Shown: positions 1 through 64,000 of the stretch, piece by piece
Numbering within the stretch: position 1 is the first letter of the stretch
How the letters are laid out: each line of letters starts with the position of its first letter
NCBI GenBank assembly: GCA_016186795.1
Contig: JACPKY010000002.1
Span: 350,748-414,747 of the forward strand
Direction: 5' to 3'
Origin: Candidatus Gottesmanbacteria bacterium
GTDB lineage: Bacteria > Patescibacteriota > Microgenomatia > 2-02-FULL-39-11
Length of the DNA: 64,000 nucleotides
Program-made: the position numbers and the translations under genes
Notes under the pieces: model-generated
The model's database searches: none
Seen by the model: only the letters and a program-made list of their open reading frames with translations
Told to the model about the DNA's origin: nothing

Positions 1-167
1 TTAAAATAGGTATTTTTGCTTGTTCCAATACCTCATCAGTAATAAATCTGTCCGAGACGTCGGTACCCGTAACAGAAAACCCCGCTTGCTTCATGTATAT
101 TGCAAGTGGTGCCATACCGACTCCTTTTATTCCGACAAAATAAGCAACTTTTTTTTTCATACCGTAC
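1..167 (-). CDS. murC: UDP-N-acetylmuramate--L-alanine ligase MurC, N-terminal 55 aa only. The gene runs off the window start. It is not in the ORF track because it is shorter than 60 aa.
   Basis: Reverse-complement translation from the ATG at 165-167 gives MKKKVAYFVGIKGVGMAPLAIYMKQAGFSVTGTDVSD... This resembles the MurC N-terminal dinucleotide-binding motif (GIGGxGMSxLAxxLxxxGxxVxGSD). It follows pgeF in a dcw-like gene order. Confidence 0.55.
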
Positions 168-830
168 TTAGAGACGGAGTCCTATTCTACTTATCATTCT
201 GCCACCTTTTTTGCCTTCTCGTCTGTAAGAAAAATATTCTTGATGACAAGAAGTACAGATTGAAACATCGTCAATACGCTTTGATCTTACTCCCATTGAC
301 AGAAGATTTTGCGTGGCAATTTGTCCTAAATCTAAATACCATTTTCCCTTACGGTAGAAGCTAACTTTTCCTAACCCGTTTTTCGCAAATTTGTCAACAC
401 GCCCCTTGTCTACAGAGTAACAGCATGACTCAATATGAGGCCCAATGGCAATAACCATAGAAGATGTATTGCCACCGTATGTTTGAAACTTTTTTACTGC
501 TTCTTGAATAATGCCTGCATATAAACCTTTCCACCCAGCATGGAGAGCACCGACAATTTGAGCGATTGGATCGTAAAGGAATATGGGTAAACAATCGGCT
601 GTTCTTACTCCTAGATCCAAATGGTCAACGTCAGTTATTATCCCATCATATCCCTTTCCCAGAGAGTCATTTTTCCCTTTTAGAAAAAGCACTTTTTTCC
701 CATGTACCTGCTCAACCATTGAAAGGGGGGGCTTTTTTTGCTTTGACGCAATGGTAAATTGTTGATCAGATCGGTCAGGGAAAATATGAAATACTCCCTT
801 AAACGTTTGCAGAAGTTTTGACTGTATCAT
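168..830 (-). CDS. pgeF: YfiH/PgeF-family laccase-domain protein (DUF152; peptidoglycan editing factor / purine nucleoside phosphorylase-like)
   Basis: 220 aa with conserved HAGWKG and CxxC-H motifs typical of the YfiH/DUF152 family. It sits at the end of the dcw cluster. Confidence 0.8.
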   Translation of the reverse strand: MIQSKLLQTFKGVFHIFPDRSDQQFTIASKQKKPPLSMVEQVHGKKVLFLKGKNDSLGKGYDGIITDVDHLDLGVRTADCLPIFLYDPIAQIVGALHAGWKGLYAGIIQEAVKKFQTYGGNTSSMVIAIGPHIESCCYSVDKGRVDKFAKNGLGKVSFYRKGKWYLDLGQIATQNLLSMGVRSKRIDDVSICTSCHQEYFSYRREGKKGGRMISRIGLRL

Positions 831-2043
831 ACAACGCCTTTTCTATAGCTTTATGCTCATTCCAAGGATACTCTATTTTGCCATAACACATTGATTTTTC
901 GTGCCCTTTTCCAGTCACTAAAACAGTATCGCCCTTCAAAGCGAGCTTTTTGATAGCAAAATTGATCGCTTCTTGTCTATCGGGTATTTTCCAGTAGTAT
1001 TTTGTGTGACCTTCTTGGTACTTCAAACTTTCCTTCCTTCGATCAGCTTCCTTTACTCGGGCTTCTTTTAGGCCCTTTTCAATTTCAGCATTTATATTTC
1101 TCACGTCTTCAGTTCGCGGATCCTCAGCGGTAAGGATAACAAAATCCGCAAGCCTTCCCGCAATCTCCCCCATTATCGGACGTTTCAATCGGTCGCGAAG
1201 ACCTGCGCAGCCAAAAACGACAATCAATTTTTTCTTCGTAAGTAGCCGAAGTGTTGTAAGTACGGCCTCTAAGGCATTTGGTTTATGAGCAAAATCAATG
1301 TAGACATCAAACTCTTTCCTAGTCGGAATCTTTTCGAGTCTACCAGAAATACCAGGGAATTTACGTATTCCTTTTTCAATTGCCTCTACAGAAATATTTA
1401 AAATTTTAGCAACCGTTGTTGCAGCAAGAATATTGTATGTATTAAAAAGACCAGGAAGGTGAGGGGGCGAATATTTTTGAAATACATCTGATGGATTCAT
1501 TATTCCGAATGTCATGATTTTTGTGTGCAAAGTCTTCCGGAGGGTAGCAGTTGACGAATCATCAGCATTGAGTACTGCATACGATACCCCTTTGAGGATT
1601 TTTTCCTTTGAATGTCTATAGTGAGTGAGTGTTTTATGGTAATCAAGATGTTCATGACTAATATTTGTGATAACTGCAATATCAATTGATGTAGCAAAGG
1701 TTCGAAATTGATCAAGAGCATGAGATGTAACTTCAAGAATAAAAAACTTTGAGCCCCCATCCTTGGCTTTTCTCATAAACCGTTGCAGTGCCCAAGAAGA
1801 CGGTGTTGTTACATGAAACCCAGTGTCGAAGGATTTTCCGTTAATAACAGCTTCCACAGTCGAGATAAGAGAGACTTTTTTTTGATCTTCTTTAAGAATT
1901 TCATAAATGAGATGCGCAGTTGTTGTCTTACCTGATGTTCCGGTAACACCGATAACAGTCATATTTCTTCCAGGGAAAAGGTACCAGAGGGAGGCGCAAA
2001 CCGCATTCAATAAATGATACAAATTCTTGAGCGTGCGGATCAT
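799..2043 (-). CDS. Mur ligase family protein, MurE-like, lacking the usual N-terminal domain (P-loop at residue ~32)
   Basis: GVTGTSGKTTT P-loop, central Mur ligase domain, and a C-terminal ...TGKGHE...PWNE... segment as in MurE. At 414 aa it is shorter than canonical MurE/MurF. It lies immediately downstream of ftsI. Confidence 0.65.
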   Translation of the reverse strand: MIRTLKNLYHLLNAVCASLWYLFPGRNMTVIGVTGTSGKTTTAHLIYEILKEDQKKVSLISTVEAVINGKSFDTGFHVTTPSSWALQRFMRKAKDGGSKFFILEVTSHALDQFRTFATSIDIAVITNISHEHLDYHKTLTHYRHSKEKILKGVSYAVLNADDSSTATLRKTLHTKIMTFGIMNPSDVFQKYSPPHLPGLFNTYNILAATTVAKILNISVEAIEKGIRKFPGISGRLEKIPTRKEFDVYIDFAHKPNALEAVLTTLRLLTKKKLIVVFGCAGLRDRLKRPIMGEIAGRLADFVILTAEDPRTEDVRNINAEIEKGLKEARVKEADRRKESLKYQEGHTKYYWKIPDRQEAINFAIKKLALKGDTVLVTGKGHEKSMCYGKIEYPWNEHKAIEKALYDTVKTSANV

Positions 2044-2072
2044 AGAATAGAACCGTATTATAGCAGAACTTG

Positions 2073-3776
2073 TTATGAGGGAGAAACATTCAGGTAGGAG
2101 AAAATTTCCTTTGCGGTGGCAAAAAAAATGGGAGCTGCTGTTTCAGATCCCCACGGAGATGATGTTGGCTCCTGTATGGTTACCAGCATAGTAAATCGTG
2201 GGCTGTCAACTGGGCCGAAACCAACGAATGAGGCAATTGTTTTATCGCTGTCGTAATGGCCTGCAATTGGAATTTGAGCAGTACCCGTTTTTCCGGCGAT
2301 ACGAAATCCTGGCGGCTTTAGCCGTCTTGCCTCTCCACTATCGACAGCAGATACCATCATTTCTGTCACTATTCGAGCCACCTCTGGTCGAAAGACGGTA
2401 CGATCGACGTGGGGACCAATGGAAATCACTTCGCCTGTATCGAGACGAATTTCTTTTACAACGTATGGCCGCATAAGTTTTCCGCCGTTGGCAATTGCGG
2501 ATACCGCACGGACCATTTGAAGAGGTGTTACGGCAATTCCCTGGCCAAAAGAAGCTGTGGCGTAATCAATCTCATACCACATGCCTTTCGGCCTGAGATT
2601 CGGAGTCGATTCATCCTGCAAATCAATACCTGTAAGACTACCAATTCCCAATTCAGAAAGATACTTCAAAAAAACAGTATCCTCGAGGGTTTTCTGAACC
2701 ATAACCATACCAACGTTTGAGGAATATTGAAGAATTTCCGTTGGTGTTACCTCCCCATGATATTTTTGGTTCCAAGTACGAATCGTGAATCCTCCAATTT
2801 CAATCGGCCCATCTTCTTGAAACTTCATTGTAGACGTTATCTTCCGCTCATTGAATGCCGTCGCCATAACAAGAGTTTTAAATGTTGATCCCGGCTCATA
2901 TGATGCAGAAACTGCAGGGTTTTTATAATACATCTCTGGATAGTCAATAAAATCATTTTGGCCGTATGAAGGGTAGGATGCCATAGCGAGAATTCCACCC
3001 GTAATCGGATCCATCACGATAACGGTACCTCCTTTGGCACCGTAACGGGCAATTCCTGCTTTTAGGTTCTTTTCGACAATAAACTGTATTGTTTTATCAA
3101 GGTAAAGAACTAAACTCCTACCATTTTTTGGCGGTATGTTATTTCGATTCCCAGAAAGTATGGGGTTGCCGGAAGCGTCTACTTCCTCCCGAACTACACC
3201 ATCAACTCCCCGCAACTGTTCATCGTAATATCCTTCAATCCCAAAGTATCCTTGGTCATCACCTTTTGAGTTTTTTCCAACAAATCCAAGTAAATGTGCC
3301 GACATTGAACCTTCTGGGTAAAATCGTTTTGACTCTTCGGTAAAACTTATACCGGAAGCCAAGGATGCTTTAATACGCAATACGTCCTGTTCCTCAACCT
3401 TGTGTTTAATTGGAACCCATACGGAAGAAGACGATATGTGGGAAGAAATTGTCGATTCGGGAATATTAAGTATTTGCGAAAGCGCTGATATAGATTTTGA
3501 AACATCCGTTGACTTTGATGGCTCGATATAAACTCCAAATGCCTCCTGGTTAATAACAAGAGGACTACCGTCAGAGGCGAAAATTTCACCTCGGAGTGCA
3601 GGAATGGGAAGCTTCGTGTTTCGCTGTTTCTCAGCCTGCCCTCCCAATTCATCAGAGGAGAGAACTTGCCAATAGAATAATCGAAAAAGAATAAGGAGGA
3701 AAAAAATGACTATGCTTAAATATACTGCATGAATTCGCCATACCATATTACAATCGTAATTCGTGACCAATGGCAA
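2073..3776 (-). CDS. ftsI: Penicillin-binding protein 2 / FtsI-type peptidoglycan D,D-transpeptidase
   Basis: N-terminal TM anchor, SxxK (GSTFK), and the KTGT motif (AGKTGTAQ) of the transpeptidase domain. Position is after ftsL in the dcw cluster. Confidence 0.85.
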   Translation of the reverse strand: MPLVTNYDCNMVWRIHAVYLSIVIFFLLILFRLFYWQVLSSDELGGQAEKQRNTKLPIPALRGEIFASDGSPLVINQEAFGVYIEPSKSTDVSKSISALSQILNIPESTISSHISSSSVWVPIKHKVEEQDVLRIKASLASGISFTEESKRFYPEGSMSAHLLGFVGKNSKGDDQGYFGIEGYYDEQLRGVDGVVREEVDASGNPILSGNRNNIPPKNGRSLVLYLDKTIQFIVEKNLKAGIARYGAKGGTVIVMDPITGGILAMASYPSYGQNDFIDYPEMYYKNPAVSASYEPGSTFKTLVMATAFNERKITSTMKFQEDGPIEIGGFTIRTWNQKYHGEVTPTEILQYSSNVGMVMVQKTLEDTVFLKYLSELGIGSLTGIDLQDESTPNLRPKGMWYEIDYATASFGQGIAVTPLQMVRAVSAIANGGKLMRPYVVKEIRLDTGEVISIGPHVDRTVFRPEVARIVTEMMVSAVDSGEARRLKPPGFRIAGKTGTAQIPIAGHYDSDKTIASFVGFGPVDSPRFTMLVTIQEPTSSPWGSETAAPIFFATAKEIFSYLNVSPS

Positions 3777-4041
3777 CCGGGAGAGGTGATGATAAAGAAA
3801 GAGGTAGTGCCGTCTTTACTAGTCCATATCCTTGCGCTTTCGCACTTATATTTGCAATAGCTGAGGAGGAGGCAATATGCTGACTCAAGCGAATATTTTC
3901 TGCATCGAGGGTATTTAATTCCTGTTGCAACGTTGTTAATTTTTCTCCGGATGTTGAGTACGTATTCAACATAATAACTTGCGTAACAGCAAGAACAATA
4001 GTCATGATAAATAGAGTCAACTTAATGAACGTTCGAATCAT
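3748..4041 (-). CDS. ftsL: FtsL-like cell-division protein (small bitopic membrane protein with a coiled coil)
   Basis: 97 aa with one N-terminal TM helix followed by a heptad-like coiled-coil segment. It sits between rsmH and ftsI. Confidence 0.5.
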   Translation of the reverse strand: MIRTFIKLTLFIMTIVLAVTQVIMLNTYSTSGEKLTTLQQELNTLDAENIRLSQHIASSSAIANISAKAQGYGLVKTALPLSLSSPLPVAIGHELRL

Positions 4042-5042
4042 AATTTCATAGCCATCCGTAATTTAGCGGAATGTGACCTGCGATTTCTGGTAATTTCTTC
4101 CCTTGATGGCAGAATTGGTTTTTGGGTCATATTTCTCACAATGTTATTCATTTCGAACTCTTTTATTGTTGTTTTTACAATCCTGTCTTCGAGAGAATGG
4201 AATGTTACGACACAAAGTTTCCCACCTTTTTCTAAAAGACCAATTGCGTCACTTATAGCTCTTTTTAGAATTACAAGCTCTTCATTCACTTCAATTCGGA
4301 GTGATTGAAAAATCCTTGCAATACTTCTTCTAATTTTTTCTTCACGGACTCTGGGAGGTACCTTTGCATATTGCTTATTTAATACCCCCGTGATAATTCC
4401 CACTAACTGACCCGTTCTCTCAATCTCTCCTTCTAAACGACGGGCGCGAAAAGTAGCCTCAGCAATTGCCCCAGAATAGAGCTCTTCAGAATATTTACTA
4501 AAAATTTCATACAATGCCTCCTTCGAGTACGTATTAAGAATATTCTTTGCAGTTTTTCCTTTTCCTTTATCAAATCGTAGATCTAATGGTTCATCTTTCA
4601 GATATGAAAACCCTCTCTTTGCATATTCCAGCTGATTTGATGAAACCCCCAGGTCGAAAACGATTCCGGAAACGTTGGTAAAGCCGTATTTTTCTGAAAA
4701 ATACCGTATAGCTGAAAAATTTCCATGTACGAAATATCTATCTTTCCCGCTTAACCACTTCTTTGCGTATAAAATTGCATCGGAATCTGCATCAATTCCT
4801 AAAACCATACCTCCACTTTTTACAATTGCCGCAAGATACCCTCCGCCACCGACAGTTGCGTCAATGTACTTTTTCCCTTTTCGTACGGACAATCCTTCCA
4901 GAACTTCACGAAGAAGTACTGGAACATGCACATTTTTCGGTAAAATCATAGGCAGTATGATTTTACGCACCTTTTTCAAGGAACTTTTTGTACTCACTCC
5001 ATACGTTTTTACTCCAGATCTCAAAGTGATCGCCAGCGCCAA
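4038..5042 (-). CDS. rsmH: 16S rRNA (cytosine1402-N4)-methyltransferase RsmH/MraW. The true start is probably near 4949 (MILPKNVHVPVLL), which removes the overlap with mraZ.
   Basis: HVPVLLxEVLE and DATVGGGGY SAM-binding motifs characteristic of RsmH. It follows mraZ. Confidence 0.9.
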   Translation of the reverse strand: MALAITLRSGVKTYGVSTKSSLKKVRKIILPMILPKNVHVPVLLREVLEGLSVRKGKKYIDATVGGGGYLAAIVKSGGMVLGIDADSDAILYAKKWLSGKDRYFVHGNFSAIRYFSEKYGFTNVSGIVFDLGVSSNQLEYAKRGFSYLKDEPLDLRFDKGKGKTAKNILNTYSKEALYEIFSKYSEELYSGAIAEATFRARRLEGEIERTGQLVGIITGVLNKQYAKVPPRVREEKIRRSIARIFQSLRIEVNEELVILKRAISDAIGLLEKGGKLCVVTFHSLEDRIVKTTIKEFEMNNIVRNMTQKPILPSREEITRNRRSHSAKLRMAMKL

Positions 5043-5364
5043 TAAGTACTACCTCTCCACGTATACTTGCTACTTCCATCATCCGTATAGGAATAATAAA
5101 TCGCCCTTGTGAATCCAACTCGATATTTACTGCTTCGGAACACATTTTCCGCCTTAGATCTCTCCCCTCCTTATCAGAAAAAAGTGGCCGAGCAAGTTCG
5201 GGCCGGGTGACGTTTTCCCATTCCTTCTCTGTAAAGCCAAAAATGCATGAATCAAAGCCAACTGTTAACACCATCCTTCCTCCTCCGAGCTCCTCACGGA
5301 TTTTTTTGGGGAGTGCAACTCTCCCTTTCTCCATTACATTCGGCGCATACGTTCCAAGAAACAT
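4963..5364 (-). CDS. mraZ: Transcriptional regulator MraZ
   Basis: 133 aa with the duplicated MraZ/SpoVT-AbrB-like fold pattern (GxxxxxLDxKGRxxIP ... the same again). It is the first gene of the dcw cluster. Confidence 0.85.
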   Translation of the reverse strand: MFLGTYAPNVMEKGRVALPKKIREELGGGRMVLTVGFDSCIFGFTEKEWENVTRPELARPLFSDKEGRDLRRKMCSEAVNIELDSQGRFIIPIRMMEVASIRGEVVLIGAGDHFEIWSKNVWSEYKKFLEKGA

Positions 5365-5403
5365 AGTTTTCTACATTTTTCACCATTTTAAACCACTTTA
5401 TTC

Positions 5404-5433
5404 CATAATGCTACGAAATACCACCTCTGTCAA
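5404..5433 (-). promoter_or_regulatory. Candidate sigma70-type promoter for the mraZ operon. On the minus strand it is TTGACA, a 17-nt spacer, then CATTAT. GTGG-containing repeats lie downstream and may be an MraZ operator.
   Basis: Minus-strand TTGACA corresponds to plus 5428-5433 and the -10-like CATTAT to plus 5405-5410. GTGG/GGTG repeats (plus CCAC/CACC) occur at about 5381-5396. Confidence 0.35.
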
Positions 5434-5467
5434 GAGGAATTCATAGAGAAGAAAAGAAAGAGGATCT

Positions 5468-7006
5468 TTATGAGGAACCGAGGATAATAACAACATCAAA
5501 GCTACTGGTTAATTCTAGTTCTTCAATATCCGGGGCATTAAATTTCTCATAAATATCAGAGACAATCAGCTGTGTATACTCTTCTTTCGATTTCTTGACT
5601 CTGACGATTGTTGAGGAGTAGGTTGTCTTATCGGCATTTCCACGGGCTACATTTTTGTATCCCTTCTCTTCAAGAAACGAAGCGATTTCCTTCGCATATC
5701 CCGTTTTTTCTGTTCCGTTTTCCACGGAAACCTTAATATCTGTGCGTTTGAGGGATGGATTTACTGTTGGAGTAGGCGTATTTGTCGGAACAAGGGTAGG
5801 AGTTGGAGTCGCGGTCGGTTTTGATGCAAACGGAAGTGAAATACCGCTTCCACCGACTCTTCCAAGAAAGAAAATTCCAATAAGTAAAGCCATGATGACA
5901 CCTGCAAGAAATCCGACAGTCTTTTTGGTCAATAACCGTCCAACCGTAGACGTCTGTTTCACCACCATATCGGAACCGCTGACAAAATATGATGTAGACA
6001 TGTCACGCTTCTCTTTTTCTACTTCTGGACTATTTTTATCTTCCTCTTCATTCTCATCTTCGGAAGCTTGCGGAAGTTTCTCCTCTTTCTGGTTTGCGAT
6101 ATCTTTTGCAAAATTGGGCGCTGCTACATTTTGGCTCAAAAGAAGAGTTCCCAACGCATTTGCAAAGTGGACGATTGGAGTATTTCCTTTGTCAACAGTT
6201 ATTCCCAATTTTGGCAGTAAATCCTCCAAAAGACTAGAAAGTAACACAAGTTTGGGTCCCTCGCCCTCAGTTTCTTCTTTCTTCCCTCTCTCGTTTGAAT
6301 ATGACCCACCAACAACAATGTGCGATATTGAATGTCCAGTTTCAGCTGTCAGCTTTGCTGCTAATTCGTAAAGAGACGTTGTCGAAAGTGTACCGTATTT
6401 TTTCTCGTTAATAAGAAGTGGACCATGCTCGTCAAAAAGAGCGTACTGAAAATCTTTCTTTCCAACATCAAGATACAGAAGAGTTTTTCCTCCAATAATC
6501 TCGCTTTTCAAAAGCATGTACATCGCCTGAGATCTGGAGTACAGTAAGGTAAGTTGCAGATCAACTGTTTTTAAAAATTTCTGAAAGTGGGATATTGTAG
6601 CTTTGGACATGGCTGTATAAAAAATTCTTTTCCCCGACTCCGCTTCAATAACTTTGTAGAAGTTCTCAAGCTCTGTGGGTTCGTAGGGAAGAAACTTCTT
6701 TGCTTCAGACAAAACATACTGAGCAATTTTTTCTTTTTCTACCGTTTCTGGCAGGGGAAAAATTTTGGTGAAGACCTGTTTATCGGTAACCACAAATGCT
6801 ACCTCACCATGTGAAATTGGAGAAGGAATGCCTTTTGAAAGTAAATCAGTGAGTATTGTAGCAAGTTTTTTCTCATCATGGATAATTCCATTGGAGATAA
6901 CACCATCGGTTACAGGTCCGGAGATAATTGAATCCATCGAATGCGCTTCAGGACTCCGTGAGTATAGTACGGCAATTGACGTATCTGAAATATCAAGGAA
7001 AAGCAT
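5468..7006 (-). CDS. PilM/FtsA-like actin-fold ATPase domain fused to a TM segment, a Pro/Thr-rich linker and a C-terminal LytR_C-like domain
   Basis: N-terminus (FLDISDTSIAV...) resembles PilM/FtsA. A central TM helix (GFLAGVIMALLIGIFFLG) is followed by TPTPTLVPTNTPTPT. The C-terminal roughly 90 aa resemble the LytR C-terminal domain. Confidence 0.5.
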   Translation of the reverse strand: MLFLDISDTSIAVLYSRSPEAHSMDSIISGPVTDGVISNGIIHDEKKLATILTDLLSKGIPSPISHGEVAFVVTDKQVFTKIFPLPETVEKEKIAQYVLSEAKKFLPYEPTELENFYKVIEAESGKRIFYTAMSKATISHFQKFLKTVDLQLTLLYSRSQAMYMLLKSEIIGGKTLLYLDVGKKDFQYALFDEHGPLLINEKKYGTLSTTSLYELAAKLTAETGHSISHIVVGGSYSNERGKKEETEGEGPKLVLLSSLLEDLLPKLGITVDKGNTPIVHFANALGTLLLSQNVAAPNFAKDIANQKEEKLPQASEDENEEEDKNSPEVEKEKRDMSTSYFVSGSDMVVKQTSTVGRLLTKKTVGFLAGVIMALLIGIFFLGRVGGSGISLPFASKPTATPTPTLVPTNTPTPTVNPSLKRTDIKVSVENGTEKTGYAKEIASFLEEKGYKNVARGNADKTTYSSTIVRVKKSKEEYTQLIVSDIYEKFNAPDIEELELTSSFDVVIILGSS

Positions 7007-7051
7007 ACCCTATAAGCATAGCAAAGTTTCAGAAATTTTCAACCGATAAGC

Positions 7052-7702
7052 TTAATATGAGGCCAAATGAGATAGTACACGTCCACGCTCCTGTTTTAGT
7101 TGAAACGATTCTCCATGACCAGGATAAATAGAAGTCTCATCTGGTAACGCAAGAATACGGGTTAACGATTTACGCATATCCTCGGCACTACTATACGAAA
7201 AATCAGTTCTCCCTATTCCTCCACCAGAAAAAAGAAGATCGCCGCAAAAAAGACGCTGTTCATTTTCTACAGAAAGACAAACACTCCCAGGAGTATGTCC
7301 AGGGGTTCCCAGAATATTTATATTGATAGTCCCAAATGGAAAAGATTTTCCAGACAATAAATATGTATCAACACGTGGAGGTGGATCGACAGTAGTTCCA
7401 AGAAAATATCGTGCTGACTCTCGCATATTGTTGACAAGAAATGTATCATCTTTATGCAGTAAAAATGGAATTGAATAGGCAAGCTTCAACTCAGTAACTC
7501 CTAAAATGTGATCGAAATGACCATGTGTTGCAATAATCCCAATTGGTTGACAGTTGAGATCGGAAATTCTCCTAATAATAAAGTCTGCATCATCCCCTGG
7601 ATCAATAATCAGGGAATGATGTGTTTGAGAATTAACGAAAAGGTAACAGTTTGTTGAAAGTGCACCTACCCGTAAGGTGAAGATTTGAAGCGTAGGCTTC
7701 AT
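7052..7702 (-). CDS. MBL-fold metallo-hydrolase (glyoxalase II-like)
   Basis: The HxHxDH motif (ATHGHFDH) and downstream His/Asp ligands place it in the metallo-beta-lactamase superfamily. Confidence 0.8.
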   Translation of the reverse strand: MKPTLQIFTLRVGALSTNCYLFVNSQTHHSLIIDPGDDADFIIRRISDLNCQPIGIIATHGHFDHILGVTELKLAYSIPFLLHKDDTFLVNNMRESARYFLGTTVDPPPRVDTYLLSGKSFPFGTININILGTPGHTPGSVCLSVENEQRLFCGDLLFSGGGIGRTDFSYSSAEDMRKSLTRILALPDETSIYPGHGESFQLKQERGRVLSHLASY

Positions 7703-8154
7703 TGAAGTTGATACGTTTTATGAAAGACGGAAACGCCTGTTGGAGAGTTAAACTTAAGAGATAGATCAATACTGGTAACTCCACTATCGTAGACGCATTT
7801 TCCACTGCTACAAGTTCCTAAAACGATGTCGCTACGAACTATTTCTGTCTCACCGTTTGTTGTAATTTTGCCAAGAACTCCTCGTGGAAGACCGGCTCCT
7901 GTAATATATGTTAATTCATATTCGACTGTTTCGACAGTACTTGGTATTCCAACTATCCGAAGTCTCATGACTCCTGAGGAAACATTTGTCAGCTCAACAG
8001 TGATACTATCTGAAATTGTCGGAAAGGCAACCGTCGGGGTAGGTTCTCCCTCTTTTTTCTCTTGTATGTTTGATGCTCCTTTGAACCAAAGTCCCACAAG
8101 GATAGCGACAATAATAACGCCTACAATTGATGCTCCAAGGATAATTTTTTTCAT
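7699..8154 (-). CDS. Hypothetical membrane-anchored protein (N-terminal TM followed by a beta-rich extracytoplasmic domain)
   Basis: 151-aa ORF with N-terminal hydrophobic helix (IILGASIVGVIIVAILVGLWF). It is translationally coupled to the flanking genes. No recognisable family. Confidence 0.45.
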   Translation of the reverse strand: MKKIILGASIVGVIIVAILVGLWFKGASNIQEKKEGEPTPTVAFPTISDSITVELTNVSSGVMRLRIVGIPSTVETVEYELTYITGAGLPRGVLGKITTNGETEIVRSDIVLGTCSSGKCVYDSGVTSIDLSLKFNSPTGVSVFHKTYQLQ

Positions 8155-8159
8155 GAGGA

Positions 8160-9524
8160 TTATTTCTCCAACCGATCCTTAATATAGTTTACAATATTTG
8201 GGATTTTTACTCTATCTTGTTTCATGGTATCACGATCACGAATCGTTATAGCATCATCGTCAAGAGTCTGGTGATCGATTGTTGCACAAAAAGGGGTACC
8301 AATTTCATCTTGAGCAAAGTATCGCTTCCCAATATTTCCTCGATCATCCCAAGTGGCAGAAAAAAATGGCTTCAGGTTTTTATAAATAGTATGCGCTTTT
8401 GTCACAATCTCGGCATTATTTGCTACAAGGGGAAAAACTGCCACTTTGTACGGAGCAAGCCTTGGATGTAAACGAAGGACAATACGCTTTTCTTCTTCTA
8501 CAAAACTATCAATCAAGAAAAAGAGAGTAGAACGATCAACCCCTGCTGATGATTCAATATCCCATGGGATGTATTCTTCGTTTCTTTCCAGATCTTTATA
8601 TCGTAAATCCCGGCCACTATACTCTTGATGACGCCTCAGATCCCAATCACCACGATGATGAATTCCCATAAACTCCGACCAACCCCAGGGAGCATTGTAT
8701 TCAATATCGGTTGCCGCCCGTGCATAATGGGCCCGTTCAGAAGGTGCATGGTCTCGAAATCGAAGATTTTCTTTCTTCATGCCCAGTTTTAGATACCACT
8801 CCATCCGGTTATCCTTCCAATATTGAAACCACTTTTCGCCTTCTTTTTCATCAGGTCGAATATAGTACTGTACTTCCATCTGTTCAAATTCTCGTGAGCG
8901 GAATGTAAAGTTTCCGGGAGTTATCTCATTTCTGAATGCCTTCCCGATTTGTGCGATACCAAAGGGAATCTTGATACGAGTTGAGTCAACAACGTTTTTA
9001 AAATTCACGTGGACTCCGTTGGTAATTTCGCCTCGTAGATAGATTTTTTCTTTTGGTTCGGTTACTCCGATTAGAGATTCAACCAAAAGATTAAAAACTC
9101 TCGGTTCTGTCAATTTCTCCAATGCATGAGGTTTTCCATTACTACAGATAAATAAATCTTGATATTCTTTTTTAGGTGCAACGTTTCCCACACCTACTGG
9201 CACACTTTTCAAAAATTCCTTAAAATGATCTTCTCTAAACCTTTTATGGCAAATTTTACATTCAACTAATGGATCTACAAACGCTTCAACGTGACCTGAT
9301 GCTTCCCACGCTCGTGGGTTCATCATGATTGCTGCATCCACTCCAACAATATCATCGCGAAGGCTTACCATATCTTTCCACCATTCGTCTTTTACGTTTT
9401 TTTTCAAAAGGCAACCAACAGGACCATAGTCCCATGTTCCCCCTAATCCCCCATATATTTCGCTACCAGGAAAAATAAATCCCCTTCGTTTACTAAGACT
9501 AACTATTTTTTCAAGTACATCCAT
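8160..9524 (-). CDS. glyQS: Glycine--tRNA ligase (class II, dimeric GlyQS type). The listed ORF start at 9554 is a TTG inside the leader terminator. The ATG at 9524 (MDVLEKIVSLSKRRGF...) is the more likely start.
   Basis: N-terminus EKIVSLSKRRGFIFPGSEIYGGL and overall 455-464 aa architecture are typical of the alpha2 GlyRS. Confidence 0.9.
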   Translation of the reverse strand: MDVLEKIVSLSKRRGFIFPGSEIYGGLGGTWDYGPVGCLLKKNVKDEWWKDMVSLRDDIVGVDAAIMMNPRAWEASGHVEAFVDPLVECKICHKRFREDHFKEFLKSVPVGVGNVAPKKEYQDLFICSNGKPHALEKLTEPRVFNLLVESLIGVTEPKEKIYLRGEITNGVHVNFKNVVDSTRIKIPFGIAQIGKAFRNEITPGNFTFRSREFEQMEVQYYIRPDEKEGEKWFQYWKDNRMEWYLKLGMKKENLRFRDHAPSERAHYARAATDIEYNAPWGWSEFMGIHHRGDWDLRRHQEYSGRDLRYKDLERNEEYIPWDIESSAGVDRSTLFFLIDSFVEEEKRIVLRLHPRLAPYKVAVFPLVANNAEIVTKAHTIYKNLKPFFSATWDDRGNIGKRYFAQDEIGTPFCATIDHQTLDDDAITIRDRDTMKQDRVKIPNIVNYIKDRLEK

Positions 9525-9537
9525 AAGAAAATTTCCA

Positions 9538-9568
9538 CAAAAAAACTCGTCCAAGTATTAGGGACGAG
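9538..9568 (-). terminator. Rho-independent terminator, the expression-platform terminator of the glyQS leader. On the minus strand it is CTCGTCC, a 9-nt loop, GGACGAG, then seven T.
   Basis: A perfect 7-bp GC-rich stem followed immediately by a run of seven T on the minus strand. It ends 14 nt before the glyQS ATG. Confidence 0.6.
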
Positions 9569-9676
9569 TCCTTTGATTTCACTTAGGATCCGCGGTTCCA
9601 CCCTGTTTCCCCCCGATTCCTTCGGGGGACAACTTTATTTCCGATACTCCCCTATGCCTTTAGGATCGCCGTATCA
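9538..9676 (-). promoter_or_regulatory. T-box riboswitch-like leader of glyQS. It has a short stem I candidate, a stem III hairpin, the T-box sequence AAACAGGGUGGAACCGCGG, and an intrinsic terminator.
   Basis: Minus-strand 9590-9608 reads AAACAGGGTGGAACCGCGG, matching the T-box core AGGGUGGNACCGCG with UGGA (partner of tRNA-Gly UCCA). A stem III-like hairpin is at 9609-9628. The terminator is at 9538-9568. A candidate specifier hairpin (9643-9675) carries GGC followed by A. The element lies directly upstream of an aminoacyl-tRNA synthetase gene. Confidence 0.55.
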
Positions 9677-9681
9677 GTCTC

Positions 9682-9709
9682 ATTATATCGAAGATGTTAC
9701 TCTTGTCAA
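9682..9709 (-). promoter_or_regulatory. Near-consensus sigma70 promoter for the glyQS leader. On the minus strand it is TTGACA, a 16-nt spacer, then TATAAT. The -10 element overlaps the recO stop codon.
   Basis: Minus-strand TTGACA corresponds to plus 9704-9709 and TATAAT to plus 9682-9687. The predicted +1 is near 9675, giving a roughly 150-nt leader. Confidence 0.5.
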
Positions 9710-10240
9710 GAGACTATTACTTTTCAATTTTGTCTCAAGGATGTGTTCAAGAAAGCTTTCAAGTTTTTGACCCTCAATAGTTGTCGTACGAGGAAGATAC
9801 CCTAGTTCCCATAAAAGATTATGAGTGAAATCGAAAGACACGGTCTCGAAGTTACTTCCTTTGTTGGAAAGCATACGAAACGATTGCAGAAGTATTGGAA
9901 AAATAGTGATGTGGACCTCATTCTCCGGACAAAGTCGATCCACCTGTTCGACGATCCTATAAGCAAACGCAATACGGCGAATGTCTTTCCGAATGCGAGA
10001 AAAAATTTCAAGAGAAGTTGCCTCAATGAGAATTGGAATCGAGGAAGAGGAAGCAACAAACCCTTGGATATGGCGGAATAATTCAAGATGAGAAGCTTTT
10101 CGACTTGTGACCTTTCGAACACCTTTTGCTATAACAGTTAATTTCCCGTGACTTCGAGTAAAAAGAGTTAGAAGCTTATCTGCTTCTCCAATATTTGCTC
10201 TTTTGAGAACCACTGCCTCAATCTTGTAATACCCATGCAT
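9683..10240 (-). CDS. recO: DNA repair protein RecO (short form)
   Basis: N-terminal OB-fold region (EAVVLKRANIGEADKLLTLFTRSHGKLTVIAKGVRK) matches the RecO N-domain pattern. Confidence 0.75.
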   Translation of the reverse strand: MHGYYKIEAVVLKRANIGEADKLLTLFTRSHGKLTVIAKGVRKVTSRKASHLELFRHIQGFVASSSSIPILIEATSLEIFSRIRKDIRRIAFAYRIVEQVDRLCPENEVHITIFPILLQSFRMLSNKGSNFETVSFDFTHNLLWELGYLPRTTTIEGQKLESFLEHILETKLKSNSLLTRVTSSI

Positions 10241-12175
10241 TTACGTATTTATGAGAAGTTTTTTATCTTCATTGAGGACAAATTTTTCAACCTCGCGACC
10301 ATTAAGAAAGAGAGAATATGAATACCCGTCTGTCCCTGGTTGTTTTTGAATAAGAAGTGGATATTTTTCACCCTTCTTAAAGGGAGTTGCGAGCGTATAT
10401 GTAATTTTTACCTCTGATTGACCCTGAGGATTTACTTTCAGAAATCCTTCAAAGACAGTTTTTCCTAACTCATCATAGACTACTGGAGAGACCTCTGATC
10501 CTGTAAATTCAACCAGCTTTGCCCCTTGCGGAACGTACACTCTTACCCAATTTCGTAAAATCCCATTCAGACAAAGTTGACCAGCCTCAAGGTTGCAATT
10601 ACTCGCCGGAGATGGGTTCTTATACAATATGGTCACCGTTTTTTTTACCGTTCCGTTGGCCTCTATAGCTATTTCTTGTTTCACATCGTGTTTGACAAAA
10701 ATATTTGATTTTGCACCAGCAAAGTTCACATTGTTTATGTGAAGGTAATCACCGTCGAACGGAACTATTCGTCCTGCAAATCCAACAGCTTCTATTCCCT
10801 TTTGTGCTTCTTCGTCATGAAAATAGAACAATACATGTTTTTCTCTCGCTTCTGTTAATAACGTTTGAAACAATTTTCCCCAGTACTGCGATGGAGAAAC
10901 ACCAAGAGCTCTCTGCATGATCTGATAAAGAAGCACCCCGATAATGTCTTTTCGATCTTCTCGAACATACGCAACAGGTCGTGTTGAGTAATCCTCAAGC
11001 TCATATACTGCTTTGGGACAATCACAACGAGGATCATTTTCTGCGCTAAACGACCGACCATAGACGTTAAACTCTCCTAAAATTTTGATCGCCGATGCTA
11101 ATACATGGGTATCAACAGTGATAATACCATCAAACGTTGGAAGGTCAGCACCAGTTGACTTTACCAAGCTCTCAAACTCATTCATCGAAACAACGTAATC
11201 AGGCGAAAGATTGCTATCGCGAAGTTGATACTTCGTCACACCAACATGGTATGTCAATATGGGTTTCGGGGGAGACGGAGCAGTCTTCTTTGACTCATCT
11301 AGCTTGTAAATATCATCTGCTTTTAGAACCTTCATCTTCCCTTTATCAATATTAAAAAGAGCATATGCTGTCATAAATCCTCCTGTTGCCCGAAGCTCAG
11401 CATCGTTTTGGAAAAGTACGAGATACGTCCTTGATCCCTTTGTCCCTAAAATATCCGGAAGACGTTTCAAAAGAGGCTGTGCTTGGACAAAAAGTTGTGC
11501 AGTCTGGGCAAAGATATCTTTGACACTTTTTAGACGCGAACGAATGACAACAGAACCAAGTTTTTCCGGATATCGGTTCGGATCAATTTGATCAAGTTCA
11601 CTGCCTACAATTGCTACTTTATCGCCGATTTCACCAATTTTGGGTGTGACCTTATCGAGTGTTTCGACAGCTGTCTGAATTCTTTGATCTGCAGATCCAG
11701 AAACAAACGTTGATTTGCCTTTGAGTCCCAAAAGATCAGCATATGGAATAACTGTATCAGCAGTAATCTCTGCAGCTTGTACACCAGCGACAGCTCCTTT
11801 TACTATGTGTTCAAGATCTGCAATATAAAGCCCTGCAAACGGTATATGTTTCATCCAGACCATCCTACCTAAGCTTTCCTCTACCTTCGCAAGATCTTTC
11901 TCTACTTGACGGAATTTTTCGGAAGCTTGTTCAATATCTTGGGATTTTACTGCTTGAGATGCTTCCTGAGCGCTTTTGATTGTTGTCTGAAAATCTGCAT
12001 ACAATGCCTGTCCGGGAAGTACCACTCCAAAAAAAGAGAAAAGACCCAAAACAACGAGAAGAACCAAAACAATGGCAAACCATTTTTTCCTACGTTGAGG
12101 TTTTTGGGCCGTCTTATCAACATTCTTTTCTTCAACCGGGGCTACCCCTATATCAAGTTTTTTAAATCCATCCAT
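10241..12175 (-). CDS. Large N-terminally membrane-anchored extracytoplasmic protein (possibly DUF4012 family)
   Basis: 644 aa with a basic N-terminus, one TM helix (WFAIVLVLLVVLGLFSFFGVVL), then a long soluble region. It lies immediately upstream of the initiating sugar transferase. Confidence 0.4.
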   Translation of the reverse strand: MDGFKKLDIGVAPVEEKNVDKTAQKPQRRKKWFAIVLVLLVVLGLFSFFGVVLPGQALYADFQTTIKSAQEASQAVKSQDIEQASEKFRQVEKDLAKVEESLGRMVWMKHIPFAGLYIADLEHIVKGAVAGVQAAEITADTVIPYADLLGLKGKSTFVSGSADQRIQTAVETLDKVTPKIGEIGDKVAIVGSELDQIDPNRYPEKLGSVVIRSRLKSVKDIFAQTAQLFVQAQPLLKRLPDILGTKGSRTYLVLFQNDAELRATGGFMTAYALFNIDKGKMKVLKADDIYKLDESKKTAPSPPKPILTYHVGVTKYQLRDSNLSPDYVVSMNEFESLVKSTGADLPTFDGIITVDTHVLASAIKILGEFNVYGRSFSAENDPRCDCPKAVYELEDYSTRPVAYVREDRKDIIGVLLYQIMQRALGVSPSQYWGKLFQTLLTEAREKHVLFYFHDEEAQKGIEAVGFAGRIVPFDGDYLHINNVNFAGAKSNIFVKHDVKQEIAIEANGTVKKTVTILYKNPSPASNCNLEAGQLCLNGILRNWVRVYVPQGAKLVEFTGSEVSPVVYDELGKTVFEGFLKVNPQGQSEVKITYTLATPFKKGEKYPLLIQKQPGTDGYSYSLFLNGREVEKFVLNEDKKLLINT

Positions 12176-12181
12176 CGCTTT

Positions 12182-12841
12182 TTATACTGCTCCTTTTCCT
12201 GTAATCATAGCTGCCGGAGTCTTTAAAAGTATCCGTATATCATACCATAAAGATCGATGATCAACATAGGCTGCATCCATTGCGATCCTTTTATCAAAAT
12301 TTACCTCTGATCTGCCTGAAACTTGCCAATATCCCGTAATTCCTGGCTTGATCGACAATACCTTTTTTACTAAAATCTTCGTCTCTGGATATTTCCGTTG
12401 CTGATTGGATAACTCATCTGGATAGTAGGCACGAGGACCAACTAAACTCATATCTCCAGTAAAGACATTCAGAAGTTGTGGTATCTCATCAAGTGAGTGG
12501 CGACGAATAAAGCGGCCGAACAGGGTAACACGCGGATCTTCTTTTAACTTATAGCTATTTTTTTTGTATTGCTCATAAAGCGATCTCATTTTCGGATCCC
12601 TCCGAAGAAGTAAATGTGCGTTCTCGACCATAGAACGGAACTTGTACATTTTAAAGCGCTTTCCATTTTTGCCTACCCTTTCAGGAGTATCAGCAAAAAC
12701 TGGTCCTGGTGATTCAAGTTTTATAAAGATTGCCAAAAGAACACAAATTGGTGTAAATATTCCCAAAAGACATGCTGATCCAAATATGTCAATCAGCCGT
12801 TTTAATACCCGATCATAATTGGCACCTGTTAAAATTTTCAT
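12182..12841 (-). CDS. Polyprenyl-phosphate sugar-phosphate transferase. This is an initiating phosphoglycosyltransferase of the small monotopic Bac_transf / PglC-WbaP C-domain type.
   Basis: One N-terminal re-entrant helix, then the KxxSPGPxF....KFRSM...[22 protein letters not shown] signature of the bacterial sugar transferase family. Confidence 0.85.
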
Positions 12842-12842
12842 A

Positions 12843-13925
12843 TCAGACTAAATGATCATTTTCTGACCGAGCAAGATTTTCAACTAATTTTTTAATTTTC
12901 GGTACAGAATTTTTATGGCAAATTAAAACAACATCATGCGTATTGATGACAAGAAATCCGTTCAAATCGATCGTTACCACCATTTGATTTGTATAGTTAT
13001 AGATAAGACTATCCTGACAGTCAGTTACGAGAACTTTCCCTTGTATAACGTTTTGATCTGGTGTTGATTGTAAGGCCTCTTTTAACGCTTCCCATGCACC
13101 AACATCGCTCCATTCCAAGTTTTCTGAGATGACCATTGCATCATTGGTTGTGATTTTTTCCAAAATAGCATTATCGAAAGAAATCTTTGAAAGCTTCGGG
13201 TAGATTTCTTTTAAAACTCGTTTGAAATTTGGTTTTCCGTAAGCGCGGTGAATTTCCTCAAGAAGGGAAAACATCTCAGGCTGGAACCGTTTATATAGAC
13301 TCCATAAGAATGAGGGTGTCGTTACAAAATACCCTACATTCCAGGCGAAATTTCCACTTTTATAGAATTTGTCGGCTGTTTCCAAATCTGGACGGTAATG
13401 AAACTCATCAAATGCATAAAGTTCAAATCCATTACTTCGTCCTACCTTTTTTCCATATTTGATCCATCCCAAATTCTGACTCGCAAATCGAGGTTTTTGG
13501 CTGATAAAAATTATCTTGTTTGGTTTTTGAGAAACGATCTTGCTGCTTTCGGAAAGAATTTTCCGAAACAGAGCGTCTTTTCTCACTAGATGATCACTCC
13601 AAACAATAGCAATTGGCTCTCTTGGATGTATTTTTGTAAGGACTGCAGAAACAAGTCCTACCGCCGGACCGACATCTCTGCTTTCCGGCTCGCAAATAAT
13701 ATGAGACGAGGTAAGTTTTGGTAACTGTTCCGCAACAATTTTTTCATATTGGCTACTTGTGGCAATATAGATATCATCCCAAGCAAAATCAGGCAGTAAC
13801 CTTTCAACTGCAAGCTGCAACGTCGATTTTTCCCCGATGACTTTCTCAAATTGTTTGGGAGAGCGTCGTCTGGACAATGGCCACAAACGAGTTCCTACCC
13901 CACCTGCAAAAATAATTGCTTTCAT
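12843..13925 (-). CDS. manC: Mannose-1-phosphate guanylyltransferase (GDP-mannose pyrophosphorylase, no PMI domain)
   Basis: MKAIIFAGGVGTRLWPLSRRRSPKQF... nucleotidyltransferase N-terminus typical of ManC/CpsB. 360 aa. Confidence 0.8.
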   Translation of the reverse strand: MKAIIFAGGVGTRLWPLSRRRSPKQFEKVIGEKSTLQLAVERLLPDFAWDDIYIATSSQYEKIVAEQLPKLTSSHIICEPESRDVGPAVGLVSAVLTKIHPREPIAIVWSDHLVRKDALFRKILSESSKIVSQKPNKIIFISQKPRFASQNLGWIKYGKKVGRSNGFELYAFDEFHYRPDLETADKFYKSGNFAWNVGYFVTTPSFLWSLYKRFQPEMFSLLEEIHRAYGKPNFKRVLKEIYPKLSKISFDNAILEKITTNDAMVISENLEWSDVGAWEALKEALQSTPDQNVIQGKVLVTDCQDSLIYNYTNQMVVTIDLNGFLVINTHDVVLICHKNSVPKIKKLVENLARSENDHLV

Positions 13926-15040
13926 ATTATAGCTTTTGAATCTCTGTAGTATTTTCCAATGAGTTCCCGAATGTTCTTCTGAAAATGTCGTTTGGAAAAC
14001 CGAGAGGCATGAGTATAACAGTCTTCAGATAAATACTCCTTTGAGTTGAAGCGTAGAACCTTCTCGGAAAGACACTCCATAGATTCCTCTTCGTACAATT
14101 CACCAGTTTTCCCCACTTGTATAGTTTCTGCCACTCCCCCTTTCTTATATGCAATCACGGGTCTTCCACACGCTTGAGCTTCAACTGCAGTAATACCGAA
14201 ATCTTCTTCTCCCGGATAGATCAAAGCTTGACAATTTTGATAATACCAACAGAGTTTTGCATCTGTCAAATCACTACCAATAAATTCAATCGTTGGGCCG
14301 GCGAGTTTTCTTAACCGCTTACTATCAATGCCAGTTCCAATAATCTTGAGTGGGAATCCAAGGTTATTGAATACCTCAATAGCATAATCAATTCGCTTAT
14401 AAGGAACAAGCCGGGACACAATGAGAAAATAACGACCTGATGATAAGGTGTGATCGGGAGTAAACGTTTTCGTATCAACTGGAGGATAGATTACTTCTGC
14501 GTGTTGTTGGTAGTATACATCAATTCTTTCTGCTACAGCTTTCGAGATAGCAATGTACTTATCAGGCCTCTTCGAAGAGATATAATCCCAGTTCCGAAGT
14601 AGTGGAGCAGCAGACCTAATAAGAAATCGTGCCAAACCATTTGCCCAACCTAATCCGGGTTCCCGGATGTACTCGTCATACCCACTCCACAGATATCTGG
14701 TAGGAGTTAAGCAGTAACACACATGAAGAGTTCCTGGCTTTGTGAGAATTCCCTTTGCCTCGGCAGAGGTAATGGTTAGAACAAGATCAAAATCATCAAA
14801 CGTCATTGATTCGTAAAAAAAGGGGAGAAGTGGGGGAAGAATTTCATGGGGAACGACATTTAGAGGCCACCTACTTAACACCGAAGTTTTGACATGAAAG
14901 ACGTCTGCATAAGGTGCCGTCTTTGGATTATAGACCGGAGTAAAAAGTGGAGCTTCCGGCCAAATCTCATGAAGAGCAAGAAGTACTCGCTCTGCACCTC
15001 CAAATTTGTTGACTCTATCATAGACAAAGGCTATCTTCAT
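13922..15040 (-). CDS. Glycosyltransferase family 4 (GT-B, retaining)
   Basis: C-terminal EEDFGITAVEAQACGRPVIA (the E-x7-E motif region) and a GT4-like N-terminus. Confidence 0.8.
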   Translation of the reverse strand: MKIAFVYDRVNKFGGAERVLLALHEIWPEAPLFTPVYNPKTAPYADVFHVKTSVLSRWPLNVVPHEILPPLLPFFYESMTFDDFDLVLTITSAEAKGILTKPGTLHVCYCLTPTRYLWSGYDEYIREPGLGWANGLARFLIRSAAPLLRNWDYISSKRPDKYIAISKAVAERIDVYYQQHAEVIYPPVDTKTFTPDHTLSSGRYFLIVSRLVPYKRIDYAIEVFNNLGFPLKIIGTGIDSKRLRKLAGPTIEFIGSDLTDAKLCWYYQNCQALIYPGEEDFGITAVEAQACGRPVIAYKKGGVAETIQVGKTGELYEEESMECLSEKVLRFNSKEYLSEDCYTHASRFSKRHFQKNIRELIGKYYRDSKAII

Positions 15041-15043
15041 GTA

Positions 15044-16162
15044 CTACTGAGTAGTATACATTGTTTCATATAAGGAACGTGTTATCTTGGCTGTTTTTTC
15101 CCAATCATAGAACGGAAGATTTTTCTTTGCCCGTGAGACAAGTTGCTTGTATTTTGCTGGCGACATTTTCAAGATCTCTACCATTTTTCCAGCTATATCG
15201 GTAGAACTATACGGATTAAACATCGGAAGTTTTTCCCCCCAGATTTCCCGAAAGACTGGTATGTCAGAAATAACTGGTAGTATATTACAGTAAAGAGCTT
15301 CGAGATTTGGAAGACCAAACCCCTCCATAAGAGATGGAAATACGAGGAAAGAACAAAATGAATAGAGGTTAAAAAGATCGTGATCATTGGCGTTTCCGAA
15401 AAAAATAACCGCGTCTCCCAAACCTAATGACTTCGCATACCGTTCTAGTCTTGGATAAAAATAGAAATCAGAGCCCGCACAAACGAGTTTAATCAGAGAA
15501 TGTTTTCGAACGATTTTCAGTGCTTGCAAAAGACGCTCCAGATTTTTGTGGGGATATGCATTTCCCACGTATAAAATGTACTTATTGGGAAAAAGCCGCA
15601 CCGGAGTTTCTGTATCAACGGTTTTTTGAAAATGTGTATCAAGGGCGTCGTACGTTACGAACAGTTTTTCCGAAGGTACGTGATAATGATCATATACCTC
15701 TGCTTTGGTAGTATTTGATATTACTGTTATTGCGGATGCTCTCCTAACTGCTAGTTTTGTAGCAAAGGAATAGCCCAGACGCTTTATTCGGTAGAGAGGT
15801 TTTGGTAGAGTACTTGCTCGACCGGTATCAAAGTGATCCAAAATAAGATCGTGAATGGTAAGTAAGTATTTCTTGGGGTAACTAATTGGAACATTAAAAT
15901 AGGGGAAATGGACAACATCGAGATGATCTCTTAAAAGCACGTATGGTACAACAATCTGCTCGGTAATGGTATGCCAGGAAATATCGAGTAATTTCTTGTG
16001 CCAGTGACGACTTACTGGTTGGAATAAATCCCAATCTTTTTTCCGGAAATACACAATGTATTCATCTGATACGTCAAGCTTTTGAAGCGCCCGAAGAATG
16101 TTTTTGAGATATCTTCCTACACCTGTCTGAGTATATAATCTTGCATCGATTCCAATTCTCAT
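15044..16162 (-). CDS. Glycosyltransferase family 4
   Basis: MEGFGLPNLEALYCNILPVIS motif region. GT-B architecture. Confidence 0.8.
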   Translation of the reverse strand: MRIGIDARLYTQTGVGRYLKNILRALQKLDVSDEYIVYFRKKDWDLFQPVSRHWHKKLLDISWHTITEQIVVPYVLLRDHLDVVHFPYFNVPISYPKKYLLTIHDLILDHFDTGRASTLPKPLYRIKRLGYSFATKLAVRRASAITVISNTTKAEVYDHYHVPSEKLFVTYDALDTHFQKTVDTETPVRLFPNKYILYVGNAYPHKNLERLLQALKIVRKHSLIKLVCAGSDFYFYPRLERYAKSLGLGDAVIFFGNANDHDLFNLYSFCSFLVFPSLMEGFGLPNLEALYCNILPVISDIPVFREIWGEKLPMFNPYSSTDIAGKMVEILKMSPAKYKQLVSRAKKNLPFYDWEKTAKITRSLYETMYTTQ

Positions 16163-16165
16163 GGG

Positions 16166-17137
16166 TTACCTATATTGAAGAAGGGCGAAATACTTTTTAA
16201 TTGAAATAACAGCAAAAATACAGTATGTTACAACTTCCGGATATTTTGTCCTATAGTGCTTCTTGTAGAATATTTTCATAACATCAAAACGAGCCTCTGT
16301 TGCCTGTTTTTGAATAGATACATCTGCCTTAGAAAGAAATCGTGAATGGGTTTTGATCCCACTTGACGCACCTTTTAGATGAATAATCTCGCATGATGGT
16401 TGATAAAGGATCTTCCACCCTTTCTCCTTCAATGTATAACAAAGATCAATATCCTCACCATACCAGAAATAATCCTCATCGAGCCATCCGACTTCATCAC
16501 CTGCCTTTTTACGTACGAGCATAAAGGCTCCACAACAGCTATCGACCTCGTGAAGAATATCCATATTTTGATATCCTAAGTGATACCCGTTAAACAATAA
16601 ACTTTTCGGAAAACACCTTCCCAACCCTACAAAGTGACAGAATGCATTCCAAGCCGTTGGAAAACCTCGGTGACTTGCATCGTCAATTTCCCCCGACAAT
16701 AACTTCACCTTGCACGTCACAATACCTGCGTCGGGATGTGACTGTAATGTGTCTAATGCACATGCAAGAGATTCTTTGGAGACTATGGTATCGGGATTGA
16801 GAAGGAGAATATACGAACCTTTCGCACGTCTTATTCCTCGATTATTCGCTTTTGAAAAACCTTCGTTTGAAGAGTTTGCGAATACCTTCACCCAGGCATA
16901 TTTTTTCTTTATTAATATGGCTTCTTTCCCGTAAGATGCATTGTCAACAACGATTACTTCGTAATCATTCTTTGTTAATGAGGACTTTGCAATTGAATTT
17001 AAACAATTTTCAAGGAGATGAAATGAATTATAGTTCACAATAACAATAGAGATCTTCAAATTTTTCTTCATACTTGAAACCAAAAATTTACATATGATGA
17101 GCTGCTTCTTTATAGATCCGATCAAGTTTGTTCGCAA
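16166..17137 (-). CDS. Glycosyltransferase family 2 (GT-A). The probable true start is near 17071 (MKKNLKISIVIV).
   Basis: ISIVIVNYNS...VIVVDNAS (DxD-type GT2 N-terminal signature). Confidence 0.8.
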   Translation of the reverse strand: MRTNLIGSIKKQLIICKFLVSSMKKNLKISIVIVNYNSFHLLENCLNSIAKSSLTKNDYEVIVVDNASYGKEAILIKKKYAWVKVFANSSNEGFSKANNRGIRRAKGSYILLLNPDTIVSKESLACALDTLQSHPDAGIVTCKVKLLSGEIDDASHRGFPTAWNAFCHFVGLGRCFPKSLLFNGYHLGYQNMDILHEVDSCCGAFMLVRKKAGDEVGWLDEDYFWYGEDIDLCYTLKEKGWKILYQPSCEIIHLKGASSGIKTHSRFLSKADVSIQKQATEARFDVMKIFYKKHYRTKYPEVVTYCIFAVISIKKYFALLQYR

Positions 17138-18278
17138 TCATTTCCCAGTTGAATTGTCTTTCAACAAGCTCACGACCATTTTTTGCAAGTTTCCTATATA
17201 ATGAAGGGTTTGTAAGAACCGTAACAGTTTCACTCGCTAGTACTTTCACATTGTCAGAAATTATGGCGTGTTTATTGTGAACTGCACCTAGCCCTTCAAT
17301 ACCAGTGGTGGTTGTCACAACAGGAAGTCCAGTTGCCATCGCCTCGAGAATCTTATATCGTGTTCCCCCGGGGCCATAGATTGGTGCAAGAAGTACATCA
17401 GACTTTATATAGGCCTTGCGAATGTCTTCCATATCTTCAGTTATTCGTACGGAACTTGATTGGTAAGAGCGAATTGATTTCGGAGGATGTCTACCAATAA
17501 TCCATAAAGTCGCCTTGGGAATTCTTGAAACAATCTGGGGCCAAATGTCTTTCATAAGAATTGAAACAGCTTCACGATTTTGTAGCCATTTAAAATTCCC
17601 TACAAACAATATAGTTGGCCGTGTGGAGTCTATTTTATCTTTCCTCTTTTCAAAAAATGATACGTCAACCCCATTGGGCACAAGATCCACTGGGAGATTC
17701 GGAATGAGACTTTGCATGATTTTCTTATCAGGAAGGGACATTGTGACAACTCGTGTTGCTTTCTGCCAGAACCGTTTCTCCCAAAATTTTATTTTTACTA
17801 CATCCCACTCCATTAAAAGCTTCAGTAGAAGGAACTGAATGCTTTTGGTGTAATGTTTATATACCAAATATTCTATCGTCTGCTCTGCCAGAATCGTCGG
17901 AATTGTATTCGGAGGAATATTGGGCATCACATAAAATGTTTCAGCATGAATAATATCAAAGCGTTGCCGCTCCAACTCTTTTGCAATAGCTTTTTTTACT
18001 TCTTGTATGTAATACATACACACCACAAGAGGATAGTAAGTAACAGCAGACAGAAACAAACTCTTCGGTGCCCATGGGGGTCTTTTTTTGAATACCTTTA
18101 CATCAATACAATATTTTTTGAGACGTGGAATGTACTCTTTTTCCTGTTCATCTCGGATAAAAGAGTAGAGAGTTATTTCATGTTTTTTTGAAAGGTTCTT
18201 TAATAGATTGTATGTCCGAATTTGTCCACCAGACCAGATCGGATACGGCAGATACGGTGTCAACATGAGAATTTTCAT
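17088..18278 (-). CDS. Glycosyltransferase family 4
   Basis: MKILMLTPYLPYPIWSGGQIRTYNL... N-terminus and a C-terminal ILEAMATGLPVVTT motif. Confidence 0.8.
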   Translation of the reverse strand: MKILMLTPYLPYPIWSGGQIRTYNLLKNLSKKHEITLYSFIRDEQEKEYIPRLKKYCIDVKVFKKRPPWAPKSLFLSAVTYYPLVVCMYYIQEVKKAIAKELERQRFDIIHAETFYVMPNIPPNTIPTILAEQTIEYLVYKHYTKSIQFLLLKLLMEWDVVKIKFWEKRFWQKATRVVTMSLPDKKIMQSLIPNLPVDLVPNGVDVSFFEKRKDKIDSTRPTILFVGNFKWLQNREAVSILMKDIWPQIVSRIPKATLWIIGRHPPKSIRSYQSSSVRITEDMEDIRKAYIKSDVLLAPIYGPGGTRYKILEAMATGLPVVTTTTGIEGLGAVHNKHAIISDNVKVLASETVTVLTNPSLYRKLAKNGRELVERQFNWEMIANKLDRIYKEAAHHM

Positions 18279-18286
18279 GGCTATGC

Positions 18287-21200
18287 TTATTGTGGTAATT
18301 TATTATCCGAAACAAGTTGGATAAGAACATACGTAGGGGTGAAATCGATGATCTTGTAATGCCGAAGCGTTAGATCGGGATTGGTTGCGTCGTTTATTAG
18401 TTCTTTCGTCAAATCGTCAAAGGCAACACTGACGTAATAATCTGCACCTTTCCCGATAAGCTCGTCAATTGAACCTTGAACAATCGGCCATCCAGCTCTT
18501 CGTGTTTGATATAAAAAGGCTGTATCTCCACCGTATGGTGCAATTACTAGTGCTTTGGTGGAGGTCTTTCGCTCCACGATACTCCCTGCTTCAACAATTT
18601 CAGGATGATTGATATTGTAGTAATCGCGTACGTGATACCAACCGAACATGAATGAAAAGACCAAAATAGCAAGAAGAATAACTATTCGTAAGACTCGTGA
18701 TATAAGTTTTGTTGGTATTTCAAAAAGAAAGACTATGCCTTTGGCAGCAAAAATAGAGATTATAGGTATTGTCAGTACTTGGTAATAATCATGCCGTACA
18801 TTTCCTGTTGCAAAAACAATAAGATACAAAAGAGTCCCAATTCCAAACCAATAGAGAAACCATCCTTCTTTTTTGGGCCGTGCCAATATACCGAAAAGAA
18901 GAAGCGGCAATCCCCAGTACCCGGCAATGAGTCGGACTAATCGGTCTGCAAAAATCCAATAAAAGAAAGCCCCCTTAAACCGAATTCCATCCCCATTCAA
19001 AAGCCACATACTTGCAGGAATCCCCTCGGGGAAATGGCTTATCCAATAGCGCCAGAAAAGAAAAGGCACACTAATAATTACAAAATACAACATAAGAATA
19101 AGAATTGATTTTTTCGTATATCCATAGGCTTTAAACCAAATGTATACAAGGGGCAAAAATAAAAAGAGGGCGTATGGTTTTACGAGGAGCGCTGAGGCGC
19201 AAAAGAGAACGCTTACAATAAATAGTAATCCTGCTTTGAGTATTACTCTATTTTCAAAAGACAGTAATGTTTTGAATGTCGATACCAACCGATCAAAGAA
19301 ATAGATACTTCCAAGTGTTGTAAATACAAGAAACGGCTCTGGAAGAATGACTCTACTGAAATAAATATTATAGGGAAGGAATCCGAAAATTATAACGGAA
19401 AGGAACGCCTCGACCCTTCCTACGTATTTTCGTATGAGTGCAAAAAGAAATACCATGCTCCCTAAAGAAGCAAAAATCGAAGTCAACCTTCCTGAAACCT
19501 CAATATTGTACCCAACGAAAATCTTATCAATAATAACTGCTGCAAAGTTATACAGTGGAAACTCAACAAAACGGTATCCTTTGGGATTATCTTGTCCGGA
19601 AGCTACGTTGGAAAGATCATCATATGTTGGATACAAGAGATTCACGCCGTATTTTACGAAATTTCTGGTAACTGCCGATGTATCTGCTTGTCGCCATGAA
19701 TGCCAATCTGCCAGAGGAGTATTAATCTTATACAAACGAGCGTACAGTGAAAATGCTAAGACGACTCCTAAGAGAAAAGTATCACTTTTTATCATTGTAA
19801 GAGTCTTTGTTCGTATAGTATTTACAGTATCGGCAAGACCAGGAACTTGTGGCATTCCAACCTTTTCCTTATTCTGAGTTTGAAGTAAACGAATACCTGC
19901 AACTATTATGCCGACAATTGCCCAATACATGAATGCTACTTTCGAGGATTCATAGACGTCAATATAGATTGCGTTTACCAAAAGCCCAGCAACAATCCCT
20001 CCTAATCCCGCAGCTCCAGCAAAAAGAACTGGATCTTTCATGATTGGAATATTTCTCCAAAGATAGAACAAAATGATGGCTTGAATACTAAAAAATGCAA
20101 GGAATCCTAATATTCCTGTTTCACCAAGAGCACGGAGATAATCATTATCTGTCGATTCTGCTTCTGTAAATTGGTTGAATTGAGTTTTATTGAGTGTTGA
20201 GTATCCGCTTCCAAGCACCGGATTTTTTTTAAAGCCTGCAATTGCCATAGGCCAAAGGGCATCAAAACGAATTGCAGTTGAAAGATCATAGGTAAACGCA
20301 GTTTTTGAGTATGTCCGAGGAACAGCTGAAAGAGTACCTCCAGTTGGAATCATGAGAGGAAAATCCTCATTGACGTCACTTGGACGAAGAGGAGTTGGCG
20401 GTTGATCGCTTGAAGACGTTATCTGTGATAACTGATCTTTCGGATTATTCACGAGAAAGACGGCTCGATTGTCGGGAGGTTTACCAAATGGAGATAATAC
20501 CAAAAGCTTGATACCACCTAATCGTTCCTCAATTTTAAGAAGTTTCGTAAACCGTTCAGACAAATCTCCAAATGAAAGCATGACAAATATCGAAAGTAAT
20601 AGGACAAAAATCCACCGTTTCATTGACCAAAAAAAACCTTTGCGAAACATCCAAAAGAAAAACATCATGGTAATTCCCGCAATGTACGCAAGAAAGGAAG
20701 TCCTTGATGCAGTAAGGATAAGTGTCCAAAATACAGCTGCAATTGCACCGAGGAGGGCAATTTTTCCCAAAACATGTTTAATCGAGAAAAAAAGACTCCA
20801 GAAAAGAATCAGTACCATCATGGTAAATGCCGCCAGATCATAATGGCCTCCAAATGTGGATAGCACGCGGGCATGCTGAGTAAGGTAGAGCATCCATCCT
20901 TTTGCAAACTCTCGGTTCATCGTGGAGAATGCTGGCCAGTAGAGGTATTTTTGACCAAACCCATAGAAGGCAACAGCCAGAGAGGTGATAATCAAAATGC
21001 CAAGGTATATTTTTAGAGTCTTCGTATTTTTGATAGATGAGTAAAACACAAAAAAGAGAGAGAAATACTCAATACGTCGAAGAAAATGTAATATAACTTT
21101 CTGAATATGTAGAAGCTCAAATGGAACGGTCCGAATGATAAATACGGCCGAAATAAGTGAGAGTAGTCCTATGGTCAAATACAATGCGATGGGTTTAGCG

Positions 21201-21427
21201 AGCGGATTTCCTCGTAGTTCGACTTTTTTCCGCCATAGAGAAATTAACCAGAGGATAAGGGTAACTGAAACAAAAAAATCCTCAAGTCTGACACGCACAA
21301 TATATCCCGGCAACACGTCAAACAACGGAAGCTTCGGATACAATGGTATAAAAATGAGAAGAAATCCGGCTAGAAGAGAGAGATGGTTATTGTCTAGCCA
21401 TTTCAAAAGCTTTCGCATAAAGACCAC
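18287..21427 (-). CDS. 1046-aa polytopic membrane protein. It is a fusion of an O-antigen ligase/polymerase-like (Wzy_C) N-terminal half and a GT-C (PMT/ArnT-like, polyprenyl-phosphate-sugar dependent) C-terminal half.
   Basis: N-terminal half has more than 10 TM helices with a Wzy_C-like segment (STFGGHYDLAAF...). The C-terminal half begins with another TM bundle and a conserved acidic loop (YPTYDDLSNV...FVEFPLYNF) like GT39/GT83 enzymes, followed by a soluble C-terminal domain. Confidence 0.5.
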   Translation of the reverse strand: MVFMRKLLKWLDNNHLSLLAGFLLIFIPLYPKLPLFDVLPGYIVRVRLEDFFVSVTLILWLISLWRKKVELRGNPLAKPIALYLTIGLLSLISAVFIIRTVPFELLHIQKVILHFLRRIEYFSLFFVFYSSIKNTKTLKIYLGILIITSLAVAFYGFGQKYLYWPAFSTMNREFAKGWMLYLTQHARVLSTFGGHYDLAAFTMMVLILFWSLFFSIKHVLGKIALLGAIAAVFWTLILTASRTSFLAYIAGITMMFFFWMFRKGFFWSMKRWIFVLLLSIFVMLSFGDLSERFTKLLKIEERLGGIKLLVLSPFGKPPDNRAVFLVNNPKDQLSQITSSSDQPPTPLRPSDVNEDFPLMIPTGGTLSAVPRTYSKTAFTYDLSTAIRFDALWPMAIAGFKKNPVLGSGYSTLNKTQFNQFTEAESTDNDYLRALGETGILGFLAFFSIQAIILFYLWRNIPIMKDPVLFAGAAGLGGIVAGLLVNAIYIDVYESSKVAFMYWAIVGIIVAGIRLLQTQNKEKVGMPQVPGLADTVNTIRTKTLTMIKSDTFLLGVVLAFSLYARLYKINTPLADWHSWRQADTSAVTRNFVKYGVNLLYPTYDDLSNVASGQDNPKGYRFVEFPLYNFAAVIIDKIFVGYNIEVSGRLTSIFASLGSMVFLFALIRKYVGRVEAFLSVIIFGFLPYNIYFSRVILPEPFLVFTTLGSIYFFDRLVSTFKTLLSFENRVILKAGLLFIVSVLFCASALLVKPYALFLFLPLVYIWFKAYGYTKKSILILMLYFVIISVPFLFWRYWISHFPEGIPASMWLLNGDGIRFKGAFFYWIFADRLVRLIAGYWGLPLLLFGILARPKKEGWFLYWFGIGTLLYLIVFATGNVRHDYYQVLTIPIISIFAAKGIVFLFEIPTKLISRVLRIVILLAILVFSFMFGWYHVRDYYNINHPEIVEAGSIVERKTSTKALVIAPYGGDTAFLYQTRRAGWPIVQGSIDELIGKGADYYVSVAFDDLTKELINDATNPDLTLRHYKIIDFTPTYVLIQLVSDNKLPQ

Positions 21428-22328
21428 GACGCTTTGGGTATTTTCCGATTATACCAAATACAATAATGCGTAACAACGCTCCTAATGCTAGAATCATCCG
21501 AAGAATTATACGTCTTCCAAAAGAGTAGTGCTTTTTATATAGTGATAGAAGACCTTGAAATTCCTCTACAATTCCGCTCTCTCCCTTTTCTTTTGATGAA
21601 CCGCCTTTGTAGTGATAGAGAGGACTAGAAGAAGTGAAAAGCACTCTATACCCGGCTTTCCGTATGCGGTAACACCACTCAACTTCCTCTCCGTACATAA
21701 AGAAACGTTCATCCAAAGGTCCAACTGCATCAATCACGTCTCTTCGGATGCAAAAACATGCACCGCTCACCCAATCGACCAACGTATCTTTCTGATACAA
21801 AGATGTATCGGTTATATGATACGGTCGTATCAGACGTTGGATCCATGGAATATCATCCAAAAATAACATCCAGAGAACTACGCGCAAAAGTGTGGGAGAA
21901 AATCCGGCAGACGGTTGGATTGAGCCGTCTGCATTAAGAAGTTTTCCCCCTGTTACTGCAAGATGTTTGAGGTGGAAAAAGGGGGAGATGATATTTTTAA
22001 GTGTTGTGGGAAATACTTTTGTATCACTATTTAATAGAAGAATAAACTGTCCAGATGCCTTTTTTATCCCTTGATTATTTGCTTTGGCAAACCCGACATT
22101 TCTCGTGTTTTTAATAACTTGAACAAAAGGAAATCTTGTCCGAACCATCTTTATACTTCCATCTTTTGATGCGTTGTCAACAACAATAATCTCAATCGGT
22201 ACCCAGTTTTTCTTTTCGTACTCTTCTTTAAGCGAGAAAAGACAATCAGATAGAAGATTCCTCGTATTGTAGTTTACGATTATGACACTCAACGTAAGGA
22301 TCCCGGAAACGTAAGACTTCTTCTTCAT
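21387..22328 (-). CDS. Glycosyltransferase family 2
   Basis: LSVIIVNYNTRNLL...IIVVDNASKDGS signature. Confidence 0.8.
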   Translation of the reverse strand: MKKKSYVSGILTLSVIIVNYNTRNLLSDCLFSLKEEYEKKNWVPIEIIVVDNASKDGSIKMVRTRFPFVQVIKNTRNVGFAKANNQGIKKASGQFILLLNSDTKVFPTTLKNIISPFFHLKHLAVTGGKLLNADGSIQPSAGFSPTLLRVVLWMLFLDDIPWIQRLIRPYHITDTSLYQKDTLVDWVSGACFCIRRDVIDAVGPLDERFFMYGEEVEWCYRIRKAGYRVLFTSSSPLYHYKGGSSKEKGESGIVEEFQGLLSLYKKHYSFGRRIILRMILALGALLRIIVFGIIGKYPKRRGLYAKAFEMARQ

Positions 22329-22351
22329 ACAAAGGGGCAGGATTTAGGCGA

Positions 22352-22981
22352 TTACTGAAAGAGTCTTGCTCGGCCTATTCGGTAGTTGGGTTTTGATAAT
22401 TTCCTCTCTCCAATTTTTTCGGCTGGAACACCAGCAACAATAGTAAAAGGATCTACATCTTTTGTTACAACAGCTCCAGCTGCAACGACAGCACCAATCC
22501 CAATATGAACTCCTGGAAGGATCGTAACTCTCGGACCAATAAATACATAGTTGGAAATATTGACTTCTCCATACTCAACAGCGAAATCTTGACTATGAAT
22601 ATCGTGTTGCGAGTTGTATATCAAAACTTGCGAAGAAATAGCAACGTGACTACCAATAATTAATCGCGCTCGACCATCGAGAAATGCGTGGTCTCCGACA
22701 ATTGTATCTTCTCCAATCGTTATTCCTCCTGGTTGATAAAAGTTAGCAAACATATGAATGGTTGAGCTTTTTCCAATTTTAATACCGACCAAACGATACA
22801 GAAGTCTCCTCACCCAATGAATGGGAATATGCCCAACAAATCGCAATATCATAAGCTCAAAATCAAGGAAAATATTAAACACTCGAGTGATAAACTTTCC
22901 CATGGCTTGATTTACCGTGAGCGGTTTCCCCATTCTATCTCGTATTACTACCATAGAGGGAAATTCTACTTTATATATCAA
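22352..22981 (-). CDS. Sugar O-/N-acetyltransferase of the left-handed beta-helix (hexapeptide repeat) family
   Basis: Tandem hexapeptide repeats (IGEDTIVGDHAFLDGRARLIIGSHVAISSQVLIYNSQHDI...IGPRVTILPGVHIGIGAVVAAGAVV). Confidence 0.75.
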   Translation of the reverse strand: MIYKVEFPSMVVIRDRMGKPLTVNQAMGKFITRVFNIFLDFELMILRFVGHIPIHWVRRLLYRLVGIKIGKSSTIHMFANFYQPGGITIGEDTIVGDHAFLDGRARLIIGSHVAISSQVLIYNSQHDIHSQDFAVEYGEVNISNYVFIGPRVTILPGVHIGIGAVVAAGAVVTKDVDPFTIVAGVPAEKIGERKLSKPNYRIGRARLFQ

Positions 22982-22987
22982 AATATA

Positions 22988-24118
22988 TCAAATATGTACA
23001 TTTTCTAGGACTTTTAGCGTTTGCTTCGCACATTGACCCCAATCGAAGCGTTTCACCTCCTCTAACCCTCGTCTTATCATTATATCTCGGAAGTTTCTCT
23101 CTGCCATAACTTTTGAGAGTCCCTCGGCAATACTTTCGGATTGTAAGGGATCTACCAAAACCCCAGCGTTTCCGACAATTTCGGGAAGAGATGTCGTTTT
23201 ACTTACAACAACAGGGCATCCACAAGCCATAGCTTCAATAGCGGGTATACCAAATCCTTCGTAGAGACTAGGTAAGACAAAACACTGGGCACCACGGTAT
23301 AATACCGAAAGAATTGAGTTGGAAACGTAGTTGAGCCAAATGATCCTGTTTTTTAGAGGTGATCTTCCTATTTTTTCAAAAATTGGCTCGGTAAGCCAAC
23401 CTTTTTTTCCTACAAGAACAAGTGATATATCATGTTCTTTTTGAATTGTTTCAAACGCATCAAGAAGTTTTGTGATGTTTTTTCTTGGCTGTATCGTCCC
23501 GACAAAGAGGATATATCGGCCACGAATTCCAAGACGTTTTATAAGATCTTGGTCTTTTGTTTTGAGTCTATCTTTGCGGAAACTTTTTTTATCATACCCT
23601 GGGTAGGTAACAACAACTCGATCGGGAGAAACTTTATACGCATCAATGATAGAATTTCGTGAGAAGTGACTAATCGTAAGAATAGAAACAGCTTTTTTCA
23701 CAGAATATGCTGTCCACTCTTTTAATTGATATAGATCTTTTTTTCGGAAAAGTTCTGGAAAGAAGAGAAATGATACGTCCATAATAGACATAACGTGAGG
23801 AAGTGGGGAGAATCGAGGTACATAATGAGAGGGACTAAAAAATACATCTATCTTATCTCTTGAAAGATATAGCTCCAGTGGTAAAGCTATTTGAGTCCAT
23901 AATTTTGATGGTCCAAAAACTTTATATCTCCAAAAATCGGAAATTTTCGGCAAATCGGGAGATGGAGCGTTCTTAAGATATACAATATAGCGATTGGTGG
24001 GCTTATTTATCCTTCTCCTTTCAAGATCATTCAGGTGAGAAAGAAGTTGATATGCATATTGTCCAATTCCAACACGCTCTTTCGTATTCGCCTCGTTTCC
24101 ATCGATACCGATTGTCAT
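22988..24118 (-). CDS. Glycosyltransferase family 4
   Basis: YEGFGIPAIEAMACGCPVVVS motif. GT-B architecture. Confidence 0.85.
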   Translation of the reverse strand: MTIGIDGNEANTKERVGIGQYAYQLLSHLNDLERRRINKPTNRYIVYLKNAPSPDLPKISDFWRYKVFGPSKLWTQIALPLELYLSRDKIDVFFSPSHYVPRFSPLPHVMSIMDVSFLFFPELFRKKDLYQLKEWTAYSVKKAVSILTISHFSRNSIIDAYKVSPDRVVVTYPGYDKKSFRKDRLKTKDQDLIKRLGIRGRYILFVGTIQPRKNITKLLDAFETIQKEHDISLVLVGKKGWLTEPIFEKIGRSPLKNRIIWLNYVSNSILSVLYRGAQCFVLPSLYEGFGIPAIEAMACGCPVVVSKTTSLPEIVGNAGVLVDPLQSESIAEGLSKVMAERNFRDIMIRRGLEEVKRFDWGQCAKQTLKVLENVHI

Positions 24119-25269
24119 ATCTGACGTTTTCCAATCATTTCGTATAAGTGAATAACTTTTCGTGCATGACTATTCCAGTTAAAACGGGCTACATATCCTG
24201 AAGTATCTTTAATAAGATTTGTCCGTAAATCACTATCTACGATTAACTGAACTAGTTTTTGAGAGATCTCAACAGAGTCTGTGGGGTCAATGATAAGTGC
24301 GTGGTCTTTTACCAACTCCTTGAGACTTCCTCGATTTGAAGCAATAACAGGACACCCACAGGCCATGGCCTCAAGAATCGGCAGTCCAAAACCCTCATAA
24401 AGGGAGGGATAGACAAATACCCGTGCGCCACTAAAGAGAGCCGGTAAATCTCTTTGTTCAACGAAACCAAGAGTACGGACGTATTTTGAAGAAGAAATTT
24501 TTTCTCCCCAGCCAGGATTTCCTACAATAACGAGCTCAAGAGGCTTTCGCATTGCCTTTATAAGTGGATGTCTCTCAAATTCCAGAAACGCGGCGATGAG
24601 TGTTTTGAGATTCTTTCGCGGTTCAACAATGCCGACACTCAAAACATAATCGTCAAAAAGCGAATATTTTTGCTTTACTCGTTCTATTTCCTGCTTTGAC
24701 TGCGGTTGAAAGTCATTCGATACTCCCGGATAGATAACATGCACAATGGTATCAGAAACTTTCAAGATACGGGTAATATCTTCTTTTGTACTATATGAAT
24801 CTGAAATAATACAGTCCACCTCTTTTTGCACCCATCCCAGTCTTTTTTTTTGCGTGTCAACAATATATTGACTTGAAGTCTCTGGGTATTTGAGCGGAAT
24901 AACATCATGTACTGTCGTTATTTTCACTGCTTTTGTTGGCGGTTGAATCCAGTCTGATGAGTGAAAGATGTCAATATCGGGAAGAAAAATATCAACCGGG
25001 AGTATGTGGAGAGAGTTCCATACAAAATTAATAACACTTGGCGGAAGGAAAATAAATTTTTTAGAAACTCCGTTATGAATCTTTTTCATCTCGGAATGAA
25101 ATTGTTCAAGTATATTCATCTGATGAAAAGCCACACCAAAGAGGATATACTCGTTTTTCTTATCAACAGATAGAAGCGATGAAATAAGGTTCCGCGTATA
25201 CGTAGCGACGCCACTTCCTTGATATACAATTTGTGAAATATCAATTGCGATTTTCATAGAAGAATTCAA
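24115..25269 (-). CDS. Glycosyltransferase family 4
   Basis: YEGFGLPILEAMACGCPVIAS motif. Paralogous to the upstream GT4. Confidence 0.85.
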   Translation of the reverse strand: MNSSMKIAIDISQIVYQGSGVATYTRNLISSLLSVDKKNEYILFGVAFHQMNILEQFHSEMKKIHNGVSKKFIFLPPSVINFVWNSLHILPVDIFLPDIDIFHSSDWIQPPTKAVKITTVHDVIPLKYPETSSQYIVDTQKKRLGWVQKEVDCIISDSYSTKEDITRILKVSDTIVHVIYPGVSNDFQPQSKQEIERVKQKYSLFDDYVLSVGIVEPRKNLKTLIAAFLEFERHPLIKAMRKPLELVIVGNPGWGEKISSSKYVRTLGFVEQRDLPALFSGARVFVYPSLYEGFGLPILEAMACGCPVIASNRGSLKELVKDHALIIDPTDSVEISQKLVQLIVDSDLRTNLIKDTSGYVARFNWNSHARKVIHLYEMIGKRQI

Positions 25270-26011
25270 GTTGAAAAATCTGTCTGTATGTGGGTCCCCT
25301 TGTGATCATAAGAAGAGGCAGGAAAAAAAGCAAAATTTTCCGAAAAAATATATCCACAAAAAAACTTCTTGTCATCCACCCCTGCATAAGAAAATAACGA
25401 ATGCGAAAATCCTCATTCCCAAAAATAGAGATTGTAAATGGAATATGTTTCTTTTTTGCATATCGTCTCAAACGGGCAACAAAATCAGATTGTTCCGGAA
25501 GACCATATTTTACCTGTTCTTCTAAAAAAAAGTACGATCTGCCAAATTTCTCCTGATACTTTTTATCAAGAAGTACATCTTGTTGGTAAGATCTCCTCCC
25601 ACAAGGTACTGCAAGAATGATTTTGTACTTTCCAACTCGAACTAACTCTTTAATCACCCGATCTCGAGAAGAGGGAAGGATATGCTCAAGAGCATCAATG
25701 CTAATTACAACATCAAACGCATTATCTGAAAAAGGGAGGTTTGTAGCATTTGCCACAACTTGTTGTAGTAATTTATGAAATGGTGGAGAAAAATGCGTAT
25801 CGACGCCTACCACCTTCCGCTTTAAGTATGGAGCAATACCTAGTCCTCCTGACCCAACCTCCAAAACTGAAACATTGTCTCCAAGAATTTTTATTTTTTC
25901 CACAATTGGAAGATACCGGATAGCAACTTCTGGATGCCAACGAGAGAAATGCCCGAAGTTGGCAAAAACGCCCGCAATATCAGATTTTTTCATACCGATA
26001 AATAAACCCAA
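25241..26011 (-). CDS. Class I SAM-dependent methyltransferase
   Basis: Motif I LEVGSGGLG and the post-I motif DVVISIDALEHI. Confidence 0.65.
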   Translation of the reverse strand: MGLFIGMKKSDIAGVFANFGHFSRWHPEVAIRYLPIVEKIKILGDNVSVLEVGSGGLGIAPYLKRKVVGVDTHFSPPFHKLLQQVVANATNLPFSDNAFDVVISIDALEHILPSSRDRVIKELVRVGKYKIILAVPCGRRSYQQDVLLDKKYQEKFGRSYFFLEEQVKYGLPEQSDFVARLRRYAKKKHIPFTISIFGNEDFRIRYFLMQGWMTRSFFVDIFFRKILLFFLPLLMITRGPTYRQIFQLEFFYENRN

Positions 26012-27377
26012 CTCCAGGAAAATCTCGAATCTCCTTCTCCTCGTATGAGTGAGTAGAAAGATATAATCGTATCATACCCTTCTGGTCCGTAAGTCCTGTA
26101 AGATACTGAAAAAAATACACAGTATTCTTTCCAGAAATTTTCTCCTCCAATATGAGAAGATCGTCGTCACTAACAATAAATGATGGAGCGATTCCAAAAG
26201 ATGGAGAATTACCTTTGTAGTACCAAAGATAAGGGGCAAATGGACTGGGAAATGCAAATAAGACTACGCTTTTTGGGGTTTCTGTTTTTTCAATAAATGA
26301 AATTGCTGCTCTCCAATTTTCTCTTTGAACATAGGAATTAGTATAGTATTGCCAAAGTCCGATGGCGCTCGTTGTAACGATAATTAAGATTCCCAAAATT
26401 AATAATCGGAAACGCAACTTTAGTATCCAGGTTGCAAGAATCAGATAAAAGAGTGGAAGTAAAAAGAGAAGTCGTTGTGGAGCAACAACTGGTATGAATG
26501 CGTTTGCTATTACGGCAGCAACAAATGGAGTAAAGAAAAGAGAAAGTAAGATTTTTCCACTCTTTTCTCTCCAAAACGTAAGACAACTTATGATAAAAAG
26601 CGCCATTTCAGGAATGAGAACAAGTGATGCGCTTATATTGTTTGAGACTGTTATCTTGCCAAGAATAAATTTCGCAAATGTTGAAGGAATTAACGAAACA
26701 TTTGCAACAGAAACAACACTCGTCCATCCATGGAATTGTCCTCCCAAACCCACTCTTAATTGTTGAGCAAAAAACGGAATCCACGCCCAAAAAATAATTG
26801 CAGCTATAGTTAATGCGATTATAATATTTTTGATATCTTTTCTTTGGAAAAAAAGAATATAGAAAAGATGTGATAAAAAGACAAAAAACGTAAAGTAGTT
26901 AGTTAAAATCGCAAAAATTCCCAAAATTGTGTACCAAAACCACCGGCTTTTTAATATTAAATATGTTGCAAAAAGAGAAAGAAAAACAAAAAGCATGTAA
27001 GGACGAGCTTCTTGTGAATACCATACATGATAGGAAGAAACGGTAAGAAAGAGGCTTGCTAAAACTCCTGTTCGTTTATTTGCAAGACGTGTACCGATCA
27101 GATAGGTCATCACAATTGAACCCAGTGAAAAAATTACACTCGGGAGTCGAATCCAGACTTCGGAAGACCCACCAAGGAGCCAAAAATGAAGAAAAAGATG
27201 GTAAAAGGGTGGATGAAAATCGGCTGCAATATCAAATTGCTGCCAAAATGGTCGTGATGATTCTATAACTTGGGCTGCCTCGTCAAGCCATAAGCTTTGA
27301 TTTAACGTAATGAGACGAAGAAATAAAGCTAAAAGTAGAATACTAAATAGAATTCTATTTTTCATGAAATAGTTCAT
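25980..27377 (-). CDS. GT-C glycosyltransferase, family 39/83-like (PMT/ArnT-type, polyprenyl-phosphate-sugar dependent)
   Basis: About 12 TM helices with the first-loop acidic motif LWLDEAAQV (DE motif) and a C-terminal soluble domain. Confidence 0.6.
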   Translation of the reverse strand: MNYFMKNRILFSILLLALFLRLITLNQSLWLDEAAQVIESSRPFWQQFDIAADFHPPFYHLFLHFWLLGGSSEVWIRLPSVIFSLGSIVMTYLIGTRLANKRTGVLASLFLTVSSYHVWYSQEARPYMLFVFLSLFATYLILKSRWFWYTILGIFAILTNYFTFFVFLSHLFYILFFQRKDIKNIIIALTIAAIIFWAWIPFFAQQLRVGLGGQFHGWTSVVSVANVSLIPSTFAKFILGKITVSNNISASLVLIPEMALFIISCLTFWREKSGKILLSLFFTPFVAAVIANAFIPVVAPQRLLFLLPLFYLILATWILKLRFRLLILGILIIVTTSAIGLWQYYTNSYVQRENWRAAISFIEKTETPKSVVLFAFPSPFAPYLWYYKGNSPSFGIAPSFIVSDDDLLILEEKISGKNTVYFFQYLTGLTDQKGMIRLYLSTHSYEEKEIRDFPGVGFIYRYEKI

Positions 27378-27380
27378 AGG

Positions 27381-28283
27381 TTATCTTTTATATTTCACTT
27401 CTCCAAATACCGAACCAACTATACTTTGTATTACAGCAATAGAATATATCAGTTGAAAGGGAATCTGATAGAAATGACGGAATTTGACCCCAAGTATAAC
27501 TCCATTGAAAACCTGAAAAAGCGGATTATACCTTATCAGATTGAAAATAATTCGGGGAAATGAACCCGTTATAAATTCGTTTTTTCCAATCCACCGTGCT
27601 TGAGCGTATACCTCCAAAATAGATGAAGGATTTTTATGGTAACAAACTGCAGTAGTTACAGAAGCTAAATATCCCAACTTACGAGATAATGTCCAATCAT
27701 CTGTAAATCCGATATCATCAAATCCACCAACTTTTCTAAACTCCATTGTTTTAATTGCACGAAATACTGGAGATTTATCCGGGTAGTCCTGGGGAATTCG
27801 TCTTTTTGATGATATTCCTTCGTTATAATTCCATGAGCGTGCCCATGGATTATTCCAATTTTCTACGTATTCAGCCTTGGTAAAGGTACCTCTACTTTTT
27901 TGCCCTCGGATTGGTTTTGTCAGCTCATCAACAAAATTTTGAGCAAATATCATATCACCATCAACAAATACGAGAATTTCTCCCGAAGCTCTTGATACGC
28001 CTAAGTTTCTAGCCTTTGCAGTTCCCTGGTGAGATGACTGGAGAAAAATGATTTTGGCAAGCATACCTTTCTCATCTAAATACTTTTGAATTATCTTTTG
28101 ACTATTATCACTTGAGCCATCATCCACAAGAATAATTTCTAACGGCTTATACGTTTGGCTTTCCAATGATGAAAGACAAAATTTTATGGATTTTTCTTCG
28201 TTATATACCGGAATTACAATAGAAATAAGGAGGTTAGATTTCATATTTACACTCTTGAAGTTCGTTATTTGTTTCTTTAACAT
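27381..28283 (-). CDS. Glycosyltransferase family 2. The probable start is near 28244 (MKSNLLISIVIP).
   Basis: ISIVIPVYNEEKSI...IILVDDGSSDNS signature. Confidence 0.8.
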   Translation of the reverse strand: MLKKQITNFKSVNMKSNLLISIVIPVYNEEKSIKFCLSSLESQTYKPLEIILVDDGSSDNSQKIIQKYLDEKGMLAKIIFLQSSHQGTAKARNLGVSRASGEILVFVDGDMIFAQNFVDELTKPIRGQKSRGTFTKAEYVENWNNPWARSWNYNEGISSKRRIPQDYPDKSPVFRAIKTMEFRKVGGFDDIGFTDDWTLSRKLGYLASVTTAVCYHKNPSSILEVYAQARWIGKNEFITGSFPRIIFNLIRYNPLFQVFNGVILGVKFRHFYQIPFQLIYSIAVIQSIVGSVFGEVKYKR

Positions 28284-29727
28284 CCTCGTTTCTTTTTAAA
28301 AGATATGCCTCCCCTTTTTGGACTATAACAGAAAATTTCTTGTTCAGTAATAAATCTTCAAAACAAACCTTCATTTGATTTTTGGTTAGCGGAGAAAATG
28401 CATTCGGACTCTCATGCATATCAATTGCGATATACGAAGCATTCCTAATTTCTGGAAGGAGAGAAATATTGTCTCTTTGGGAAATATGTGGTACTAAGTT
28501 ATTTTGAGAAGAAACGGGAGCATCATGAGGAATCTTCTTCAGTACTTCTTCTATATCACTCATCCAAGACTGATTTTCATACAATTGCATCTTCGCAATT
28601 GAGTGTATCGGTCCACGAAAATATACATCTTGTGCTAAAGCAAAAAAAATAACATACACTCCAAACAAAACAAAAACATTTTTCCTTCCTAATTTGATTC
28701 TTCTACTTATCAAATCAGAATATTTAGATATCGAATACACTGATGCAATAGAGAGTAAAATCCCAAGGGGTGCTGCGTGATGATTTACATTCACCCACTT
28801 GGTAAATTGTGGACCGGCATAGATAAAACGTGAAGCAAAATGCCCGATGATTGGAATCATATGTATAGGAGAAAAAAGCGGAAGAAATCCGTATGAGAAA
28901 AGAGAGGAAATGACCGTTCGGAGCTTTACTTCAGGAATTATCATACTACGTATAAAAAACAGAGGATCGGAAATACTCTTTTTCAAAACATCGGAAACTG
29001 TATACCCTGCCACACCAAAATCGTTATGGGAATATATTCCCCGAACAGAGAAAAATGGCATAATAATATAAATAAGTGTGAAAAATGATAGAAGACCAAT
29101 AGCCATCGTTACAAGTCCTAAACGCTTCTTTTTATAAAATAACCAGACAACAAGTCCAAGTGGAACAACTAGTAGTCCTAATTCTTCCTTCGTTCCGATA
29201 AGACCACCAAGGGATACCCAATACATGATGGTTCGTCTTGTTTCCAAAGAATAAAAAAAGAGAGCTAAAAAAAGGGGGGCGAATGCCATCTGGTGAAACT
29301 CATTTAAAATTGTCCACTGTGTGCCGATAAAAAGAAGATACGACATGCATATTGAAAATGAAAAAAACAGACTTTTTGTTGTCTTTTTCGTAAGAAGGTA
29401 TAAGGGAAGTGCAGCCATAACGACAATAAATGCTTGTCCAATAAGAATCATTCTGACATCAGTTTTGATCATGTATAGAGGTGCAAGAAAGTAAAGAACT
29501 GGTTGAAAATGATCGGCAAGTAAGTTTTCATGTGCAATCGTACTATATGCAATAAGATCTCCACGACTTACTTTCCAGATAATCTGATCAAAAAATCCTA
29601 AATCCCATCCGAATGTCTGGAAATGATTATGTGTTTGAATTGAGATGATAGAAAATATCCCCCACACAAGAAGAAGTAACGCGAAAACTGCGCCTATATC
29701 ACGTGGGAAATTTCGGATGCGTTCCAT
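28234..29727 (-). CDS. Polytopic membrane protein, DUF2079-like (GT-C-like fold)
   Basis: N-terminal region FGWDLGFFDQIIW...HENLLADHFQPVLYFLAPLYM matches the pattern remembered for the DUF2079 family. 10-12 TM helices. Confidence 0.5.
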   Translation of the reverse strand: MERIRNFPRDIGAVFALLLLVWGIFSIISIQTHNHFQTFGWDLGFFDQIIWKVSRGDLIAYSTIAHENLLADHFQPVLYFLAPLYMIKTDVRMILIGQAFIVVMAALPLYLLTKKTTKSLFFSFSICMSYLLFIGTQWTILNEFHQMAFAPLFLALFFYSLETRRTIMYWVSLGGLIGTKEELGLLVVPLGLVVWLFYKKKRLGLVTMAIGLLSFFTLIYIIMPFFSVRGIYSHNDFGVAGYTVSDVLKKSISDPLFFIRSMIIPEVKLRTVISSLFSYGFLPLFSPIHMIPIIGHFASRFIYAGPQFTKWVNVNHHAAPLGILLSIASVYSISKYSDLISRRIKLGRKNVFVLFGVYVIFFALAQDVYFRGPIHSIAKMQLYENQSWMSDIEEVLKKIPHDAPVSSQNNLVPHISQRDNISLLPEIRNASYIAIDMHESPNAFSPLTKNQMKVCFEDLLLNKKFSVIVQKGEAYLLKRNEDVKETNNELQECKYEI

Positions 29728-29751
29728 GTATTTTTATACTACAATGATACC

Positions 29752-31425
29752 GTGAGAGTAACAAAACCGCTCCTTTTCCTTTTGCTAATCATACTTACTT
29801 ATCCTTTTCTGATCAAATATGTCTATGTAGCTCATAATCAGTACGAGCAAATTCCCCTTATACTTCGTATCCTTGATCCGTCATATCTCTCAAATGATTG
29901 GATTGTGAATGTCAACTCTCACTTTTCACCTCGGTATTTCTTTACCCTTTATATCGGTACAATATCCAGATTTATTCCTCTACACTTGACATATTTTATA
30001 CATTATATTCTTACTATCGGTCTAGTTACATTAGCTACATATTACCTGGCTGTTAAAATCTTTCGCTCATCACTTACATCAATCCTTACTACGATGTTTA
30101 TTCTTTTTGGCCAGAAGTATACCCTTGGAGGAAATGATCTCGTAGGGCGGGATTTTGATCCACCACGATTTGCCTTCGGTTTGGCTAGTTCAGCAATTAC
30201 ATTATTCTTTTACCAGAAGTACTTAATTTCTTCTTTTCTATTATCCCTGGCAACATACATCCATCCTCTCATTGGGTTTGAAGTAGCAACGGTTTACTTT
30301 TTAACTTTAGCTGTAATTTTCTTGCGGATTAAACTTCAAGGGAAAAGCATATATTTTCAGGTTAAAAAATTTATCTCATCATTTCTTCTTTTTTCTTTGC
30401 TTTCTTCATTTTCTCTAATAACTTATTTGAAGTCTTTCTCTTCGTATTCACAAATTACGATAGATAAAGAAACGGTAGTAACTATTCTTGCCAAAATTCG
30501 TGCTCCGGCACATTATCTTCCATCAAGCTGGGCGATAAGTGATTTCATACTCTTCGGACTTATACTCTTGGCAGGATTTATCTGTTTCCGCTTACTTTGC
30601 CGAACAATGAACTTTATGGAAAAGTGGCTACTTATTATCCCTGTTATTTTTATACTCATTCTGTGTTTATTGGCAAGCAATTCTGCTGAAATAGATCTCT
30701 TGTACCCTATACTTTTTGCGCAGTTCTTCCGCTTAACAGTAATTATTTATTGGCTTTTTGCAATCCTTATTTATGGTACATGTTTCACTCACATGTTAGT
30801 TCCAAGAAAAAAAATAATTTTCCTGTTTCTCCCCGTACTTCCATTTTTTATCAGTCATCCAGAAGTTATTACTGCATCTGGTTTTACTCATTCACTTTAT
30901 ATTTTTTTAGCAGTAACATTTCCTTTATGGATCATACTTTTACGAAAGAAAGTAATCGGAATATTCGTATTTTCCATATTCTATGTAATTGTTGCACTTT
31001 CGCTTCTTTTTAAAAATTTTCCATTCCATTTTGAACAGTTGTACCCCTTACCTACTCCGGAAACAAAAATTGCATCATGGGCAAGAGAAAATACGGTACC
31101 GAATGCAATTTTCCTTACGCCACTCGATTTTTATACTTTTCGCTTAACCGCAAATCGCGCTATAGTAGTTGATTGGTTGGTTATGCCATTTGAACAGAGT
31201 GCAATGGTTGAATGGGCTCAAAGAATTGCAGATGTTTCGAGTATTGACTCAATCTTTGAAATTTCCGAAGAGAAAGCACGCGCAGGATTTAAAACTATAA
31301 CATATGAGAGATTGACAAGTTTACGAAGAAAATATCCTTTCAATTACGTTATTACAGAATCTACAATAAATCTCCCTTTGGAAAAAATTTACACAACTGA
31401 TCAATTTTTCATCTATAAATTTTAA
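29752..31425 (+). CDS. Polytopic membrane protein with a C-terminal soluble domain (uncharacterised, candidate GT-C-like). GTG start. One of only two plus-strand genes in the window.
   Basis: 557 aa, at least 12 predicted TM helices, and a C-terminal roughly 130-aa hydrophilic domain. It is convergent with the DPM1-like GT2. Confidence 0.45.
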   Translation: MRVTKPLLFLLLIILTYPFLIKYVYVAHNQYEQIPLILRILDPSYLSNDWIVNVNSHFSPRYFFTLYIGTISRFIPLHLTYFIHYILTIGLVTLATYYLAVKIFRSSLTSILTTMFILFGQKYTLGGNDLVGRDFDPPRFAFGLASSAITLFFYQKYLISSFLLSLATYIHPLIGFEVATVYFLTLAVIFLRIKLQGKSIYFQVKKFISSFLLFSLLSSFSLITYLKSFSSYSQITIDKETVVTILAKIRAPAHYLPSSWAISDFILFGLILLAGFICFRLLCRTMNFMEKWLLIIPVIFILILCLLASNSAEIDLLYPILFAQFFRLTVIIYWLFAILIYGTCFTHMLVPRKKIIFLFLPVLPFFISHPEVITASGFTHSLYIFLAVTFPLWIILLRKKVIGIFVFSIFYVIVALSLLFKNFPFHFEQLYPLPTPETKIASWARENTVPNAIFLTPLDFYTFRLTANRAIVVDWLVMPFEQSAMVEWAQRIADVSSIDSIFEISEEKARAGFKTITYERLTSLRRKYPFNYVITESTINLPLEKIYTTDQFFIYKF

Positions 31426-32131
31426 GTCCCATCTTTTGTTGCCAAGTTATAATTTCGTCTCCCCACCTAAACCAAAAAAGGTTCTTTAGAAATTCAATAA
31501 CCGTACCAATTCTCACTGTAGATTTTCCTCCGGCACGATCGAGATTTCTCATTGGTATCTCTTTTATTTTCCAATCCAGATAATGAGCTTTCACAGCAAA
31601 TTCTGTATCAATAAAAGAATCAGCATATGTAAGTGAAAGCACTTTAAGGCGATCGCGTAAAAATATTCGAGGGCTTCCATTTATGTCTTCAACATCTATG
31701 GGAAGAAAAAGTCGTGCAAGCTTGTTATAGATTTTAGACCGAATATACCGTATAAAATTCTCGCGGTTTACTCTTTTGATTTTAACAAGGTCAAACTTTC
31801 TCTCTTTTATTTCCGAAAAAAGGATGGGGATAATTTTTTCATCAACCTGTCCATCTGAAGGCATGTAACAAACATATTTTCCAGATGCAACCATAAGTCC
31901 CTTATAAACTGCACTACCGTATCCTCTCTTTGCCCGAATAATTCTGAAATGTGTATTTTCTTTTGCAATTTTTTTAAGCACATCCCATGTTTTATCTGTT
32001 GATCCATTTTCAACTAAAACAAGTTCGTAGGTAATGTTGTTTTGATCAAGTACTTTTTTTATTTTATGTGAAATGTTCTCTATAATATCCTCTTCATTGA
32101 GAACCGGCAAGACAATTGTGAGATCAAGCAT
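31409..32131 (-). CDS. GT2 polyprenyl-phosphate glycosyltransferase (DPM1/GtrB-like). It would make the lipid-linked monosaccharide donor for GT-C enzymes.
   Basis: 240 aa. LTIVLPVLNEEDII...ELVLVENGSTDKT, and no C-terminal TM extension, as in dolichyl/undecaprenyl-phosphate mannose/glucose synthases. Confidence 0.7.
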   Translation of the reverse strand: MLDLTIVLPVLNEEDIIENISHKIKKVLDQNNITYELVLVENGSTDKTWDVLKKIAKENTHFRIIRAKRGYGSAVYKGLMVASGKYVCYMPSDGQVDEKIIPILFSEIKERKFDLVKIKRVNRENFIRYIRSKIYNKLARLFLPIDVEDINGSPRIFLRDRLKVLSLTYADSFIDTEFAVKAHYLDWKIKEIPMRNLDRAGGKSTVRIGTVIEFLKNLFWFRWGDEIITWQQKMGLKIYR

Positions 32132-33053
32132 ATTTTGTAAAATCTTTCAATATCCTGCGAACAATCGTTTCAATTGAAAGTCCGTAGATATGTCGTAAAT
32201 ATTCTTGGTTTCCAACCGTTTCAATAAATGTATCGTTAATTCCTAAGCGCTTAAAATAAATTTTTTCCTTACCTTTCTCAGACAACACCTCTGATACTGC
32301 AGTACCTAACCCTCCGACGATTGAATGCTCTTCGAGTGTGAAAATTGCCTTCGTTGCCTTAGCTACTTTGATAATCACATCTTCATCGAGAGGTTTCACT
32401 GTATGCATATCGATAATACCAGTGTCAACTCCTTTTTGAGAAAGAATTCGTGCTGCCTGAAGCCCATTGTAGACCATGTTTCCAGTAGCAATAAGAGTAA
32501 GATCAGCACCCCGTTTCAAGATAATACCCTTTCCGATTGTAAATGGAGATGTTGGTGTATATATGTCCGGTTCTCCTTTTTTCCCGAGTCGAAAATAAAC
32601 CGGTCCTTTGTGTTTTAGGATTTCGACAAATGCTGCTTTTACTTGATTTCTATCAGAGGGACACACAATGATAATATTGGGAAGACTCCTCATGATTGCG
32701 ATATCTTCAAGAGAATGATGTGTTGCTCCTGCATGTCCATACGATAAACCTCCACCGGTTCCAATAATTTTAACATTTGCATAATGAAGACAGATATCAT
32801 TTCGTATTTGCTCAAATCCTCTCATAGTAACGAATGTCGCTATACTATAAACAATAGGAGTAAATCCAGTGAGAGCAAACCCACAGGCAACTCCCATCAT
32901 ATTTGCTTCTGCAACTCCAACGTTTAAAAATTGTTTTGGGAATTTTGATTTGAAATCTTCAAAGACCGTATATCCCAGATCACCAGTTAGAAGAATTAGC
33001 TTCTTATCTCTCTTGGCAAGGATTCCTAATGACTGGACAAAGGCGTTTCTCAT
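32124..33053 (-). CDS. Transketolase, C-terminal (pyrimidine-binding) subunit of a split enzyme
   Basis: 309 aa with the transketolase pyrimidine-binding and C-terminal domains. Immediately downstream of the N-terminal subunit gene. Confidence 0.85.
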   Translation of the reverse strand: MRNAFVQSLGILAKRDKKLILLTGDLGYTVFEDFKSKFPKQFLNVGVAEANMMGVACGFALTGFTPIVYSIATFVTMRGFEQIRNDICLHYANVKIIGTGGGLSYGHAGATHHSLEDIAIMRSLPNIIIVCPSDRNQVKAAFVEILKHKGPVYFRLGKKGEPDIYTPTSPFTIGKGIILKRGADLTLIATGNMVYNGLQAARILSQKGVDTGIIDMHTVKPLDEDVIIKVAKATKAIFTLEEHSIVGGLGTAVSEVLSEKGKEKIYFKRLGINDTFIETVGNQEYLRHIYGLSIETIVRRILKDFTKYA

Positions 33054-33056
33054 TAT

Positions 33057-33959
33057 TTAATCTATTTCTTCTAACGCAGCGTAATACTGTTCTTTTTTAG
33101 GGTTAAGGTAGTGCCAGTCAATTGTATGCTCCATAAATGTCACACCTTTCCCCCGCACAGTATGACAGATTATGATTGAAGGTTTGTTGGCCGAAGCTGC
33201 TGTTTTTTTAATAGTTGATAGTAATTTTGGCATACTATGGCCATCAACTTCGAGTACATTCCATCCAAAAGCTCGCCATTTGCTAGTTAGTGGTTCAAGT
33301 TGCAAAACCTCTTCAATGCTCCCAAATGCTTGCACTTTATTGTAATCAAGGAGAACTATTAAATTCTGCAAATGGTGATGTGAGGCAAAAAGTGCTGATT
33401 CCCACGTCTCTCCTTCGTCACATTCAGCATCTGACATCAAAACAACAACCCGAAAATTTTTCTTTCTAAGCTTAGCAGATATTGCCATTCCGGCACCTAT
33501 TGATATCCCATGACCAAGAGAACCCGTTGAAATCTCTATCCCTAATACAGTATGTTTAGGGTGTTCCTCAAGAAGTCCTTTATCTTTACAATATTTGGAA
33601 AGATTTCTTTGGGGAAAAAATCCACGCAGAGCAAGCGTTGCATAAAGAGCAGGAGCGGCATGACCTTTACTTAGGATAAAACGATCACGATCATGCCATT
33701 TTGGTTTCCTAGGATTTATACGAAGAAAACTAAAGTACAAAATAACAAGAATTTCTACAATAGAGAAAGATGATCCAATATGTCCAACTTTTGACTCATA
33801 CGAAATCGTTAGAATTATCTTCCGTATAGTCTTTGCGATATTTTCAAGATCTAGTGGCTTTTTCATACAGTTTTCCATTATTTCTAAACCAATTAATTGT
33901 TTTTTTGAGGCCTTCATGAATTGAATGGCGTGGCCTCCAAGAAAGTTGCTTTTTGGCAA
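33057..33959 (-). CDS. Transketolase, N-terminal (TPP-binding) subunit of a split enzyme. The true start is probably near 33866.
   Basis: GHIGSSFSIVEILVILYF...GSLGHGISIGAGMA TPP-binding motifs. Confidence 0.85.
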   Translation of the reverse strand: MPKSNFLGGHAIQFMKASKKQLIGLEIMENCMKKPLDLENIAKTIRKIILTISYESKVGHIGSSFSIVEILVILYFSFLRINPRKPKWHDRDRFILSKGHAAPALYATLALRGFFPQRNLSKYCKDKGLLEEHPKHTVLGIEISTGSLGHGISIGAGMAISAKLRKKNFRVVVLMSDAECDEGETWESALFASHHHLQNLIVLLDYNKVQAFGSIEEVLQLEPLTSKWRAFGWNVLEVDGHSMPKLLSTIKKTAASANKPSIIICHTVRGKGVTFMEHTIDWHYLNPKKEQYYAALEEID

Positions 33960-34830
33960 GAGTTATATCTGCAACCCAGAATTCAGTATCCCATGGCCGA
34001 GGATTATACTCTCCATAAATAATTTTTGCAGAACTATTTGTGATTTTATTAATCATTGATACAACTTTTGACACGGAATATTGTTTTCCGGAACCAATGT
34101 TTATAACTTTTGCTTTCACACGTTTCGGGTTTTGCGTAAGAAGTAAAAGAGCATCAACAAAGTCATCAATGAAAATGAAATCACGGGATTCATGACCGGA
34201 AGTTATTAAAATATCCTTTTTCATCAGAGCTGATTGAATAACTGTAGGAATCAGTCTTGTCGGCTCCTCAAAGGGACCATATACTGAAAATGGTCGTACT
34301 GTTATAACTGGTTTTTCAAGCATATGTGAATAGACATTTGCAATATAAGTTGAGCCGGCTTTTGCTGCGGCATATAAACTAATTGGGTCCAAAAAATCGG
34401 TTTCTTTCATTGGTTTTCTTTTCCGACCATACTCTGATGAACTTCCAAAATTCACAAATACGTCAAAATCTATAGTTTTCAACGAAGAAAGCATATTAAC
34501 CGTACCTCCAATATTTGTATTAATGATTGATAAGGGATCCGATTGGAATGGATAGCCACCAAATGATGCAAGATGATAAATGATGTGTGGTCGGATCTTA
34601 GTAACAAGCCGATGCACTGCATCTTTTTTATTTATATCGATATCAAAATAATTAAATGAGTGCATGACATCGTCAAGTCGCCAGGTATTACTCTTTTTTT
34701 TAGAAAAACCATAAACATCGTATCCAAGATTTACCATTTTCCTTACAATATTTGCCCCTATAAATCCGGAAATCCCAGTTATAATTACCCGATTTCTTTT
34801 CATATAGATCTTCATTATAATACGACTCAC
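33844..34830 (-). CDS. NAD-dependent sugar epimerase/dehydratase (extended SDR)
   Basis: VIITGISGFIGANIV Rossmann motif, SSSEYG and YAAAK (YxxxK) catalytic motifs. Confidence 0.85.
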   Translation of the reverse strand: MSRIIMKIYMKRNRVIITGISGFIGANIVRKMVNLGYDVYGFSKKKSNTWRLDDVMHSFNYFDIDINKKDAVHRLVTKIRPHIIYHLASFGGYPFQSDPLSIINTNIGGTVNMLSSLKTIDFDVFVNFGSSSEYGRKRKPMKETDFLDPISLYAAAKAGSTYIANVYSHMLEKPVITVRPFSVYGPFEEPTRLIPTVIQSALMKKDILITSGHESRDFIFIDDFVDALLLLTQNPKRVKAKVINIGSGKQYSVSKVVSMINKITNSSAKIIYGEYNPRPWDTEFWVADITLAKKQLSWRPRHSIHEGLKKTINWFRNNGKLYEKATRS

Positions 34831-34850
34831 AAACAGTAAATTAAATCCCT

Positions 34851-35747
34851 ATGCAAAAGATGCGCTGCGCTTTGTGTGGAAGAGATGAAAAACCACAGCT
34901 TCTATACCCAGAGAGTATAAATTTCGAGCGTATTAGCAAAGAAACTTTCTCAGCAAGACGTATTCCCGAAAAAGTTCATTATCGCCTCATGCGATGCCAA
35001 AGATGTACACTTATCTATTCTTCACCCATACTTACAGAGGACAAAATAAAACTCCTATATAAGCAAAGCAAACTTACCTATGCCGAAGAAATTCCAAGTC
35101 TAAAAAAAACATACGGAGATTATCTTTCTAAAACACTTCCTTTTGTAAATAAAAATCCCCATCTTCTTGAAATTGGAGGAGGAAATGGTTTTTTCCTTGA
35201 AAAAGCACTGGAGTTGGGAGTAACAAAAGTCAATGGAATTGAACCCAGTCGCAGTGCAATTAATGCAGCAAGAAGTGATATCAAAAAAAAATTGATTGCT
35301 GATTTTTTTCCTTCAGAGAAAATAAAACCCTCTTCATATGACATTATCTGTATATTTCAAACACTTGATCATGTCACTGACCCAAACCGATTTTTACGCG
35401 CGTGTCATACCGCACTGCGAAAAAATGGAGTAGTGCTTTGCATTCTGCATGATACCGAGGGTCTGTCAGTAAAAATTTTAGGTGAGCATTCACCTATTTT
35501 TGATATAGAACATATCTATCTTTTCAATAAAAAAACACTCCAGTTGATTTTTGAGAAGAATAACTTTACACCTCTTGTTACTTTTAGCGTGGTTAATACA
35601 TTCCCACTTCGATATTGGATACGAATGTTCCCATTCCCCTCTATAATCAAACCATTATTTCTATCACTACTTCAAAACATTCACCTTGACAATTTACCAC
35701 TTAGTATGCGCGCGGGAAATATTGGAATTATTGCGAGGAAATCATAA
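34851..35747 (+). CDS. SAM-dependent methyltransferase with an N-terminal zinc ribbon (sugar C-/O-methyltransferase-like)
   Basis: CALCG...CQRC Cys4 pattern at the N-terminus, then motif I LLEIGGGNGFF. Plus strand, divergent from the SDR gene. Confidence 0.6.
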   Translation: MQKMRCALCGRDEKPQLLYPESINFERISKETFSARRIPEKVHYRLMRCQRCTLIYSSPILTEDKIKLLYKQSKLTYAEEIPSLKKTYGDYLSKTLPFVNKNPHLLEIGGGNGFFLEKALELGVTKVNGIEPSRSAINAARSDIKKKLIADFFPSEKIKPSSYDIICIFQTLDHVTDPNRFLRACHTALRKNGVVLCILHDTEGLSVKILGEHSPIFDIEHIYLFNKKTLQLIFEKNNFTPLVTFSVVNTFPLRYWIRMFPFPSIIKPLFLSLLQNIHLDNLPLSMRAGNIGIIARKS

Positions 35748-36729
35748 CTTTATTATACTTTTTAGCAATTTTACTCCAGGAAAATTTTTCTGCCTGTTTT
35801 CGGGGTTTAGTTCTGAAATCGTAAGATATAGCTTGTTGTAAAACTCGGGCGTATTCCTTCTTGTTTTCCGGATCAGCATACAAACCAGCTTTTCCTATAA
35901 TTGCACGTCTGTTCTCATCATCTGGTGCAACAACCGGTATATTGCAAGCTAGAGCCTCAAGGTAGACAAGACCAAATGCTTCTGACTCTCTACTAGGCAG
36001 GGAGAAAACAGATGCACTTCTATACAGACTTGGCAACTCACTGTGAGATAGATGTTCAATATAGATAAATCTCGTACCTAAAAGCTTCTTCCCTTGGGCA
36101 ATTAATTCTTTTTTGCGGGGTCCATTCCCTACAAGAACAAGATTTGCCTTAGGTAAAAAAGAGACTGCGTATATTAACCTGTCAATTCGTTTATAAGTAT
36201 CAAGAGCAGAAACACAAAGGATGATCGGGTGTGACATATGTAAAGGATATTTTGGTCCTTGCGGAATAAAAAGATCCGTATCAATCCCATTAGGAATATA
36301 TTCGACTTTTTTGCCGTTTCGAAGTTTTTTTGCCCAACTGGCTGCATAAGGTGAAAGCGCTACAAAAATATCAGGATTTCCGAAAACGATATTCCACAAG
36401 TCATCTTTCCCAACACCAGCATGACCGCTTATGAGAATTTTTGATTTTGTAAAATAGCGGATTATTCTTACTAGAAGAGCTTGCAATCCACCATTGACAG
36501 GAATAATCCAATCATATTTTCCGGCATGTAGTTTCGGAAAAACCCGTAAACTAAAAATAAATACTAAGAAATGATAGAAAAGTGTCGTATGTGAAACAAC
36601 CGGTAAACTTCTAGTTTGAAATATATCCACCTTGTGAGAAGAAGATAACTCTTTTTCCATTGCAGATACGAACACTTCTGCTCCTCTTTCAACTTTTCCG
36701 TTATAGATATTTAGAAATGCAATTTTCAT
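35728..36729 (-). CDS. Glycosyltransferase family 4
   Basis: C-terminal SEAFGLVYLEALACNIPVVAPDD motif. Confidence 0.75.
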   Translation of the reverse strand: MKIAFLNIYNGKVERGAEVFVSAMEKELSSSHKVDIFQTRSLPVVSHTTLFYHFLVFIFSLRVFPKLHAGKYDWIIPVNGGLQALLVRIIRYFTKSKILISGHAGVGKDDLWNIVFGNPDIFVALSPYAASWAKKLRNGKKVEYIPNGIDTDLFIPQGPKYPLHMSHPIILCVSALDTYKRIDRLIYAVSFLPKANLVLVGNGPRKKELIAQGKKLLGTRFIYIEHLSHSELPSLYRSASVFSLPSRESEAFGLVYLEALACNIPVVAPDDENRRAIIGKAGLYADPENKKEYARVLQQAISYDFRTKPRKQAEKFSWSKIAKKYNKVMISSQ

Positions 36730-37583
36730 AGCAAGCTATTCCAAAGCTTTCTCTTTATCCTTTTTATTGGGGTAATGAATGCGGCGGTAATTTGGTATGC
36801 TCTTGAACGTCCACTAGCAACGTCTGCAATGTATGCGGGATGTCTTTGGAAAACTTTGGGAATTTGCGATTTGTCAATTCTGTATCCTGTCTCTATTTTA
36901 AACTTGTTCCTATGAAATGTATCAAAAAGTGCTTTACCTTTTGAGGAACGTTCCAGATACATGGCATGAAATAATTTTCCATGGGTTACGGCAAATTTTT
37001 CCTTTGTATGATCTATAATCGGCTTCTCTTTATCATCATAGTAACCTTCATATGGATATATTCCCTTAACGGTTATTTGAGGAATATTTTTTTTATTAAA
37101 AAGACGTAGAACTAAATGTCCAGATTGTCCGAAAAGAGAATATGACCCCACATTTTCATCCTGATAGTGATAGATGTCTCCCAGCAAATCAAATCTTCTA
37201 ACAACAATCCCTTTGAGCGTTTCCCCAGATTTTATAATAATGTGTAAAATCTCTTTACAGAGGGTTTCTGGGTAAATTTCATCACCGTCAACGATCCAAA
37301 ACCAGTCAGTTTCTGTCTTTTCAATTTGCTTATTACGAATAGCACCAATTTCTGAAGGGTGTGAAATAGTTTTTTGTTCAAAAATAACTTTTGCCGTCTT
37401 AAAACTTTTGATGAGTTTAACGGTATTATCTGAAGAACCGGTATCAGTCACGAGTATTTCTTTGGCATAAGGAAGTACAGAAGAAATTGCATACCAGATA
37501 AACCTATCCTCATTTTTTACCACCATATGAATAGTCAAAGAATTACTCGCTTTCATGTTTTTTCCGAAGATATATAAAAACAA
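36726..37583 (-). CDS. Glycosyltransferase family 2. Probable start near 37556.
   Basis: LTIHMVVKNEDRFI...ILVTDTGSSDNT signature. Confidence 0.7.
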   Translation of the reverse strand: MFLYIFGKNMKASNSLTIHMVVKNEDRFIWYAISSVLPYAKEILVTDTGSSDNTVKLIKSFKTAKVIFEQKTISHPSEIGAIRNKQIEKTETDWFWIVDGDEIYPETLCKEILHIIIKSGETLKGIVVRRFDLLGDIYHYQDENVGSYSLFGQSGHLVLRLFNKKNIPQITVKGIYPYEGYYDDKEKPIIDHTKEKFAVTHGKLFHAMYLERSSKGKALFDTFHRNKFKIETGYRIDKSQIPKVFQRHPAYIADVASGRSRAYQITAAFITPIKRIKRKLWNSLL

Positions 37584-38841
37584 GATATGCAGTAAAAAAA
37601 AGTGTTATGCCGTAAGCAATAATAAGTGAATATGCTGTACCCATCCTTCCAAATCGTGGAATAAAAAACAGATTACCAATAATAACGACAAACAATTGAA
37701 TAATGCTGTTTACTGACAATATATGAGGTTTGCGAAGATAATAAATTGCAAGACTTACAACTGGAATAGAGGCAACAAAAAAAATCATAGCGAGTAAAAG
37801 AAGTTGAAATACAGAAACTGCACTTTCCGCTTTTTGCCCAAAGAGAACGGTAATAAATGGGTGTGCAAAAAGAATAAGAACTAAAATTGTAGTGACAATT
37901 CCACCAGTGCCGATGGTTACTTTTATCATGAAGTCTTTTAATCTCTTTCTATCAGTTGTGGCAGTAAGTTTTGGAGCAATAACAGTTGAAAAACTTCCAG
38001 AAAGGAGTGGGTATATAGACACAACGCGAGAAGCAGTCGAGTAAATCCCTGCTTCAGTTGGATTTGTCAATGCAATAAGCATAAGTACATCTAACCTACT
38101 TGCCAAAGCCGTAAGTCCCCTTGCAACTCCAAGAAATGATGTAAATGAAATAAGATTTTTCAAATCAGAGATTGAGAAACGCGCTTTAAGAAATTTCACT
38201 CCAACAAATTTTATTGCTAATATTAGTAGAAGAATAACCATTACGGTATGAGCCCATAGGGCGTTATCAACGTTAAGAGTAGAAAATCCTAAAACCAGAA
38301 GGAGAAGAGCAAATCGGCTAGCTCCTCCAAAAGAAGAAAGAATCGAGACTTTAAAAAACATTTGCCGTGCTGAAAGAACATACTGCAAAAAATTAGCCAA
38401 AATCGTGCAAAAAATTCCTAGAGAGGTAATTTGGACAAGATAGGTAAGGTCTCTTGTATGAAAAAAAATTATAGAGAGAAAAGAAGATAAGAAAAATATT
38501 AATATACTTACGGTTCCTGCAACTCCCGCCTGAAGAAAAAAAGATGTTTTTAAAAATACCAGCAATTTCTGACGATCAGCCTCAAGCTTTGGAATAAATG
38601 CGGAAAGAGAGCTTCCGATACCTATATCAGTAAGATCAGATACTAAAAGAAGAAAAGATAAAAGTGCAGAAAAATATCCAAAATCTGCAAAACTTAAACC
38701 GCGAACAAGAACAACGGTAAACAGAAAAGCAAAAAAAGCAGAAATAATGTTTCCAGCAAAAACCATATATGTGTTTCGTGCTGTTGTTGAGAAAGCAAGA
38801 ATCCACGCTTTTCTTGTTATATGGGATATATATTTCTTCAT
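37543..38841 (-). CDS. wzx: Wzx-type oligosaccharide flippase (MOP/PST family)
   Basis: 432 aa, about 12-14 TM helices. N-terminal region typical of polysaccharide biosynthesis (PST) transporters. Confidence 0.65.
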   Translation of the reverse strand: MKKYISHITRKAWILAFSTTARNTYMVFAGNIISAFFAFLFTVVLVRGLSFADFGYFSALLSFLLLVSDLTDIGIGSSLSAFIPKLEADRQKLLVFLKTSFFLQAGVAGTVSILIFFLSSFLSIIFFHTRDLTYLVQITSLGIFCTILANFLQYVLSARQMFFKVSILSSFGGASRFALLLLVLGFSTLNVDNALWAHTVMVILLLILAIKFVGVKFLKARFSISDLKNLISFTSFLGVARGLTALASRLDVLMLIALTNPTEAGIYSTASRVVSIYPLLSGSFSTVIAPKLTATTDRKRLKDFMIKVTIGTGGIVTTILVLILFAHPFITVLFGQKAESAVSVFQLLLLAMIFFVASIPVVSLAIYYLRKPHILSVNSIIQLFVVIIGNLFFIPRFGRMGTAYSLIIAYGITLFFTAYLVFIYLRKKHESE

Positions 38842-39968
38842 GCGTATTTTCGGATTATAGCAGCTATTACTTCTATTTCCTCGTTTCTCAAAAATACTGA
38901 AGATGGAAGACTTACTCCATGACGAGAGAGATAATTTGAGACTGGAAATTCACCTTTCATTCTATAAGGTGGAAGTATGTGAAGAGGATAAAAAAACGGG
39001 CGAGTTTCAATATTTTCTTTACCGAGATTCTTCATAAGCTTATCGGAAGTCAGAGAATATGGTTTACGAACAAGGATAGAGTACATCCAATAAACACTTC
39101 TTTCACCCGCTTTTCTTGGATGGGGTATGATCCCCGGAATATCTTTTAATTTCATGGTATATTTTTGAGCAATCAAAACTCTTTTTTGCAAAAACTGATC
39201 AATTCTTTCAAGTTGAGCACATCCAAGAGCAGCTTGGATATTCGTCATACGATAATTAAATCCAACAACTGAATGATAATACTGTCTCTTTAAGTCCTGT
39301 CCATGGTTCCGAAGCATTCTCATCTTCTCCACTAAGCTAGAATTATTTGTCGTTATCATTCCTCCCTCACCGGTAGTTATTATTTTATTTCCATAAAAAC
39401 TAAAACACCCGACATCGCCAATCGATCCTACTTTTTTCCAATTTGTCTTATTTTTATTCTTTAAACTGACCTCGGCTCCGTGTGCTTCTGCTGCATCCTC
39501 AATAATTTTTAAATTGAATTTTTGTGCAATCGGTATAATACTTTCCATATCTGCTGGTCTCCCGTATAAATGGACAACGATTATTGCTTTCGTATGCTTT
39601 GTCACTTTCTTCTCCAGCATTTGTGGAGAAATTCCCCATGACGAGTCGTCAACATCAATAAAAACCGGAGTGGCTCCAGTAAAAGTTACCGCATTTGCTG
39701 TTGCCACAAATGTTAAATCTGGAATGAGCACTTCATCTCCTTTTCCAATCCCCAATCCAACAAGTGATAAATGGAGGGCAACTGTTCCATTTGACACAGC
39801 TATTGCATACTTAGTGCCTATATATTTTGCAAATTGTTCTTCAAACTTGGTGATAAAATTCCCTTTGGAGGAAATCCACGATGAGGAAAGGCATGACTCT
39901 ACATACTTCGCCTCGTTTCCGTGTAAATCGGGGTGAGCAATTGGTATAAATGCTCTTTTCTGCTTCAT
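38838..39968 (-). CDS. DegT/DnrJ/EryC1/StrS-family PLP-dependent sugar aminotransferase
   Basis: DLHGNEAKYVxxCLSSSWISSKG...AIAVSNGTVALHL, and the catalytic-lysine region FSFYGNKIITTGEGG. Confidence 0.9.
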   Translation of the reverse strand: MKQKRAFIPIAHPDLHGNEAKYVESCLSSSWISSKGNFITKFEEQFAKYIGTKYAIAVSNGTVALHLSLVGLGIGKGDEVLIPDLTFVATANAVTFTGATPVFIDVDDSSWGISPQMLEKKVTKHTKAIIVVHLYGRPADMESIIPIAQKFNLKIIEDAAEAHGAEVSLKNKNKTNWKKVGSIGDVGCFSFYGNKIITTGEGGMITTNNSSLVEKMRMLRNHGQDLKRQYYHSVVGFNYRMTNIQAALGCAQLERIDQFLQKRVLIAQKYTMKLKDIPGIIPHPRKAGERSVYWMYSILVRKPYSLTSDKLMKNLGKENIETRPFFYPLHILPPYRMKGEFPVSNYLSRHGVSLPSSVFLRNEEIEVIAAIIRKYA

Positions 39969-41566
39969 GATTTGGGCTTGAGGATAAAGACGTGAATCGA
40001 TCGAAATCGCTCTCTTGATAGAACTGTATAGTTTGAGAGGAATTGATACTTACGTTCCTGCCACTTTGCAATATCTTCGTTTTTCCCTCGGGAATCTATC
40101 AGAGAAAGTAAAACAGTATACTGCGGAGATTCCTTTTTTAGAGATGACCTGTAAAGCCAAGCAAAATAACTATCCATGTATGAGCTGACTGGTGTTCCAA
40201 TTGTATATTCAGAAAGATACCTATACCCTCCAAATCGAGGACACTCTCCAACTGCTTCCAGCGAATAAGTACTGTCTCCTATATATGCACGAACGTATGA
40301 AAGTGCGGCAATTTTCTCTTGATACGAATAGCTGGAATAGGATGTGAAGAGAGTTATTGAGTTTTGCACAATAAAAATAGTAAGAAAAACGATACCTGCC
40401 ACTTTCCCTTCTTTTTTCTTCCATATACGATCGAGAAGATAGGCAAGAATAAGGGCAAAGTAAGGAAAGAAGTAAAGTAAATAGTACTCATAGAATCTCC
40501 GTGTAAACAAAAAAAGCACTATCCCTGTTATAAAAAGAATTCTGTATATATGAACGCAAAAAAGATACTCCAACCTTCCAAAAAGTTGTTGTCGTCTGTT
40601 TCTTCTCATTTGAAAAAAGAGAAAGAGAAATACTCCTAAAGACAGAAGAGAGATAGTCCATATCTCCGGTGGTGCAATTCTCTGTATCGCAGAAAGTTCT
40701 TTGCACTGACCAGTTTCAACAAACATATCACTTGATGCTGGCATCCACAAAAATCTTCCTAGTGAGGAGACAAAAATACCCAGACGGTCAGAAAGTGTAG
40801 AGATAGAGTTCCCTGGTGAGGTTTGAATAATTAGATGAACAAGTGCACGAGTATTCGTAAAATTATGGCGAAGATCAAAAAGAATAATGGAAAGTTGTAG
40901 GGCCAAAAAAATTCCAATAGATAAAAGTGCTGCTTTTTGTGAAATATGTTTCCGCTTACTCCATAAGACAAGGAAAATTAACGGAGCAAATACAACAAAC
41001 GAAAGATGGCTTTGAATACCAAGTCCAAATACTAACGCCAGAAGTAGTAGATACTTATAAGTATTGGTAGAAAATTTTACAAGGATATACCCCATAAGCA
41101 CTGACAAAAGGGGTATTGGAGTAGGATTCCAAAAGTTCCTATCATAATAAGAAGCTAAAAAGGAACAACCATAAAGGAGTGCTCCTATGAAACCAACACG
41201 TTCGGAAAATAAAGATCGACCCACATGGAAAATAAGGTATGTCGTCAATACTCCAAGAATGGATGCGGTAATTCCCCACCCCACGGGATTTCCATCAAAA
41301 AGGGCGAAGGGAATAGCGGCAAAGTAAATAAACGCAGGCCCCAGATACAAACCTGTATCTGAAGCATTTACTCCAATAAGAGGAAAATGGCGAAATGAGA
41401 CAATATTCTTTACAATAAAAGCTTCATATTCTTGATCCATTCCAAAAAAGAGAAAACTTTGGAAGTTATAAAAACGAAATAAAAGACTTGCACCAAGAAG
41501 AAAAAGTAGCCAAAGTTTTTTCTTTTTTGTAAAAACCGTGGAAATTTTCTGAAATTCCTTAGACAT
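39965..41566 (-). CDS. Polytopic membrane protein, candidate GT-C-like glycosyltransferase
   Basis: 533 aa, more than 12 TM helices, an acidic first-loop segment (FFGMDQEYEAF) and a C-terminal soluble domain. Confidence 0.4.
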   Translation of the reverse strand: MSKEFQKISTVFTKKKKLWLLFLLGASLLFRFYNFQSFLFFGMDQEYEAFIVKNIVSFRHFPLIGVNASDTGLYLGPAFIYFAAIPFALFDGNPVGWGITASILGVLTTYLIFHVGRSLFSERVGFIGALLYGCSFLASYYDRNFWNPTPIPLLSVLMGYILVKFSTNTYKYLLLLALVFGLGIQSHLSFVVFAPLIFLVLWSKRKHISQKAALLSIGIFLALQLSIILFDLRHNFTNTRALVHLIIQTSPGNSISTLSDRLGIFVSSLGRFLWMPASSDMFVETGQCKELSAIQRIAPPEIWTISLLSLGVFLFLFFQMRRNRRQQLFGRLEYLFCVHIYRILFITGIVLFLFTRRFYEYYLLYFFPYFALILAYLLDRIWKKKEGKVAGIVFLTIFIVQNSITLFTSYSSYSYQEKIAALSYVRAYIGDSTYSLEAVGECPRFGGYRYLSEYTIGTPVSSYMDSYFAWLYRSSLKKESPQYTVLLSLIDSRGKNEDIAKWQERKYQFLSNYTVLSRERFRSIHVFILKPKS

Positions 41567-41605
41567 TTATTTCATTATAGCAAGTTATAGAAAAAACCAC
41601 TTTTT

Positions 41606-43171
41606 TTATTTCCCTTTACCTCTGTCAGTTACATAGGTAAGCAAAAAGGTGACCAATGAAATTATTGTAACCAACCAAAGGAAAATCGAGTATACACCTT
41701 TAAAAAACCATGGCTTGTACTGACTTACTTGTGTAAGGAAAATGGAAAAGGAAGAGATATCATAATATGTTTTTGCGATGGTGTATAAAGCATAGATATT
41801 TAAACAAATCATCAAGAGAGATAAAATAAAAATACTCCACGTATGAAGAGTACTATTGAAAGAAAAAAGTTGTCGCCATCCTATAAGAAGTATAACCATA
41901 TAGATCGAAATCGTAGGAAATAGGTACCTTCCTTGCACTCCCAAAACGTATCCTCCGGTATACCAGGAAAACCAATCGTAGTAAAAAATACTTGCGATGT
42001 ATACAAAAGCAACTCCCGCAAGAAAAAGGAGTGATTGGACTCTTCGGGAATACCACATCTTTCTTTTTACAAAGATAAAAAATGCAGGAATTAGTCCAAC
42101 AACTGCCACAAAAACTATGCGATTTATAATTCTGTGAATAGAACGAGGGTATGTCACTCCTAACCAATCATAAATGCCCCAAAACCAAGGCATTACCTCT
42201 CTTACGCTATGAGGTAGAGAATACTCCCATGTAAATTTCAATAAACTTGAAATATTATTTGTCTTCATAAACTGATCAATAAGTCCTACTGATCCAAAAT
42301 TTTTCTTGTATAACAAGATAAAGACCGCACAGATGATAAATGGAAGTATTATGACTCTTTTTGAAAAATCTTTTCGTCGTAAATCTCGAACGGCTACAAA
42401 GAAAAATAGAAGTACAACGAGAGGAAGTGTAATAATAAACTGAGGTTTCGAAAGGACACAAAAAAGAGAAGAAATAGAAAGAAATAACGCTCTATTCAGA
42501 TTAATCCCTTTTAATACCATAAGTGTTCCCGCAATAAGAAAAACAATGAAAAGAAAATTTCCCAGCGCATCACTATTTACTCCAACATTGGCAAATATCA
42601 TCATCGGCTGGAATCCTACGAGGGCAGCAATAGCGATACTTTCTTGGGTTTTTTGAAAAATACGCTTTGCAAGAGAGTAGGTGATATATATGGTACCCAT
42701 AAAAAGGAATAAGGACCATATACGTGTTGTGACAACTCGAGTAAAAAGGTCAAAGTGGTAGAAAAATTTATAAAAAAAACTTGCTGGAATATAGTACAGA
42801 GGAGGGTACCGGGTGGATTCGCGATGAACCAACTGTTTTCTTGTGTCCTCTTTTGATAAAGCTGCTAGGCTTGCCTCATACATACCATAGAACGAATCGG
42901 TATATTCAATCCGATATTCAGGATGGTGAGTAAAACGATTCTTTCCCAAATTATCCCGAAACGTACCTAAGAGTATTTCTGACGTATAGACTTCTTGTGT
43001 AAGATCGTTTTCTTCATCAATTGGCATACGTCCATTTTCAGCAAAAAAAGCTACTTGTCCAAAATGTGCTTGTTCATCAGGAAAATGCCAGAGTGGCACC
43101 AGGGACACCCATACCAGTGCATTGAAAAATACTGCGAGGAAAAAACTTGTCATTATCCTTGGGCGAACCAT
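41606..43171 (-). CDS. Polytopic membrane protein, DUF2142-like (GT-C-like)
   Basis: N-terminal WHFPDEQAHFGQV motif (the PDExAH pattern remembered for DUF2142) right after TM1, then multiple TM helices. Confidence 0.45.
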   Translation of the reverse strand: MVRPRIMTSFFLAVFFNALVWVSLVPLWHFPDEQAHFGQVAFFAENGRMPIDEENDLTQEVYTSEILLGTFRDNLGKNRFTHHPEYRIEYTDSFYGMYEASLAALSKEDTRKQLVHRESTRYPPLYYIPASFFYKFFYHFDLFTRVVTTRIWSLFLFMGTIYITYSLAKRIFQKTQESIAIAALVGFQPMMIFANVGVNSDALGNFLFIVFLIAGTLMVLKGINLNRALFLSISSLFCVLSKPQFIITLPLVVLLFFFVAVRDLRRKDFSKRVIILPFIICAVFILLYKKNFGSVGLIDQFMKTNNISSLLKFTWEYSLPHSVREVMPWFWGIYDWLGVTYPRSIHRIINRIVFVAVVGLIPAFFIFVKRKMWYSRRVQSLLFLAGVAFVYIASIFYYDWFSWYTGGYVLGVQGRYLFPTISIYMVILLIGWRQLFSFNSTLHTWSIFILSLLMICLNIYALYTIAKTYYDISSFSIFLTQVSQYKPWFFKGVYSIFLWLVTIISLVTFLLTYVTDRGKGK

Positions 43172-43175
43172 AGCA

Positions 43176-44279
43176 TTACCTTTTTTTTGTTCCTATTATC
43201 GAAACACCATGATCTTGGAAATTTGCAGGCGCTTCGATACCAGGAATTGCATAAGCATCGAATTTTTCATCACGAAACCATTTGATAACCTCCTGATACG
43301 TATGATGCCAATCAAATTTTATTGCAAATTGATCATAGATAATTAACCGATGTTCTCTCATATTAAGATTAAGATAGAACGAATCACCTCTGTTTAGAAA
43401 ATTTCTGAAGTTATGAAATAAGCGCATGAGAAAAACCCAAACATAGGAAAATATATAGATACCTCCTGAACCAAAAGGAGTAAGAGCATACCGCAACATC
43501 CGATTTATGGTGTAAACAGTCCGATTATAGAGGCTTTTATTCTTAACATATAGCCAGATATAAAACTTCCCGCTTTTCCTTACAAGCGGAGTTAATTTAT
43601 TGAAGGATTTTTTAGTGGAAGAAGTATGGTGGAGTACACCGTTTGAGTAGATGATGTCAAATACATTTTTCCTAAACGGAGGGTTCTCAACACTACCTTG
43701 GATAAAATGGATCCGCTCTCTCCCTTTCATTTTCTTTTTTTTGCAGAAGGAAGCACAAGTATCGACACCAGAAGTAATATCCATAGCAACAACTTGTCCT
43801 TCCGTTTTTAGAAAAGCAATTGATGTTACGCCATTACCACATCCAGCATCAAGCACCCATTTTCCCTTAAGGTTAGAAGACCCAATATGAAAAATCCGTT
43901 TTAAATCTTTTACTATTTGCTCTCCTTTCACACCCCACACAGATAATCCTTCAATTTGATACGAATGAAGTTTACTCCAATGTCTCGAGAATGTTTCAAT
44001 ATTTACTGTCTCATATTCCTTTGTAGAAGGAAATGATAGGTTTTTGATAATCGTTTGAATCCGTTTTTGATATTTTTTTTCAAATTGAAGATTCCGATAT
44101 CCGATGAGGAGTCTTGGAATGCCATTGATGATCGGATAGTAGTACTTTCTGGCCTTGGGAATAAGAATTCCAGATATGACATCTTCCGATTTGCCTTGTC
44201 TTTTGGATTTGAATACATGAAGAATAAAAGGCTGATACGTTTTTGGATCAGAAATAATTGTGAGAAGAACTTTATACAT
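43176..44279 (-). CDS. Class I SAM-dependent methyltransferase with an N-terminal extension
   Basis: Motif I WVLDAGCGNGVTSIAF and the post-I motif. Confidence 0.65.
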   Translation of the reverse strand: MYKVLLTIISDPKTYQPFILHVFKSKRQGKSEDVISGILIPKARKYYYPIINGIPRLLIGYRNLQFEKKYQKRIQTIIKNLSFPSTKEYETVNIETFSRHWSKLHSYQIEGLSVWGVKGEQIVKDLKRIFHIGSSNLKGKWVLDAGCGNGVTSIAFLKTEGQVVAMDITSGVDTCASFCKKKKMKGRERIHFIQGSVENPPFRKNVFDIIYSNGVLHHTSSTKKSFNKLTPLVRKSGKFYIWLYVKNKSLYNRTVYTINRMLRYALTPFGSGGIYIFSYVWVFLMRLFHNFRNFLNRGDSFYLNLNMREHRLIIYDQFAIKFDWHHTYQEVIKWFRDEKFDAYAIPGIEAPANFQDHGVSIIGTKKR

Positions 44280-45235
44280 TATGTTCTCCCTCTATGTTTC
44301 ATAACAATTGGAATACCTAAAATTGAATAAAAAAATCCAGCAGAAAAAAAGAGGGGACCAACCCTTTCAACAATCCAACGCTGAATAAATGGATAGCGAA
44401 AGAGAGTGAGGGGGCAAAGGAGGAAAGAAATTATCGTGTAGAGGAGAACTTTTAAAATGAGGGTAACTTTTTTGGAGAAAGGTGTGGCAGTATTTCTCGC
44501 AAAGTATGATTGACCAGACGCAAATAAGCGCTTGAGTCGATAGTGAATAGTCATTTTATAGGGGTGGATAAGATGGTAGACAATTGCCCCTGGTGTATAG
44601 TAAAGGGAAGGTGGTCTCGGACCATTTTCCCACATTCTCTCAAATAATTTTGTTTCTTCTCCAACTGCAATGATGTCTCCTTTCATATCAATAGACTCAT
44701 CAAACCCTCCAAAAATGTGTATGGCGTCTTTTTTGAAAATCATGTTTGGGCCAGAAAATGCTTCACCGCCTTTTAAAAATCGTGGAGTATCTCCTTTGAT
44801 GTCAGCCTCATAGTTGTCATTAAACCAAGCAGGCTTTTTTGTCTGGTAGTAAGGCACAACTGGACCAGAAACAGCCTGGGGAGTCGGCTTCACATGGTCA
44901 AAGCAATACAAAGCATTTTTAAGCCAATTTTTGTCTGCCTTCGCATCATCATCAATAAAAGCAACATAGAGGCTTTTGAGTTTTTTCACAATTACATTTC
45001 TGGAATTGGCAAGTCCAACATTCGTTTTCTTTTTGTAGTATTTAATAACTGGTATCCTTACTTTTTTTTGTAGCTTACCTATTGTAACTTGTGTATCATC
45101 AGTAGAACCATCGTCAATAACAACTATTTCAAAGAGAGAGGGTGAGATTGTCTGATGCAAAAGACCCTGAATTGTTTGCATGAGAAGCTCGGATCTATTA
45201 TATGTACATACCACAACGGATAGAATTGGATTCAT
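44279..45235 (-). CDS. Glycosyltransferase family 2
   Basis: LSVVVCTYNRSELL...IVVIDDGSTDDT signature. Confidence 0.8.
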   Translation of the reverse strand: MNPILSVVVCTYNRSELLMQTIQGLLHQTISPSLFEIVVIDDGSTDDTQVTIGKLQKKVRIPVIKYYKKKTNVGLANSRNVIVKKLKSLYVAFIDDDAKADKNWLKNALYCFDHVKPTPQAVSGPVVPYYQTKKPAWFNDNYEADIKGDTPRFLKGGEAFSGPNMIFKKDAIHIFGGFDESIDMKGDIIAVGEETKLFERMWENGPRPPSLYYTPGAIVYHLIHPYKMTIHYRLKRLFASGQSYFARNTATPFSKKVTLILKVLLYTIISFLLCPLTLFRYPFIQRWIVERVGPLFFSAGFFYSILGIPIVMKHRGRT

Positions 45236-45238
45236 AAC

Positions 45239-46183
45239 TCATGGAACAAATGTTTTTATACCTCTTTTCAGTTTTCCTATTAATTGATTTTGCAAATTAT
45301 ATCCTTTCTGCAAACTGATCGTTCTCTTTTCTTTGGAAATGTTCCTATTTTCCCACTGGTGTATTTTTGTCGTCATGTAGGGAAAGAATTGATATTTTTC
45401 TAAAATAAGATTTCTTGCGTTTGCAACGTACTTCAAATTTTTTTTCCATATATCACTTTTTATGATCTTATTGAGTTTCTCAATACAGTCTTTGTCATTA
45501 ATATCTATGGAAACAAACGATTCTTTTGGGAAAAAATCAGTGATATTCGTACAACCAAAGTATATAGGCATAGTAAAAGCAAGATAAGCATCAGAAAGCT
45601 TTTCACTCCAATAATAGGGACCGCTATAGTTTTCTACAACAAGTGTATACCGGTAAGGGGCAAGTCCCTCCCATTTATCCGCAATCTCTTTAAACCCAAA
45701 CCCATATAAATCAAAATGTACCCTTCCTTTTATTTTTTCCAAGAATCTCATTCGATCTCTGTGTCCTTGGAAACTCATCTTTTTACTCGTTATAAAAGAA
45801 ACATTCCGAGTTTTTGAAGGCATCTTCATTTTTTTTAGCGCATCGTAATCCCGATCTATAAGCCAAGGAGTCGCTGGCTGACTCAAAATAAATTTCTCTC
45901 CGTGGAGCGATGTATCTTGGGTAAAAATTCTGTGATAATTCTTATCAAAAGAAAGAGCGTATTTGAAAAATTCATTCGGTGGTTCCTGAACTAAACACCA
46001 AACATTTTTAGGGTAGCTTCGGACTTTTACACTTTCCTTGGGATAATTTAAGACCAAAACATAGTCGTATTCTTCAATTGGATCAAGGGTAAACCTTACA
46101 TCATCCCAAATTCCCAGCGACTTTGGAGTTTGACGCAGGATATTGGGATCTTCCCAGTTTTTAATTATGCGTACATATTTCAT
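45239..46183 (-). CDS. Putative alpha-1,3/4-fucosyltransferase-like protein (GT10-like)
   Basis: C-terminal segment YRYTLVVENYSGPYYWSEKLSDAYLAFTMPIYFG resembles the GT10 motif (FYLAFENS...YVTEK...G.VPVV.G). Confidence 0.4.
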   Translation of the reverse strand: MKYVRIIKNWEDPNILRQTPKSLGIWDDVRFTLDPIEEYDYVLVLNYPKESVKVRSYPKNVWCLVQEPPNEFFKYALSFDKNYHRIFTQDTSLHGEKFILSQPATPWLIDRDYDALKKMKMPSKTRNVSFITSKKMSFQGHRDRMRFLEKIKGRVHFDLYGFGFKEIADKWEGLAPYRYTLVVENYSGPYYWSEKLSDAYLAFTMPIYFGCTNITDFFPKESFVSIDINDKDCIEKLNKIIKSDIWKKNLKYVANARNLILEKYQFFPYMTTKIHQWENRNISKEKRTISLQKGYNLQNQLIGKLKRGIKTFVP

Positions 46184-47088
46184 ACTTTTCGAAGAAAGAG
46201 CATAATACCACCTTGTGGATCGGGATTTCGAAGGGATTGTGGGATATTTCTATAAAAGCCGGGAATATTTTTCACAGCCTTTTTCCCTTCAACATCTTTT
46301 CTGGTAGCTCGTTTTCCAAGTAAACTATAGTTAGCTTTTACAATTTTGAATTTTTTTGTTATGAGAGACACTCTCCCCTGATCGTAAATACGATGAATAT
46401 TGTAGACAACCGTTGGATAGCCATAGGGTATAGTAACGATAGCATGCCCGTTTTTTTTAAGAATTCTGTGAATTTCATCCATTGTCTTTATATCACCGTT
46501 TGTATCCTGAGGGTCACCGTATCTACCAAGTCCTACATGTTCTAGTGTAGAAATTATAGTAACAATATCAACAGAATTTGAGGGAAGATTTGTATCCTGA
46601 CAATTACCGAAGATATATTCAATACCAAATCTTGATCTGAAAGGAAAATGAAGGACATCAATTGAGAGAAGCCTCTCATATGGAAGTTTTAAAAGGAAAG
46701 GTAAAATGGTAGACATACTTCCCCCTCCTCCCAAGTCAACAATTGTCTTTTTCTTTACAGTTCTATTTATCAAACAATCCGCTTGGAAGATATACTCGAA
46801 TTTGCGCAAATGGTCACCGGCATAGGCGTCCCTCAAATACTTTTTTACACCTTGGTACGTATGTTCCCCATATTTTTCCCTTATCTCATCTTGAAGCTTT
46901 TCTATAAACGTATCTCTTCTCCAAAGGACATATGAAGCAGCCACCTTTTTAACCAAAGGTGGTATATATTTTCCAATAGAGAGCTTGTCAGCAAACGACC
47001 GCTCATCAATAAGAAAATAAATCAGTTCTGCACGTTTTTTAGGACTAAATTTATATAAAAAATCTGTTGGCTTTATAGTCTTACCCAT
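46180..47088 (-). CDS. Putative SAM-dependent methyltransferase (class I, divergent)
   Basis: Gly-rich motif VDLGGGGS and post-I-like DIVTIISTLEHVG...LKKNGHAIVTIP. Confidence 0.4.
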   Translation of the reverse strand: MGKTIKPTDFLYKFSPKKRAELIYFLIDERSFADKLSIGKYIPPLVKKVAASYVLWRRDTFIEKLQDEIREKYGEHTYQGVKKYLRDAYAGDHLRKFEYIFQADCLINRTVKKKTIVDLGGGGSMSTILPFLLKLPYERLLSIDVLHFPFRSRFGIEYIFGNCQDTNLPSNSVDIVTIISTLEHVGLGRYGDPQDTNGDIKTMDEIHRILKKNGHAIVTIPYGYPTVVYNIHRIYDQGRVSLITKKFKIVKANYSLLGKRATRKDVEGKKAVKNIPGFYRNIPQSLRNPDPQGGIMLFLRKV

Positions 47089-47942
47089 GTTGGAGGAAGG
47101 ATGTCCTTGCTATTAAGAGTTGGCGTACGAAACCACTTCTCTGGCCCAATAACTATTTTTCCCTGTGAGAGCCATGCAGCCCACCAACTGAATGTACTAT
47201 TGGCAATTATATGATATTTGCACGCACTCATCAGTCGGAAATCCTCATACTCATCAATAGCATCGTTAAAATCAATGTATGTAAATACACCTTTAGGTTT
47301 GAAGTATTTTTTTACCCAATCGATACTATCAGAAAAAATATAGAAATGGGGATTCTTTACTTTCCTTTTTATAAATTCGACTGCTTTATAATAATAATCT
47401 AGAGATAACACCCCATGAATTATATTTGCTTTTACATGCTCCATGTAATCACCTCGACGAAAATGGATCGATACTGCGTGACTTTTTGGAATTTTCTTCA
47501 GAACTAGTCGATTCTTGTAAGAAGGGGGGGATTTAGGAGTGAATTCTTTGAGAAGGACTGGTCGAATTTCTTGGAAATACTTTTCGCTTTGCCAGAAACC
47601 TGATAGATAGCTATTGTCCGAAACCGTCAGAATTCTTTTATCAAAAGTGAATGCCTTTTCATAAAAAATATTGGGAAACATAGTTTCAAAAAAAATTTTA
47701 ACTTTGCGAAGAAATATACGCGGCACATAATATCCCCAGCCTAAGATAAACCTTAGGTCATCCTTTGAGGCAAAATCTTCTACAATATTAAATTTATGAA
47801 GTCTGTATGGATATAAATGTTGCTTTTTAAATTCGGTTAAATCTATTTTGAGCTGTGTATTACAGACTATAGCTAGTTTCTTTCCAAGAGCATACTGAAA
47901 CATCTGATTGCCCAACCCACCCATTAATTCAGTGATAATCAT
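47073..47942 (-). CDS. Alpha-1,2-fucosyltransferase (GT11)
   Basis: N-terminal GGLGNQMFQYA motif and HFRRGDY motif, both diagnostic for GT11 alpha-1,2-FucTs (FutC/WbsJ-like). Confidence 0.85.
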   Translation of the reverse strand: MIITELMGGLGNQMFQYALGKKLAIVCNTQLKIDLTEFKKQHLYPYRLHKFNIVEDFASKDDLRFILGWGYYVPRIFLRKVKIFFETMFPNIFYEKAFTFDKRILTVSDNSYLSGFWQSEKYFQEIRPVLLKEFTPKSPPSYKNRLVLKKIPKSHAVSIHFRRGDYMEHVKANIIHGVLSLDYYYKAVEFIKRKVKNPHFYIFSDSIDWVKKYFKPKGVFTYIDFNDAIDEYEDFRLMSACKYHIIANSTFSWWAAWLSQGKIVIGPEKWFRTPTLNSKDILPPTWVRL

Positions 47943-47947
47943 ATAAT

Positions 47948-49249
47948 TTAGTAAGAAAGTAAACTTTTATACTTTGCCAATCTCTTTTCTATTATCTCCA
48001 TACTTGTATCCTTATCATCTCTTTCTACAAAAAGACTTAAATTTAACATAGTAATAATCTTTATCACACTAGCTTTGAACTTATATTTTAGGCCTTTATA
48101 TTTTTGATTGCGTAAATATGCCTCAATGATTTCTTTTGTGCCTGTCTTTTCTTGAGAGTTTTGTTTGGCAGTTGCTAAAAATTTCGCTAATCCTTTTATA
48201 GGGTCCCCCTTTTTGAGAAAATGATTCACAGCCCAATTTCGAAGCTGAATATACGTATTTTTATTTGATTTCAACATTCGTAAAAGTTCTTCTTTCGTTT
48301 TCGCTTTTGGCACGTATCCGTACCACTCTCCTATTAGATCTTTCGGTAGCGGAAACGGCTCTAGCATAAGTATTGGTTTTTTTGCAATTGCTGCTTCAAT
48401 GAGACTCGTAGAGAAGGAAGAAACGACAATATCGCTTGCAAGTATCCAATCTCGAACGGTGTAGTCTTTGAGAATGTGTATTCTTTTTCCAAGTTCTGGC
48501 TCGAATTTTTGTACGGTTTCTAAAAACGTAGTATAGGAAGTGGCCGGTCGTGGCCGGATAATAATTTCTACATTGTCACTTTTTTTTAGAAATCGTAACC
48601 AATGGAGCACCTCGATAAGCGATTTACCGCAATAATCTCTCATTTGATAGACAGCTTTCCTGTCTTGGCCATTTTTTATTATCTCTTCAATCAAATGGTC
48701 AGAGTAAAAGTACCAAGAATAATTCTCTGGGAAAAATATCCATTTTTTCCGTTGGTCTATATCAAATTTTTTCCCTAAGATTTCTCTTGACGCGAATACT
48801 TTCCTGTATGGAGGGAAATAAAGGTAGTAAGCTGGTTGACCATTCACGAATATGTGGCTCTCTGGGACTCCTCTATCCTGTAAGAATATCGCCCGCTGTT
48901 TACTCCACGCATGATGGAGAACGCATTTCTTCGCAAAAGAGTCTCGAGGTGCTTTATATTCAATGTTTGCTCTATAAAATACTTGTTCCCAGGAAAGATT
49001 TACAAATGTTGCATCGTTCCAAGATGAAAGGTAATGTTTGAGTCCAGAATCATGTATGGAGTAACAATACGGTAAAAGAACAATTGTGGGATGAAATTGT
49101 TGAGTAAAAGAGGTAGGACGGGGATGGAAAAAGGGGAGAATCTTTACCTTCTTTTGATATTTTGATTCCAAAAGTGCTGTGGTTGCACAAGCTACGTCAA
49201 GTTCTCTCGCAAAGTGTTCAATAAACCAGACAATATCTAATTTCTCCAT
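47948..49249 (-). CDS. GT-B-fold protein of the KpsC/KpsS/TagF-like type (CMP-/CDP-activated donor transferases)
   Basis: IIRPRPATS ... ILASDIVVSSFSTSLIEAAIAKKPILML resembles the HP....NS/T-x-G-x-E-A...G-KP-v core of Capsule_synth/TagF-like enzymes. It is paralogous in pattern to 60269-61915 and 62806-end. Confidence 0.4.
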   Translation of the reverse strand: MEKLDIVWFIEHFARELDVACATTALLESKYQKKVKILPFFHPRPTSFTQQFHPTIVLLPYCYSIHDSGLKHYLSSWNDATFVNLSWEQVFYRANIEYKAPRDSFAKKCVLHHAWSKQRAIFLQDRGVPESHIFVNGQPAYYLYFPPYRKVFASREILGKKFDIDQRKKWIFFPENYSWYFYSDHLIEEIIKNGQDRKAVYQMRDYCGKSLIEVLHWLRFLKKSDNVEIIIRPRPATSYTTFLETVQKFEPELGKRIHILKDYTVRDWILASDIVVSSFSTSLIEAAIAKKPILMLEPFPLPKDLIGEWYGYVPKAKTKEELLRMLKSNKNTYIQLRNWAVNHFLKKGDPIKGLAKFLATAKQNSQEKTGTKEIIEAYLRNQKYKGLKYKFKASVIKIITMLNLSLFVERDDKDTSMEIIEKRLAKYKSLLSY

Positions 49250-51180
49250 AGTCGATGTATTGTCTGCTGGATGGTATTGCTATCAAGGCCTAAATACTTT
49301 AATACCTCTTCTCTAAATCCGGTTTGTGGAAAATCTCTCAAAGCAATATGCTCAACACGAGGAAACTGTATGCCATGAATAGTAAGATAGGCAAGTAAAC
49401 TCTCTCCAAATCCTCCTTTTTTATAGTGATCTTCAACAATGAGAAGCGGAATGCCACGTTTTGAAGCATCAAGCAACTGCTTTCTATCAAATTCTATCAA
49501 CCACGGCTGATTCCAAACTTCAACAGATATTCCATCTCTTTCCAGATTGATAGCAGCAACTATCGATTCGGCGATAACAACCGGACCGATTCCAATAACA
49601 AGAATATTTTTCCCTTCTCGTAAAATATGAGCTTTTCCCTTTTCCAGATTTTTGGAAGGTGTATTTAATTCTACTTTTCCAGAAGCCATAGACAGCCGCA
49701 CATACAAAATGTTTCCCAGCTCATTATTGAAATAACGTCCGAGAACGTTCTCTACATCTTTCGGTGTTATTGGTTGATACATGGTAACACCTGGAATATT
49801 TTTTATACAGGCAATATCACGAAATGCCTGATGTGATTTTCCGGGTGTTGCCGGAATTACCCCGGACATATTTCCGACAATAATCGCCTTTCCACCCTCA
49901 GTTGCAAGATTATAAAGTTGCTCATTCGCTCGTGAAGTGAGAAACGCAGCATAGGTAGAAACAATCGGTATTGTCCCTGATCTTGAAAACGCAGCTGCTG
50001 TTGAAACCATGTGCTGCTCCATAATCCCCATCTCAAAAAACCGTGTGTGATTTCTTTTATGGAATTCTACAAACCCTGAGTCTTCCTCAAGGTCTCCATC
50101 GAGCGTTACAAATTGATACTTTTTTGCAAAGTCTAAAAGAGCATCTGAAAATCCTGTAATAAGACTTGAACCACGCACATCTTTTTGCATTGGCTCTTTC
50201 GGAATATCCTTAAGTGATAAACTTAAATCAATGACGAAGCCAAAACTACTCATTAAATCCTTCACTCTTTTATAAATTTCTCTTAATGCCTGGTCTAACT
50301 GTTTCCTGTCAGGAGCTTTGTTGTGCCATATATATCGATCTATTTTGCTTTTTAAAACATTAGGATGCTCCATGTAAGAAACACCTTGACCTTTCACGGT
50401 GCGCATATAGAGTAATTTCGGTTTCTTTGACTTTGCAAGTTTCATGAATCCATCATGGATATTTTTAATCTTTTTACCGTTTTTTTCTACGACAGTAAAA
50501 CCAAGGGACGACAGTGTATGTACTATATCGTTATACTTAAGAATATTTTGAGTGAACTGGTCCGTCTGAACGCTATTATCATCAATAATGATGTAGAGGT
50601 TATCTACTTTGAAACTTACTGCCGAAAGAAGCGATTCCCACAATTGACCCTCTTGAAGTTCTCCATCTCCAACAATCACGATGACGCTTCCTTTATACCC
50701 CATACGCTTTTTAAAAAGTGCGAAACCAACAGCTTTTGAAATTCCCATAGCAAGGGATCCCGTGTTTGCTTCAATTCCAGGAGTTTCAATATCACAATGT
50801 CCGGAAAGACCATGAAGACGGCGCAACCGGTTAAGATTTTCGATTGGAAAGTAGCCTTTTGCAGAAAGTGTAGCATAAAGAGATGGGACGGCGTGACCTT
50901 TGGAAAGGATAAAAATATCTCTGTCTTTGGAGGAACTCTCTTTGGGGGAAAAGGAAAATGATCGAAAATATATTTCTGTAAGGAGTTCAATGATGCTAAG
51001 GGAAGCTCCCAGATGTCCAGTCCCTGCCCTTGCTACACTAAGTAGTGTATTGTATCGGATCAAATCTGCGATGGCACTCAAAATCTTTGCTTTTCCTTTT
51101 CCTCCCTGAGATTTTTTTTCAAGAAAGAGAAAACTTTCTTGGGAAATAAAACCTAGATTATTTAATAGATTCATAATCAA
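49237..51180 (-). CDS. Transketolase-like enzyme with N- and C-terminal sections fused (647 aa), the second transketolase in the locus
   Basis: TPP-binding N-terminus (ARAGTGHLGASLSIIELLTEIYF, GSLAMGISKAVG), then pyrimidine-binding and C-terminal domains. Confidence 0.8.
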   Translation of the reverse strand: MIMNLLNNLGFISQESFLFLEKKSQGGKGKAKILSAIADLIRYNTLLSVARAGTGHLGASLSIIELLTEIYFRSFSFSPKESSSKDRDIFILSKGHAVPSLYATLSAKGYFPIENLNRLRRLHGLSGHCDIETPGIEANTGSLAMGISKAVGFALFKKRMGYKGSVIVIVGDGELQEGQLWESLLSAVSFKVDNLYIIIDDNSVQTDQFTQNILKYNDIVHTLSSLGFTVVEKNGKKIKNIHDGFMKLAKSKKPKLLYMRTVKGQGVSYMEHPNVLKSKIDRYIWHNKAPDRKQLDQALREIYKRVKDLMSSFGFVIDLSLSLKDIPKEPMQKDVRGSSLITGFSDALLDFAKKYQFVTLDGDLEEDSGFVEFHKRNHTRFFEMGIMEQHMVSTAAAFSRSGTIPIVSTYAAFLTSRANEQLYNLATEGGKAIIVGNMSGVIPATPGKSHQAFRDIACIKNIPGVTMYQPITPKDVENVLGRYFNNELGNILYVRLSMASGKVELNTPSKNLEKGKAHILREGKNILVIGIGPVVIAESIVAAINLERDGISVEVWNQPWLIEFDRKQLLDASKRGIPLLIVEDHYKKGGFGESLLAYLTIHGIQFPRVEHIALRDFPQTGFREEVLKYLGLDSNTIQQTIHRLWRN

Positions 51181-51934
51181 GTGTGAAAGGCGTGTGTAAA
51201 ATTTTTGGCAATGTTGCTTTTCCCTCCTTTATAAGCCGCTGGGCATAGTACCAATCATACTCCGTGTTCACATCGACTCCTTCATCATCTTTGGTAAAAA
51301 ATGGCATGATTGCCTCTCCCGAAATAGAATGGTGTTCAAATACACATCGAGTTTTTGCAATCTCCAAACTTGCATTCTGCATATACACTTCTGGAAGAGA
51401 TGGGTACTGAAGACTGTGCCAGAGAATACCTTTTTTATGAGGATTTTCCATGACGGGTTTCATTCGATTTTTTTCCTTATCCACAATCCACATTTTCGCT
51501 GGATGATGCGTGGTTTTCTCTACCGCACGAAGAGAATCTACGTTTGGATTATTAAGGATCATATTCCATGCTCGCTTAAGTGTTTCTGGTTTTCTAAAAG
51601 GACTAGTTGGTCTTAAAATTGCAAAATAGTCATATAACTCTCCTTTTTCTCTCAAAAATTGAAGAGTGTAGGATATCCACTCGATATCAGGAGATGTTTC
51701 TTGGGCAAATTCAGATGGGCGTAAGAATGGAACATCTGCTCCATAATATCTCGCAACATCTGCATAGAGTTTACTATCCGTTGAAACAATAACTTTTGAG
51801 AAAATGTTTGACTCCAAAGACGATACTATACTGTATGCAAGGAGTGGATGGCCATACAGTTCTCTGATATTTTTGTGTTTAATTCTCTTCGAACCGGACC
51901 TTGCAGGAATAAGAGCTATGCAAGAATGTTTCAT
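51158..51934 (-). CDS. CMP-sugar synthetase (acylneuraminate/pseudaminate/Kdo cytidylyltransferase family, CTP_transf_3)
   Basis: N-terminal IALIPARSGSKRIKHKNI motif typical of NeuA/PseF/KdsB-like cytidylyltransferases. Confidence 0.85.
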   Translation of the reverse strand: MKHSCIALIPARSGSKRIKHKNIRELYGHPLLAYSIVSSLESNIFSKVIVSTDSKLYADVARYYGADVPFLRPSEFAQETSPDIEWISYTLQFLREKGELYDYFAILRPTSPFRKPETLKRAWNMILNNPNVDSLRAVEKTTHHPAKMWIVDKEKNRMKPVMENPHKKGILWHSLQYPSLPEVYMQNASLEIAKTRCVFEHHSISGEAIMPFFTKDDEGVDVNTEYDWYYAQRLIKEGKATLPKILHTPFTLDYESIK

Positions 51935-51945
51935 ATGATTCTCTT

Positions 51946-53955
51946 TTACTTATAACCTCTCTTGCCGATTTTCACCAGAACATATGAACTATTCTGAATT
52001 ATTAATTTGGCATTGTTCGTTTCGATGAGTTTTTGAATATAAGTATCGGGATTTATCGATAATTCTGAAGTGTCTATAAGTAAATAAACCGGATCATTCT
52101 TTATCTCAAAGACCATGTTTTGAAGTAACCTTTCATTTTCAGGATATAATACTAGATTTTCAATGATCTTTTGTCTTTGGGCATATTGAGAATGTCCTTG
52201 GATGTATAAATCTGATGTTTTGGCGAAATAAATTCTTCGCTGCACGATTGCGCTCAAGAGTTCTTGTTGTCTTGGCAAAGCGGCAACAATGGCGTTAGGT
52301 TCACTATTTTTTCTTATCCATACTGCTACTTCCTCCAATTTTCTATCTGTGGAAATGATCTTCGTACCCTGACTCTCAATGCCTGATGGAAACTGCTGAC
52401 GAGACGACGTATATGCGACGAGTATAAAAAGATACTGAAGAAAAGTGAAAATGAAAAAACCATAAAGAATAATCTTCTTAACTTTCTTTCCAAATATATT
52501 CGCATTATGCTCAATACCCTTGATAGTGAGGATAGAGAGAGGAATACTGGAAAGAAAAACAAATTTATATTGGTTATTATCCGGTAAAAGAAGAAATATA
52601 CTCAAAGAGAATAGCACAAAAAAAAGAACCGCTAGTGCAAAAAGTTTGATGGAGTTACTCTTGCCTATCATTGCCTTTAAACCATCATATGCAAAAGGAA
52701 GAAAGAGAAGATAGGTGAACTGGAAATCTAATAGAGAATATACCCGAAACGATAATCCAATATTAAATTCCTTAAATGCTTGCTGAATAGGTTGGATATA
52801 GGGATATATTAGAACAGAAACTGTTAAAATCGAGGCAAGTATGAAAAGAGATGTTTTCTCCGGTAACATGGAAGCTTTTTTCAAGGAGCCGAATATATCA
52901 ATAAGAGCAAAAAAGAATAAGAAAATTACAGCTGGAATGAATGAGACGGGATGAAATAAAGCCAAACCCAGAAGAGTTATGAAAAGAGGGATCACTAGTT
53001 TTCGTATGGGAAGCTCAGTTAACTTTACAATGATTAGAACTAAGGTGAGATTCAAAACAAATCCAAGTCTGAATCCATCAATACTCAGAAATTTATGGAC
53101 AAGGTCTAGCAATCGCCCGTCAACAGGAAATATCTTAGCGATATTCGTGATCGCACTAGGATCTAGAGTTTTAAATGTACTATAAATACCTGGATTTCTT
53201 ATTAATCTCACTAAAAAAACAGTCCCATTATATAATCCTGGTCCCATCACCAAAAGGAAAGCACCAAGAATTTGTAGACTTGAATTTTGAACAAAATTTC
53301 TTGAGAGTAAAAATCCAATGGTAAAGACAGAAAATATTGACATCAAACCAACAATTACGCTGACTTGCAACGCTGACATATTGAGAATAATTGATCCAAC
53401 GGCAAGATACAAAGAATACAACCAATATGTGTTTATGGGGATACCTGCCAGAGCAAAATGGTCAGGAGGTATGATACCATTCATAATTTGATAGACTATT
53501 GGCAAGTGTATGTTTCCTTCATAAGACTGTTGTACCCGTATAAATGACAAAGGTATTACAACCAAAGAAGATAAACAAAGCATAAGAACCAAAATTTCTT
53601 TTTCTTTAGCTAAGGATATGTACCTGGCCTGTTTCTTTGTAATTAAAAGATAGAAAGAGGAAAGAAGAGTATAAGCGATAATAGATCCAGTGGTGAAGGA
53701 AAGAGAAAAATGCATAAGGTAAGAAATGAAATAGCCCATTATAACAATCAAAGAGGAAGAAAGAGGGAAGGCAAGTGCACTTACTTCTAGAAGAGTCAAA
53801 TGAGATGGCACTGCAATGGCTAATAAATTAAATCCATTTAAGAAAAAGAGTACTGGCAATACATAAAGATTTGCTTGGAGAGAGAAAATTTTTTGGATAA
53901 TAAATAATACAAAAGAACAAATGAGCGAAATTATGACTATTCTCTTTACGGACAT
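51946..53955 (-). CDS. Polytopic membrane protein with a C-terminal soluble domain (candidate Wzy-like polymerase or GT-C)
   Basis: 669 aa, more than 12 TM helices, and a roughly 150-aa hydrophilic C-terminal domain. Confidence 0.4.
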   Translation of the reverse strand: MSVKRIVIISLICSFVLFIIQKIFSLQANLYVLPVLFFLNGFNLLAIAVPSHLTLLEVSALAFPLSSSLIVIMGYFISYLMHFSLSFTTGSIIAYTLLSSFYLLITKKQARYISLAKEKEILVLMLCLSSLVVIPLSFIRVQQSYEGNIHLPIVYQIMNGIIPPDHFALAGIPINTYWLYSLYLAVGSIILNMSALQVSVIVGLMSIFSVFTIGFLLSRNFVQNSSLQILGAFLLVMGPGLYNGTVFLVRLIRNPGIYSTFKTLDPSAITNIAKIFPVDGRLLDLVHKFLSIDGFRLGFVLNLTLVLIIVKLTELPIRKLVIPLFITLLGLALFHPVSFIPAVIFLFFFALIDIFGSLKKASMLPEKTSLFILASILTVSVLIYPYIQPIQQAFKEFNIGLSFRVYSLLDFQFTYLLFLPFAYDGLKAMIGKSNSIKLFALAVLFFVLFSLSIFLLLPDNNQYKFVFLSSIPLSILTIKGIEHNANIFGKKVKKIILYGFFIFTFLQYLFILVAYTSSRQQFPSGIESQGTKIISTDRKLEEVAVWIRKNSEPNAIVAALPRQQELLSAIVQRRIYFAKTSDLYIQGHSQYAQRQKIIENLVLYPENERLLQNMVFEIKNDPVYLLIDTSELSINPDTYIQKLIETNNAKLIIQNSSYVLVKIGKRGYK

Positions 53956-53975
53956 ATTTTTTCCTGGCTGTTTGT

Positions 53976-55439
53976 TTATACACGAGAGGGATTGTATTTA
54001 ATGTACACAGTTTTCCATTCGGAATAAACATCAAGTGCTTCTGTCCCTGGTTCTCTGTGACCGTTGCCTGACTTTCCTACACCTCCAAAGGGCAAATGTG
54101 GTTCGCTCCCAAAGGTAGGCCCATTCACTGATACCAGTCCAACCCGTACTCTATGTATAAATTCTTGTATTCTATGAATACTTCTTGTATGAATTGCAGA
54201 TGTCAAACCATAATCAGTTGCATTAACAAGTCTTACTGCTTCCTCAAAATTTTTCACCTTAAATAGACATGTCACCGGACCGAAGAGCTCGCTTTGAGAA
54301 ATGGATGCATCCACTTTTGCTCCTTCAACAATTGTTGGTTCTATAAAAAAACCATTTTTCTTCTCACCTTTGACCAACCTCTTTCCACCCGCAATTACAT
54401 TCGCTCCCTGGAGTACAGCATGATCAATCTCTACAAGAATTTTATTCATTTGACTCTCATTAATCACAGGTCCTACATCATCTTTATCACCTGATCCAAC
54501 TTTTAACTGTTTTGTTTTTTGCACAAATTCTCTTTTAAACTGATCATATATTTTTTCAAAAATGATGAGTCTACTCCCGGACGAACACCGCTGGCCAGCG
54601 TTTGAGAAAGCAGATAAGACAGCGTAAGAGACAGCATCCTTCATATCTGCATCATCACATACAAGAAAAGCATTTTTTCCCCCCAGTTCCAGACTCACTT
54701 TTGCAATCCTACCACCCGCAACTTTTGCGATATACTCACCTACTTCACATGAGCCGGTAAAACTTACGAGATCCACTCTATCATCCTCGACAAGCGATCG
54801 ACCAACCTCCTCTCCAGATCCTTGAACAACATTAAAAACTCCTTTGGGAAGTCCGGCTAGTTGCAATATTTTTGCAAACCAGACAGGTGTGAATGGCGTA
54901 TCTTTTGCAGCCTTCAACACACAAGTATTTCCACAAAGAAGTGCTGGAAATGCTTTCCAGGAAACATTGGCAATCGGTGTGTTAAACGGAACAATGAGTG
55001 CACAAACTCCTATAGGTTGACGCATTGTATATGCGAAGCGGTTAAGTACCGCTGAAGTTGTCGTCCTTCCATAAAACCTTCTTCCCTCCCCTGCCATAAA
55101 AAATCCAAGCTCAATAGCTCCTGAAACTTCCACAAGTGAATCTTTGAAAGATTTTCCAGTTTCGGAAGATACAATAAAAGCAATTTCCTCTCTTTTTTCT
55201 TGGAGAATCAAAGCTGCGGTTCTTAGTATATCGGCTCTTTGAATAACGGGAGTATATGCCCACCGAAAGAAATGATCAGAAGCATAAGTTACAGCACTAT
55301 CTACATCTTCGCCTGTCCCCTTTTCTATGCGCGCGACTACTTTTCCACTCGTTGGAGAGATTTTTTCAATATACTTTCTCGAAGTGCTTTCAACTTCATT
55401 CCCATTAATAAAATGATAAATTCGTGAAGGGTATTTCAT
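53976..55439 (-). CDS. NAD(P)-dependent aldehyde dehydrogenase
   Basis: ELGGKNAFLV (catalytic Glu region), the Cys region FSNAGQRCSSGSR, and EPTIV...ELFGPV ALDH motifs. Confidence 0.9.
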   Translation of the reverse strand: MKYPSRIYHFINGNEVESTSRKYIEKISPTSGKVVARIEKGTGEDVDSAVTYASDHFFRWAYTPVIQRADILRTAALILQEKREEIAFIVSSETGKSFKDSLVEVSGAIELGFFMAGEGRRFYGRTTTSAVLNRFAYTMRQPIGVCALIVPFNTPIANVSWKAFPALLCGNTCVLKAAKDTPFTPVWFAKILQLAGLPKGVFNVVQGSGEEVGRSLVEDDRVDLVSFTGSCEVGEYIAKVAGGRIAKVSLELGGKNAFLVCDDADMKDAVSYAVLSAFSNAGQRCSSGSRLIIFEKIYDQFKREFVQKTKQLKVGSGDKDDVGPVINESQMNKILVEIDHAVLQGANVIAGGKRLVKGEKKNGFFIEPTIVEGAKVDASISQSELFGPVTCLFKVKNFEEAVRLVNATDYGLTSAIHTRSIHRIQEFIHRVRVGLVSVNGPTFGSEPHLPFGGVGKSGNGHREPGTEALDVYSEWKTVYIKYNPSRV

Positions 55440-55464
55440 AAATTTTTAATTTTTATAAACGTAA

Positions 55465-56259
55465 CTACCAAGCGGTAAACCCTCCGTTTACCTGCAGATT
55501 AGTCCCAGTGACGTAGGCAGATGCATCTGAAGCAAGGAATACCAAGGGGCCTCCCAAATCTGTTTCTTTTTGAGCCATACGGCTCAAAGGAATACGTGAT
55601 GAATATTTTTGGATAAATGTTTTATCCTGATTATTGAATACTCCTCCAGGAGATAATGTGTTGATCCGGATATTCCATTTTGCCAGGCGGGTTGCAAAAT
55701 AACGAGTCACTTGCATAAGTGCAGCTTTCGTTGCCCCATAATCCCATGGTTTATCAAACTGAAGATGAGTGTAGAATCTCTCATTGGGAGATCTCTCTCC
55801 ATAGAGGGATCCGATGTTTATAATTGACCCTTTCTTCTTCTTTTTCATATCCGCAATAAATTCATTGATACAATTGACCGCTCCAGATACATTCACATCC
55901 CACATCTTTTTTGCGTGAGGACGATTTTCCATGTATATTCCTATTTTTTGCGGAGGGATATCAATTCCAGCATTATTAACAAGAATATCAATAGGACCTA
56001 ATTCATTAAGTATTTTTTTATGAATTGTTTTTAACTGCCTAGGATTTGTAATATTACCTTTATAAAAAAGAAGGGAGGAAGAATGAAGAGTAAGAGTTGA
56101 AGGAATTGTCCTTTTGGGCAAGTCAATAATTGCAACATGTGCCTTTACATCAAGAAGTGCTTGTACAAACCACGGTCCTAAATTTCCACAACCCCCAGTA
56201 ACAACTGCAGTTTTTCCTCTGAGTAGAAATCGATCTAAAACAGGAATATATTTCTTCAT
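55465..56259 (-). CDS. Short-chain dehydrogenase/reductase (classical SDR)
   Basis: TAVVTGGCGNLG cofactor motif. YGATK (YxxxK) active site. Confidence 0.85.
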   Translation of the reverse strand: MKKYIPVLDRFLLRGKTAVVTGGCGNLGPWFVQALLDVKAHVAIIDLPKRTIPSTLTLHSSSLLFYKGNITNPRQLKTIHKKILNELGPIDILVNNAGIDIPPQKIGIYMENRPHAKKMWDVNVSGAVNCINEFIADMKKKKKGSIINIGSLYGERSPNERFYTHLQFDKPWDYGATKAALMQVTRYFATRLAKWNIRINTLSPGGVFNNQDKTFIQKYSSRIPLSRMAQKETDLGGPLVFLASDASAYVTGTNLQVNGGFTAW

Positions 56260-57320
56260 AAAACATCACCGAGAATAAACGCTTCATCTTTTTTTAATGT
56301 TCGCTTTAATTTCTTTCCTATCAATTCATCTACTTGATAGGGATGGAGTCCGCCTCCAGGAGATTTAAATGCAATATCATTTATTTCCAATACATGCCAT
56401 TTGGGTAGATTTTTTGTGGCAACAATCTTTTTCTGCATCTTTATGATGGCCTTTTTCTCACTCTCGTATACCTTTTTTACTCCATCTCCTAAAGCAGTTT
56501 TGACGCGCCGAAGATCTCGTACAAGTTTTCGCATTCCAATCGGCTCAAGAGAAAATACGTGATCAGTGCCTTTCATAACACGGTTGAGGGTAAAGTGCTT
56601 CTCAATAATACGTGCCCCCAAAACAAATGCAGCAACAGACATGGCAATGCCATTATCGTGTGCAGAAAATCCTATGATATTTTCTGGAAAATATTTATGA
56701 TATGAACGTATCACATGAAGATCAAGCTCTGAAAAGTCACTTGGATAACTTGCGGTACATTGAAGAATTGCAAGTTGTGGGTTTATAGACATAATAGATT
56801 CTTGCGCACGTCTCACATCATCAAGCCTTGCCCCGCCTGTTGACATTATCATCGGTTTACCTGCCTTTGCAATGTAGCGAAGAAGAGGAAGATGGACAAC
56901 ATCTGCTGAGGCAATCTTAAATGCTGGCATGGATAAGTCTTCTAAAAAATCTACGCTCTCAAAATCAAATGCTGTGGCAAAAAAGATTAAGTCAAGCTTT
57001 TTGGCATAATCTTGGAGTTCTCTATATTGAGATTTATCAAATTCAAGCGCTTCCCTGTGTCGTCCGTATGTCGGACCAAAAGCATTTTCCGAATTATAGA
57101 CTGAATTATAAAATTCTTTTGTATAGAGTTTTTTATTGTGACGCTTTTGAAGTTTCACCGCATCTACACCACACTCTTTTGCAGCTTTAAAAAGCTGTTT
57201 GCATATTTCTACACTTCCTTGGTGGTTGTGACCTATCTCTGCAATAACAAAACAGTCACTTGATTCAGAGATTGTATAATTTTTGATCCGTAAGATTCGC
57301 TTCTTGTTTTCCCCAACCAT
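56256..57320 (-). CDS. NeuB/PseI/LegI-family ulosonic acid synthase (PEP-dependent condensation; TIM barrel plus C-terminal SAF/antifreeze-like domain)
   Basis: DCFVIAEIGHNHQGSVEICKQLFKAAKECGVDAVKLQKR, and the C-terminal SAF domain (KSPGGGLHPYQVDELIGKKLKRTLKKDEAFILGDV). Confidence 0.9.
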   Translation of the reverse strand: MVGENKKRILRIKNYTISESSDCFVIAEIGHNHQGSVEICKQLFKAAKECGVDAVKLQKRHNKKLYTKEFYNSVYNSENAFGPTYGRHREALEFDKSQYRELQDYAKKLDLIFFATAFDFESVDFLEDLSMPAFKIASADVVHLPLLRYIAKAGKPMIMSTGGARLDDVRRAQESIMSINPQLAILQCTASYPSDFSELDLHVIRSYHKYFPENIIGFSAHDNGIAMSVAAFVLGARIIEKHFTLNRVMKGTDHVFSLEPIGMRKLVRDLRRVKTALGDGVKKVYESEKKAIIKMQKKIVATKNLPKWHVLEINDIAFKSPGGGLHPYQVDELIGKKLKRTLKKDEAFILGDVL

Positions 57321-57357
57321 ATATCAAACTGCTATTATAACAGATAATACGGGTATT

Positions 57358-58425
57358 CTAGGTTATCCCCTTAAAAAGTCTATCCAGAGCTGCAAATGCC
57401 CCCTTTCTGTATATCTTATTTGGATTTCCTGGGGGGAAAGGTTTACGCGTTTTATCTAAGGCCTCTTTGAATGAATCGACTGAGTGAATATCCACAACAA
57501 AACAATAAGGCTGAAGAATGGAGGGAAGCCTTTCGTAGAGTCTTTTCGTAACCAATATATAACATTTGCAAGCAATTGCTTCTATTATCTTTGTCTTAAA
57601 TCCCGTACCAAAGTCAGAAAATATTGCGATTGCCCTTGCTTCTCCAAGTAAATCAAACGGTCTCTCAACAACTCCACTCAATTTTACTCTTTTCGGTAAC
57701 GTTTTCCGAAATACATTACTCCCGGTCATTGAAAATGTCCAATCATATTTCTTTGAACCCAATTTCTCTACAAGCTTTATAAAAAATCTTGCTGAGTCTT
57801 TAATGAACTCATTGGGCGATGTCGACATGTAACAAATACACCTTCTTTTTTTCTTTCTGTTTCGGGGAATAAATCGTTCATAGGATTTTGGGAGAAAATA
57901 AGGAAGATATACAATTTTCTTTGCCCCCAGAAATTGCCAGTATTCTTGGGAATCCCACTCTGATATTGATAAGATTTTATCAGAATTTCTTGCGCAGATA
58001 ATATCATCTTTCAATCGTAAAAATCCTTCTTCGAGAGAGCGTATATTTTCCTTTAAAATATTTACAAAACTCCGAGAAAAGGAAACAATGCCTCTTGAGA
58101 GAATCTGATGTAGTCTGTGATAAAATTCTGCGTTGTGCACACGAATATAAAGACGGCAACTTGGAAAATACTTTCTTATATACATCATGGATTGTGGATA
58201 TCGGGAGTATTCGAAGAAGATATGTGTATATTTCCCAAATTGAATGTCTTCTATATTTTCCATCAGAAGTTTATCGGACCGCTCTCTCACCCAATATTCA
58301 TCAACTGGTATTTTCCTTGCTTTAAAATATTCAGTTCTCCCTCGTACGTCTTTCGTACTCCCTAAAAACATATTACTTGGCTTTGTCAATGGTTTATCAA
58401 ATATATGAAGGACTCTCGTTTGCAT
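57358..58425 (-). CDS. Hypothetical protein, possibly a divergent GT-B glycosyltransferase
   Basis: C-terminal ARAIAIFSDFGTGFKTKIIEAIACKCYILV resembles the donor-binding C-terminal motif of GT-B enzymes. Confidence 0.35.
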   Translation of the reverse strand: MQTRVLHIFDKPLTKPSNMFLGSTKDVRGRTEYFKARKIPVDEYWVRERSDKLLMENIEDIQFGKYTHIFFEYSRYPQSMMYIRKYFPSCRLYIRVHNAEFYHRLHQILSRGIVSFSRSFVNILKENIRSLEEGFLRLKDDIICARNSDKILSISEWDSQEYWQFLGAKKIVYLPYFLPKSYERFIPRNRKKKRRCICYMSTSPNEFIKDSARFFIKLVEKLGSKKYDWTFSMTGSNVFRKTLPKRVKLSGVVERPFDLLGEARAIAIFSDFGTGFKTKIIEAIACKCYILVTKRLYERLPSILQPYCFVVDIHSVDSFKEALDKTRKPFPPGNPNKIYRKGAFAALDRLFKGIT

Positions 58426-58429
58426 ACAA

Positions 58430-60265
58430 TTAATTGCTTCCTTTCTCTACATACCAGTTCCCAATACTTATTCCATCAACCCAACCGTTTATAAGATGTT
58501 CTAAGCAATCTTTGGGAGATGCGACAATTGGTAATCCATGCCTGTTGAAAGATGTATTAAGAAGTACTCCGATACCGGTCTTTCGCTTAAATTCAATCAA
58601 AAGATTGTACACCCATGGATGGAAATTTTTATCCACTACCTCAGGACGCATCGTACCATCGACATGTACAGCTGCAGGGATTGTTTTTTTAGCAAAAGTA
58701 TTTGCCTTGACGATGAATGTCATATATTTATAATTTGCATCTCCTGACCAATATTTATGAGCATCTTCCTTTAGTAGAACTGGTGCAAAGGGAACAAACA
58801 GTTCTCTCCCTTTGAGGATTCGATTAATTCTATCCTTTATCGATATGTCTCGTGGATCAGCAAGGACAGATCGGTTCCCAAGAGTACGGGGCCCCATTTC
58901 AAGTCTTCCTTGGAATGTACCAATTACCTTTCCCTTTGTCAGTTCTTGAGAAAGATGTGATACTGAACCGTTTCTTATCGTTATTGGATATTTCTGTCTG
59001 AAAGATTGAAGGGTTTTCTCAATCTCAGAATCAGTGAATTGTGTCCCCAAAAATGGATTCTCCCAAGCAAGTGAAGAAGTTATAAATCCTTCCTGATACA
59101 GTGCTTCAAGTGCAGCACCAGCTGCAAGACCACTGTCTCCACTATCCGGATAAACAAAAAAAGCTGACGGAGTAAGTCTATTTTTAATAAGTGAATTTCC
59201 TTTCACATTTAGAAATACTCCTCCTGCCGCTGCAATATTTTTGCTCTTTGTTAAATGCATGGCGTCTTTTACGTATTCGAACATACATCTCTCACATACC
59301 TTTTGGGCAAAAAACGCAAGATCTTCTCGGGAGTACGTTTTAAGTAATCTCTCAAAATCTTCTGCCTGAGACACAGATGAAAGTGGATTTGGAACTTTTT
59401 TATCGGGATGGGCAAGATTGAAACTGCGCCACTTCCAGGCAATGTGTGACTTCAATCTCCCATCATGACTTGAAACTATATGATGAAAAGGGTTTTTCTT
59501 CCCTCGAGAGCTCCCAAATGCAGCAAGACCCATTGTTTTATATTCACCATCAACCGGAATAAATCCAAGAGCTTCTGTGACTGCTTGATAAAAAGCTCCA
59601 AGACTATCATCTGCTTTTGATGCCCGCTGAAGGACCATTTGGCCATCTGAAAATCCTTTATAGATTGTTCCGCTCAAGCCATCACCTTTTCCATCAAGAG
59701 TTACTACGCATGCATTTTTAAAGCCAGAGAGCCGAAATGTAGAGGAGGCGTGTGCACGGTGATGGGAGATGTAGTAATAAGAAATCCGAGGATGGAAAAG
59801 ACCTATTTCAGAGAGGAATTTCTCATTGAAAAGATAATGCCGTTTGTAGTATTTTCCCCAATTCTTTTTAATAAGTTCTTCTAATCCTATTCTCCTTTTA
59901 TCATGCATTCCCCATCCAAAATCTTCTAATAAATTTTTCCTCATCCAATCATGAATGATTTGCATTTTGGAGACAATTCTTTTCTTTCTGCCATAAACAT
60001 CAACGATAATACTTCTTTGATATTTGGGATAAAATATACTACTTGAAGTAAATGCAACGATAGAAATATCGGCAGGTGTGAGATTACAAAAGTCTAAAGC
60101 CGCAAGAATAGACTTTTTCGGAAACCCATAATAGTGTTTTATACGAGATATCCTCTCCTCCTGAATAGAGAAGAGAATTCCTTTGGGTGAACAGACACTA
60201 ACAGATGCATCGTGCGCCCAGTGTATTCCTAGTGCATATGGGCCATTGTTATTTACTCGGATCAT
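58430..60265 (-). CDS. NodU/CmcH/TobZ-family carbamoyltransferase (O-carbamoylation of a sugar)
   Basis: N-terminus ALGIHWAHDASVSVCSPKGILFSIQEERISRIKHYYGFP matches the Carbam_trans_N pattern (L-G-x-x-x-HD-[SA]-[AS] ... EER..R.KH...FP). 611 aa. Confidence 0.85.
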   Translation of the reverse strand: MIRVNNNGPYALGIHWAHDASVSVCSPKGILFSIQEERISRIKHYYGFPKKSILAALDFCNLTPADISIVAFTSSSIFYPKYQRSIIVDVYGRKKRIVSKMQIIHDWMRKNLLEDFGWGMHDKRRIGLEELIKKNWGKYYKRHYLFNEKFLSEIGLFHPRISYYYISHHRAHASSTFRLSGFKNACVVTLDGKGDGLSGTIYKGFSDGQMVLQRASKADDSLGAFYQAVTEALGFIPVDGEYKTMGLAAFGSSRGKKNPFHHIVSSHDGRLKSHIAWKWRSFNLAHPDKKVPNPLSSVSQAEDFERLLKTYSREDLAFFAQKVCERCMFEYVKDAMHLTKSKNIAAAGGVFLNVKGNSLIKNRLTPSAFFVYPDSGDSGLAAGAALEALYQEGFITSSLAWENPFLGTQFTDSEIEKTLQSFRQKYPITIRNGSVSHLSQELTKGKVIGTFQGRLEMGPRTLGNRSVLADPRDISIKDRINRILKGRELFVPFAPVLLKEDAHKYWSGDANYKYMTFIVKANTFAKKTIPAAVHVDGTMRPEVVDKNFHPWVYNLLIEFKRKTGIGVLLNTSFNRHGLPIVASPKDCLEHLINGWVDGISIGNWYVEKGSN

Positions 60266-60268
60266 TCG

Positions 60269-61915
60269 TCATAAATCCTCATGAGGAAATACAAATGGTG
60301 TACCTTTGAGTATTCCGTCACACATAGTTGTAAGACCTGGATATTTTCCTGTTAGCAAATCATGTAGTCCCTCTAAATTCAAAGTAAACGTGAACTTTTC
60401 TTTGGATTCAATGAAAGGTAGTGGAATCATACGTCTGAAAAAGAAATGAAATGCATATTTTTTTGCCATATTTACTTGACGATCTGTTAATTTCTTCTTA
60501 AACGGTAGTTTGTCAAGAATCTTTTTGTACTCTTTTTTACTTGTTACGTCAATAGAAAAGCCTTTATTTCTGATCCATGACTCTCCACATACGATCATGG
60601 GTATTCCAAGTGGGGAAAGTTCAATACCGGTTTTTGTATTGTAGATAATAACGGCATTACACTTTTCCATAACCGCATAAGTACTGATTGTGCTTTCAGG
60701 AGGAATAATTTTTATGTTGGAGGCAAGATGAGGATAGTATTTTTTTATTTCTGAAAGTAATGGCTGTCGAGAAGGAACCAACCCATGTATTTCTGCAGGA
60801 TGAATTCGTATAAGAAGTTGAATACTTTTCCTTTTTGAAAAATATGAAATTGTTGTCAAAACCCAATCTATCATATTATCAAAAGCAACCGAATTGTAAT
60901 GAAGACGTGCATCCCACATAACGTTTGTCAACACCCCAATACAAGGCTTTTTAAAATCTATACCAATGTTGTACTCTATCTTACCAACGTCCTCTAATGG
61001 ATTTTCATGAAACCATATCCAATCAGAAGTACCAGAACGTCTTGAGTAAAGATACGTATCTAACCGTTTTTCAAGTTTTGGAGTTAATTGTAAGTTCTTC
61101 CATACATCCGCTTTCTCCTCTAACATCGTATGATGGTACGTATCACCATGACTAAAAATGAATGTATGGCGCCTGTATGCTGGGTTCCAATTAACAATAC
61201 GTACTTTTTCCCTTCGACAAATCTCGCCAATAATACCTTGTGGGATATAAATACCATGATGAAAACAGGCTATATCATACTTTTTTTTCTTAAGTAAATT
61301 CTGCAAAGCATACGCAGAAAGAAATCCTGCATGGATGTATCTTTTTAGAACATCATTTCCAAAACGCTCTCCTTCAAGATCACCGCGGCCAAAATAGCGA
61401 AGAGTTCCCGCATATGCATGTTCTCCTAAAGCAACATGCTTATACATATACTCATCAACATGAGGCAGTGGCACATTATATGCGTTTGCTCTTGCTTGCT
61501 TTTGCTCTTTCTTACCAACTAACTCACTGTAGTAATGAATAGGAAGACCAAGAGGAGTAAAAACTTTTTTGCCGGCACTTAAACAGGAATCACAAATATT
61601 CAATTGACCTTTTTCTACTAGTTTTTGGGGATCAATTTTTGCAATTTTCGTCATTTGGCATGCCGGTAGAAATTTATCGCAAAGAAGTATATCAACACTG
61701 GCTCCCCGAAGAGTAAGGGAAACGGCCAAAGTACTTTCAAGTACTGTAGCATGGTTATACCCTCCAAGACTTGTTGCTATAAGGACGCGAGGACTTTTTG
61801 CTCTCTTTTTGGCATCTTCCCAATAGGATTTATTTTTTGCAATTATTTTTAACCAATCTACATGGAGATTTTTTCCTCGTCTGTTAAGTTTGGGAAATAT
61901 GGGTATGTCTACCAT
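60269..61915 (-). CDS. KpsC/KpsS/TagF-like GT-B-fold protein (paralog 2)
   Basis: IRIHPAE ... STISTYAVMEKCNAVIIYNTKTGIELSPLGIPMIV matches the Capsule_synth-like HP...v.t.nS/T.G.E.....G.P core. Confidence 0.4.
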   Translation of the reverse strand: MVDIPIFPKLNRRGKNLHVDWLKIIAKNKSYWEDAKKRAKSPRVLIATSLGGYNHATVLESTLAVSLTLRGASVDILLCDKFLPACQMTKIAKIDPQKLVEKGQLNICDSCLSAGKKVFTPLGLPIHYYSELVGKKEQKQARANAYNVPLPHVDEYMYKHVALGEHAYAGTLRYFGRGDLEGERFGNDVLKRYIHAGFLSAYALQNLLKKKKYDIACFHHGIYIPQGIIGEICRREKVRIVNWNPAYRRHTFIFSHGDTYHHTMLEEKADVWKNLQLTPKLEKRLDTYLYSRRSGTSDWIWFHENPLEDVGKIEYNIGIDFKKPCIGVLTNVMWDARLHYNSVAFDNMIDWVLTTISYFSKRKSIQLLIRIHPAEIHGLVPSRQPLLSEIKKYYPHLASNIKIIPPESTISTYAVMEKCNAVIIYNTKTGIELSPLGIPMIVCGESWIRNKGFSIDVTSKKEYKKILDKLPFKKKLTDRQVNMAKKYAFHFFFRRMIPLPFIESKEKFTFTLNLEGLHDLLTGKYPGLTTMCDGILKGTPFVFPHEDL

Positions 61916-61916
61916 C

Positions 61917-62819
61917 TTAGGGAAAAAACCTTTTTAGAAATAAAATCAATCTATTCATGTATCCCTTTTTCCGTACGAAATACCAAAACGCCATATAAAA
62001 TCCGATGAAAAAATTGGAATAGATGTGACGTCGGGGAAATAAACTGATAAAAACGATAAGTCCGATCATGTGAGTAAGTACAGGAAACCTCGCCCAAAAG
62101 GGTATTTTCCCATCTTCAAACAAACTCAAGTATTGATGGTGTATTTCATCATCAGCCGTACGTTTTAATTGAAAAAAACGTCGTTTCCACAGATATTTTT
62201 TTACTTGCTTAAACTGTCCCCAAACTGATAATTCCATCAGTACAAGTCTATCTGGCATTAGACAGTAGGGGTAAATACTTGTTCTTCTTAGTATATCTCT
62301 CCGCATAAGGCCATACGCCATATTGCCAACGTTGACCATCTTTTGACAAACAAGTTTTACTCTCTTCATCTTCGGAACTCTTGCTGTATCGAAATCGGAA
62401 AATCGGTATGAGAGTACTTTCCCTTTTTCATTTATAGCCTTTGTACGAGGATATGCAAGAACAACATCTCTATTTTCCTCGAGTATCAAAACTAGGATTT
62501 TAACAAAATTCTTATGCCAGATATCGTGATTTGAACCCCACATAAAGTATTCTCCATGAGTATAGTTAAAGACTTTGCGAAAATTTAAAATCGCACCCCT
62601 GTTTTTATCGCTTTGCAAAATCTTAATTCGTTTATCTTTCCTTGCAAACTCTTTACAAATCGAAAGAGTTGCATCGGTTGATGCATCATCTGAAACGATG
62701 ATTTCAATATGTTTGTATGATTGGGTAACTAATGATTGAAGCGCCTCTCGAATATATGGTTCTCCGTTATACGCTGGTATACCAATTGAGACGAGTTTTT
62801 TGTTATTAATTTTTTTCAT
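61917..62819 (-). CDS. Glycosyltransferase family 2
   Basis: VSIGIPAYNGEPYI...EIIVSDDASTDAT signature. Confidence 0.8.
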   Translation of the reverse strand: MKKINNKKLVSIGIPAYNGEPYIREALQSLVTQSYKHIEIIVSDDASTDATLSICKEFARKDKRIKILQSDKNRGAILNFRKVFNYTHGEYFMWGSNHDIWHKNFVKILVLILEENRDVVLAYPRTKAINEKGKVLSYRFSDFDTARVPKMKRVKLVCQKMVNVGNMAYGLMRRDILRRTSIYPYCLMPDRLVLMELSVWGQFKQVKKYLWKRRFFQLKRTADDEIHHQYLSLFEDGKIPFWARFPVLTHMIGLIVFISLFPRRHIYSNFFIGFYMAFWYFVRKKGYMNRLILFLKRFFP

Positions 62820-64000
62820 TTATCATTCGTAAACTTTCGATAATATCGGAGGCAGCCTCACCAGCTGAGGTATTGAGACCATAGGGCTGAATATAATTTC
62901 GAATAAAAAGATTTTGTGATTTTTTTAGTTCGTTACCCATCTTTTCTATTCTCTTTATATGCGCTATTGCTTGACCGATGGTATTGGCTTGCAAGTAAAT
63001 ATTTTTCTTTAAGAGATATTGAAAATGAAGAGCTTTTATGGCATTTGTACGTTCATACTCGTGAGGCCGAAGTGCAATAACCGGTTTTCCTATAATGACT
63101 GCATCAATCATTGCGCTTGTATTTATTCCAATAGAACAGATAGCATACTTTAAACTGAGACAAAATTCTTCTATCGCCTCTTTTGTGTCAGCTATTTCAA
63201 AGGAGCGAAAAAGCACTTTCACATTCCTGAGCTTTATTTGTTTAAATATCTCCTGATTTGCTCCATGAGGTCGTACGAGTAGAATTAAATTGCGAATTTC
63301 TTGATTGGGAGATTTTGCAATTTCTCTTGCAAGATTTTTAACAAGCCATGTCTCATCAAATGCAATATTTGCAGAAGATCCAAGATAGATAATATACTGC
63401 TGCCCCTCTTTGATACCTAATTTTCCAAAAAACTGTTTCCGCGTCTGGATCTTTTTACCGATTGTAAACCATTTGTCAAAAAGCGGCGCTCCCATGATTT
63501 TAATTAAAGACGAGGACACTTTATGGATCTGAGTTAATTCCTTCTTATGGATAGAATTCCAGGCTAAAAAAGTTCCTGGTCTCACATGAAAAAGTCCTTT
63601 TGTTGTGAGGTTATCCCAGCTATGAATAGCTATCACTGTCGGAATATTGAGTGCATTTGCTGCTTTTATATATTCGACTTCTTCCGAATAACGCATATTG
63701 ACCGGAGAAGCAACGACCACATGAGGTTTTTTTCCAATTAACTCCTTCATAATCTGACTATCAGGAGGTGCACTTTTTTCCAAAGAATGTAATACTCTCT
63801 CTATGAAATTCGAAGTTATGTATCTCTTAATAAGGCTCAATCGAAAGAGGAAACGAAGTATTCTCGGTTGGTACCCCTCCCATCTTTTAAGGTAAAATCC
63901 TGGATAACTTTTTTGTTTACAGTAGTATATATATGTTAATAACTCTCGGGACGGAAAAAGAATTTTTCTCCATAAATCGTCTCTTCGTTTAAGCCAACCA
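62806..64000 (-). CDS. KpsC/KpsS/TagF-like GT-B-fold protein (paralog 3). The N-terminus lies beyond the window end. The frame is open from 63840 to 64000 with no stop, and the listed TTG at 63840 is not the real start.
   Basis: LLVRPHGANQ ... KYAICSIGINTSAMIDAVIIGKPVIAL core. In-frame translation continues without a stop to position 64000. Confidence 0.4.
   Translation of the reverse strand, partial: GWLKRRDDLWRKILFPSRELLTYIYYCKQKSYPGFYLKRWEGYQPRILRFLFRLSLIKRYITSNFIERVLHSLEKSAPPDSQIMKELIGKKPHVVVASPVNMRYSEEVEYIKAANALNIPTVIAIHSWDNLTTKGLFHVRPGTFLAWNSIHKKELTQIHKVSSSLIKIMGAPLFDKWFTIGKKIQTRKQFFGKLGIKEGQQYIIYLGSSANIAFDETWLVKNLAREIAKSPNQEIRNLILLVRPHGANQEIFKQIKLRNVKVLFRSFEIADTKEAIEEFCLSLKYAICSIGINTSAMIDAVIIGKPVIALRPHEYERTNAIKALHFQYLLKKNIYLQANTIGQAIAHIKRIEKMGNELKKSQNLFIRNYIQPYGLNTSAGEAASDIIESLRMINEKN

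Follow-up and report, generated by a model that had tools for sequence, protein, structure and literature searches.

In the published scheme, T-box riboswitches are divided into four classes. Class I has a long stem I with a platform, together with stem II; class II is glycine-specific and has a long stem I with a platform, followed by a single-stranded linker; class III comprises the actinobacterial ileS leaders, which have a short stem I with the specifier in an apical loop of 5-6 nt, require stem II and act on translation; and class IV has an intermediate stem I (PMC10482949). It has been reported that the binding of tRNA by T-boxes is augmented by the platform, by the S-turn of stem II or by both (PMC10482949), that transcriptional T-boxes generally require the platform (reviewed in PMC7583486), and that tRNA binding by a truncated, hairpin-type stem I without stem II is barely detectable (PMC7583486). 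The conservation of the platform in transcriptional T-boxes is ascribed to the need for fast tRNA capture (PMC10482949, PMC7583486, PMC5951919). An engineered glyQS T-box without the distal platform still bound tRNA; the lifetime of the complex was about 29 s, and the on-rate was reduced 2-fold (PMC5951919), and the pairing between the glycine specifier and the anticodon consists of three G-C pairs (PMC11404447). In the searchable literature, no report of T-boxes in CPR/Patescibacteria, or of the architecture described below, was found; a prior description elsewhere is possible.

The leader considered here lies on the minus strand of the window (the whole 64-kb stretch of DNA that was analysed), in the 158-nt gap between recO and the next gene, where all elements of the original prediction are present. 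That prediction, a T-box with an ultrashort stem I, is supported by a sub-threshold match to the Rfam T-box model RF00230, by an antiterminator/terminator switch, by covariation within a family of homologous leaders and by a GGC specifier. The leader is very probably a T-box riboswitch specific for glycine that attenuates transcription and has a minimal arm for decoding tRNA, the binding of which we infer.

Class II, as known from B. subtilis glyQS, shares with the leader a GGC-A specifier with a K-turn a few base pairs below it, a linker replacing stem II, a purine-flanked stem III, a UGGAACC bulge and a transcriptional terminator/antiterminator switch (PMC10482949, PMC11404447). However, the sequence and fold of the leader contain no S-turn internal loop, no AG bulge or distal loop (which together form the elbow-binding double T-loop platform) and no internal specifier loop, and the specifier is placed in a closed hexaloop and not in the long stem I that characterizes class II. 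Class III, as known from the ileS leaders of Nocardia farcinica and Mycobacterium tuberculosis, resembles the leader in its short, platform-less stem I with a K-turn at the base and in a specifier that sits, very close to the RNA's 5′ end, in an apical loop of five or six nucleotides (PMC10482949, PMC7583486). Class III leaders carry an isoleucine specifier and act on translation by sequestering the ribosome-binding site, and they need the stem II S-turn and the IIA/B pseudoknot for tRNA binding, whereas the leader here has a glycine specifier and an intrinsic terminator, and stem II and the pseudoknot are replaced by a linker of only about 10 nt between stem I and stem III. The likeness to actinobacterial ileS that had been proposed thus holds for stem I but not for the need for stem II and the pseudoknot or for the level of control (PMC10482949).

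Two further systems are close to the leader. The engineered delta-DTM glyQS core is likewise a glycine T-box that touches tRNA only via the anticodon and the 3′ end (PMC5951919), but it is a laboratory deletion in which the internal specifier loop is kept and the ultra-stable complex is lost, while the leader family is natural and conserved and has a terminal specifier loop; the core has been cited in support of a role for the platform in transcriptional T-boxes (PMC5951919). The S. aureus glyS T-box also controls an alpha2-type GlyRS gene and carries an insertion in the antiterminator/terminator region (PMC4574755, PMC9177973). The A2 helix of the window leader is lengthened too, with four extra pairs and a 12-nt loop; the S. 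aureus leader differs in its full-length stem I and in its stem Sa insertion, which is much larger and lineage-specific. In the leader family, a stem I of class III type is joined to a linker of class II type and to a terminator, and neither augmenting module is present.

Elements of the glyS leader

The genes, the promoter and the 5′ half of the leader are as follows.

8160-9524, minus strand: glyS, the regulated gene, an alpha2-type glycine--tRNA ligase of 454 aa (NF003211, 575 bits; TIGR00389, 472 bits)
9683-10240, minus strand: recO, the upstream gene (TIGR00613, 97.9 bits), whose 3′ end carries the glyS promoter
9704-9709, minus strand: -35 box TTGACA
9682-9687, minus strand: -10 box TATAAT, with the recO stop codon TAA at 9685-9683 inside it
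9641-9677, minus strand: ultrashort stem I of 37 nt, from the fold and the ungapped homologue alignment with covariation
9677-9671 with 9647-9641, minus strand: basal C-stem of 5-7 bp, CUGAUAC with GUAUCGG
9670-9668, 9667-9666 and 9649-9648, minus strand: putative K-turn, with the 3-nt bulge GGC (9670-9668) and a tandem G.A from GA (9667-9666) and GA (9649-9648)
9665-9661 with 9654-9650, minus strand: 5-bp helix, UCCUA with UAGGG, the first pair being U.G
9660-9655, minus strand: six-base apical loop AAGGCA, closed by A-U
9658-9656, minus strand: specifier GGC, a glycine codon, on the 3′ side of the apical loop, followed by the conserved purine A at 9655
9631-9640, minus strand: purine-rich single-stranded linker of about 10 nt, AAAUAAAGUU, with no helix in the fold

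The regulated gene had been named glyQS, but the family search of the 8160-9524 product assigns it to alpha2-type glyS, the two models being NF003211 (an NCBIfam model) and TIGR00389 (glyS_dimeric). GlyRS homologues open with an equivalent M-D-x-x-E-K-I-V-S-L, which matches the ATG at 9524, and independent gene calls on public contigs also give a 454-aa product. These homologue N-termini and gene calls agree with the start at the ATG that had been proposed and rule out the upstream TTG at 9554; the start region of glyS lies outside the terminator hairpin. The promoter TTGACA-16 nt-TATAAT, which had been predicted together with the recO stop codon in its -10 box, is the only 12/12 match found by the promoter scan within 9000-10300. 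Transcription is predicted to start at about 9675, some 7 nt past the -10 box and at the foot of stem I, which would leave no room upstream for a longer stem I.

Stem I agrees in outline with the hairpin that had been placed at 9643-9675 with GGC-A in its loop; the hairpin and its GGC-A stand, while the span is wider, 9677-9641. At the level of sequence, its base follows the K-turn pattern GAUAC-GGC-GA-U.../...G-GA-GUAUC, in the order defining a K-turn: a C-stem, a 3-nt bulge, tandem sheared G.A/A.G and a non-canonical stem that opens with a non-Watson-Crick pair. At that level, the bulge with GA/GA is the K-turn signature, known as the 'GA motif' of the T-box stem I base, and the corresponding kinked geometry may be expected of the RNA. 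The K-turn is a feature that had not been part of the original prediction. Two other triplets were considered as specifiers and rejected. The GGA-A at 9637-9642, offered originally as an alternative, sits in the non-conserved linker, and the GGC at 9670-9668 is the variable K-turn bulge; both are free to vary among homologues.

The 3′ half of the leader contains the following elements.

9605-9633, minus strand: stem III (-16.8 kcal/mol), with the core UCCCCCGA (9629-9622) paired with UCGGGGGG (9616-9609) and the loop AGGAA; in the fold, an outer GUU/AAC extension is followed by the conserved AA flank
9608-9590, minus strand: T-box sequence AAACAGGGUGGAACCGCGG, with the bulge UGGAACC at 9600-9594
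9560-9604, minus strand: antiterminator, from the RF00230 alignment (constrained fold, -10.5 kcal/mol)
9604-9601 with 9563-9560, minus strand: antiterminator helix A1, AGGG with CCCU
9593-9585 with 9572-9564, minus strand: antiterminator helix A2, GCGGAUCCU with AGGACUCGU
9539-9569, minus strand: intrinsic terminator (-15.7 kcal/mol), ACUCGUCC (9569-9562) with GGACGAGU (9552-9545)
9545-9539, minus strand: terminator U run of 7 U, ending 14 nt before the ATG at 9524

It can be seen that stem III carries purine flanks (5′-RRRxG ... AA-3′), in keeping with the purine-flank rule for T-box stem III (PMC11404447); the AA flank after stem III is invariant in 29/29 sequences, a position that the search pattern had left free. 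In the antiterminator, AGGG-UGGAACC-GCGG (9604-9590) stands opposite ...CUCGU-CCCU (9568-9560), which leaves the 7-nt bulge 5′-UGGNACC-3′ of T-boxes. The strand 9569-9560 is common to the 3′ strand of the antiterminator (9572-9560) and the 5′ arm of the terminator, so the two folds are mutually exclusive, and folding makes the terminator about 5 kcal/mol more stable. The leader has the usual default-off design, and its 3′ half is a textbook T-box discriminator. The terminator scan gave no call at the glyS leader, its 8-nt loop limit being smaller than the 9-nt loop here, and the terminator was established by folding. The original prediction fared well in this half of the leader: the stem III-like hairpin claimed at 9609-9628 was recovered by folding at 9629-9609, the T-box core claimed at 9590-9608 with its UGGA forms the UGGAACC bulge of the antiterminator, the terminator with seven T ending 14 nt before the ATG was reproduced by folding, and the mutually exclusive pairing that it had named as a check was found.

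At the gathering threshold, no Rfam family was matched in the whole window. A permissive E-value scan of 9450-9800 gave an RF00230 match at 9557-9733 on the minus strand with 28.2 bits and E=1.3e-4, so that the search suggested by the original prediction did return the T-box model, but under its gathering score of 93. Stem III, AGGGUGGAACCGCG and CUCGUCCCU are aligned at high posterior probability, and some 90 positions of the model's stem I are deleted; the shortfall arises because the stem I and stem II model positions are absent. Relatives of the leader score 36-46 bits. Other weak Rfam matches (Mn riboswitch, Vimentin3, Pedo-repair and others), with E of 0.16-5.5, were set aside as chance. 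A long-stem-I glycine T-box in locus L097 scores 81.7 bits with RF00230. It stands directly upstream of an ultrashort copy, and this tandem holds the long and the ultrashort forms of stem I side by side in one leader.

Homologous leaders and covariation

A GlyRS protein search of species-representative genomes gave 80 loci with 57-74% identity, all of them from CPR/Patescibacteria-type MAGs (Daviesbacteria, Levybacteria, Woesebacteria, Microgenomates and others). The same leader layout was found at four of these 80 glyS loci (L007, L015, L038 and L062). The covariance model R1, which was run on the window and on the 80 glyS loci without preselection for the leader, recovered the window leader and these four loci and added L056 and two tandem copies in L035, bringing the count to 6/80; it found no second T-box in the window and, beyond those six, none in the 80 glyS loci. 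In the nearest relative, L001 (74% GlyRS identity), recO abuts glyS and there is no leader. Since the element occurs at 6/80 loci and is absent from L001, it is dispensable.

Metagenome DNA was searched with a pattern in which both GA dinucleotides were fixed, the first of them followed by a pyrimidine; the loop A-n-GGC-A with its closing A-U pair was also fixed, as was GGGUGGAACC at a distance of 35-60 nt downstream. This search gave 45 loci, ten of which are chance matches in coding DNA, mostly GC-rich (L083, L084, L085, L092, L098, L100, L102, L105, L119 and L123); neither the helix nor the basal stem is present in them, a downstream U run is missing from all but one, and they were set aside. 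The remaining metagenome loci, the genome loci and the window make up 35 distinct leaders with the same layout. The loop A-A-n-GGC-A-U and the GA dinucleotides are fixed by the pattern, and their invariance in the metagenome set carries no weight. R1 applied to the metagenomic loci detected further tandem second copies outside the search pattern. In the pattern-independent copies, the apical loops are CUUUGGCAA, CUGGCAA and GUGGCA, in which GGC-A is kept though not imposed, and GA/GA recurs in L035, L094#2 and L108#2, which also lie outside the pattern. The K-turn bulge has 3 nt in all family members, and the first helix pair above the K-turn is U.G in 28/33 distinct sequences and non-standard in the other 5. 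Nearly all homologues likewise have a spacing of about 10 nt between stem I and stem III, and the family conserves a linker motif, AAUnAAG. Several leaders are tandem: some consist of two ultrashort copies, and in others an ultrashort copy comes after one with a long stem I. There is a single copy in the window leader and in most glyS leaders. Upstream of the basal stem, the sequences of the homologues are unrelated. A TTGACA-like box and a -10 box whose end lies 11-24 nt upstream of the K-turn GA are present in 27/34 leaders with enough upstream sequence, which makes short transcripts starting from the foot of stem I the rule in the family.

Stem III and the terminators were misplaced when full leaders were aligned with MAFFT, and that alignment was replaced by an ungapped alignment of stem I, a shortened alignment and single folds. 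For stem I, 39 columns were aligned without gaps and 33 distinct sequences were scored. The three helix pairs left free by the pattern are paired in 33/33; each of them occurs as 2-4 pair types, and no change is one-sided. The two basal-stem pairs beside the bulge are also paired in 33/33. Overall, 78.8% of the stem I cells are paired, compared with 61.5% in shuffles; the covariation score is 0.505 compared with 0.196 in shuffled alignments, 0/500 shuffles score as high, and the score drops to 0.10-0.16 when the partners are slid. The search itself provides an internal control: seven distinct chance matches show 0-2/3 of the free pairs and no basal stem, whereas 40/40 family matches show 3/3.

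For the whole leader, the alignment ended at the antiterminator. There, 89.5% of cells are paired (68.1% when shuffled), and the covariation score is 0.584 compared with 0.215, again with 0/500 shuffles as high. Stem I, stem III and A2 all show changes on both sides of a pair; covariation in the family extends to each of the six stem III pairs and to helix A2, for example GCGGG/CUCGU in one leader and GUCCC/GGGAU in another. Covariation in homologous leaders, a check that the original prediction had proposed, is found in stem I, stem III and A2 alike. Folded singly, the full-length family leaders form stem III, the antiterminator with its bulge and, overlapping it, a terminator that is the more stable fold; L086 is the sole exception, and its sequence ends at the internal U run.

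The genes downstream of the family leaders are mostly alpha2 GlyRS genes (glyS). Several leaders precede the serine hydroxymethyltransferase gene glyA (NF000586, 391 bits), and one precedes the formyltetrahydrofolate deformylase gene purU (TIGR00655, 397 bits); glyS, glyA and purU are all tied to glycine or one-carbon metabolism. The GGC-A in stem I agrees with these glycine-related regulated genes. Two leaders are misfits to a glycine regulon: the L108 leader stands before a 301-aa protein without a family match, and the ORF immediately downstream of the L087 leader is GIY-YIG-like. The L108 contig carries a tRNA-Gly with anticodon GCC, A37 and discriminator U73, the partner predicted by UGGA. 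A tRNA search of the 64-kb window found no tRNA genes.

Proposed mechanism and competing readings

Transcription would start at the foot of stem I, about 7 nt downstream of the -10 box, and the nascent RNA would fold into a stem I made of the basal helix, the K-turn and the 5-bp helix, with the hexaloop A-A-G-G-C-A as its cap. The GGC would make a kissing (loop-loop) contact with tRNA-Gly by pairing with its anticodon GCC, and the next A would stack beneath this pairing. The single-stranded linker of about 10 nt would then lead to stem III with its purine flanks and on to the antiterminator with the UGGAACC bulge. When the tRNA is uncharged, its 3′ UCCA would pair with UGGA and steady the weaker antiterminator (-10.5 kcal/mol), allowing read-through into glyS; with charged tRNA, or with none, the terminator, which is the stronger fold (-15.7 kcal/mol), would form and transcription would stop 14 nt before the ATG. 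Binding of tRNA by so minimal an arm is physically plausible because the platform-less glyQS T-box still binds tRNA (PMC5951919). On this mechanism, three G-C pairs and the 3′-end contact would have to suffice without contact to the elbow or stem II.

Three other readings were weighed against a glycine T-box that works through its minimal arm. The best of them, which we regard as unlikely, is a working T-box in which tRNA is held with the help of a trans factor (a K-turn-binding L7Ae-family or other protein) or by tandem duplication. The strict retention of the K-turn, with GA/GA and a 3-nt bulge in all members, including L035, L094#2 and L108#2, would suit a K-turn-binding factor; in most members, however, the GA dinucleotides had been required by the search pattern, and no K-turn protein is needed for B. 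subtilis glyQS to work in vitro (PMC11404447). The very weak tRNA binding by a hairpin-type stem I alone (PMC7583486) also points towards a helper, but no candidate protein was identified. As for duplication, the tandem leaders favour it, whereas the single-copy state of the window leader and most glyS leaders speaks against it.

A decaying T-box remnant, in which the distal part of stem I has been lost, tRNA is not sensed and the attenuator is constitutive or otherwise regulated, is considerably less probable still. Decay would fit the reduced CPR genomes, the sub-threshold Rfam score and a patchy distribution, with the element at 6/80 related loci and absent from the nearest relative. It is, however, hard to reconcile with compensatory changes in every helix across 35 diverged leaders, with a GGC-A loop that is invariant in the unconstrained copies, with the invariant AA flank of stem III and UGGAACC bulge, and with a glycine-only regulon that extends over three different genes.

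An ordinary long-stem-I glycine T-box that reaches into recO, with a transcript starting further upstream and the hairpin forming only part of stem I, can practically be dismissed, since the RF00230 alignment that extends to 9733 and the 6-bp AGUCUC/GAGACU pairing that spans the promoter region are outweighed by the 90 stem I model positions which that alignment drops and the model stem II which it lays over the promoter, by the perfect promoter immediately upstream, as in 27/34 homologues, by the unrelated sequence upstream of the basal stem among homologues, by a self-closing hairpin with covariation, and by the different look of genuine long-stem-I copies at about 82 bits.

Implications for T-boxes in CPR genomes

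If the glycine T-box with a minimal decoding arm is accepted, its place among the known classes follows as a separate question. The chances seem to us evenly divided on whether the leader represents a fifth natural T-box architecture across CPR/Patescibacteria, in which sensing is co-transcriptional and achieved by 3-bp codon-anticodon kissing and 3′-end contact only. Were this so, the platform and stem II would both be dispensable for a terminator-based T-box, and the leader would be the smallest natural tRNA-charge sensor, with about 115 nt from its 5′ end to the antiterminator.

The Rfam T-box model is blind to such leaders at its curated threshold, and T-boxes are probably under-counted in uncultured lineages. 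A conserved natural family without platform or stem II, in which the terminator switch is kept, allows a direct test of minimal tRNA recognition by mRNA and provides a very compact scaffold on which structures can be studied and tRNA sensors engineered. For the organisms themselves, the family would mean that the sensing of tRNA charge is kept in some ultra-small CPR genomes.

Gene neighbourhood and distribution among relatives

In the window, positions 1-64000, the tRNA search found no tRNA genes and no Rfam family reached its gathering threshold, and G+C drifts downward from left to right, starting near 0.41 and reaching roughly 0.35-0.38. Two protein-coding genes on the minus strand flank the recO-leader-glyS segment:

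10241-12175 (-): 644-aa protein, upstream of recO, with a Pfam DUF4012 tag in public gene calls and without a match in the NCBIfam search
7699-8154 (-): 151-aa protein, just downstream of glyS, for which no family matched at all

In the closest relatives (loci L001-L004), the stretch of some 300 nt preceding the GlyRS match (locus position 3001) contains no leader, and recO reaches or overlaps the start of glyS. The T-box is present in only 6 of the 80 related loci, which were retrieved by GlyRS from CPR/Patescibacteria-type MAGs, so the element has been repeatedly lost or gained within this group, with recO-glyS synteny retained.

Many of the top GlyRS matches (L001, L002, L004, L007 and others) come from MAG records titled 'uncultured Gammaproteobacteria bacterium'. 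The GlyRS of these MAGs ranks among those of named Patescibacteria MAGs, with similar identity to the query, and the record titles look unreliable.

Variants of the ultrashort leader

A variant leader upstream of glyS in L056 (209-291) has the same stem I as the ultrashort family but lacks stem III and carries UGGAAAC in the bulge where the family has UGGAACC. In addition, there is a sub-family in which stem III has 7-8 bp and a loop of 14-15 nt with a conserved UGGA(Y)nnnCAU-like motif; it comprises L081, L086, L090, L097, L108, L114 and L125, and the long-loop stem III also occurs in the second copies of L094, L096, L103, L108 and L116. The UGGA of this loop is the identical tetranucleotide to the tRNA 3'-end binding site, and the motif might provide a further contact to the tRNA, form a pseudoknot or act as a T-loop-like element. 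In the window, the loop of stem III is AGGAA and is without this motif.

In L087, a GIY-YIG-like ORF of 105 aa (MAGTRNFYVYILTN...), which may be a mobile-element insertion, stands directly 3' of the glycine T-box at the expected place of glyS, beginning 67 nt past the T-box match (2687-2787).

Tandem and composite leaders

In several leaders the ultrashort glycine T-box occurs twice in tandem, and both copies have a terminator of their own:

L035: 2380-2493 and 2548-2660
L094: 772-875 and 925-1047 (L109 is an identical case)
L096: 10537-10641 and 10686-10805 (similar pairs in L103 and L116)
L108: 1164-1275 and 1327-1451

The apical loops of the second copies differ (CUUUGGCAA, CUGGCAA, GUGGCA), and in the second copies of L096, L103 and L116 the GA of the K-turn bulged strand is replaced by UA. 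Such an arrangement might make up for weak tRNA binding by a single ultrashort copy.

Two leaders of glyA, the serine hydroxymethyltransferase gene, contain a near-canonical long-stem-I glycine T-box with an ultrashort copy directly 3':

L097: long-stem-I copy 381-578 (-), scoring 81.7 bits with RF00230, the Rfam T-box model, then ultrashort copy 202-347 (-)
L114: upstream copy 3214-3326 (-), assigned solely from a partial match to the covariance model R1, then ultrashort copy 3020-3173 (-)

Both architectures are present on a single transcript of one organism, and this coexistence suggests that the short form was derived from the long form by deletion.

Follow-up and report, generated by a model that had tools for sequence, protein, structure and literature searches.

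Candidatus Gottesmanbacteria (Microgenomates, CPR) is an ultra-small bacterium that devotes about 6% of a 1.118-Mb contig to decorated surface sugars, which raises the question of whether so large a locus makes one very complex glycoconjugate, as the original prediction held, or joins parts of different kinds. Within a window of 64,000 nucleotides of this contig, and in contigs that overlap it, we find a composite of a class-wide core and modules without a counterpart within 10 kb in relatives. We read it, with slightly better than even confidence, as a composite cell-envelope glycan supercluster built in two layers.

Extent and layout of the locus

The giant glycan locus that had been proposed was confirmed by the open reading frame (ORF) layout and by Pfam scans (Table 1). 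Glycan-related matches were obtained for 40 of the 44 ORFs between 12182 and 64000. The remaining four had no Pfam match or only a sub-cut-off one (DUF6541 in the 669-aa protein, 18 bits; cut-off 29), and two of them gave sub-cut-off matches to TIGR04396 and BFO_1060, NCBIfam families that resemble nonulosonic-acid transferases. The earlier assignments of glycosyltransferases and sugar-modifying enzymes hold in these HMM searches: 16 GT2, GT4, GT10 and GT11 enzymes were counted where at least 16 had been claimed (seven GT2, seven GT4 with one weak, one GT10 and one GT11), as were four methyltransferases (four to five expected), Wzx, ManC, DegT, an LbH (Hexapep) acetyltransferase, a carbamoyltransferase with both Carbam_trans domains, an ulosonic-acid module of NeuB (257 bits) and a CTP_transf_3 CMP-synthetase, two transketolases (one split, one full-length), and seven polytopic GT-C-like proteins (Wzy_C, two PMT_2, DUF2079, DUF6798, DUF2142, and the 669-aa protein).

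The array had been described as co-directional, which is true of the 42 ORFs on the minus strand, but the locus is interrupted by two plus-strand genes (DUF6798 and MT2) and thus consists of three or more minus-strand blocks plus these two single genes. Transcription of the minus-strand genes runs from 64000 towards 1, and the phosphoglycosyltransferase (PGT), formerly taken for the first gene, therefore lies at the 3' end of the array as its last glycan enzyme gene. The conserved DUF4012 gene, which adjoins the PGT gene in relatives, belongs to the locus and forms its downstream boundary next to RecO. Almost no intergenic space is present, as claimed: when longest ORFs are used, 35 of 43 junctions have gaps of at most 10 bp, no gap exceeds 39 bp, and positive gaps sum to 246 bp. 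Overlaps of 4–50 bp had been described throughout, and 22 of the 43 junctions do overlap, but gene calls made independently on identical contigs put the overlaps at 1–32 bp (with gaps of at most 57 bp), and thus the −50 and −116 overlaps are a product of the longest-ORF choice. This spacing would be compatible with one or a few polycistronic units; promoter and terminator scans were at or below chance.

The locus also continues beyond the window, as had been anticipated, with at least 15.8 kb more of glycan genes that reach window coordinate 79769. Contigs L001 and L091, whose overlaps with the window match it at 100% identity, contribute 15 further glycan genes, and the whole amounts to at least 69.5 kb and about 60 genes. 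The possibility of a chimeric assembly is refuted: 4241–64000 is covered by overlapping contigs that come from five or more independent sequencing runs and match it at 100% identity, and because these contigs are independent and identical, the assembly is non-chimeric. The GC dip from 0.40 to 0.35 is a property of the genome.

Table 1. Genes of the glycan locus in window coordinates, with family matches (bit scores; TM, transmembrane segments).
Gene product	Part	Coordinates	Strand	Evidence
DUF4012 protein, 644 aa		10241..12175	-	one N-terminal TM, remainder extracytoplasmic
Small monotopic initiating PGT, 219 aa	core	12182..12841	-	Bac_transf 205, one TM; EPS_sugtrans 254 and WbaP 247, both under NCBIfam cut-off
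Mannose-1-phosphate guanylyltransferase, ManC type, without PMI domain		12843..13925	-	NTP_transferase, ManC_GMP_beta-helix; TIGR01479 235, profile positions 2-350 of 467
GT4a	core	13922..15040	-	Glycos_transf_1 79.5
GT4b	core	15044..16162	-	Glycos_transf_1 98.8
GT2a	core	16166..17137	-	Glycos_transf_2 80.2; gene callers' start 17071, 301 aa
GT4c	core	17088..18278	-	Glyco_trans_1_4 80.5
Bimodular membrane enzyme, Wzy_C/WaaL-like and GT39/ArnT-like	core	18287..21427	-	Wzy_C 64.5, ~18 TM
GT2b	core	21387..22328	-	Glycos_transf_2 81.3; generic GT-A matches only in PDB
Hexapeptide-repeat acetyltransferase, WcaF-like (O-acetyl type)	core	22352..22981	-	Hexapep 43.4; WcaF family NF007797 103 (cut-off 192)
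GT4d	core	22988..24118	-	Glycos_transf_1 124.7
GT4e	core	24115..25269	-	Glycos_transf_1 108.9
SAM methyltransferase MT1	core	25241..26011	-	Methyltransf_11 44.6
GT-C glycosyltransferase PMT2a	core	25980..27377	-	PMT_2 39.2, ~11 TM
GT2c	core	27381..28283	-	Glycos_transf_2 109.8
DUF2079 polytopic membrane protein, GT-C-like	insert, first gene	28234..29727	-	DUF2079 181
DUF6798 polytopic membrane protein, GT-C-like	insert	29752..31425	+	DUF6798 62.4, ~13 TM
240-aa GT2	insert	31409..32131	-	Glycos_transf_2 79.2
Split transketolase, C-terminal subunit	insert	32124..33053	-	Transket_pyr 120.7, Transketolase_C 96.5
Split transketolase, N-terminal (TPP-binding) subunit	insert	33057..33959	-	Transketolase_N 154.6; gene callers' start 33866, 269 aa
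NAD-dependent sugar 4,6-dehydratase or epimerase	insert	33844..34830	-	Epimerase 171, GDP_Man_Dehyd 164; top NCBIfam match LegB-like, 157 (cut-off 475)
SAM methyltransferase MT2	insert	34851..35747	+	Methyltransf_23 72.1
GT4f	core part 2	35728..36729	-	Glycos_transf_1 95.6
GT2e	core part 2	36726..37583	-	Glycos_transf_2 46.8
Wzx-type MOP flippase	core part 2	37543..38841	-	Polysacc_synt 63.3, Polysacc_synt_3 62.5, ~10 TM
DegT-family sugar aminotransferase, LegC-like	extension, first gene	38838..39968	-	DegT_DnrJ_EryC1 409; LegC family TIGR04181 384.5 (cut-off 420)
GT-C glycosyltransferase PMT2b	extension	39965..41566	-	PMT_2 53.2
DUF2142 polytopic membrane protein, GT-C-like	extension	41606..43171	-	DUF2142 75.9, ~11 TM
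SAM methyltransferase MT3	extension	43176..44279	-	Methyltransf_11 59.7
GT2f, two C-terminal TM	extension	44279..45235	-	Glycos_transf_2 88.1; generic GT-A matches only in PDB
GT10-family (fucosyltransferase-type) glycosyltransferase	extension	45239..46183	-	Glyco_transf_10 34.6 (cut-off 23.9)
DUF268-type SAM methyltransferase MT4	extension	46180..47088	-	DUF268 67.9, Methyltransf_11 29.3
GT11-family (alpha-1,2-fucosyltransferase-type) glycosyltransferase	extension	47073..47942	-	Glyco_transf_11 116.9
433-aa soluble protein, candidate nonulosonic-acid transferase	extension	47948..49249	-	no Pfam match; TIGR04396 surf_polysacc 91.7 (cut-off 125), BFO_1060 family 63.6 (cut-off 200)
Full-length transketolase-family enzyme	extension, NeuB cassette	49237..51180	-	Transketolase_N, pyr, C domains; NF004559 342 (cut-off 488); closest PDB entry human-type TK, 1e-64
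CMP-ulosonic-acid synthetase (cytidylyltransferase)	extension, cassette	51158..51934	-	CTP_transf_3 76.2; PseF 142 (cut-off 205)
669-aa polytopic membrane protein, GT-C-like	extension, within cassette	51946..53955	-	~15 TM; weak DUF6541 and DUF6798 matches
NAD(P)-dependent aldehyde dehydrogenase	extension, cassette	53976..55439	-	Aldedh 513.9; no NCBIfam equivalog threshold reached
Short-chain dehydrogenase/reductase	extension, cassette	55465..56259	-	adh_short_C2 126.7
NeuB-family ulosonic acid synthase	extension, cassette	56256..57320	-	NeuB 257.5, SAF; NeuB_NnaB 299.5 (cut-off 399.65), PseI 245.6 (cut-off 340.25)
Divergent GT-B (GT4-like) protein GT4g	extension	57358..58425	-	Glyco_trans_1_4 27.6 (cut-off 27)
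NodU/CmcH-type O-carbamoyltransferase	extension	58430..60265	-	Carbam_trans_C 185.8, Carbam_trans_N 112.5
548-aa soluble protein, no family assignment	extension	60269..61915	-	no significant match in Pfam, NCBIfam or PDB
GT2g	extension	61917..62819	-	Glycos_transf_2 104.9
3' part of 456-aa gene (to 64176), distant BFO_1060/TIGR04396 transferase relative	extension	62806..64000	-	BFO_1060 family 27.6, weak; complete on L001, 6090-7460 (100% identical)

Core and variable regions across relatives

The 1046-aa Wzy_C protein has more than 566 relatives in GTDB species genomes, and synteny was compared across 36 loci for which the 10-kb flanks on both sides of the Wzy_C gene were present. GT4d, Hexapep, Wzy_C, GT4c, and GT4b were present in all 36 loci (with a median identity of 58% for the hexapeptide acetyltransferase), PMT2a and GT4e in 35, GT2a in 34, GT4a in 33, and PGT in 30, and the order of these ten core genes is that of the window. 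GT2b, GT2c, and MT1 occurred in 29, 28, and 20 of the loci. GT4f was found in 23 and directly adjoins GT2c in L007 and L016, GT2e is syntenic in L007, L016, L033, L054, L076, and L081, and Wzx, which lies at the flank limit, was found in 12. A core of about 20 genes (PGT through Wzy_C to PMT_2, together with GT4-GT2-Wzx) is thus syntenic across Microgenomates, and we found no description of such a class-wide core in the literature.

The genes for DUF6798, both split-transketolase subunits, the epimerase, and MT2 were found in none of the 36 loci within the 10-kb flanks. Except for DUF2079, present in six, the span of 10 kb examined in relatives holds no counterpart of the 7.4-kb insert or of the genes upstream of Wzx; as synteny was compared up to 10 kb from the Wzy_C gene, "variable" denotes absence from that span and not from the genomes of the relatives. 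GC content is highest in the housekeeping flank (0.405), followed by the first core block (12182–28283; 0.384), and is lower in the extension (0.368), the insert (0.358), and the second core block (35728–38841; 0.354). For one variable-region gene, the nearest named homologs are in Omnitrophica, Bacteroidia, Elusimicrobiota, Anaerolineales, and archaea.

Given this composite make-up, a single, very complex glycoconjugate is only one possible outcome, and the locus may make more than one product, since seven GT-C enzymes and two candidate end-transferases are encoded. The decorations once proposed for that glycoconjugate stand in part. Fucosylation is suggested solely by the membership of two enzymes in GT10 and GT11, and no Gmd/Fcl-type GDP-fucose gene reached threshold in the NCBIfam/HMM scan of the window. 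Both enzymes named for amination and acetylation are present, but the acetyltransferase, a WcaF-like enzyme of the O-acetyl type, belongs to the conserved core and is thus no evident partner for DegT; an N-acetyltransferase of the PglD type is located outside the window.

The Wzy_C-GT39 fusion

The 1046-aa "ligase" (1043 aa from the probable start ATG at 21418) is a Wzy_C-GT39 fusion that is encoded as two genes in sister lineages: Gottesmanbacteria-like loci carry it as a single ORF, whereas in other Microgenomates two neighbouring ORFs take its place. Wzy_C maps to aa 229–446 in the N-terminal half, and homologs additionally carry PMT_2 or PMT at about aa 620–780; in the window protein itself, Pfam PMT_2 was not reached at E ≤ 0.01. 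Foldseek searches with the AF2 model (pLDDT 78) matched ArnT 5EZM (TMt 0.60), STT3, PglB, and WaaL 7TPG (TMt 0.61).

Across 75 sequences, R239, R289, H192, and D424-N425-x9-G-x2-G are invariant. In the fusion, an invariant Asp occupies the position of the catalytic-type His in the WaaL motif, and given this difference the Wzy_C module may not work like WaaL. Our favoured reading of the fusion is one of "prime and ligate", in which the GT-C half would add a polyprenyl-phosphate-derived sugar to a surface protein or a lipid/wall acceptor, and the Wzy_C half would then move an Und-PP-oligosaccharide onto the primed acceptor. Such a reading mirrors Brucella WadA, a ligase that is likewise bimodular and sets a precedent for this architecture (PMC10920833).

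A two-layer model of glycan assembly

The first layer would be an ancient core, spanning 10241–28283 and 35728–38841, that acts as a Wzx-dependent, undecaprenyl-diphosphate-linked assembly line, for which we infer the order of steps, the sugars, and the acceptor as follows. At the cytoplasmic face of the membrane, the small PGT would prime the lipid carrier, and about ten GT4 and GT2 enzymes would lengthen the chain from GDP-mannose (via ManC) and other donors. The chain could then be modified by the WcaF-like acetyltransferase and a methyltransferase, and the glycan flipped outward by Wzx. Outside the membrane, the fusion would hand the glycan to its acceptor, possibly helped by a second PMT_2 GT-C and the extracytoplasmic DUF4012 protein. 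Neither a Wzz/PCP nor a separate Wzy was found, and a polymer and an oligosaccharide are therefore not distinguishable as products.

The DUF4012 protein consists of an N-terminal TM followed by an extracytoplasmic alpha/beta domain, and has an LCP-like fold. It is a candidate LCP-like glycan ligase, and as a phosphotransferase of this kind it may attach the glycan either to peptidoglycan or to protein. The family shows enrichment in CPR and in Gram-positive bacteria, and one member lies in a Bifidobacterium EPS cluster (PMC6744442).

The second layer, composed of the 7.4-kb insert (28234–35747) and the region from 38838 to at least 79769, would supply decorations. To it we would assign two different NeuB/CMP-synthetase pathways for nonulosonic or ulosonic acids, three BFO_1060-like candidate transferases, GT10 and GT11, C- and O-methyltransferases, the carbamoyltransferase, three aminotransferases, and four further GT-C-like enzymes that may be fed by a DPM1/GtrB-like GT2. 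For this last role, the 240-aa GT2 of the insert is the best candidate as a putative polyprenyl-phosphate sugar synthase of the DPM1/GtrB/ArnC type, judged by its best PDB matches (Dol-P-Man synthase 5MLZ at 1.9e-14 over aa 3–227, GtrB 5EKP, and ArnC). Against the two-layer model stands the finding of only one such synthase-like GT2 versus seven GT-C-like proteins.

BFO_1060 is the Pse/Leg transferase ortholog of T. forsythia (PMC5420450). A second, complete nonulosonic-acid pathway is present in the part of the locus beyond the window. The NeuB–SDR–ALDH–CMP-synthetase–TK cassette within the window recurs in the same order on an unrelated metagenome contig (L097), where the 669-aa membrane protein is missing, and where the aldehyde dehydrogenase and SDR are 55% and 44% identical to their window counterparts; the CMP-synthetase/TK pair is also found in L095.

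Gene content, packing and extent of the locus

The stretch from 12182 to 64000 holds 44 ORFs, 42 on the minus strand and two on the plus strand. When every ORF was scanned against Pfam, the enzyme inventory of the original prediction was reproduced nearly item for item, and its family-level interpretation was right. The scans returned an initiating phosphoglycosyltransferase (PGT) of the Bac_transf family (205 bits against a cut-off of 27, with WbaP/EPS_sugtrans subfamily matches), a ManC-type guanylyltransferase, a Wzx flippase (Polysacc_synt 63.3 bits, Polysacc_synt_3 62.5 bits, about 10 TM segments), a DegT aminotransferase and a hexapeptide acetyltransferase. Glycosyltransferases numbered seven GT2, seven GT4 (one marginal), one GT10 and one GT11, and four methyltransferases, a two-domain carbamoyltransferase, NeuB with a cytidylyltransferase, and both a split and a full-length transketolase were also present. 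Seven polytopic proteins are GT-C-like, namely the Wzy_C protein, two PMT_2 proteins, one protein each of DUF2079, DUF6798 and DUF2142, and a 669-aa protein with about 15 TM segments. Four ORFs are without an above-threshold Pfam match. Neither the window ORFs nor those of the 15.8-kb extension gave a Wzz or GNVR domain in Pfam, no CpsC/CpsD-type co-polymerase was detected among the window ORFs, and the window contains neither a tRNA nor an Rfam family. For two soluble proteins encoded in the locus (548 and 480 aa), no family, PDB or NCBIfam match was detected.

The locus had been described as co-directional with the PGT as its first gene. Co-directionality holds for all but the two plus-strand genes, and because a minus-strand locus is transcribed from 64000 towards 1, the PGT is the last glycan enzyme gene. 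Overlaps of 4–50 bp between start and stop codons had also been predicted throughout. The packing is indeed tight, but by longest-ORF coordinates only 22 of the 43 junctions overlap; the gap is at most 10 bp in 35 and nowhere exceeds 39 bp, with positive gaps totalling 246 bp over 51.8 kb. When genes were called independently on identical contigs, overlaps measured only 1–32 bp (gaps ≤57 bp), and the overlaps of 50 and 116 bp are therefore start-codon artefacts. The extreme gene packing is real.

As anticipated, the locus continues past the window. On identical contigs it reaches window coordinate 79769, where the sequence followed ends within a DegT gene. This adds 15 further glycan genes in the same orientation: a C-methyltransferase, two GT2, another BFO_1060-like protein, an epimerase, two methyltransferases, two DegT, a PglD-type N-acetyltransferase, a PglF/PseB-like dehydratase with a CBS domain, a NeuC/PseG-like protein, a second NeuB, a second CMP-synthetase and the 480-aa protein. 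The final ORF of the window crosses its edge and is completed on an identical contig. Counted from the DUF4012 gene, the locus spans at least 69.5 kb with about 60 genes, or at least 6% of a contig of about 1.1 Mb, and only one PGT and one Wzx were found over all 69.5 kb. The 1043-aa fusion, DUF4012 and the product of a gene beyond the window each match exactly an NCBI protein of Candidatus Gottesmanbacteria, a lineage of the Microgenomates group within the Patescibacteria group.

Features of the glycan locus and its flank (window coordinates unless a contig is named)
Feature	Position	Strand	Size or content
PilM/LytR_C protein	5468-7006	minus	512 aa
Sigma-70 consensus match	9682-9709	minus	TTGACA, 16-nt spacer, TATAAT; 12/12 matches
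RecO	9683-10240	minus	185 aa
Minus-strand block 3	29727 down to 9683	minus	17 genes, including DUF4012 and RecO
Core genes	10241-28283 and 35728-38841	minus	
DUF4012	10241-12175	minus	
PGT	12182-12841	minus	
Wzy_C-GT39-like fusion	18287-21427	minus	probable 1043 aa
Insert	28234-35747		7.4 kb
DUF2079/DUF6798 divergent spacer	29727-29752		start codons 24 bp apart
DUF6798	29752-31425	plus	
Minus-strand block 2	34830 down to 31409	minus	4 genes
GT2 resembling Dol-P-Man synthase	31409	minus	240 aa
Dehydratase/MT2 divergent spacer	34830-34851		start codons 20 bp apart
MT2	34851-35747	plus	
Minus-strand block 1	at least 79.8 kb down to 35728	minus	38 genes seen
Extension	38838 to at least 79769	minus	
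In-window NeuB cassette	49237-57320	minus	
548-aa soluble protein	60269-61915	minus	548 aa
ORF crossing the window edge	up to 64176	minus	456 aa
Second nonulosonic-acid set	about 70-76 kb	minus	
480-aa soluble protein	2554-3996 of L091 (window-identical contig)		480 aa
Related NeuB cassette	2177-10184 of L097 (JGI metagenome contig)		
CMP-synthetase-transketolase pair	91-2792 of L095 (metagenome contig)		

The two plus-strand genes divide the locus into at least three minus-strand blocks, and a long polycistronic organisation is plausible. Scans for sigma-70 promoters and intrinsic terminators between 9 and 46 kb gave counts at or below shuffled expectation (56 versus 53.7; 43 versus 62.7; 13 versus 14.6 and 11.7) and are therefore uninformative on operon structure. 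At the two divergent gene pairs the start codons lie so close together that the promoters must overlap mutually or sit in coding sequence. TATAAT-like hexamers occur inside both spacers, and there are hints of leaderless or very short-leader mRNAs at these pairs.

Conserved core, variable modules and integrity of the assembly

A search with the 1046-aa fusion protein, using one genome per GTDB species, returned more than 566 relatives. The best 80 loci were compared by matching all of their ORFs to the window proteins, with a visible span of 10 kb on each side of the Wzy_C gene; they belong to Gottesman-, Curtiss-, Woese-, Beckwith-, Roizman-, Pace- and Chisholmbacteria and to unnamed Patescibacteria. 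A single conserved order emerged, [Wzx-GT2-GT4]-GT2-PMT_2-MT-GT4-GT4-Hexapep-GT2-Wzy_C-GT4-GT2-GT4-GT4-ManC-PGT-DUF4012-RecO. Both 10-kb flanks were available for 36 loci. Five genes occur in all of these, PMT2a and GT4e in 35, GT2a in 34, GT4a in 33 and the PGT in 30. The DUF4012 gene accompanies the PGT in relatives and is part of the glycan system.

In the closest relatives (L007 and L016), Wzx-GT2-GT4 directly adjoins GT2c, whereas in the window a 7.4-kb segment encoding DUF2079, DUF6798, a DPM1-like GT2, a split transketolase, a dehydratase and MT2 lies between them. DUF6798, both transketolase subunits, the dehydratase and MT2 occur in none of the 36 loci, DUF2079 occurs in six and the DPM1-like GT2 in two. 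The genes upstream of Wzx have no counterpart within the 10-kb spans examined. Base composition is 0.405 GC in the housekeeping flank, 0.384 in the first core block and 0.354–0.368 in the Wzx block, insert and extension. Core-gene homologs are CPR proteins, while the nearest named homologs of one extension gene belong to Omnitrophica, Bacteroidia, Elusimicrobiota, Anaerolineales and archaea. It is likely, on this comparison, that the locus joins a class-wide core to modules that lack counterparts in the examined spans of relatives. We found no description of the Microgenomates cluster in the literature searched, where just the enrichment of DUF4012 in CPR is recorded.

A separate observation concerns taxonomic labels. 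One contig of 3.3 kb (L057, JAFGHG010000049.1) encodes a close relative of the Wzy_C half, at 51% identity, and is labelled 'Candidatus Omnitrophota', and many other homolog contigs are labelled 'uncultured Gammaproteobacteria' (binchicken MAGs). Errors of binning or placeholder taxonomy, and not true occurrence outside CPR, probably account for these labels.

The drop in GC and the spread of homologs of one extension gene over many phyla could suggest an artefact or a foreign island, that is, a chimeric assembly or a recent mobile element on a CPR backbone. Positions 4241–64000 are, however, covered by mutually overlapping public contigs from several sequencing runs that are 100% identical to the window at every junction. 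The GC discontinuity by which a chimera was to be recognised, from about 0.40 to about 0.35 around 26 kb, is thus genuine, and the assembly is not chimeric. Against a mobile element, the insert at 28.2–35.7 kb showed no meaningful flanking repeats, tRNA, Rfam match, or integrase or transposase domain. Genes meeting at the junctions share 4 bp, Wzx and the first extension gene among them, and packing is unbroken throughout. Paralog pairs within the locus are at most 40% identical, which also rules out recent internal duplication as the source of its size. The artefact or island reading is largely refuted, and we consider it extremely improbable.

Candidate end-game enzymes and sugar decoration

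The fusion is the sole Wzy_C-domain protein of the locus (64.5 bits against a cut-off of 31.7, residues 229–446), and its NCBI name is 'O-antigen ligase family protein'. In the window protein Wzy_C alone was seen, with Pfam PMT_2 or PMT not reported at E ≤0.01; most homologs do carry one of the two at about residues 620–780, and those with 52–61% identity score 37–49 bits for PMT_2 (cut-off 26.1) and 28–39 bits for PMT (cut-off 22.7). An AlphaFold model from 42 sequences (pLDDT 78, pTM 0.64) matched the ligase WaaL (7TPG_B; TM-score (target) 0.61, E 3.8e-3, probability 1.00) and ArnT (5EZM; TM-score (target) 0.60) in Foldseek, the latter indicating a GT-C fold, and it also matched STT3/OST, PglB, ALG9/12, AftA and Pmt4 with probability 1.00. 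Gottesmanbacteria-like genomes encode one ORF of about 1040 aa, and other Microgenomates encode two adjacent ORFs, often with a 4-nt overlap, of about 525–555 aa (fusion residues 4–520) and about 478 aa (residues 545–1041). This Rosetta-stone pattern argues that the Wzy_C and GT-C activities work together.

Across 75 sequences, R239, R289, H192 and D424-N425-x9-G435-x2-G438 are invariant, and at residues 419–438 of the fusion the string E-S-T-D-N-D-Y/F-L-R-x-L-G-E-T-G-x-L-G is invariant or nearly so over the 75 Microgenomates Wzy_C proteins. WaaL-type ligases carry the motif H[NSQ]x9Gxx[GTY], with a conserved His where the fusion has D424; in a register set by eye, Asp occupies this column in all 75 sequences with a residue there. 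If the register is right, simple membership of the WaaL group is therefore weakened. In the GT-C module, two invariant residues that follow closely on the first helix, D571 and D579, are candidates for the acidic catalytic residue that GT-C_A enzymes have in their first external loop. The only bimodular ligase that we found described is Brucella WadA (GT121 + GT25), in which the appended glycosyltransferase adds the O-antigen-receiving sugar (PMC10920833). By analogy, we tentatively propose that the fusion might 'prime and ligate': the GT-C half would prime an acceptor and the Wzy_C half would then ligate the Und-PP-glycan. Searches of PDB sequences with the fusion, DUF4012, 548-aa and 433-aa proteins gave nothing useful.

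The DUF4012 protein has one TM segment near residues 27–50, and its remainder is predicted outside. Its model (pLDDT 82.5, pTM 0.78) consists of an N-terminal TM helix, long helical hairpins, an alpha/beta domain at about residues 245–470 and a C-terminal beta-sandwich. In fold comparison the alpha/beta domain matches LCP structures with moderate scores, and D258, E260, R262, R319, D320, D355, R383 and R408 are invariant in this domain. An N-terminal TM helix with an external domain, this fold match and a glycan-locus setting are shared with LCP phosphotransferases, whereas the helical hairpin region and beta-sandwich are extra, and sequence similarity is not detectable: 40 family members gave no LytR_cpsA_psr match at E ≤10, and the family profile gave no LCP match among PDB sequences. 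LCP enzymes have an Arg/Asp site that binds pyrophosphate and Mg, and one of the family, Actinomyces oris LcpA, glycosylates a surface protein. DUF4012 is enriched in CPR and Gram-positive bacteria, and one copy lies within a Bifidobacterium EPS cluster (Meheust et al. 2019, PMC6744442). On the modelled fold, it is possible, if doubtful, that DUF4012 is a divergent LCP-like glycan ligase.

The predicted ulosonic-acid module was borne out by NeuB and a CMP-synthetase in the window and by a second such pair beyond it. The in-window NeuB (257.5 bits) lies away from the usual Leg/Pse enzymes, in the order NeuB-SDR-aldehyde dehydrogenase-(GT-C-like membrane protein)-CMP-synthetase-transketolase, where the 669-aa protein interrupts the cassette. 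Both NeuB and the CMP-synthetase (CTP_transf_3, 76.2 bits) fall below every NCBIfam equivalog cut-off, and none of the cassette enzymes reaches one. L097 carries radical SAM-NeuB-SDR-ALDH-CMP-synthetase-transketolase in the same order with 44–55% identity. Since the order is repeated in this unrelated contig, and the CMP-synthetase-transketolase pair in L095, the cassette is recurrent. The literature searched yielded no description of a transketolase-containing NeuB cassette or of CPR nonulosonic acids. The cassette may encode a sugar not yet characterised; it is our speculation that the transketolase would supply an unusual aldose to NeuB, and that the SDR and aldehyde dehydrogenase would oxidise CH2OH to COOH.

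The two NeuB/CMP-synthetase sets are 37% identical to each other. The second set comprises PglF-like, DegT, PglD_N + Hexapep, Epimerase_2/GT28_C-like, NeuB and CMP-synthetase genes and, judged by domain content, is a complete canonical nonulosonic-acid pathway. With the Leg/Pse pathways of Campylobacter, Helicobacter and Tannerella it shares a NeuB-type synthase, CMP-synthetase, LegC/PseC-like aminotransferase, 4,6-dehydratase, PglD-like N-acetyltransferase and NeuC/PseG-like enzyme. In contrast, the transketolase, aldehyde dehydrogenase and SDR of the in-window cassette appear in no described nonulosonic-acid pathway that we found, and the upstream enzymes inside the window are a LegC-like DegT (384.5 bits against 420) and a weak LegB-like SDR. 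Two of the four Pfam-less ORFs and a third protein just beyond the window match TIGR04396/BFO_1060 below the cut-off; in Tannerella forsythia, BFO_1060 is orthologous to the Pse/Leg transferases implicated by experiment (PMC5420450).

The hexapeptide acetyltransferase is a WcaF-like core gene found in 36/36 loci and is probably an O-acetyltransferase. Fucosylation had been predicted as well. Membership of GT10 (34.6 bits against 23.9) and GT11 (116.9 against 23.9) stands, but no GDP-fucose genes reach threshold in the window, where the sole dehydratase/epimerase scores at best 62.8 bits against 415 and 75 against 500 for Gmd/Fcl; such genes may lie elsewhere in the genome. With regard to donors, the 240-aa GT2 is the only GT2 resembling Dol-P-Man synthase, GtrB and ArnC, and by this resemblance it is the one clear candidate donor synthase for the seven GT-C-like enzymes. 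GT2b, GT2c and GT2f, which lie near GT-C genes, were rejected as polyprenyl-phosphate sugar synthases because they match generic GT-A enzymes only.

Known systems, alternative readings and the downstream flank

A Wzx-dependent surface glycan locus with nonulosonic-acid decoration is a known kind of system, and we assign the locus to it with high confidence. In the literature searched there was no description of a locus so large in proportion to its genome, of the conserved Microgenomates core, of a ligase coupled to GT39, of an LCP-like DUF4012 or of the transketolase-NeuB cassette. Wzx/Wzy O-antigen and capsule loci (Salmonella/E. coli rfb, Streptococcus pneumoniae cps) share with it a Bac_transf PGT, a GT2/GT4 series, nucleotide-sugar genes, a MOP flippase, a Wzy_C-family membrane protein and a low-GC variable part, and in Gram-positive bacteria they encode an LCP protein as well. 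Those loci are typically 10–30 kb, whereas the present one reaches at least 69.5 kb and about 60 genes, has seven GT-C-like enzymes and no Wzz/CpsCD, couples or fuses its Wzy_C module to a GT39-like GT-C, and is class-wide syntenic and not hypervariable in its central part. In Brucella WadA, which likewise fuses a Wzy_C-type ligase to a glycosyltransferase thought to ready the acceptor (PMC10920833), the partner is a soluble GT25; in the present fusion a GT39/ArnT-like membrane GT-C takes its place and would draw its sugar from a lipid phosphate outside the membrane, in an organism without LPS context.

Protein O-glycosylation systems (Neisseria pgl/PglL, Tannerella forsythia S-layer) also have a PGT, glycosyltransferases, a flippase and a Wzy_C-domain oligosaccharyltransferase, which in the case of PglL has Ser/Thr of proteins as acceptor; the slg clusters of Geobacillus and Paenibacillus (WsaP/WsaB) are further general systems of this type. 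The Tannerella glycan bears a terminal Pse/Leg derivative added by a BFO_1060/Tanf_01245-type transferase that is encoded beside CMP-NulO genes (PMC5420450). By comparison, the transferase-like proteins here fall below family cut-offs, and neither a fusion of ligase and GT39 nor DUF4012 has been reported from such systems. With actinobacterial Pmt (GT39)/Ppm1 and the mycobacterial GT-C enzymes of LM, LAM and arabinogalactan, the locus shares a ManC-type GDP-mannose supply, a DPM1-like synthase, several PMT_2/GT-C enzymes acting outside the membrane and a monoderm-type cell, but here these components sit within a Wzx-dependent Und-PP pathway and are joined by the predicted GT-C families DUF2079, DUF2142 and DUF6798.

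Instead of one assembly line, the genes might serve several independent, adjacent glycan pathways, for example protein O-glycosylation (PGT, glycosyltransferases, Wzx, and Wzy_C as O-oligosaccharyltransferase), decoration of wall polymers or lipids by a GT-C set using polyprenyl-phosphate sugars, or free-standing nonulosonic-acid modification of pilins or S-layer proteins. Two candidate end-transferases (the fusion and DUF4012) alongside the GT-C-like set, the divergence of the two NeuB/CMP-synthetase sets, retention of the core without extension genes in the 10-kb span of relatives, and strand switches that cut the locus into blocks all point this way. The single PGT and Wzx and the continuous packing, including the 4-bp overlap at the Wzx boundary, argue for one pathway, as does the solubility of the three BFO_1060-like candidate transferases, which would therefore act on a cytoplasmic lipid-linked intermediate, as in Tannerella. 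We regard independent pathways as conceivable but not probable.

The locus might also encode a Gram-positive-type Wzy-dependent capsule or secondary cell-wall polysaccharide pathway, where the Wzy_C module would polymerise, an LCP-like DUF4012 would join the polymer to peptidoglycan and the GT-Cs would add side-branches only; this we consider rather unlikely. Pfam Wzy_C covers polymerases as well as ligases, the His-to-Asp change in the ligase motif is compatible with a non-WaaL activity, DUF4012 lies beside the PGT with its LCP-like fold matches much like cps2A in pneumococcal cps loci, and the CPR envelope is thought to be Gram-positive-like (PMC6744442). This reading is opposed by the lack of a detected CpsC/CpsD or Wzz-type co-polymerase, by some ten core glycosyltransferases, which are many for one repeat unit, and by the conserved coupling of Wzy_C to a protein-mannosyltransferase-like GT-C, which is foreign to known capsule loci. 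It is hardly credible that this is an LPS O-antigen locus whose WaaL ligase attaches O-antigen to lipid A-core: the Wzy_C domain, the NCBI name and the WaaL fold match would fit, whereas the window has no lipid A or core genes, CPR lack Gram-negative envelope signatures (PMC6744442), the motif His is replaced by Asp, and the module is fused to a PMT-like GT-C.

The boldest joint reading, which we hold possible but less likely than not, is that the Microgenomates class makes an undescribed envelope glycoconjugate via a conserved machine, two new end-game enzymes and strain-specific decoration modules. A coupled or fused WaaL-like ligase and PMT-like GT-C would prime an acceptor and then ligate an Und-PP-oligosaccharide, DUF4012 would represent a new, highly divergent branch of LCP-type ligases, and the NeuB cassette would make a new CMP-activated ulosonic (possibly ulosaric) acid. 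If this is true, host or phage specificity in these episymbionts could depend on the variable glycan coat. Many basic biosynthetic pathways are missing from the roughly 1-Mb genomes of CPR/Patescibacteria; the share of the contig nevertheless given to one glycan locus speaks for a central place of the sugar coat in the life of these ultra-small cells, which are probably attached to hosts. The conserved core, with its Microgenomates-wide gene set, ligase/GT-C fusion and possible DUF4012 function, is a testable entry to CPR envelope chemistry. Differences in the surface between strains, and with them host range and phage defence, may be determined by the variable extension.

Downstream of DUF4012 lie RecO, a class II aminoacyl-tRNA synthetase gene and a dcw-type block (MraZ, MraW, PBP, Mur ligase). 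The short RecO has RecO_N and a truncated RecO_C. Not a single base separates its stop codon from the DUF4012 gene, and many Microgenomates loci keep the two genes adjacent. At the 3' end of RecO, beside a 128-bp gap before the aminoacyl-tRNA synthetase gene, is a perfect sigma-70 consensus, the sole such match in the 37 kb scanned; the glycan/DUF4012/RecO block would have its downstream limit at this putative promoter. A 512-aa protein, encoded between the MraZ/MraW/PBP/Mur ligase block and a gene of metallo-beta-lactamase fold, has a PilM/actin-like ATPase domain at its N-terminus, one TM segment near residue 364 and a LytR_C domain at its C-terminus, an unusual architecture that is possibly that of an FtsA-like division protein with an external wall-binding domain.

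Follow-up and report, generated by a model that had tools for sequence, protein, structure and literature searches.

In Candidatus Gottesmanbacteria, an uncultured member of the CPR bacteria, a cell-surface type glycan locus that extends over at least 52 kb houses two sets of transketolase-like (TK) genes, and very probably neither of these is a housekeeping transketolase, both having a dedicated role in the making of the glycan. Our joint reading, for which we claim only even confidence, is that both may be active, ThDP-dependent enzymes with a transketolase fold that have left central metabolism for two separate sugar-tailoring modules, where they would carry out C2 chemistry on sugars other than the ordinary phosphates, forming or cleaving a carbon-carbon bond by means of a glycolaldehyde-type two-carbon unit. 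This reading is built on domain content, the retention of catalytic residues, the loss of canonical substrate residues, separate clades and conserved synteny.

The window, a stretch of 64,000 nucleotides, carries both sets as minus-strand open reading frames in the midst of genes for glycosyltransferases, methyltransferases and flippases. One set is a split pair, whose ThDP-binding N subunit (33057..33959) has Transketolase_N (PF00456, 4e-45) as its sole transketolase domain and whose C subunit (32124..33053) joins Transket_pyr (7e-35) to Transketolase_C (1e-27). The N subunit probably starts at ATG 33878 or 33866, since the resulting 269-273 aa match the homologues of loci L087 and L088; the TTG at 33959 is disfavoured because it would entail a 116-nt overlap with the upstream gene. 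The other set is a single fused chain (49237..51180), in which Pfam and NCBIfam models identify Transketolase_N (4e-34), Transket_pyr (2e-18) and Transketolase_C (6e-19); its deposited form begins at ATG 51174 and has 645 aa, and an NCBI hypothetical protein of Ca. Gottesmanbacteria matches it with 100% identity. The preliminary description of this DNA had recognized a split pair and a full-length copy here amid glycosyltransferase genes, the latter beside a cytidylyltransferase gene, and all of this holds: the reading frames and all three transketolase domains are confirmed, glycan genes lie around both copies, and the CTP_transf_3 gene (51158..51934, minus strand) directly precedes the fused gene and overlaps it by ~20 nt.

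Canonical transketolase (EC 2.2.1.1; human TKT 4KXU and the split enzyme of Carboxydothermus hydrogenoformans, 6YAK/6YAJ) has a three-domain fold, a ThDP/metal motif, a cofactor-activating Glu and a catalytic His cluster, all shared by the window enzymes, and the best PDB matches of the split C subunit (3e-72) and of the fused copy (1e-64) are among these canonical enzymes. The catalytic residues H37, H77, H110, H258, E366, D155 and N185 (human numbering) are invariant across both TK families; the fused copy keeps them, and the split N subunit keeps H37, K75, H77, H110, D155, N185 and H258. The ThDP motif of split N reads S-D-A (as in L087) in place of the canonical G-D-G, a substitution that would count against its being an active ThDP enzyme. 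The fused copy differs from canonical transketolase in lacking all three of the residues that hold the sugar phosphate, R318, H416 and R474 (R318->I, H416->M, R474->M), as well as the stereo-determining Asp (D424->P). Its 45 closest homologues (45/45) have R318->I/V/T, H416->M/L, R474->M/L/A/I, S345->Asp and an invariant Pro for D424, the equivalences being those of a sequence alignment with a gap at the Arg318 region; 75 more distant homologues have comparable substrate-site changes. A ketose phosphate, the product envisaged in the preliminary description, is therefore unlikely for the fused copy, where hydrophobic residues replace R318, H416 and R474 and S345 has become Asp. The fused family has the consensus PGKSHQ, whose conserved Lys, two residues ahead of the active-site His, could hold a carboxylate.

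In the split C subunit the signature R-T-E-I-F-G-H-A-H-K stands where the canonical enzymes have R-S-E-F-F-H-E-D-H-R; Arg318 is kept, with Gly at 416, Ala at 424 and Lys at 474. The change of H416 to Gly occurs in 120/120 split C homologues, and nearly all of them have Ile for F389 and Ala, Leu or Tyr for D424 (Asp in 5/120). The aldose-orienting Asp is gone from both window enzymes. Given Arg318 and Lys474, phosphate binding by the split enzyme would be weakened, not excluded.

CPR bacteria usually depend on the non-oxidative pentose-phosphate pathway, often with split transketolases, so that both sets might simply be the organism's own pentose-phosphate enzymes, lodged in a glycan locus by chance. 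We consider this explanation extremely improbable, and it is largely refuted by several observations. The canonical substrate residues are gone from both copies, yet H416, D424 and R474 are retained nearly throughout a control of 55 canonical split TKs from the same scan (its row list additionally contains the human and the solved Carboxydothermus enzymes), and the one CPR member of that control, from Kaiserbacteria, retains the canonical substrate residues. Both copies score under the NCBIfam cut-offs for transketolase (tkt) and DXS (dxs); each family is monophyletic (99-100/100 NJ bootstraps), and both lie apart from the canonical split and human transketolases (100/100). In contrast to canonical transketolase, the window enzymes have glycan, not pentose-phosphate, neighbours; their gene ends overlap those of glycan genes, and the synteny with sugar-modifying genes is tight across phyla, including in Methylobacter, whose genomes presumably have a tkt of their own. 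The dedicated sugar-pathway step put forward in the preliminary description is thus upheld by the scores, the lost residues and the phylogeny, and by the sugar-gene neighbours that each copy keeps in distant genomes. Its treatment of the two as copies of one enzyme was misleading: the Pyr and C domains of the split and fused copies have ~27% identity, and the two are unrelated families in two independent modules rather than duplicates.

The split module consists of a SAM methyltransferase gene (34851..35747, plus strand) and, divergent from it on the minus strand, genes for an NDP-sugar SDR, TK-N, TK-C and a small GT2 resembling polyprenyl-phosphate sugar synthases. The SDR (33844..34830; PF01370 3e-50), an extended enzyme of the dehydratase/decarboxylase/epimerase type with the motif GSSSEYG, is encoded directly upstream of TK-N; the LegB and RmlB models match it under cut-off, its best PDB match is the UDP-GlcA 4-epimerase 6zl6, and it could instead serve a LegC-like aminotransferase encoded at 38838-39968. 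The GT2 gene (31409..32131, minus strand; ArnC/PgfS/AglJ/PpgS-like) overlaps the end of TK-C and is in the same position in L087, L088, L090, L103, L109, L133 and L169. L087 and L088 also share the places of the SDR and of the divergent methyltransferase, the full module recurring in both. Across 74 metagenomic relatives of the split pair, the next gene downstream encodes a small GT2 in 8 and a DegT aminotransferase in 23; a DegT gene is no more than two genes away in 30, and a Bac_transf gene lies upstream in 15.

The fused copy closes a cassette with the order NeuB-like synthase, (HAD phosphatase), SDR, aldehyde dehydrogenase (ALDH), CMP-transferase, TK, all on the minus strand here. The synthase (56256..57320; NeuB and SAF domains, PF03102 1.5e-76) is a PEP-condensing ulosonic acid synthase of the NeuB family that scores 299 bits with the NeuB model and 246 bits with the PseI model, each under its cut-off. 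It is followed by a classical SDR (55465..56259) and an NAD(P)-dependent ALDH (53976..55439; PF00171 4e-154), which is under every NCBIfam equivalog cut-off and has its closest PDB counterparts in ALDH1B1 and D-glyceraldehyde dehydrogenase. A polytopic membrane protein with ~12 TM-like segments (51946..53955) is an insertion in this genome, missing from the cassette of a 62%-identical close relative (L005, a metagenome-assembled genome). The CMP-ulosonic-acid synthetase-like cytidylyltransferase at 51158..51934 (PF02348 4e-21; PseF model 142 bits, under the cut-off of 205.7) is translationally coupled to the fused TK, and its homologue adjoins TK in most related loci. Three further minus-strand genes have counterparts near the cassette elsewhere: a putative CMP-sugar transferase (47948..49249; TIGR04396 'surface carbohydrate biosynthesis' / BFO_1060-like), downstream of TK in L004 and L031 and farther downstream in L005; a soluble protein of a family without match in Pfam or NCBIfam (60269..61915), recurrent in other phyla and near TK in 6 loci (e.g. 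L005, L009, L012, L015, L028); and a TagF/Glyphos_transf-like putative transferase (62806..63840) with a weak BFO_1060 match, which matches a Glyphos_transf protein of L171 at 1e-16 and has homologues after TK in L007, L011, L014, L023 and L050.

Synteny was counted in the 25 loci whose sequence reaches 5 kb or more upstream of the fused gene. The synthase was found in 21/25, the ALDH in 21/25 and the SDR in 20/25; all four partners (NeuB, SDR, ALDH, CMP-transferase) occur together in 16/25 and at least three in 20/25, as against 0/36 control loci of canonical split TKs with at least three. The order NeuB-HAD-SDR-ALDH-CMPT-TK is found in Deltaproteobacteria, Acidobacteriota, Melainabacteria, Chloroflexota, Methylobacter, Verrucomicrobiota and Actinomycetota, and a Micrarchaeia (DPANN) archaeon has the cassette beside Kdo-transferase-like Capsule_synth genes. 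The ALDH is missing in L032, L013 and L017, the SDR in L014 and L031, and the HAD phosphatase in the CPR version; in L021 the SDR and the HAD phosphatase form one fused protein. Given this variation, SDR and ALDH might be optional, serving in tailoring or in the removal of a by-product. About half of the cassettes have a KdsC-type phosphatase after NeuB, which suggests that the substrate of the synthase is a phosphorylated aldose and leaves the preliminary proposal that TK feeds the NeuB-like synthase as only one of several options.

Pathways of the KDN/sialic-acid type, such as that of the KDN-9-P enzymes of Bacteroides thetaiotaomicron, combine a NeuB-family synthase, a KdsC-type phosphatase and a CMP-synthetase. 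The cassette has the NeuB-like synthase, the CTP_transf_3 enzyme and, in relatives, the HAD (Hydrolase_3) phosphatase in common with them; it differs in its additional SDR, ALDH and ThDP enzyme, in a synthase and cytidylyltransferase that are under all equivalog cut-offs, and in having no precursor genes of the NeuC, PseB/C or LegB/C type inside it.

In the chemistry proposed below, the substrates, the direction of C2 transfer and the order of the steps are our deductions. For the split pair we tentatively favour, at a little short of an even chance, the C2 branching of a keto-sugar. The neighbouring SDR would yield an NDP-keto-sugar, the TK-N/TK-C heterodimer would attach a hydroxyacetyl branch at its ketone and, after methylation, the small GT2 would load the sugar on polyprenyl phosphate, from which the locus's membrane transferases of GT-C type would take it. 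In the Arn pathway (ArnA/ArnC/ArnT) an NDP-sugar remodelled via a 4-keto intermediate is similarly passed by a small GT2 to polyprenyl phosphate and thence to GT-C transferases. A GT2 like ArnC is encoded in the window along with several PMT_2 and other polytopic proteins; this is an analogy only, and the remodelling here would be ThDP carbon-carbon chemistry, not transamination and formylation. [quoted passage not shown] They are like the window pair in layout and setting, with N and C genes beside a sugar oxidoreductase in a sugar-biosynthesis cluster; they differ in belonging to actinomycete antibiotic clusters and a nucleoside-linked high-carbon sugar, whereas the window module, with its polyprenyl-phosphate GT2 or DegT, belongs to surface-glycan loci of CPR and other uncultured bacteria.

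Several rival explanations bear on one or both enzymes. YerE, of the decarboxylase family, and the E1 alpha/beta pairs C-branch NDP-4-keto-sugars (PMC12247030). Like the reaction proposed here, that of YerE and of alpha-KADH2 (aldgamycin, kibdelomycin KbDH) is a ThDP-dependent C2 addition to an SDR-made nucleotide-keto-sugar; the alpha-KADH2 pairs have a two-subunit layout resembling the split pair, and the branch ketone that YerE or alpha-KADH2 enzymes create is sometimes transaminated, a parallel to the DegT beside the split family. With this precedent, the lower-ranking hits of DXP synthase and E1 models from Pfam and NCBIfam, and the Lys of PGKSHQ, the window enzymes might be DXS- or E1-like carboligases that decarboxylate a 2-oxoacid, adding an acetyl/hydroxyethyl branch from pyruvate or decarboxylating the ulosonic acid. 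We find this very unlikely: YerE and alpha-KADH2 belong to another branch of the ThDP superfamily, with pyruvate as donor and an acetyl branch, whereas the fused copy scores 342 bits with the transketolase model against 165 bits with DXS/E1, split N matches Transketolase_N far above E1_dh (155 against 27 bits), and the complete transketolase His set that handles a hydroxymethyl donor, including H110 and H258, is kept; decarboxylation would moreover remove the ulosonic acid centre needed by the CMP-transferase. The TKs might alternatively act upstream on free sugars, making an unusual aldose or ketose for the NeuB-like synthase (fused copy) or for a nucleotide sugar (split pair). The pair most consistently present in the cassette is NeuB and TK, and the loss of phosphate-binding residues is compatible with free sugars; nonetheless, this seems quite improbable, because transketolase products are 2-ketoses, a class of sugar that NeuB-type synthases do not accept, the phosphorylated aldose implied by the KdsC-type phosphatase is one that the fused TK is unlikely to bind, and the conserved split module (L087, L088) is without kinase, isomerase or nucleotidyltransferase.

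For the fused enzyme we propose, as a possible if doubtful role, the excision of a C2 unit. The synthase would make a 3-deoxy-2-ulosonic acid (in relatives as a phosphate that is then dephosphorylated), the SDR would oxidise the penultimate hydroxyl of the side chain to a ketose-like end (HOCH2-CO-CHOH-), the TK-like enzyme would cut off the terminal C2 unit, the ALDH would convert the new aldehyde to a carboxylate, and the cytidylyltransferase would activate the shortened ulosaric (dicarboxylic) acid. This variant is the one that assigns every cassette enzyme a job, and bacterial LPS can contain heptulosaric acid (Dha; PMC4019464). Against it, no C2 acceptor or release route is evident in the cassette, and a hydrophobic pocket with an extra Asp would be odd for a carboxylate-bearing substrate.

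The fused enzyme might, conversely, add C2, as hydroxyacetyl from hydroxypyruvate or a free ketose, to an oxidised ulosonic acid or its CMP derivative, the ketone or aldehyde coming from the SDR or from oxidation of a primary alcohol; the product would be a C-branched or two-carbon-longer ulosonic acid, and ALDH and SDR would either furnish the donor, by way of glyceraldehyde, glycerate and hydroxypyruvate, or remove an aldehyde by-product. The donor CH2OH-binding His residues are kept, D-glyceraldehyde dehydrogenase is one of the enzymes that the ALDH resembles, the ALDH is absent from some cassettes, as an accessory enzyme would be, and the genes for CMP-transferase and TK mostly lie side by side and overlap. 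The L171 cluster encodes a 2-Hacid_dh that may be a hydroxypyruvate reductase or a glycerate dehydrogenase and could be a source of hydroxypyruvate, which fits addition better than excision. We nevertheless judge addition unlikely: we know of no fitting branched or extended ulosonic acid, an ALDH in 21/25 loci is frequent for a mere helper, and the HAD-SDR fusion suggests a dephosphorylated sugar, not glycerate, as the SDR substrate. Its chemistry is that proposed for the nucleoside-antibiotic split TKs (PMC12247030).

Other TK homologues have been recruited for specialised C2 transfer. The tetrahydroisoquinoline antibiotics use a transketolase-ACP platform (Peng et al. 2012, as related in PMC9371744). 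Its enzymes and those of the sulfofructose and apulose systems are split TK homologues, like the window pair; they differ in having ketose phosphate or sulfonate substrates, with anion-binding residues kept, and in being catabolic or handing C2 to a lipoyl/ACP partner, such a partner being absent here. The sulfofructose and apulose transketolases move C2 outside the pentose-phosphate pathway.

We found no publication that describes the fused-TK cassette. The fused enzyme belongs to a cassette that is spread over bacteria and archaea and would give a CMP-activated, acidic, Kdo/sialic-acid-like sugar, probably one that is still undescribed.

The transketolase-like (TK) genes that the preliminary description had placed in this glycan locus were recovered there as open reading frames, two start codons being slightly corrected, and their expected domains were matched at 1e-18 to 1e-45. 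In the split pair, Transketolase_N stands alone in 33057-33959, and Transket_pyr and Transketolase_C together make up 32124-33053. All three domains lie on the single chain of the fused copy (49237-51180), which by database match is 100% identical to the NCBI hypothetical protein HYW55_03155 of Candidatus Gottesmanbacteria (CPR), on a 1,118,283-bp contig. These matches place both proteins in the transketolase fold; among solved structures, the fused copy is matched best by human transketolase and the split pair by the split enzyme of Carboxydothermus. As judged by sequence models, neither qualifies as a housekeeping transketolase or as a DXS. The fused copy scores 342 bits with the NCBIfam transketolase equivalog (cut-off 488), and the split N and C subunits, with 251 and 225 bits, are likewise below the cut-off. 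The DXS equivalog is not reached by the fused copy (165 bits versus a cut-off of 466), and where DXS has its second phosphate-binding Arg, the fused copy has Met and the split copy Lys. Nor does the split N subunit score as an alpha-KADH2 alpha subunit, since its match to Transketolase_N (154.6 bits) far exceeds that to E1_dh (26.6 bits).

Each of these genes belongs to a family of its own. A neighbour-joining tree of the Pyr and C domains (67 sequences, 302 columns, 100 bootstraps) recovered both window families as monophyletic, with 99-100/100 bootstraps, and apart from the canonical enzymes; neither copy groups with housekeeping transketolases, in line with the dedicated role first proposed for them. 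Mean identity over the same domains is 38% between the canonical enzymes and the split family, 29% between the canonical enzymes and the fused family, and 27% between the two window families. The separate clades and these identities argue that the locus holds two different transketolase-derived families; the initial view of two transketolases in one locus was right as to two distinct genes, but they are not copies of one enzyme.

The functional residues of human transketolase were mapped by alignment onto 120 homologues of each protein; the fused-family residues given here are those of all 45 close homologues, the 75 remoter ones showing similar changes. The cofactor and catalytic machinery is intact: both copies retain the ThDP/metal motif, the cofactor-activating Glu and the catalytic His cluster (H37, H77, H110, H258). 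The whole canonical set of H37, K75, H77, H110, D155, N185, K244, H258 and E366 is kept in the fused family, and in the split family all are kept except K244, which is Arg, Met or Lys. The split N subunit (33057-33878) has an S-D-A form of the ThDP motif, as does its split-module relative L087, and the homologous loci L088 and L089 have S-D-G, the near-universal form being G-D-G; the window's subunit nevertheless has the metal ligands Asp and Asn.

The substrate channel, by contrast with that of the canonical split enzymes, is altered in both families. Canonical Arg318 is replaced by Ile, Val or Thr in the fused family and is Arg in the split family, in a region where the alignment is gapped. 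Ser345 (Ser or Ala in canonical enzymes) becomes Asp in the fused family and Thr or Ser in the split one, and Phe389 becomes Tyr and Ile, respectively. His416 gives way to Met or Leu in the fused family and to Gly in the split family, Asp424 to an invariant Pro and to Ala, Leu or Tyr, and Arg474 to Met, Leu, Ala or Ile and to Lys or Arg. For the sugar-phosphate residues Arg318, His416 and Arg474 and the aldose-orienting Asp424, the window's fused copy therefore reads I/M/M plus Pro, and its split C subunit R/G/K plus Ala. As a control, 55 split transketolases of other genomes, including one from a CPR Kaiserbacteria genome, carry the pattern R-S/A-E-F-F-H-E-D-H-R nearly without exception.

The fused gene is the penultimate member of a run that comprises a NeuB-like synthase (56256-57320), an SDR (55465-56259), an aldehyde dehydrogenase (ALDH, 53976-55439), a 12-TM membrane protein (51946-53955), a CTP_transf_3 cytidylyltransferase (CMPT, 51158-51934), the TK itself and a TIGR04396/BFO_1060-like putative transferase (47948-49249). 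The membrane protein is missing from the cassette of a 62%-identical relative in a metagenome-assembled genome, which reads NeuB-SDR-ALDH-CMPT-TK. When one genome per GTDB species was scanned, 27 fused-type loci were found, at 33-37% identity, in Deltaproteobacteria, Vicinamibacterales, Obscuribacterales and Melainabacteria, Bdellovibrio-like bacteria, Chloroflexota, Polyangiaceae, Methylobacter, Chromatiales, Verrucomicrobiota, Bacteroidota and Actinomycetota. Same-strand neighbours were counted in the 25 fused-type loci (the scan loci plus the 62% relative) with at least 5 kb upstream, and in 36 canonical split-TK loci as a control. A NeuB homologue accompanies the fused TK in 21/25 loci (control 0/36), an SDR in 20/25 (1/36), an ALDH in 21/25 (0/36) and a cytidylyltransferase in 22/25 (0/36); all four are present in 16/25 and at least three in 20/25, and neither combination occurs in any of the 36 controls. 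The gene partners are thus conserved in other genomes. A NeuB-family synthase and a CTP_transf_3 protein in the same operon, a defining trait of a nonulosonic or ulosonic acid cassette, are found in the window, and the pair occurs with the TK in 21-22 of the 25 loci.

Domain-level maps give the usual order as NeuB-HAD-SDR-ALDH-CMPT-TK, where HAD is a KdsC-type (Hydrolase_3) phosphatase that was found in 13 loci; the cassette is variable, and ALDH, SDR or HAD is missing from some loci. The apparent second SDR of many loci proved to be an artefact of single linkage, the extra gene being the HAD phosphatase. Supposed ALDH-TK and CMPT-TK fusions in three loci (L024, L025, L029) were rejected as spurious N-terminal extensions in high-GC DNA, with the ALDH match lying in another frame. 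The sole genuine fusion is a HAD-SDR protein within the cassette of a Verrucomicrobiae locus (L021, 6713-8044; HAD residues 18-166, SDR 181-443), which argues that the SDR works directly on the dephosphorylated NeuB product. A Micrarchaeia (DPANN) archaeon, GCA_038891275.1, has a NeuB-HAD-SDR-ALDH-TK cassette flanked by genes of the Capsule_synth (KpsC/KpsS-like Kdo transferase) family; its sharing between ultra-small bacteria and ultra-small archaea suggests either that the cassette was passed on horizontally or that their envelopes have their chemistry in common. Another locus (L171) contains TagF-like Glyphos_transf genes homologous to the window's ORF 62806-63840.

The synthase and the cytidylyltransferase score below all the equivalog cut-offs for the enzymes of Neu5Ac, Pse, Leg and Kdo. 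A search for the precursor genes NeuC, PseB/C/H/G, LegB/C/H/G and KdsD found no Epimerase_2 and no Pse or Leg set inside the cassette. The low scores and the absence of these usual precursor genes suggest that the product is a CMP-activated 3-deoxy-2-ulosonic acid, an identification to class only. Nothing about the substrate could be read from PDB matches to the ALDH, the SDR or the NeuB-like protein, and in a full-text literature search we found no paper describing the fused family or its NeuB/HAD/SDR/ALDH/CMP-transferase cassette, nor one describing the split module; two seeming matches proved irrelevant.

In that second module a divergent methyltransferase (34851-35747) precedes an extended NDP-sugar SDR (33844-34830), which resembles LegB and RmlB below cut-off, has the motif GSSSEYG and finds its best PDB match in UDP-GlcA 4-epimerase. 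Downstream of the SDR come TK-N and TK-C and a 240-aa GT2, matched best by the polyprenyl-phosphate sugar synthases PgfS, ArnC, AglJ and PpgS. The genes overlap or lie 3 nt apart, and the whole module, SDR-TKN-TKC included, recurs unchanged in two further metagenome-assembled genomes (L087 and L088) at 56-62% identity. Among 83 metagenomic relatives, an SDR or a DegT gene is a frequent neighbour. Of the 74 with a called downstream gene, 23 have a DegT/EryC1-type sugar aminotransferase directly downstream and 30 have one within two genes, 8 have a small GT2 directly downstream, and 15 have Bac_transf just upstream. The residue subtype of the window (Thr345, His423, Ala424) tracks the SDR-TK-GT2 arrangement. 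One metagenomic contig, Ga0209542_10000619, has two split-TK modules in opposite orientation (TKN-TKC-GT2 ... GT2-SDR-TKC-TKN-MT), which indicates that the module can be duplicated within a locus.

Both modules lie inside one large glycan locus. Housekeeping and cell-division genes (Mur ligase, PBP, MraW, RecO, a tRNA synthetase) occupy 1-10 kb of the window, and from a DUF4012 gene at about 10.2 kb to beyond 63.8 kb nearly all genes are on the minus strand and, according to domain searches, devoted to glycan synthesis. This single locus (10241-64000, at least 52 kb, about 45 genes) lies directly downstream of the dcw (cell division/wall) genes and runs on past the window's end; with a main contig of 1.12 Mb, roughly 5% of the genome is given to one surface-glycan system. 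Its content includes a Bac_transf initiating transferase (12182-12841), GT2, GT4, GT10, GT11 and GT-C-like proteins, a flippase, a Wzy_C-type protein, methyltransferases, a carbamoyltransferase and sugar-nucleotide enzymes. The Wzy_C (O-antigen ligase/polymerase) domain is part of a 1046-aa protein (18287-21427) with about 19 TM-like segments, far above the usual size of Wzy or WaaL. Six polytopic proteins with 4-12 TM-like segments each (25980-27377, 28234-29727, 29752-31425, 39965-41566, 41606-43171, 51946-53955), an unusually high count for a single locus, match PMT_2 twice, DUF2079, DUF6798, DUF2142 and, weakly, DUF6541; they are probably GT-C-type transferases drawing on lipid-linked sugars. 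Side by side at 45239-47942 are genes for a GT10-like protein (fucosyltransferase C-terminal), a DUF268 methyltransferase and a GT11 protein (alpha-1,2-fucosyltransferase family), a set kept downstream of the fused TK in L005, the 62% relative, and in the homologous locus L004; it recalls, by analogy, fucosylation of the Lewis/H-antigen type, here in a CPR bacterium. A NodU/CmcH-type carbamoyltransferase (58430-60265), between the fused cassette and further transferases, suggests an O-carbamoylated sugar in the glycan.

What is said here of the substrates of both TK-like enzymes is inference throughout. For the fused cassette, one scheme would give every enzyme a consecutive job. NeuB would form an ulosonic acid phosphate, HAD would free the terminal CH2OH, and the SDR would oxidise the adjacent hydroxyl to give an HOCH2-CO-CHOH- motif, exactly what transketolases cleave. 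The TK would then take off a C2 unit, the fate of which the scheme leaves unexplained, the ALDH would turn the resulting aldehyde into a carboxylate, and the cytidylyltransferase would activate the shortened dicarboxylic sugar. We know of no described biosynthesis of heptulosaric acids. Such acids do exist in bacterial LPS, as with Dha in Acinetobacter haemolyticus (PMC4019464). Dha derived from KDN was rejected as the product, its stereochemistry being L-arabino and not D-lyxo; this mismatch makes Dha an example of the sugar class only.

The main rival to excision is that the fused enzyme adds a C2 unit, by branching or chain extension; both an antibiotic precedent in hydroxyacetyl branching and the 2-hydroxyacid dehydrogenase of one locus (L171) speak for it. 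Precursor supply and a pyruvate-type carboligation are weaker proposals, as is a housekeeping transketolase lying in the locus by chance, which is contradicted by essentially all the evidence.

For the split pair, the simplest reading follows a precedent (PMC12247030): the SDR would make a nucleotide-keto-sugar, and the ThDP enzyme would add a C2 unit to its ketone to yield a branched sugar. Since the enzyme retains the histidines for recognition of the donor CH2OH, hydroxyacetyl is the probable unit, with hydroxypyruvate or a ketose as its source. The DegT neighbour of many relatives could go on to transaminate the ketone so formed; in the window, methylation would be followed by transfer of the sugar to polyprenyl phosphate, for use by the locus's many GT-C-like membrane proteins. 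A LegC-family aminotransferase (38838-39968; 384 bits, cut-off 420) and a hexapeptide acyltransferase (22352-22981) could, with the LegB-like SDR at 33844-34830, form a separate 4-amino-4,6-dideoxy-hexose branch that rivals the split TK for the keto-sugar. In gene arrangement the split pair resembles the split TKs of the miharamycin/amipurimycin type, whose branching role is proposed and which have an adjacent sugar oxidoreductase in a sugar cluster, as do the window, L087 and L088. Split-gene TKs that branch keto sugars have been reported so far only from Streptomyces antibiotic clusters, as a proposed and unproven activity (PMC12247030); for enzymes of this proposed kind, the locus of the split pair is a new setting.

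Tentatively, and with somewhat less than even confidence, we suggest that the fused family marks an undescribed bacterial and DPANN pathway in which a ThDP enzyme remodels a Kdo- or sialic-acid-like side chain by C2 excision or addition, giving a new CMP-activated acidic sugar such as a heptulosaric acid. Ulosonic acid biosynthesis would then have its first ThDP-dependent step, and cell-surface glycans, with the same reserve, their first C-branching enzyme of the transketolase type in the split family. There is a demand for transketolases that take ketones or non-phosphorylated cyclic sugars, as biocatalysts in the making of tertiary alcohols (PMC12247030). Thousands of metagenome genes labelled 'transketolase' or 'DXS' are probably sugar-tailoring enzymes, and the signature His416/Asp424/Arg474, versus Gly/Ala/Lys or Met/Pro/Met, is a simple one that tells the true enzyme from the tailoring ones. 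The fused-type cassette is a concrete system of five to six enzymes, open to reconstitution and likely to yield a new nucleotide-activated acidic sugar, which CPR bacteria, DPANN archaea and many environmental phyla with chemically unexplored envelopes would display at the cell surface.
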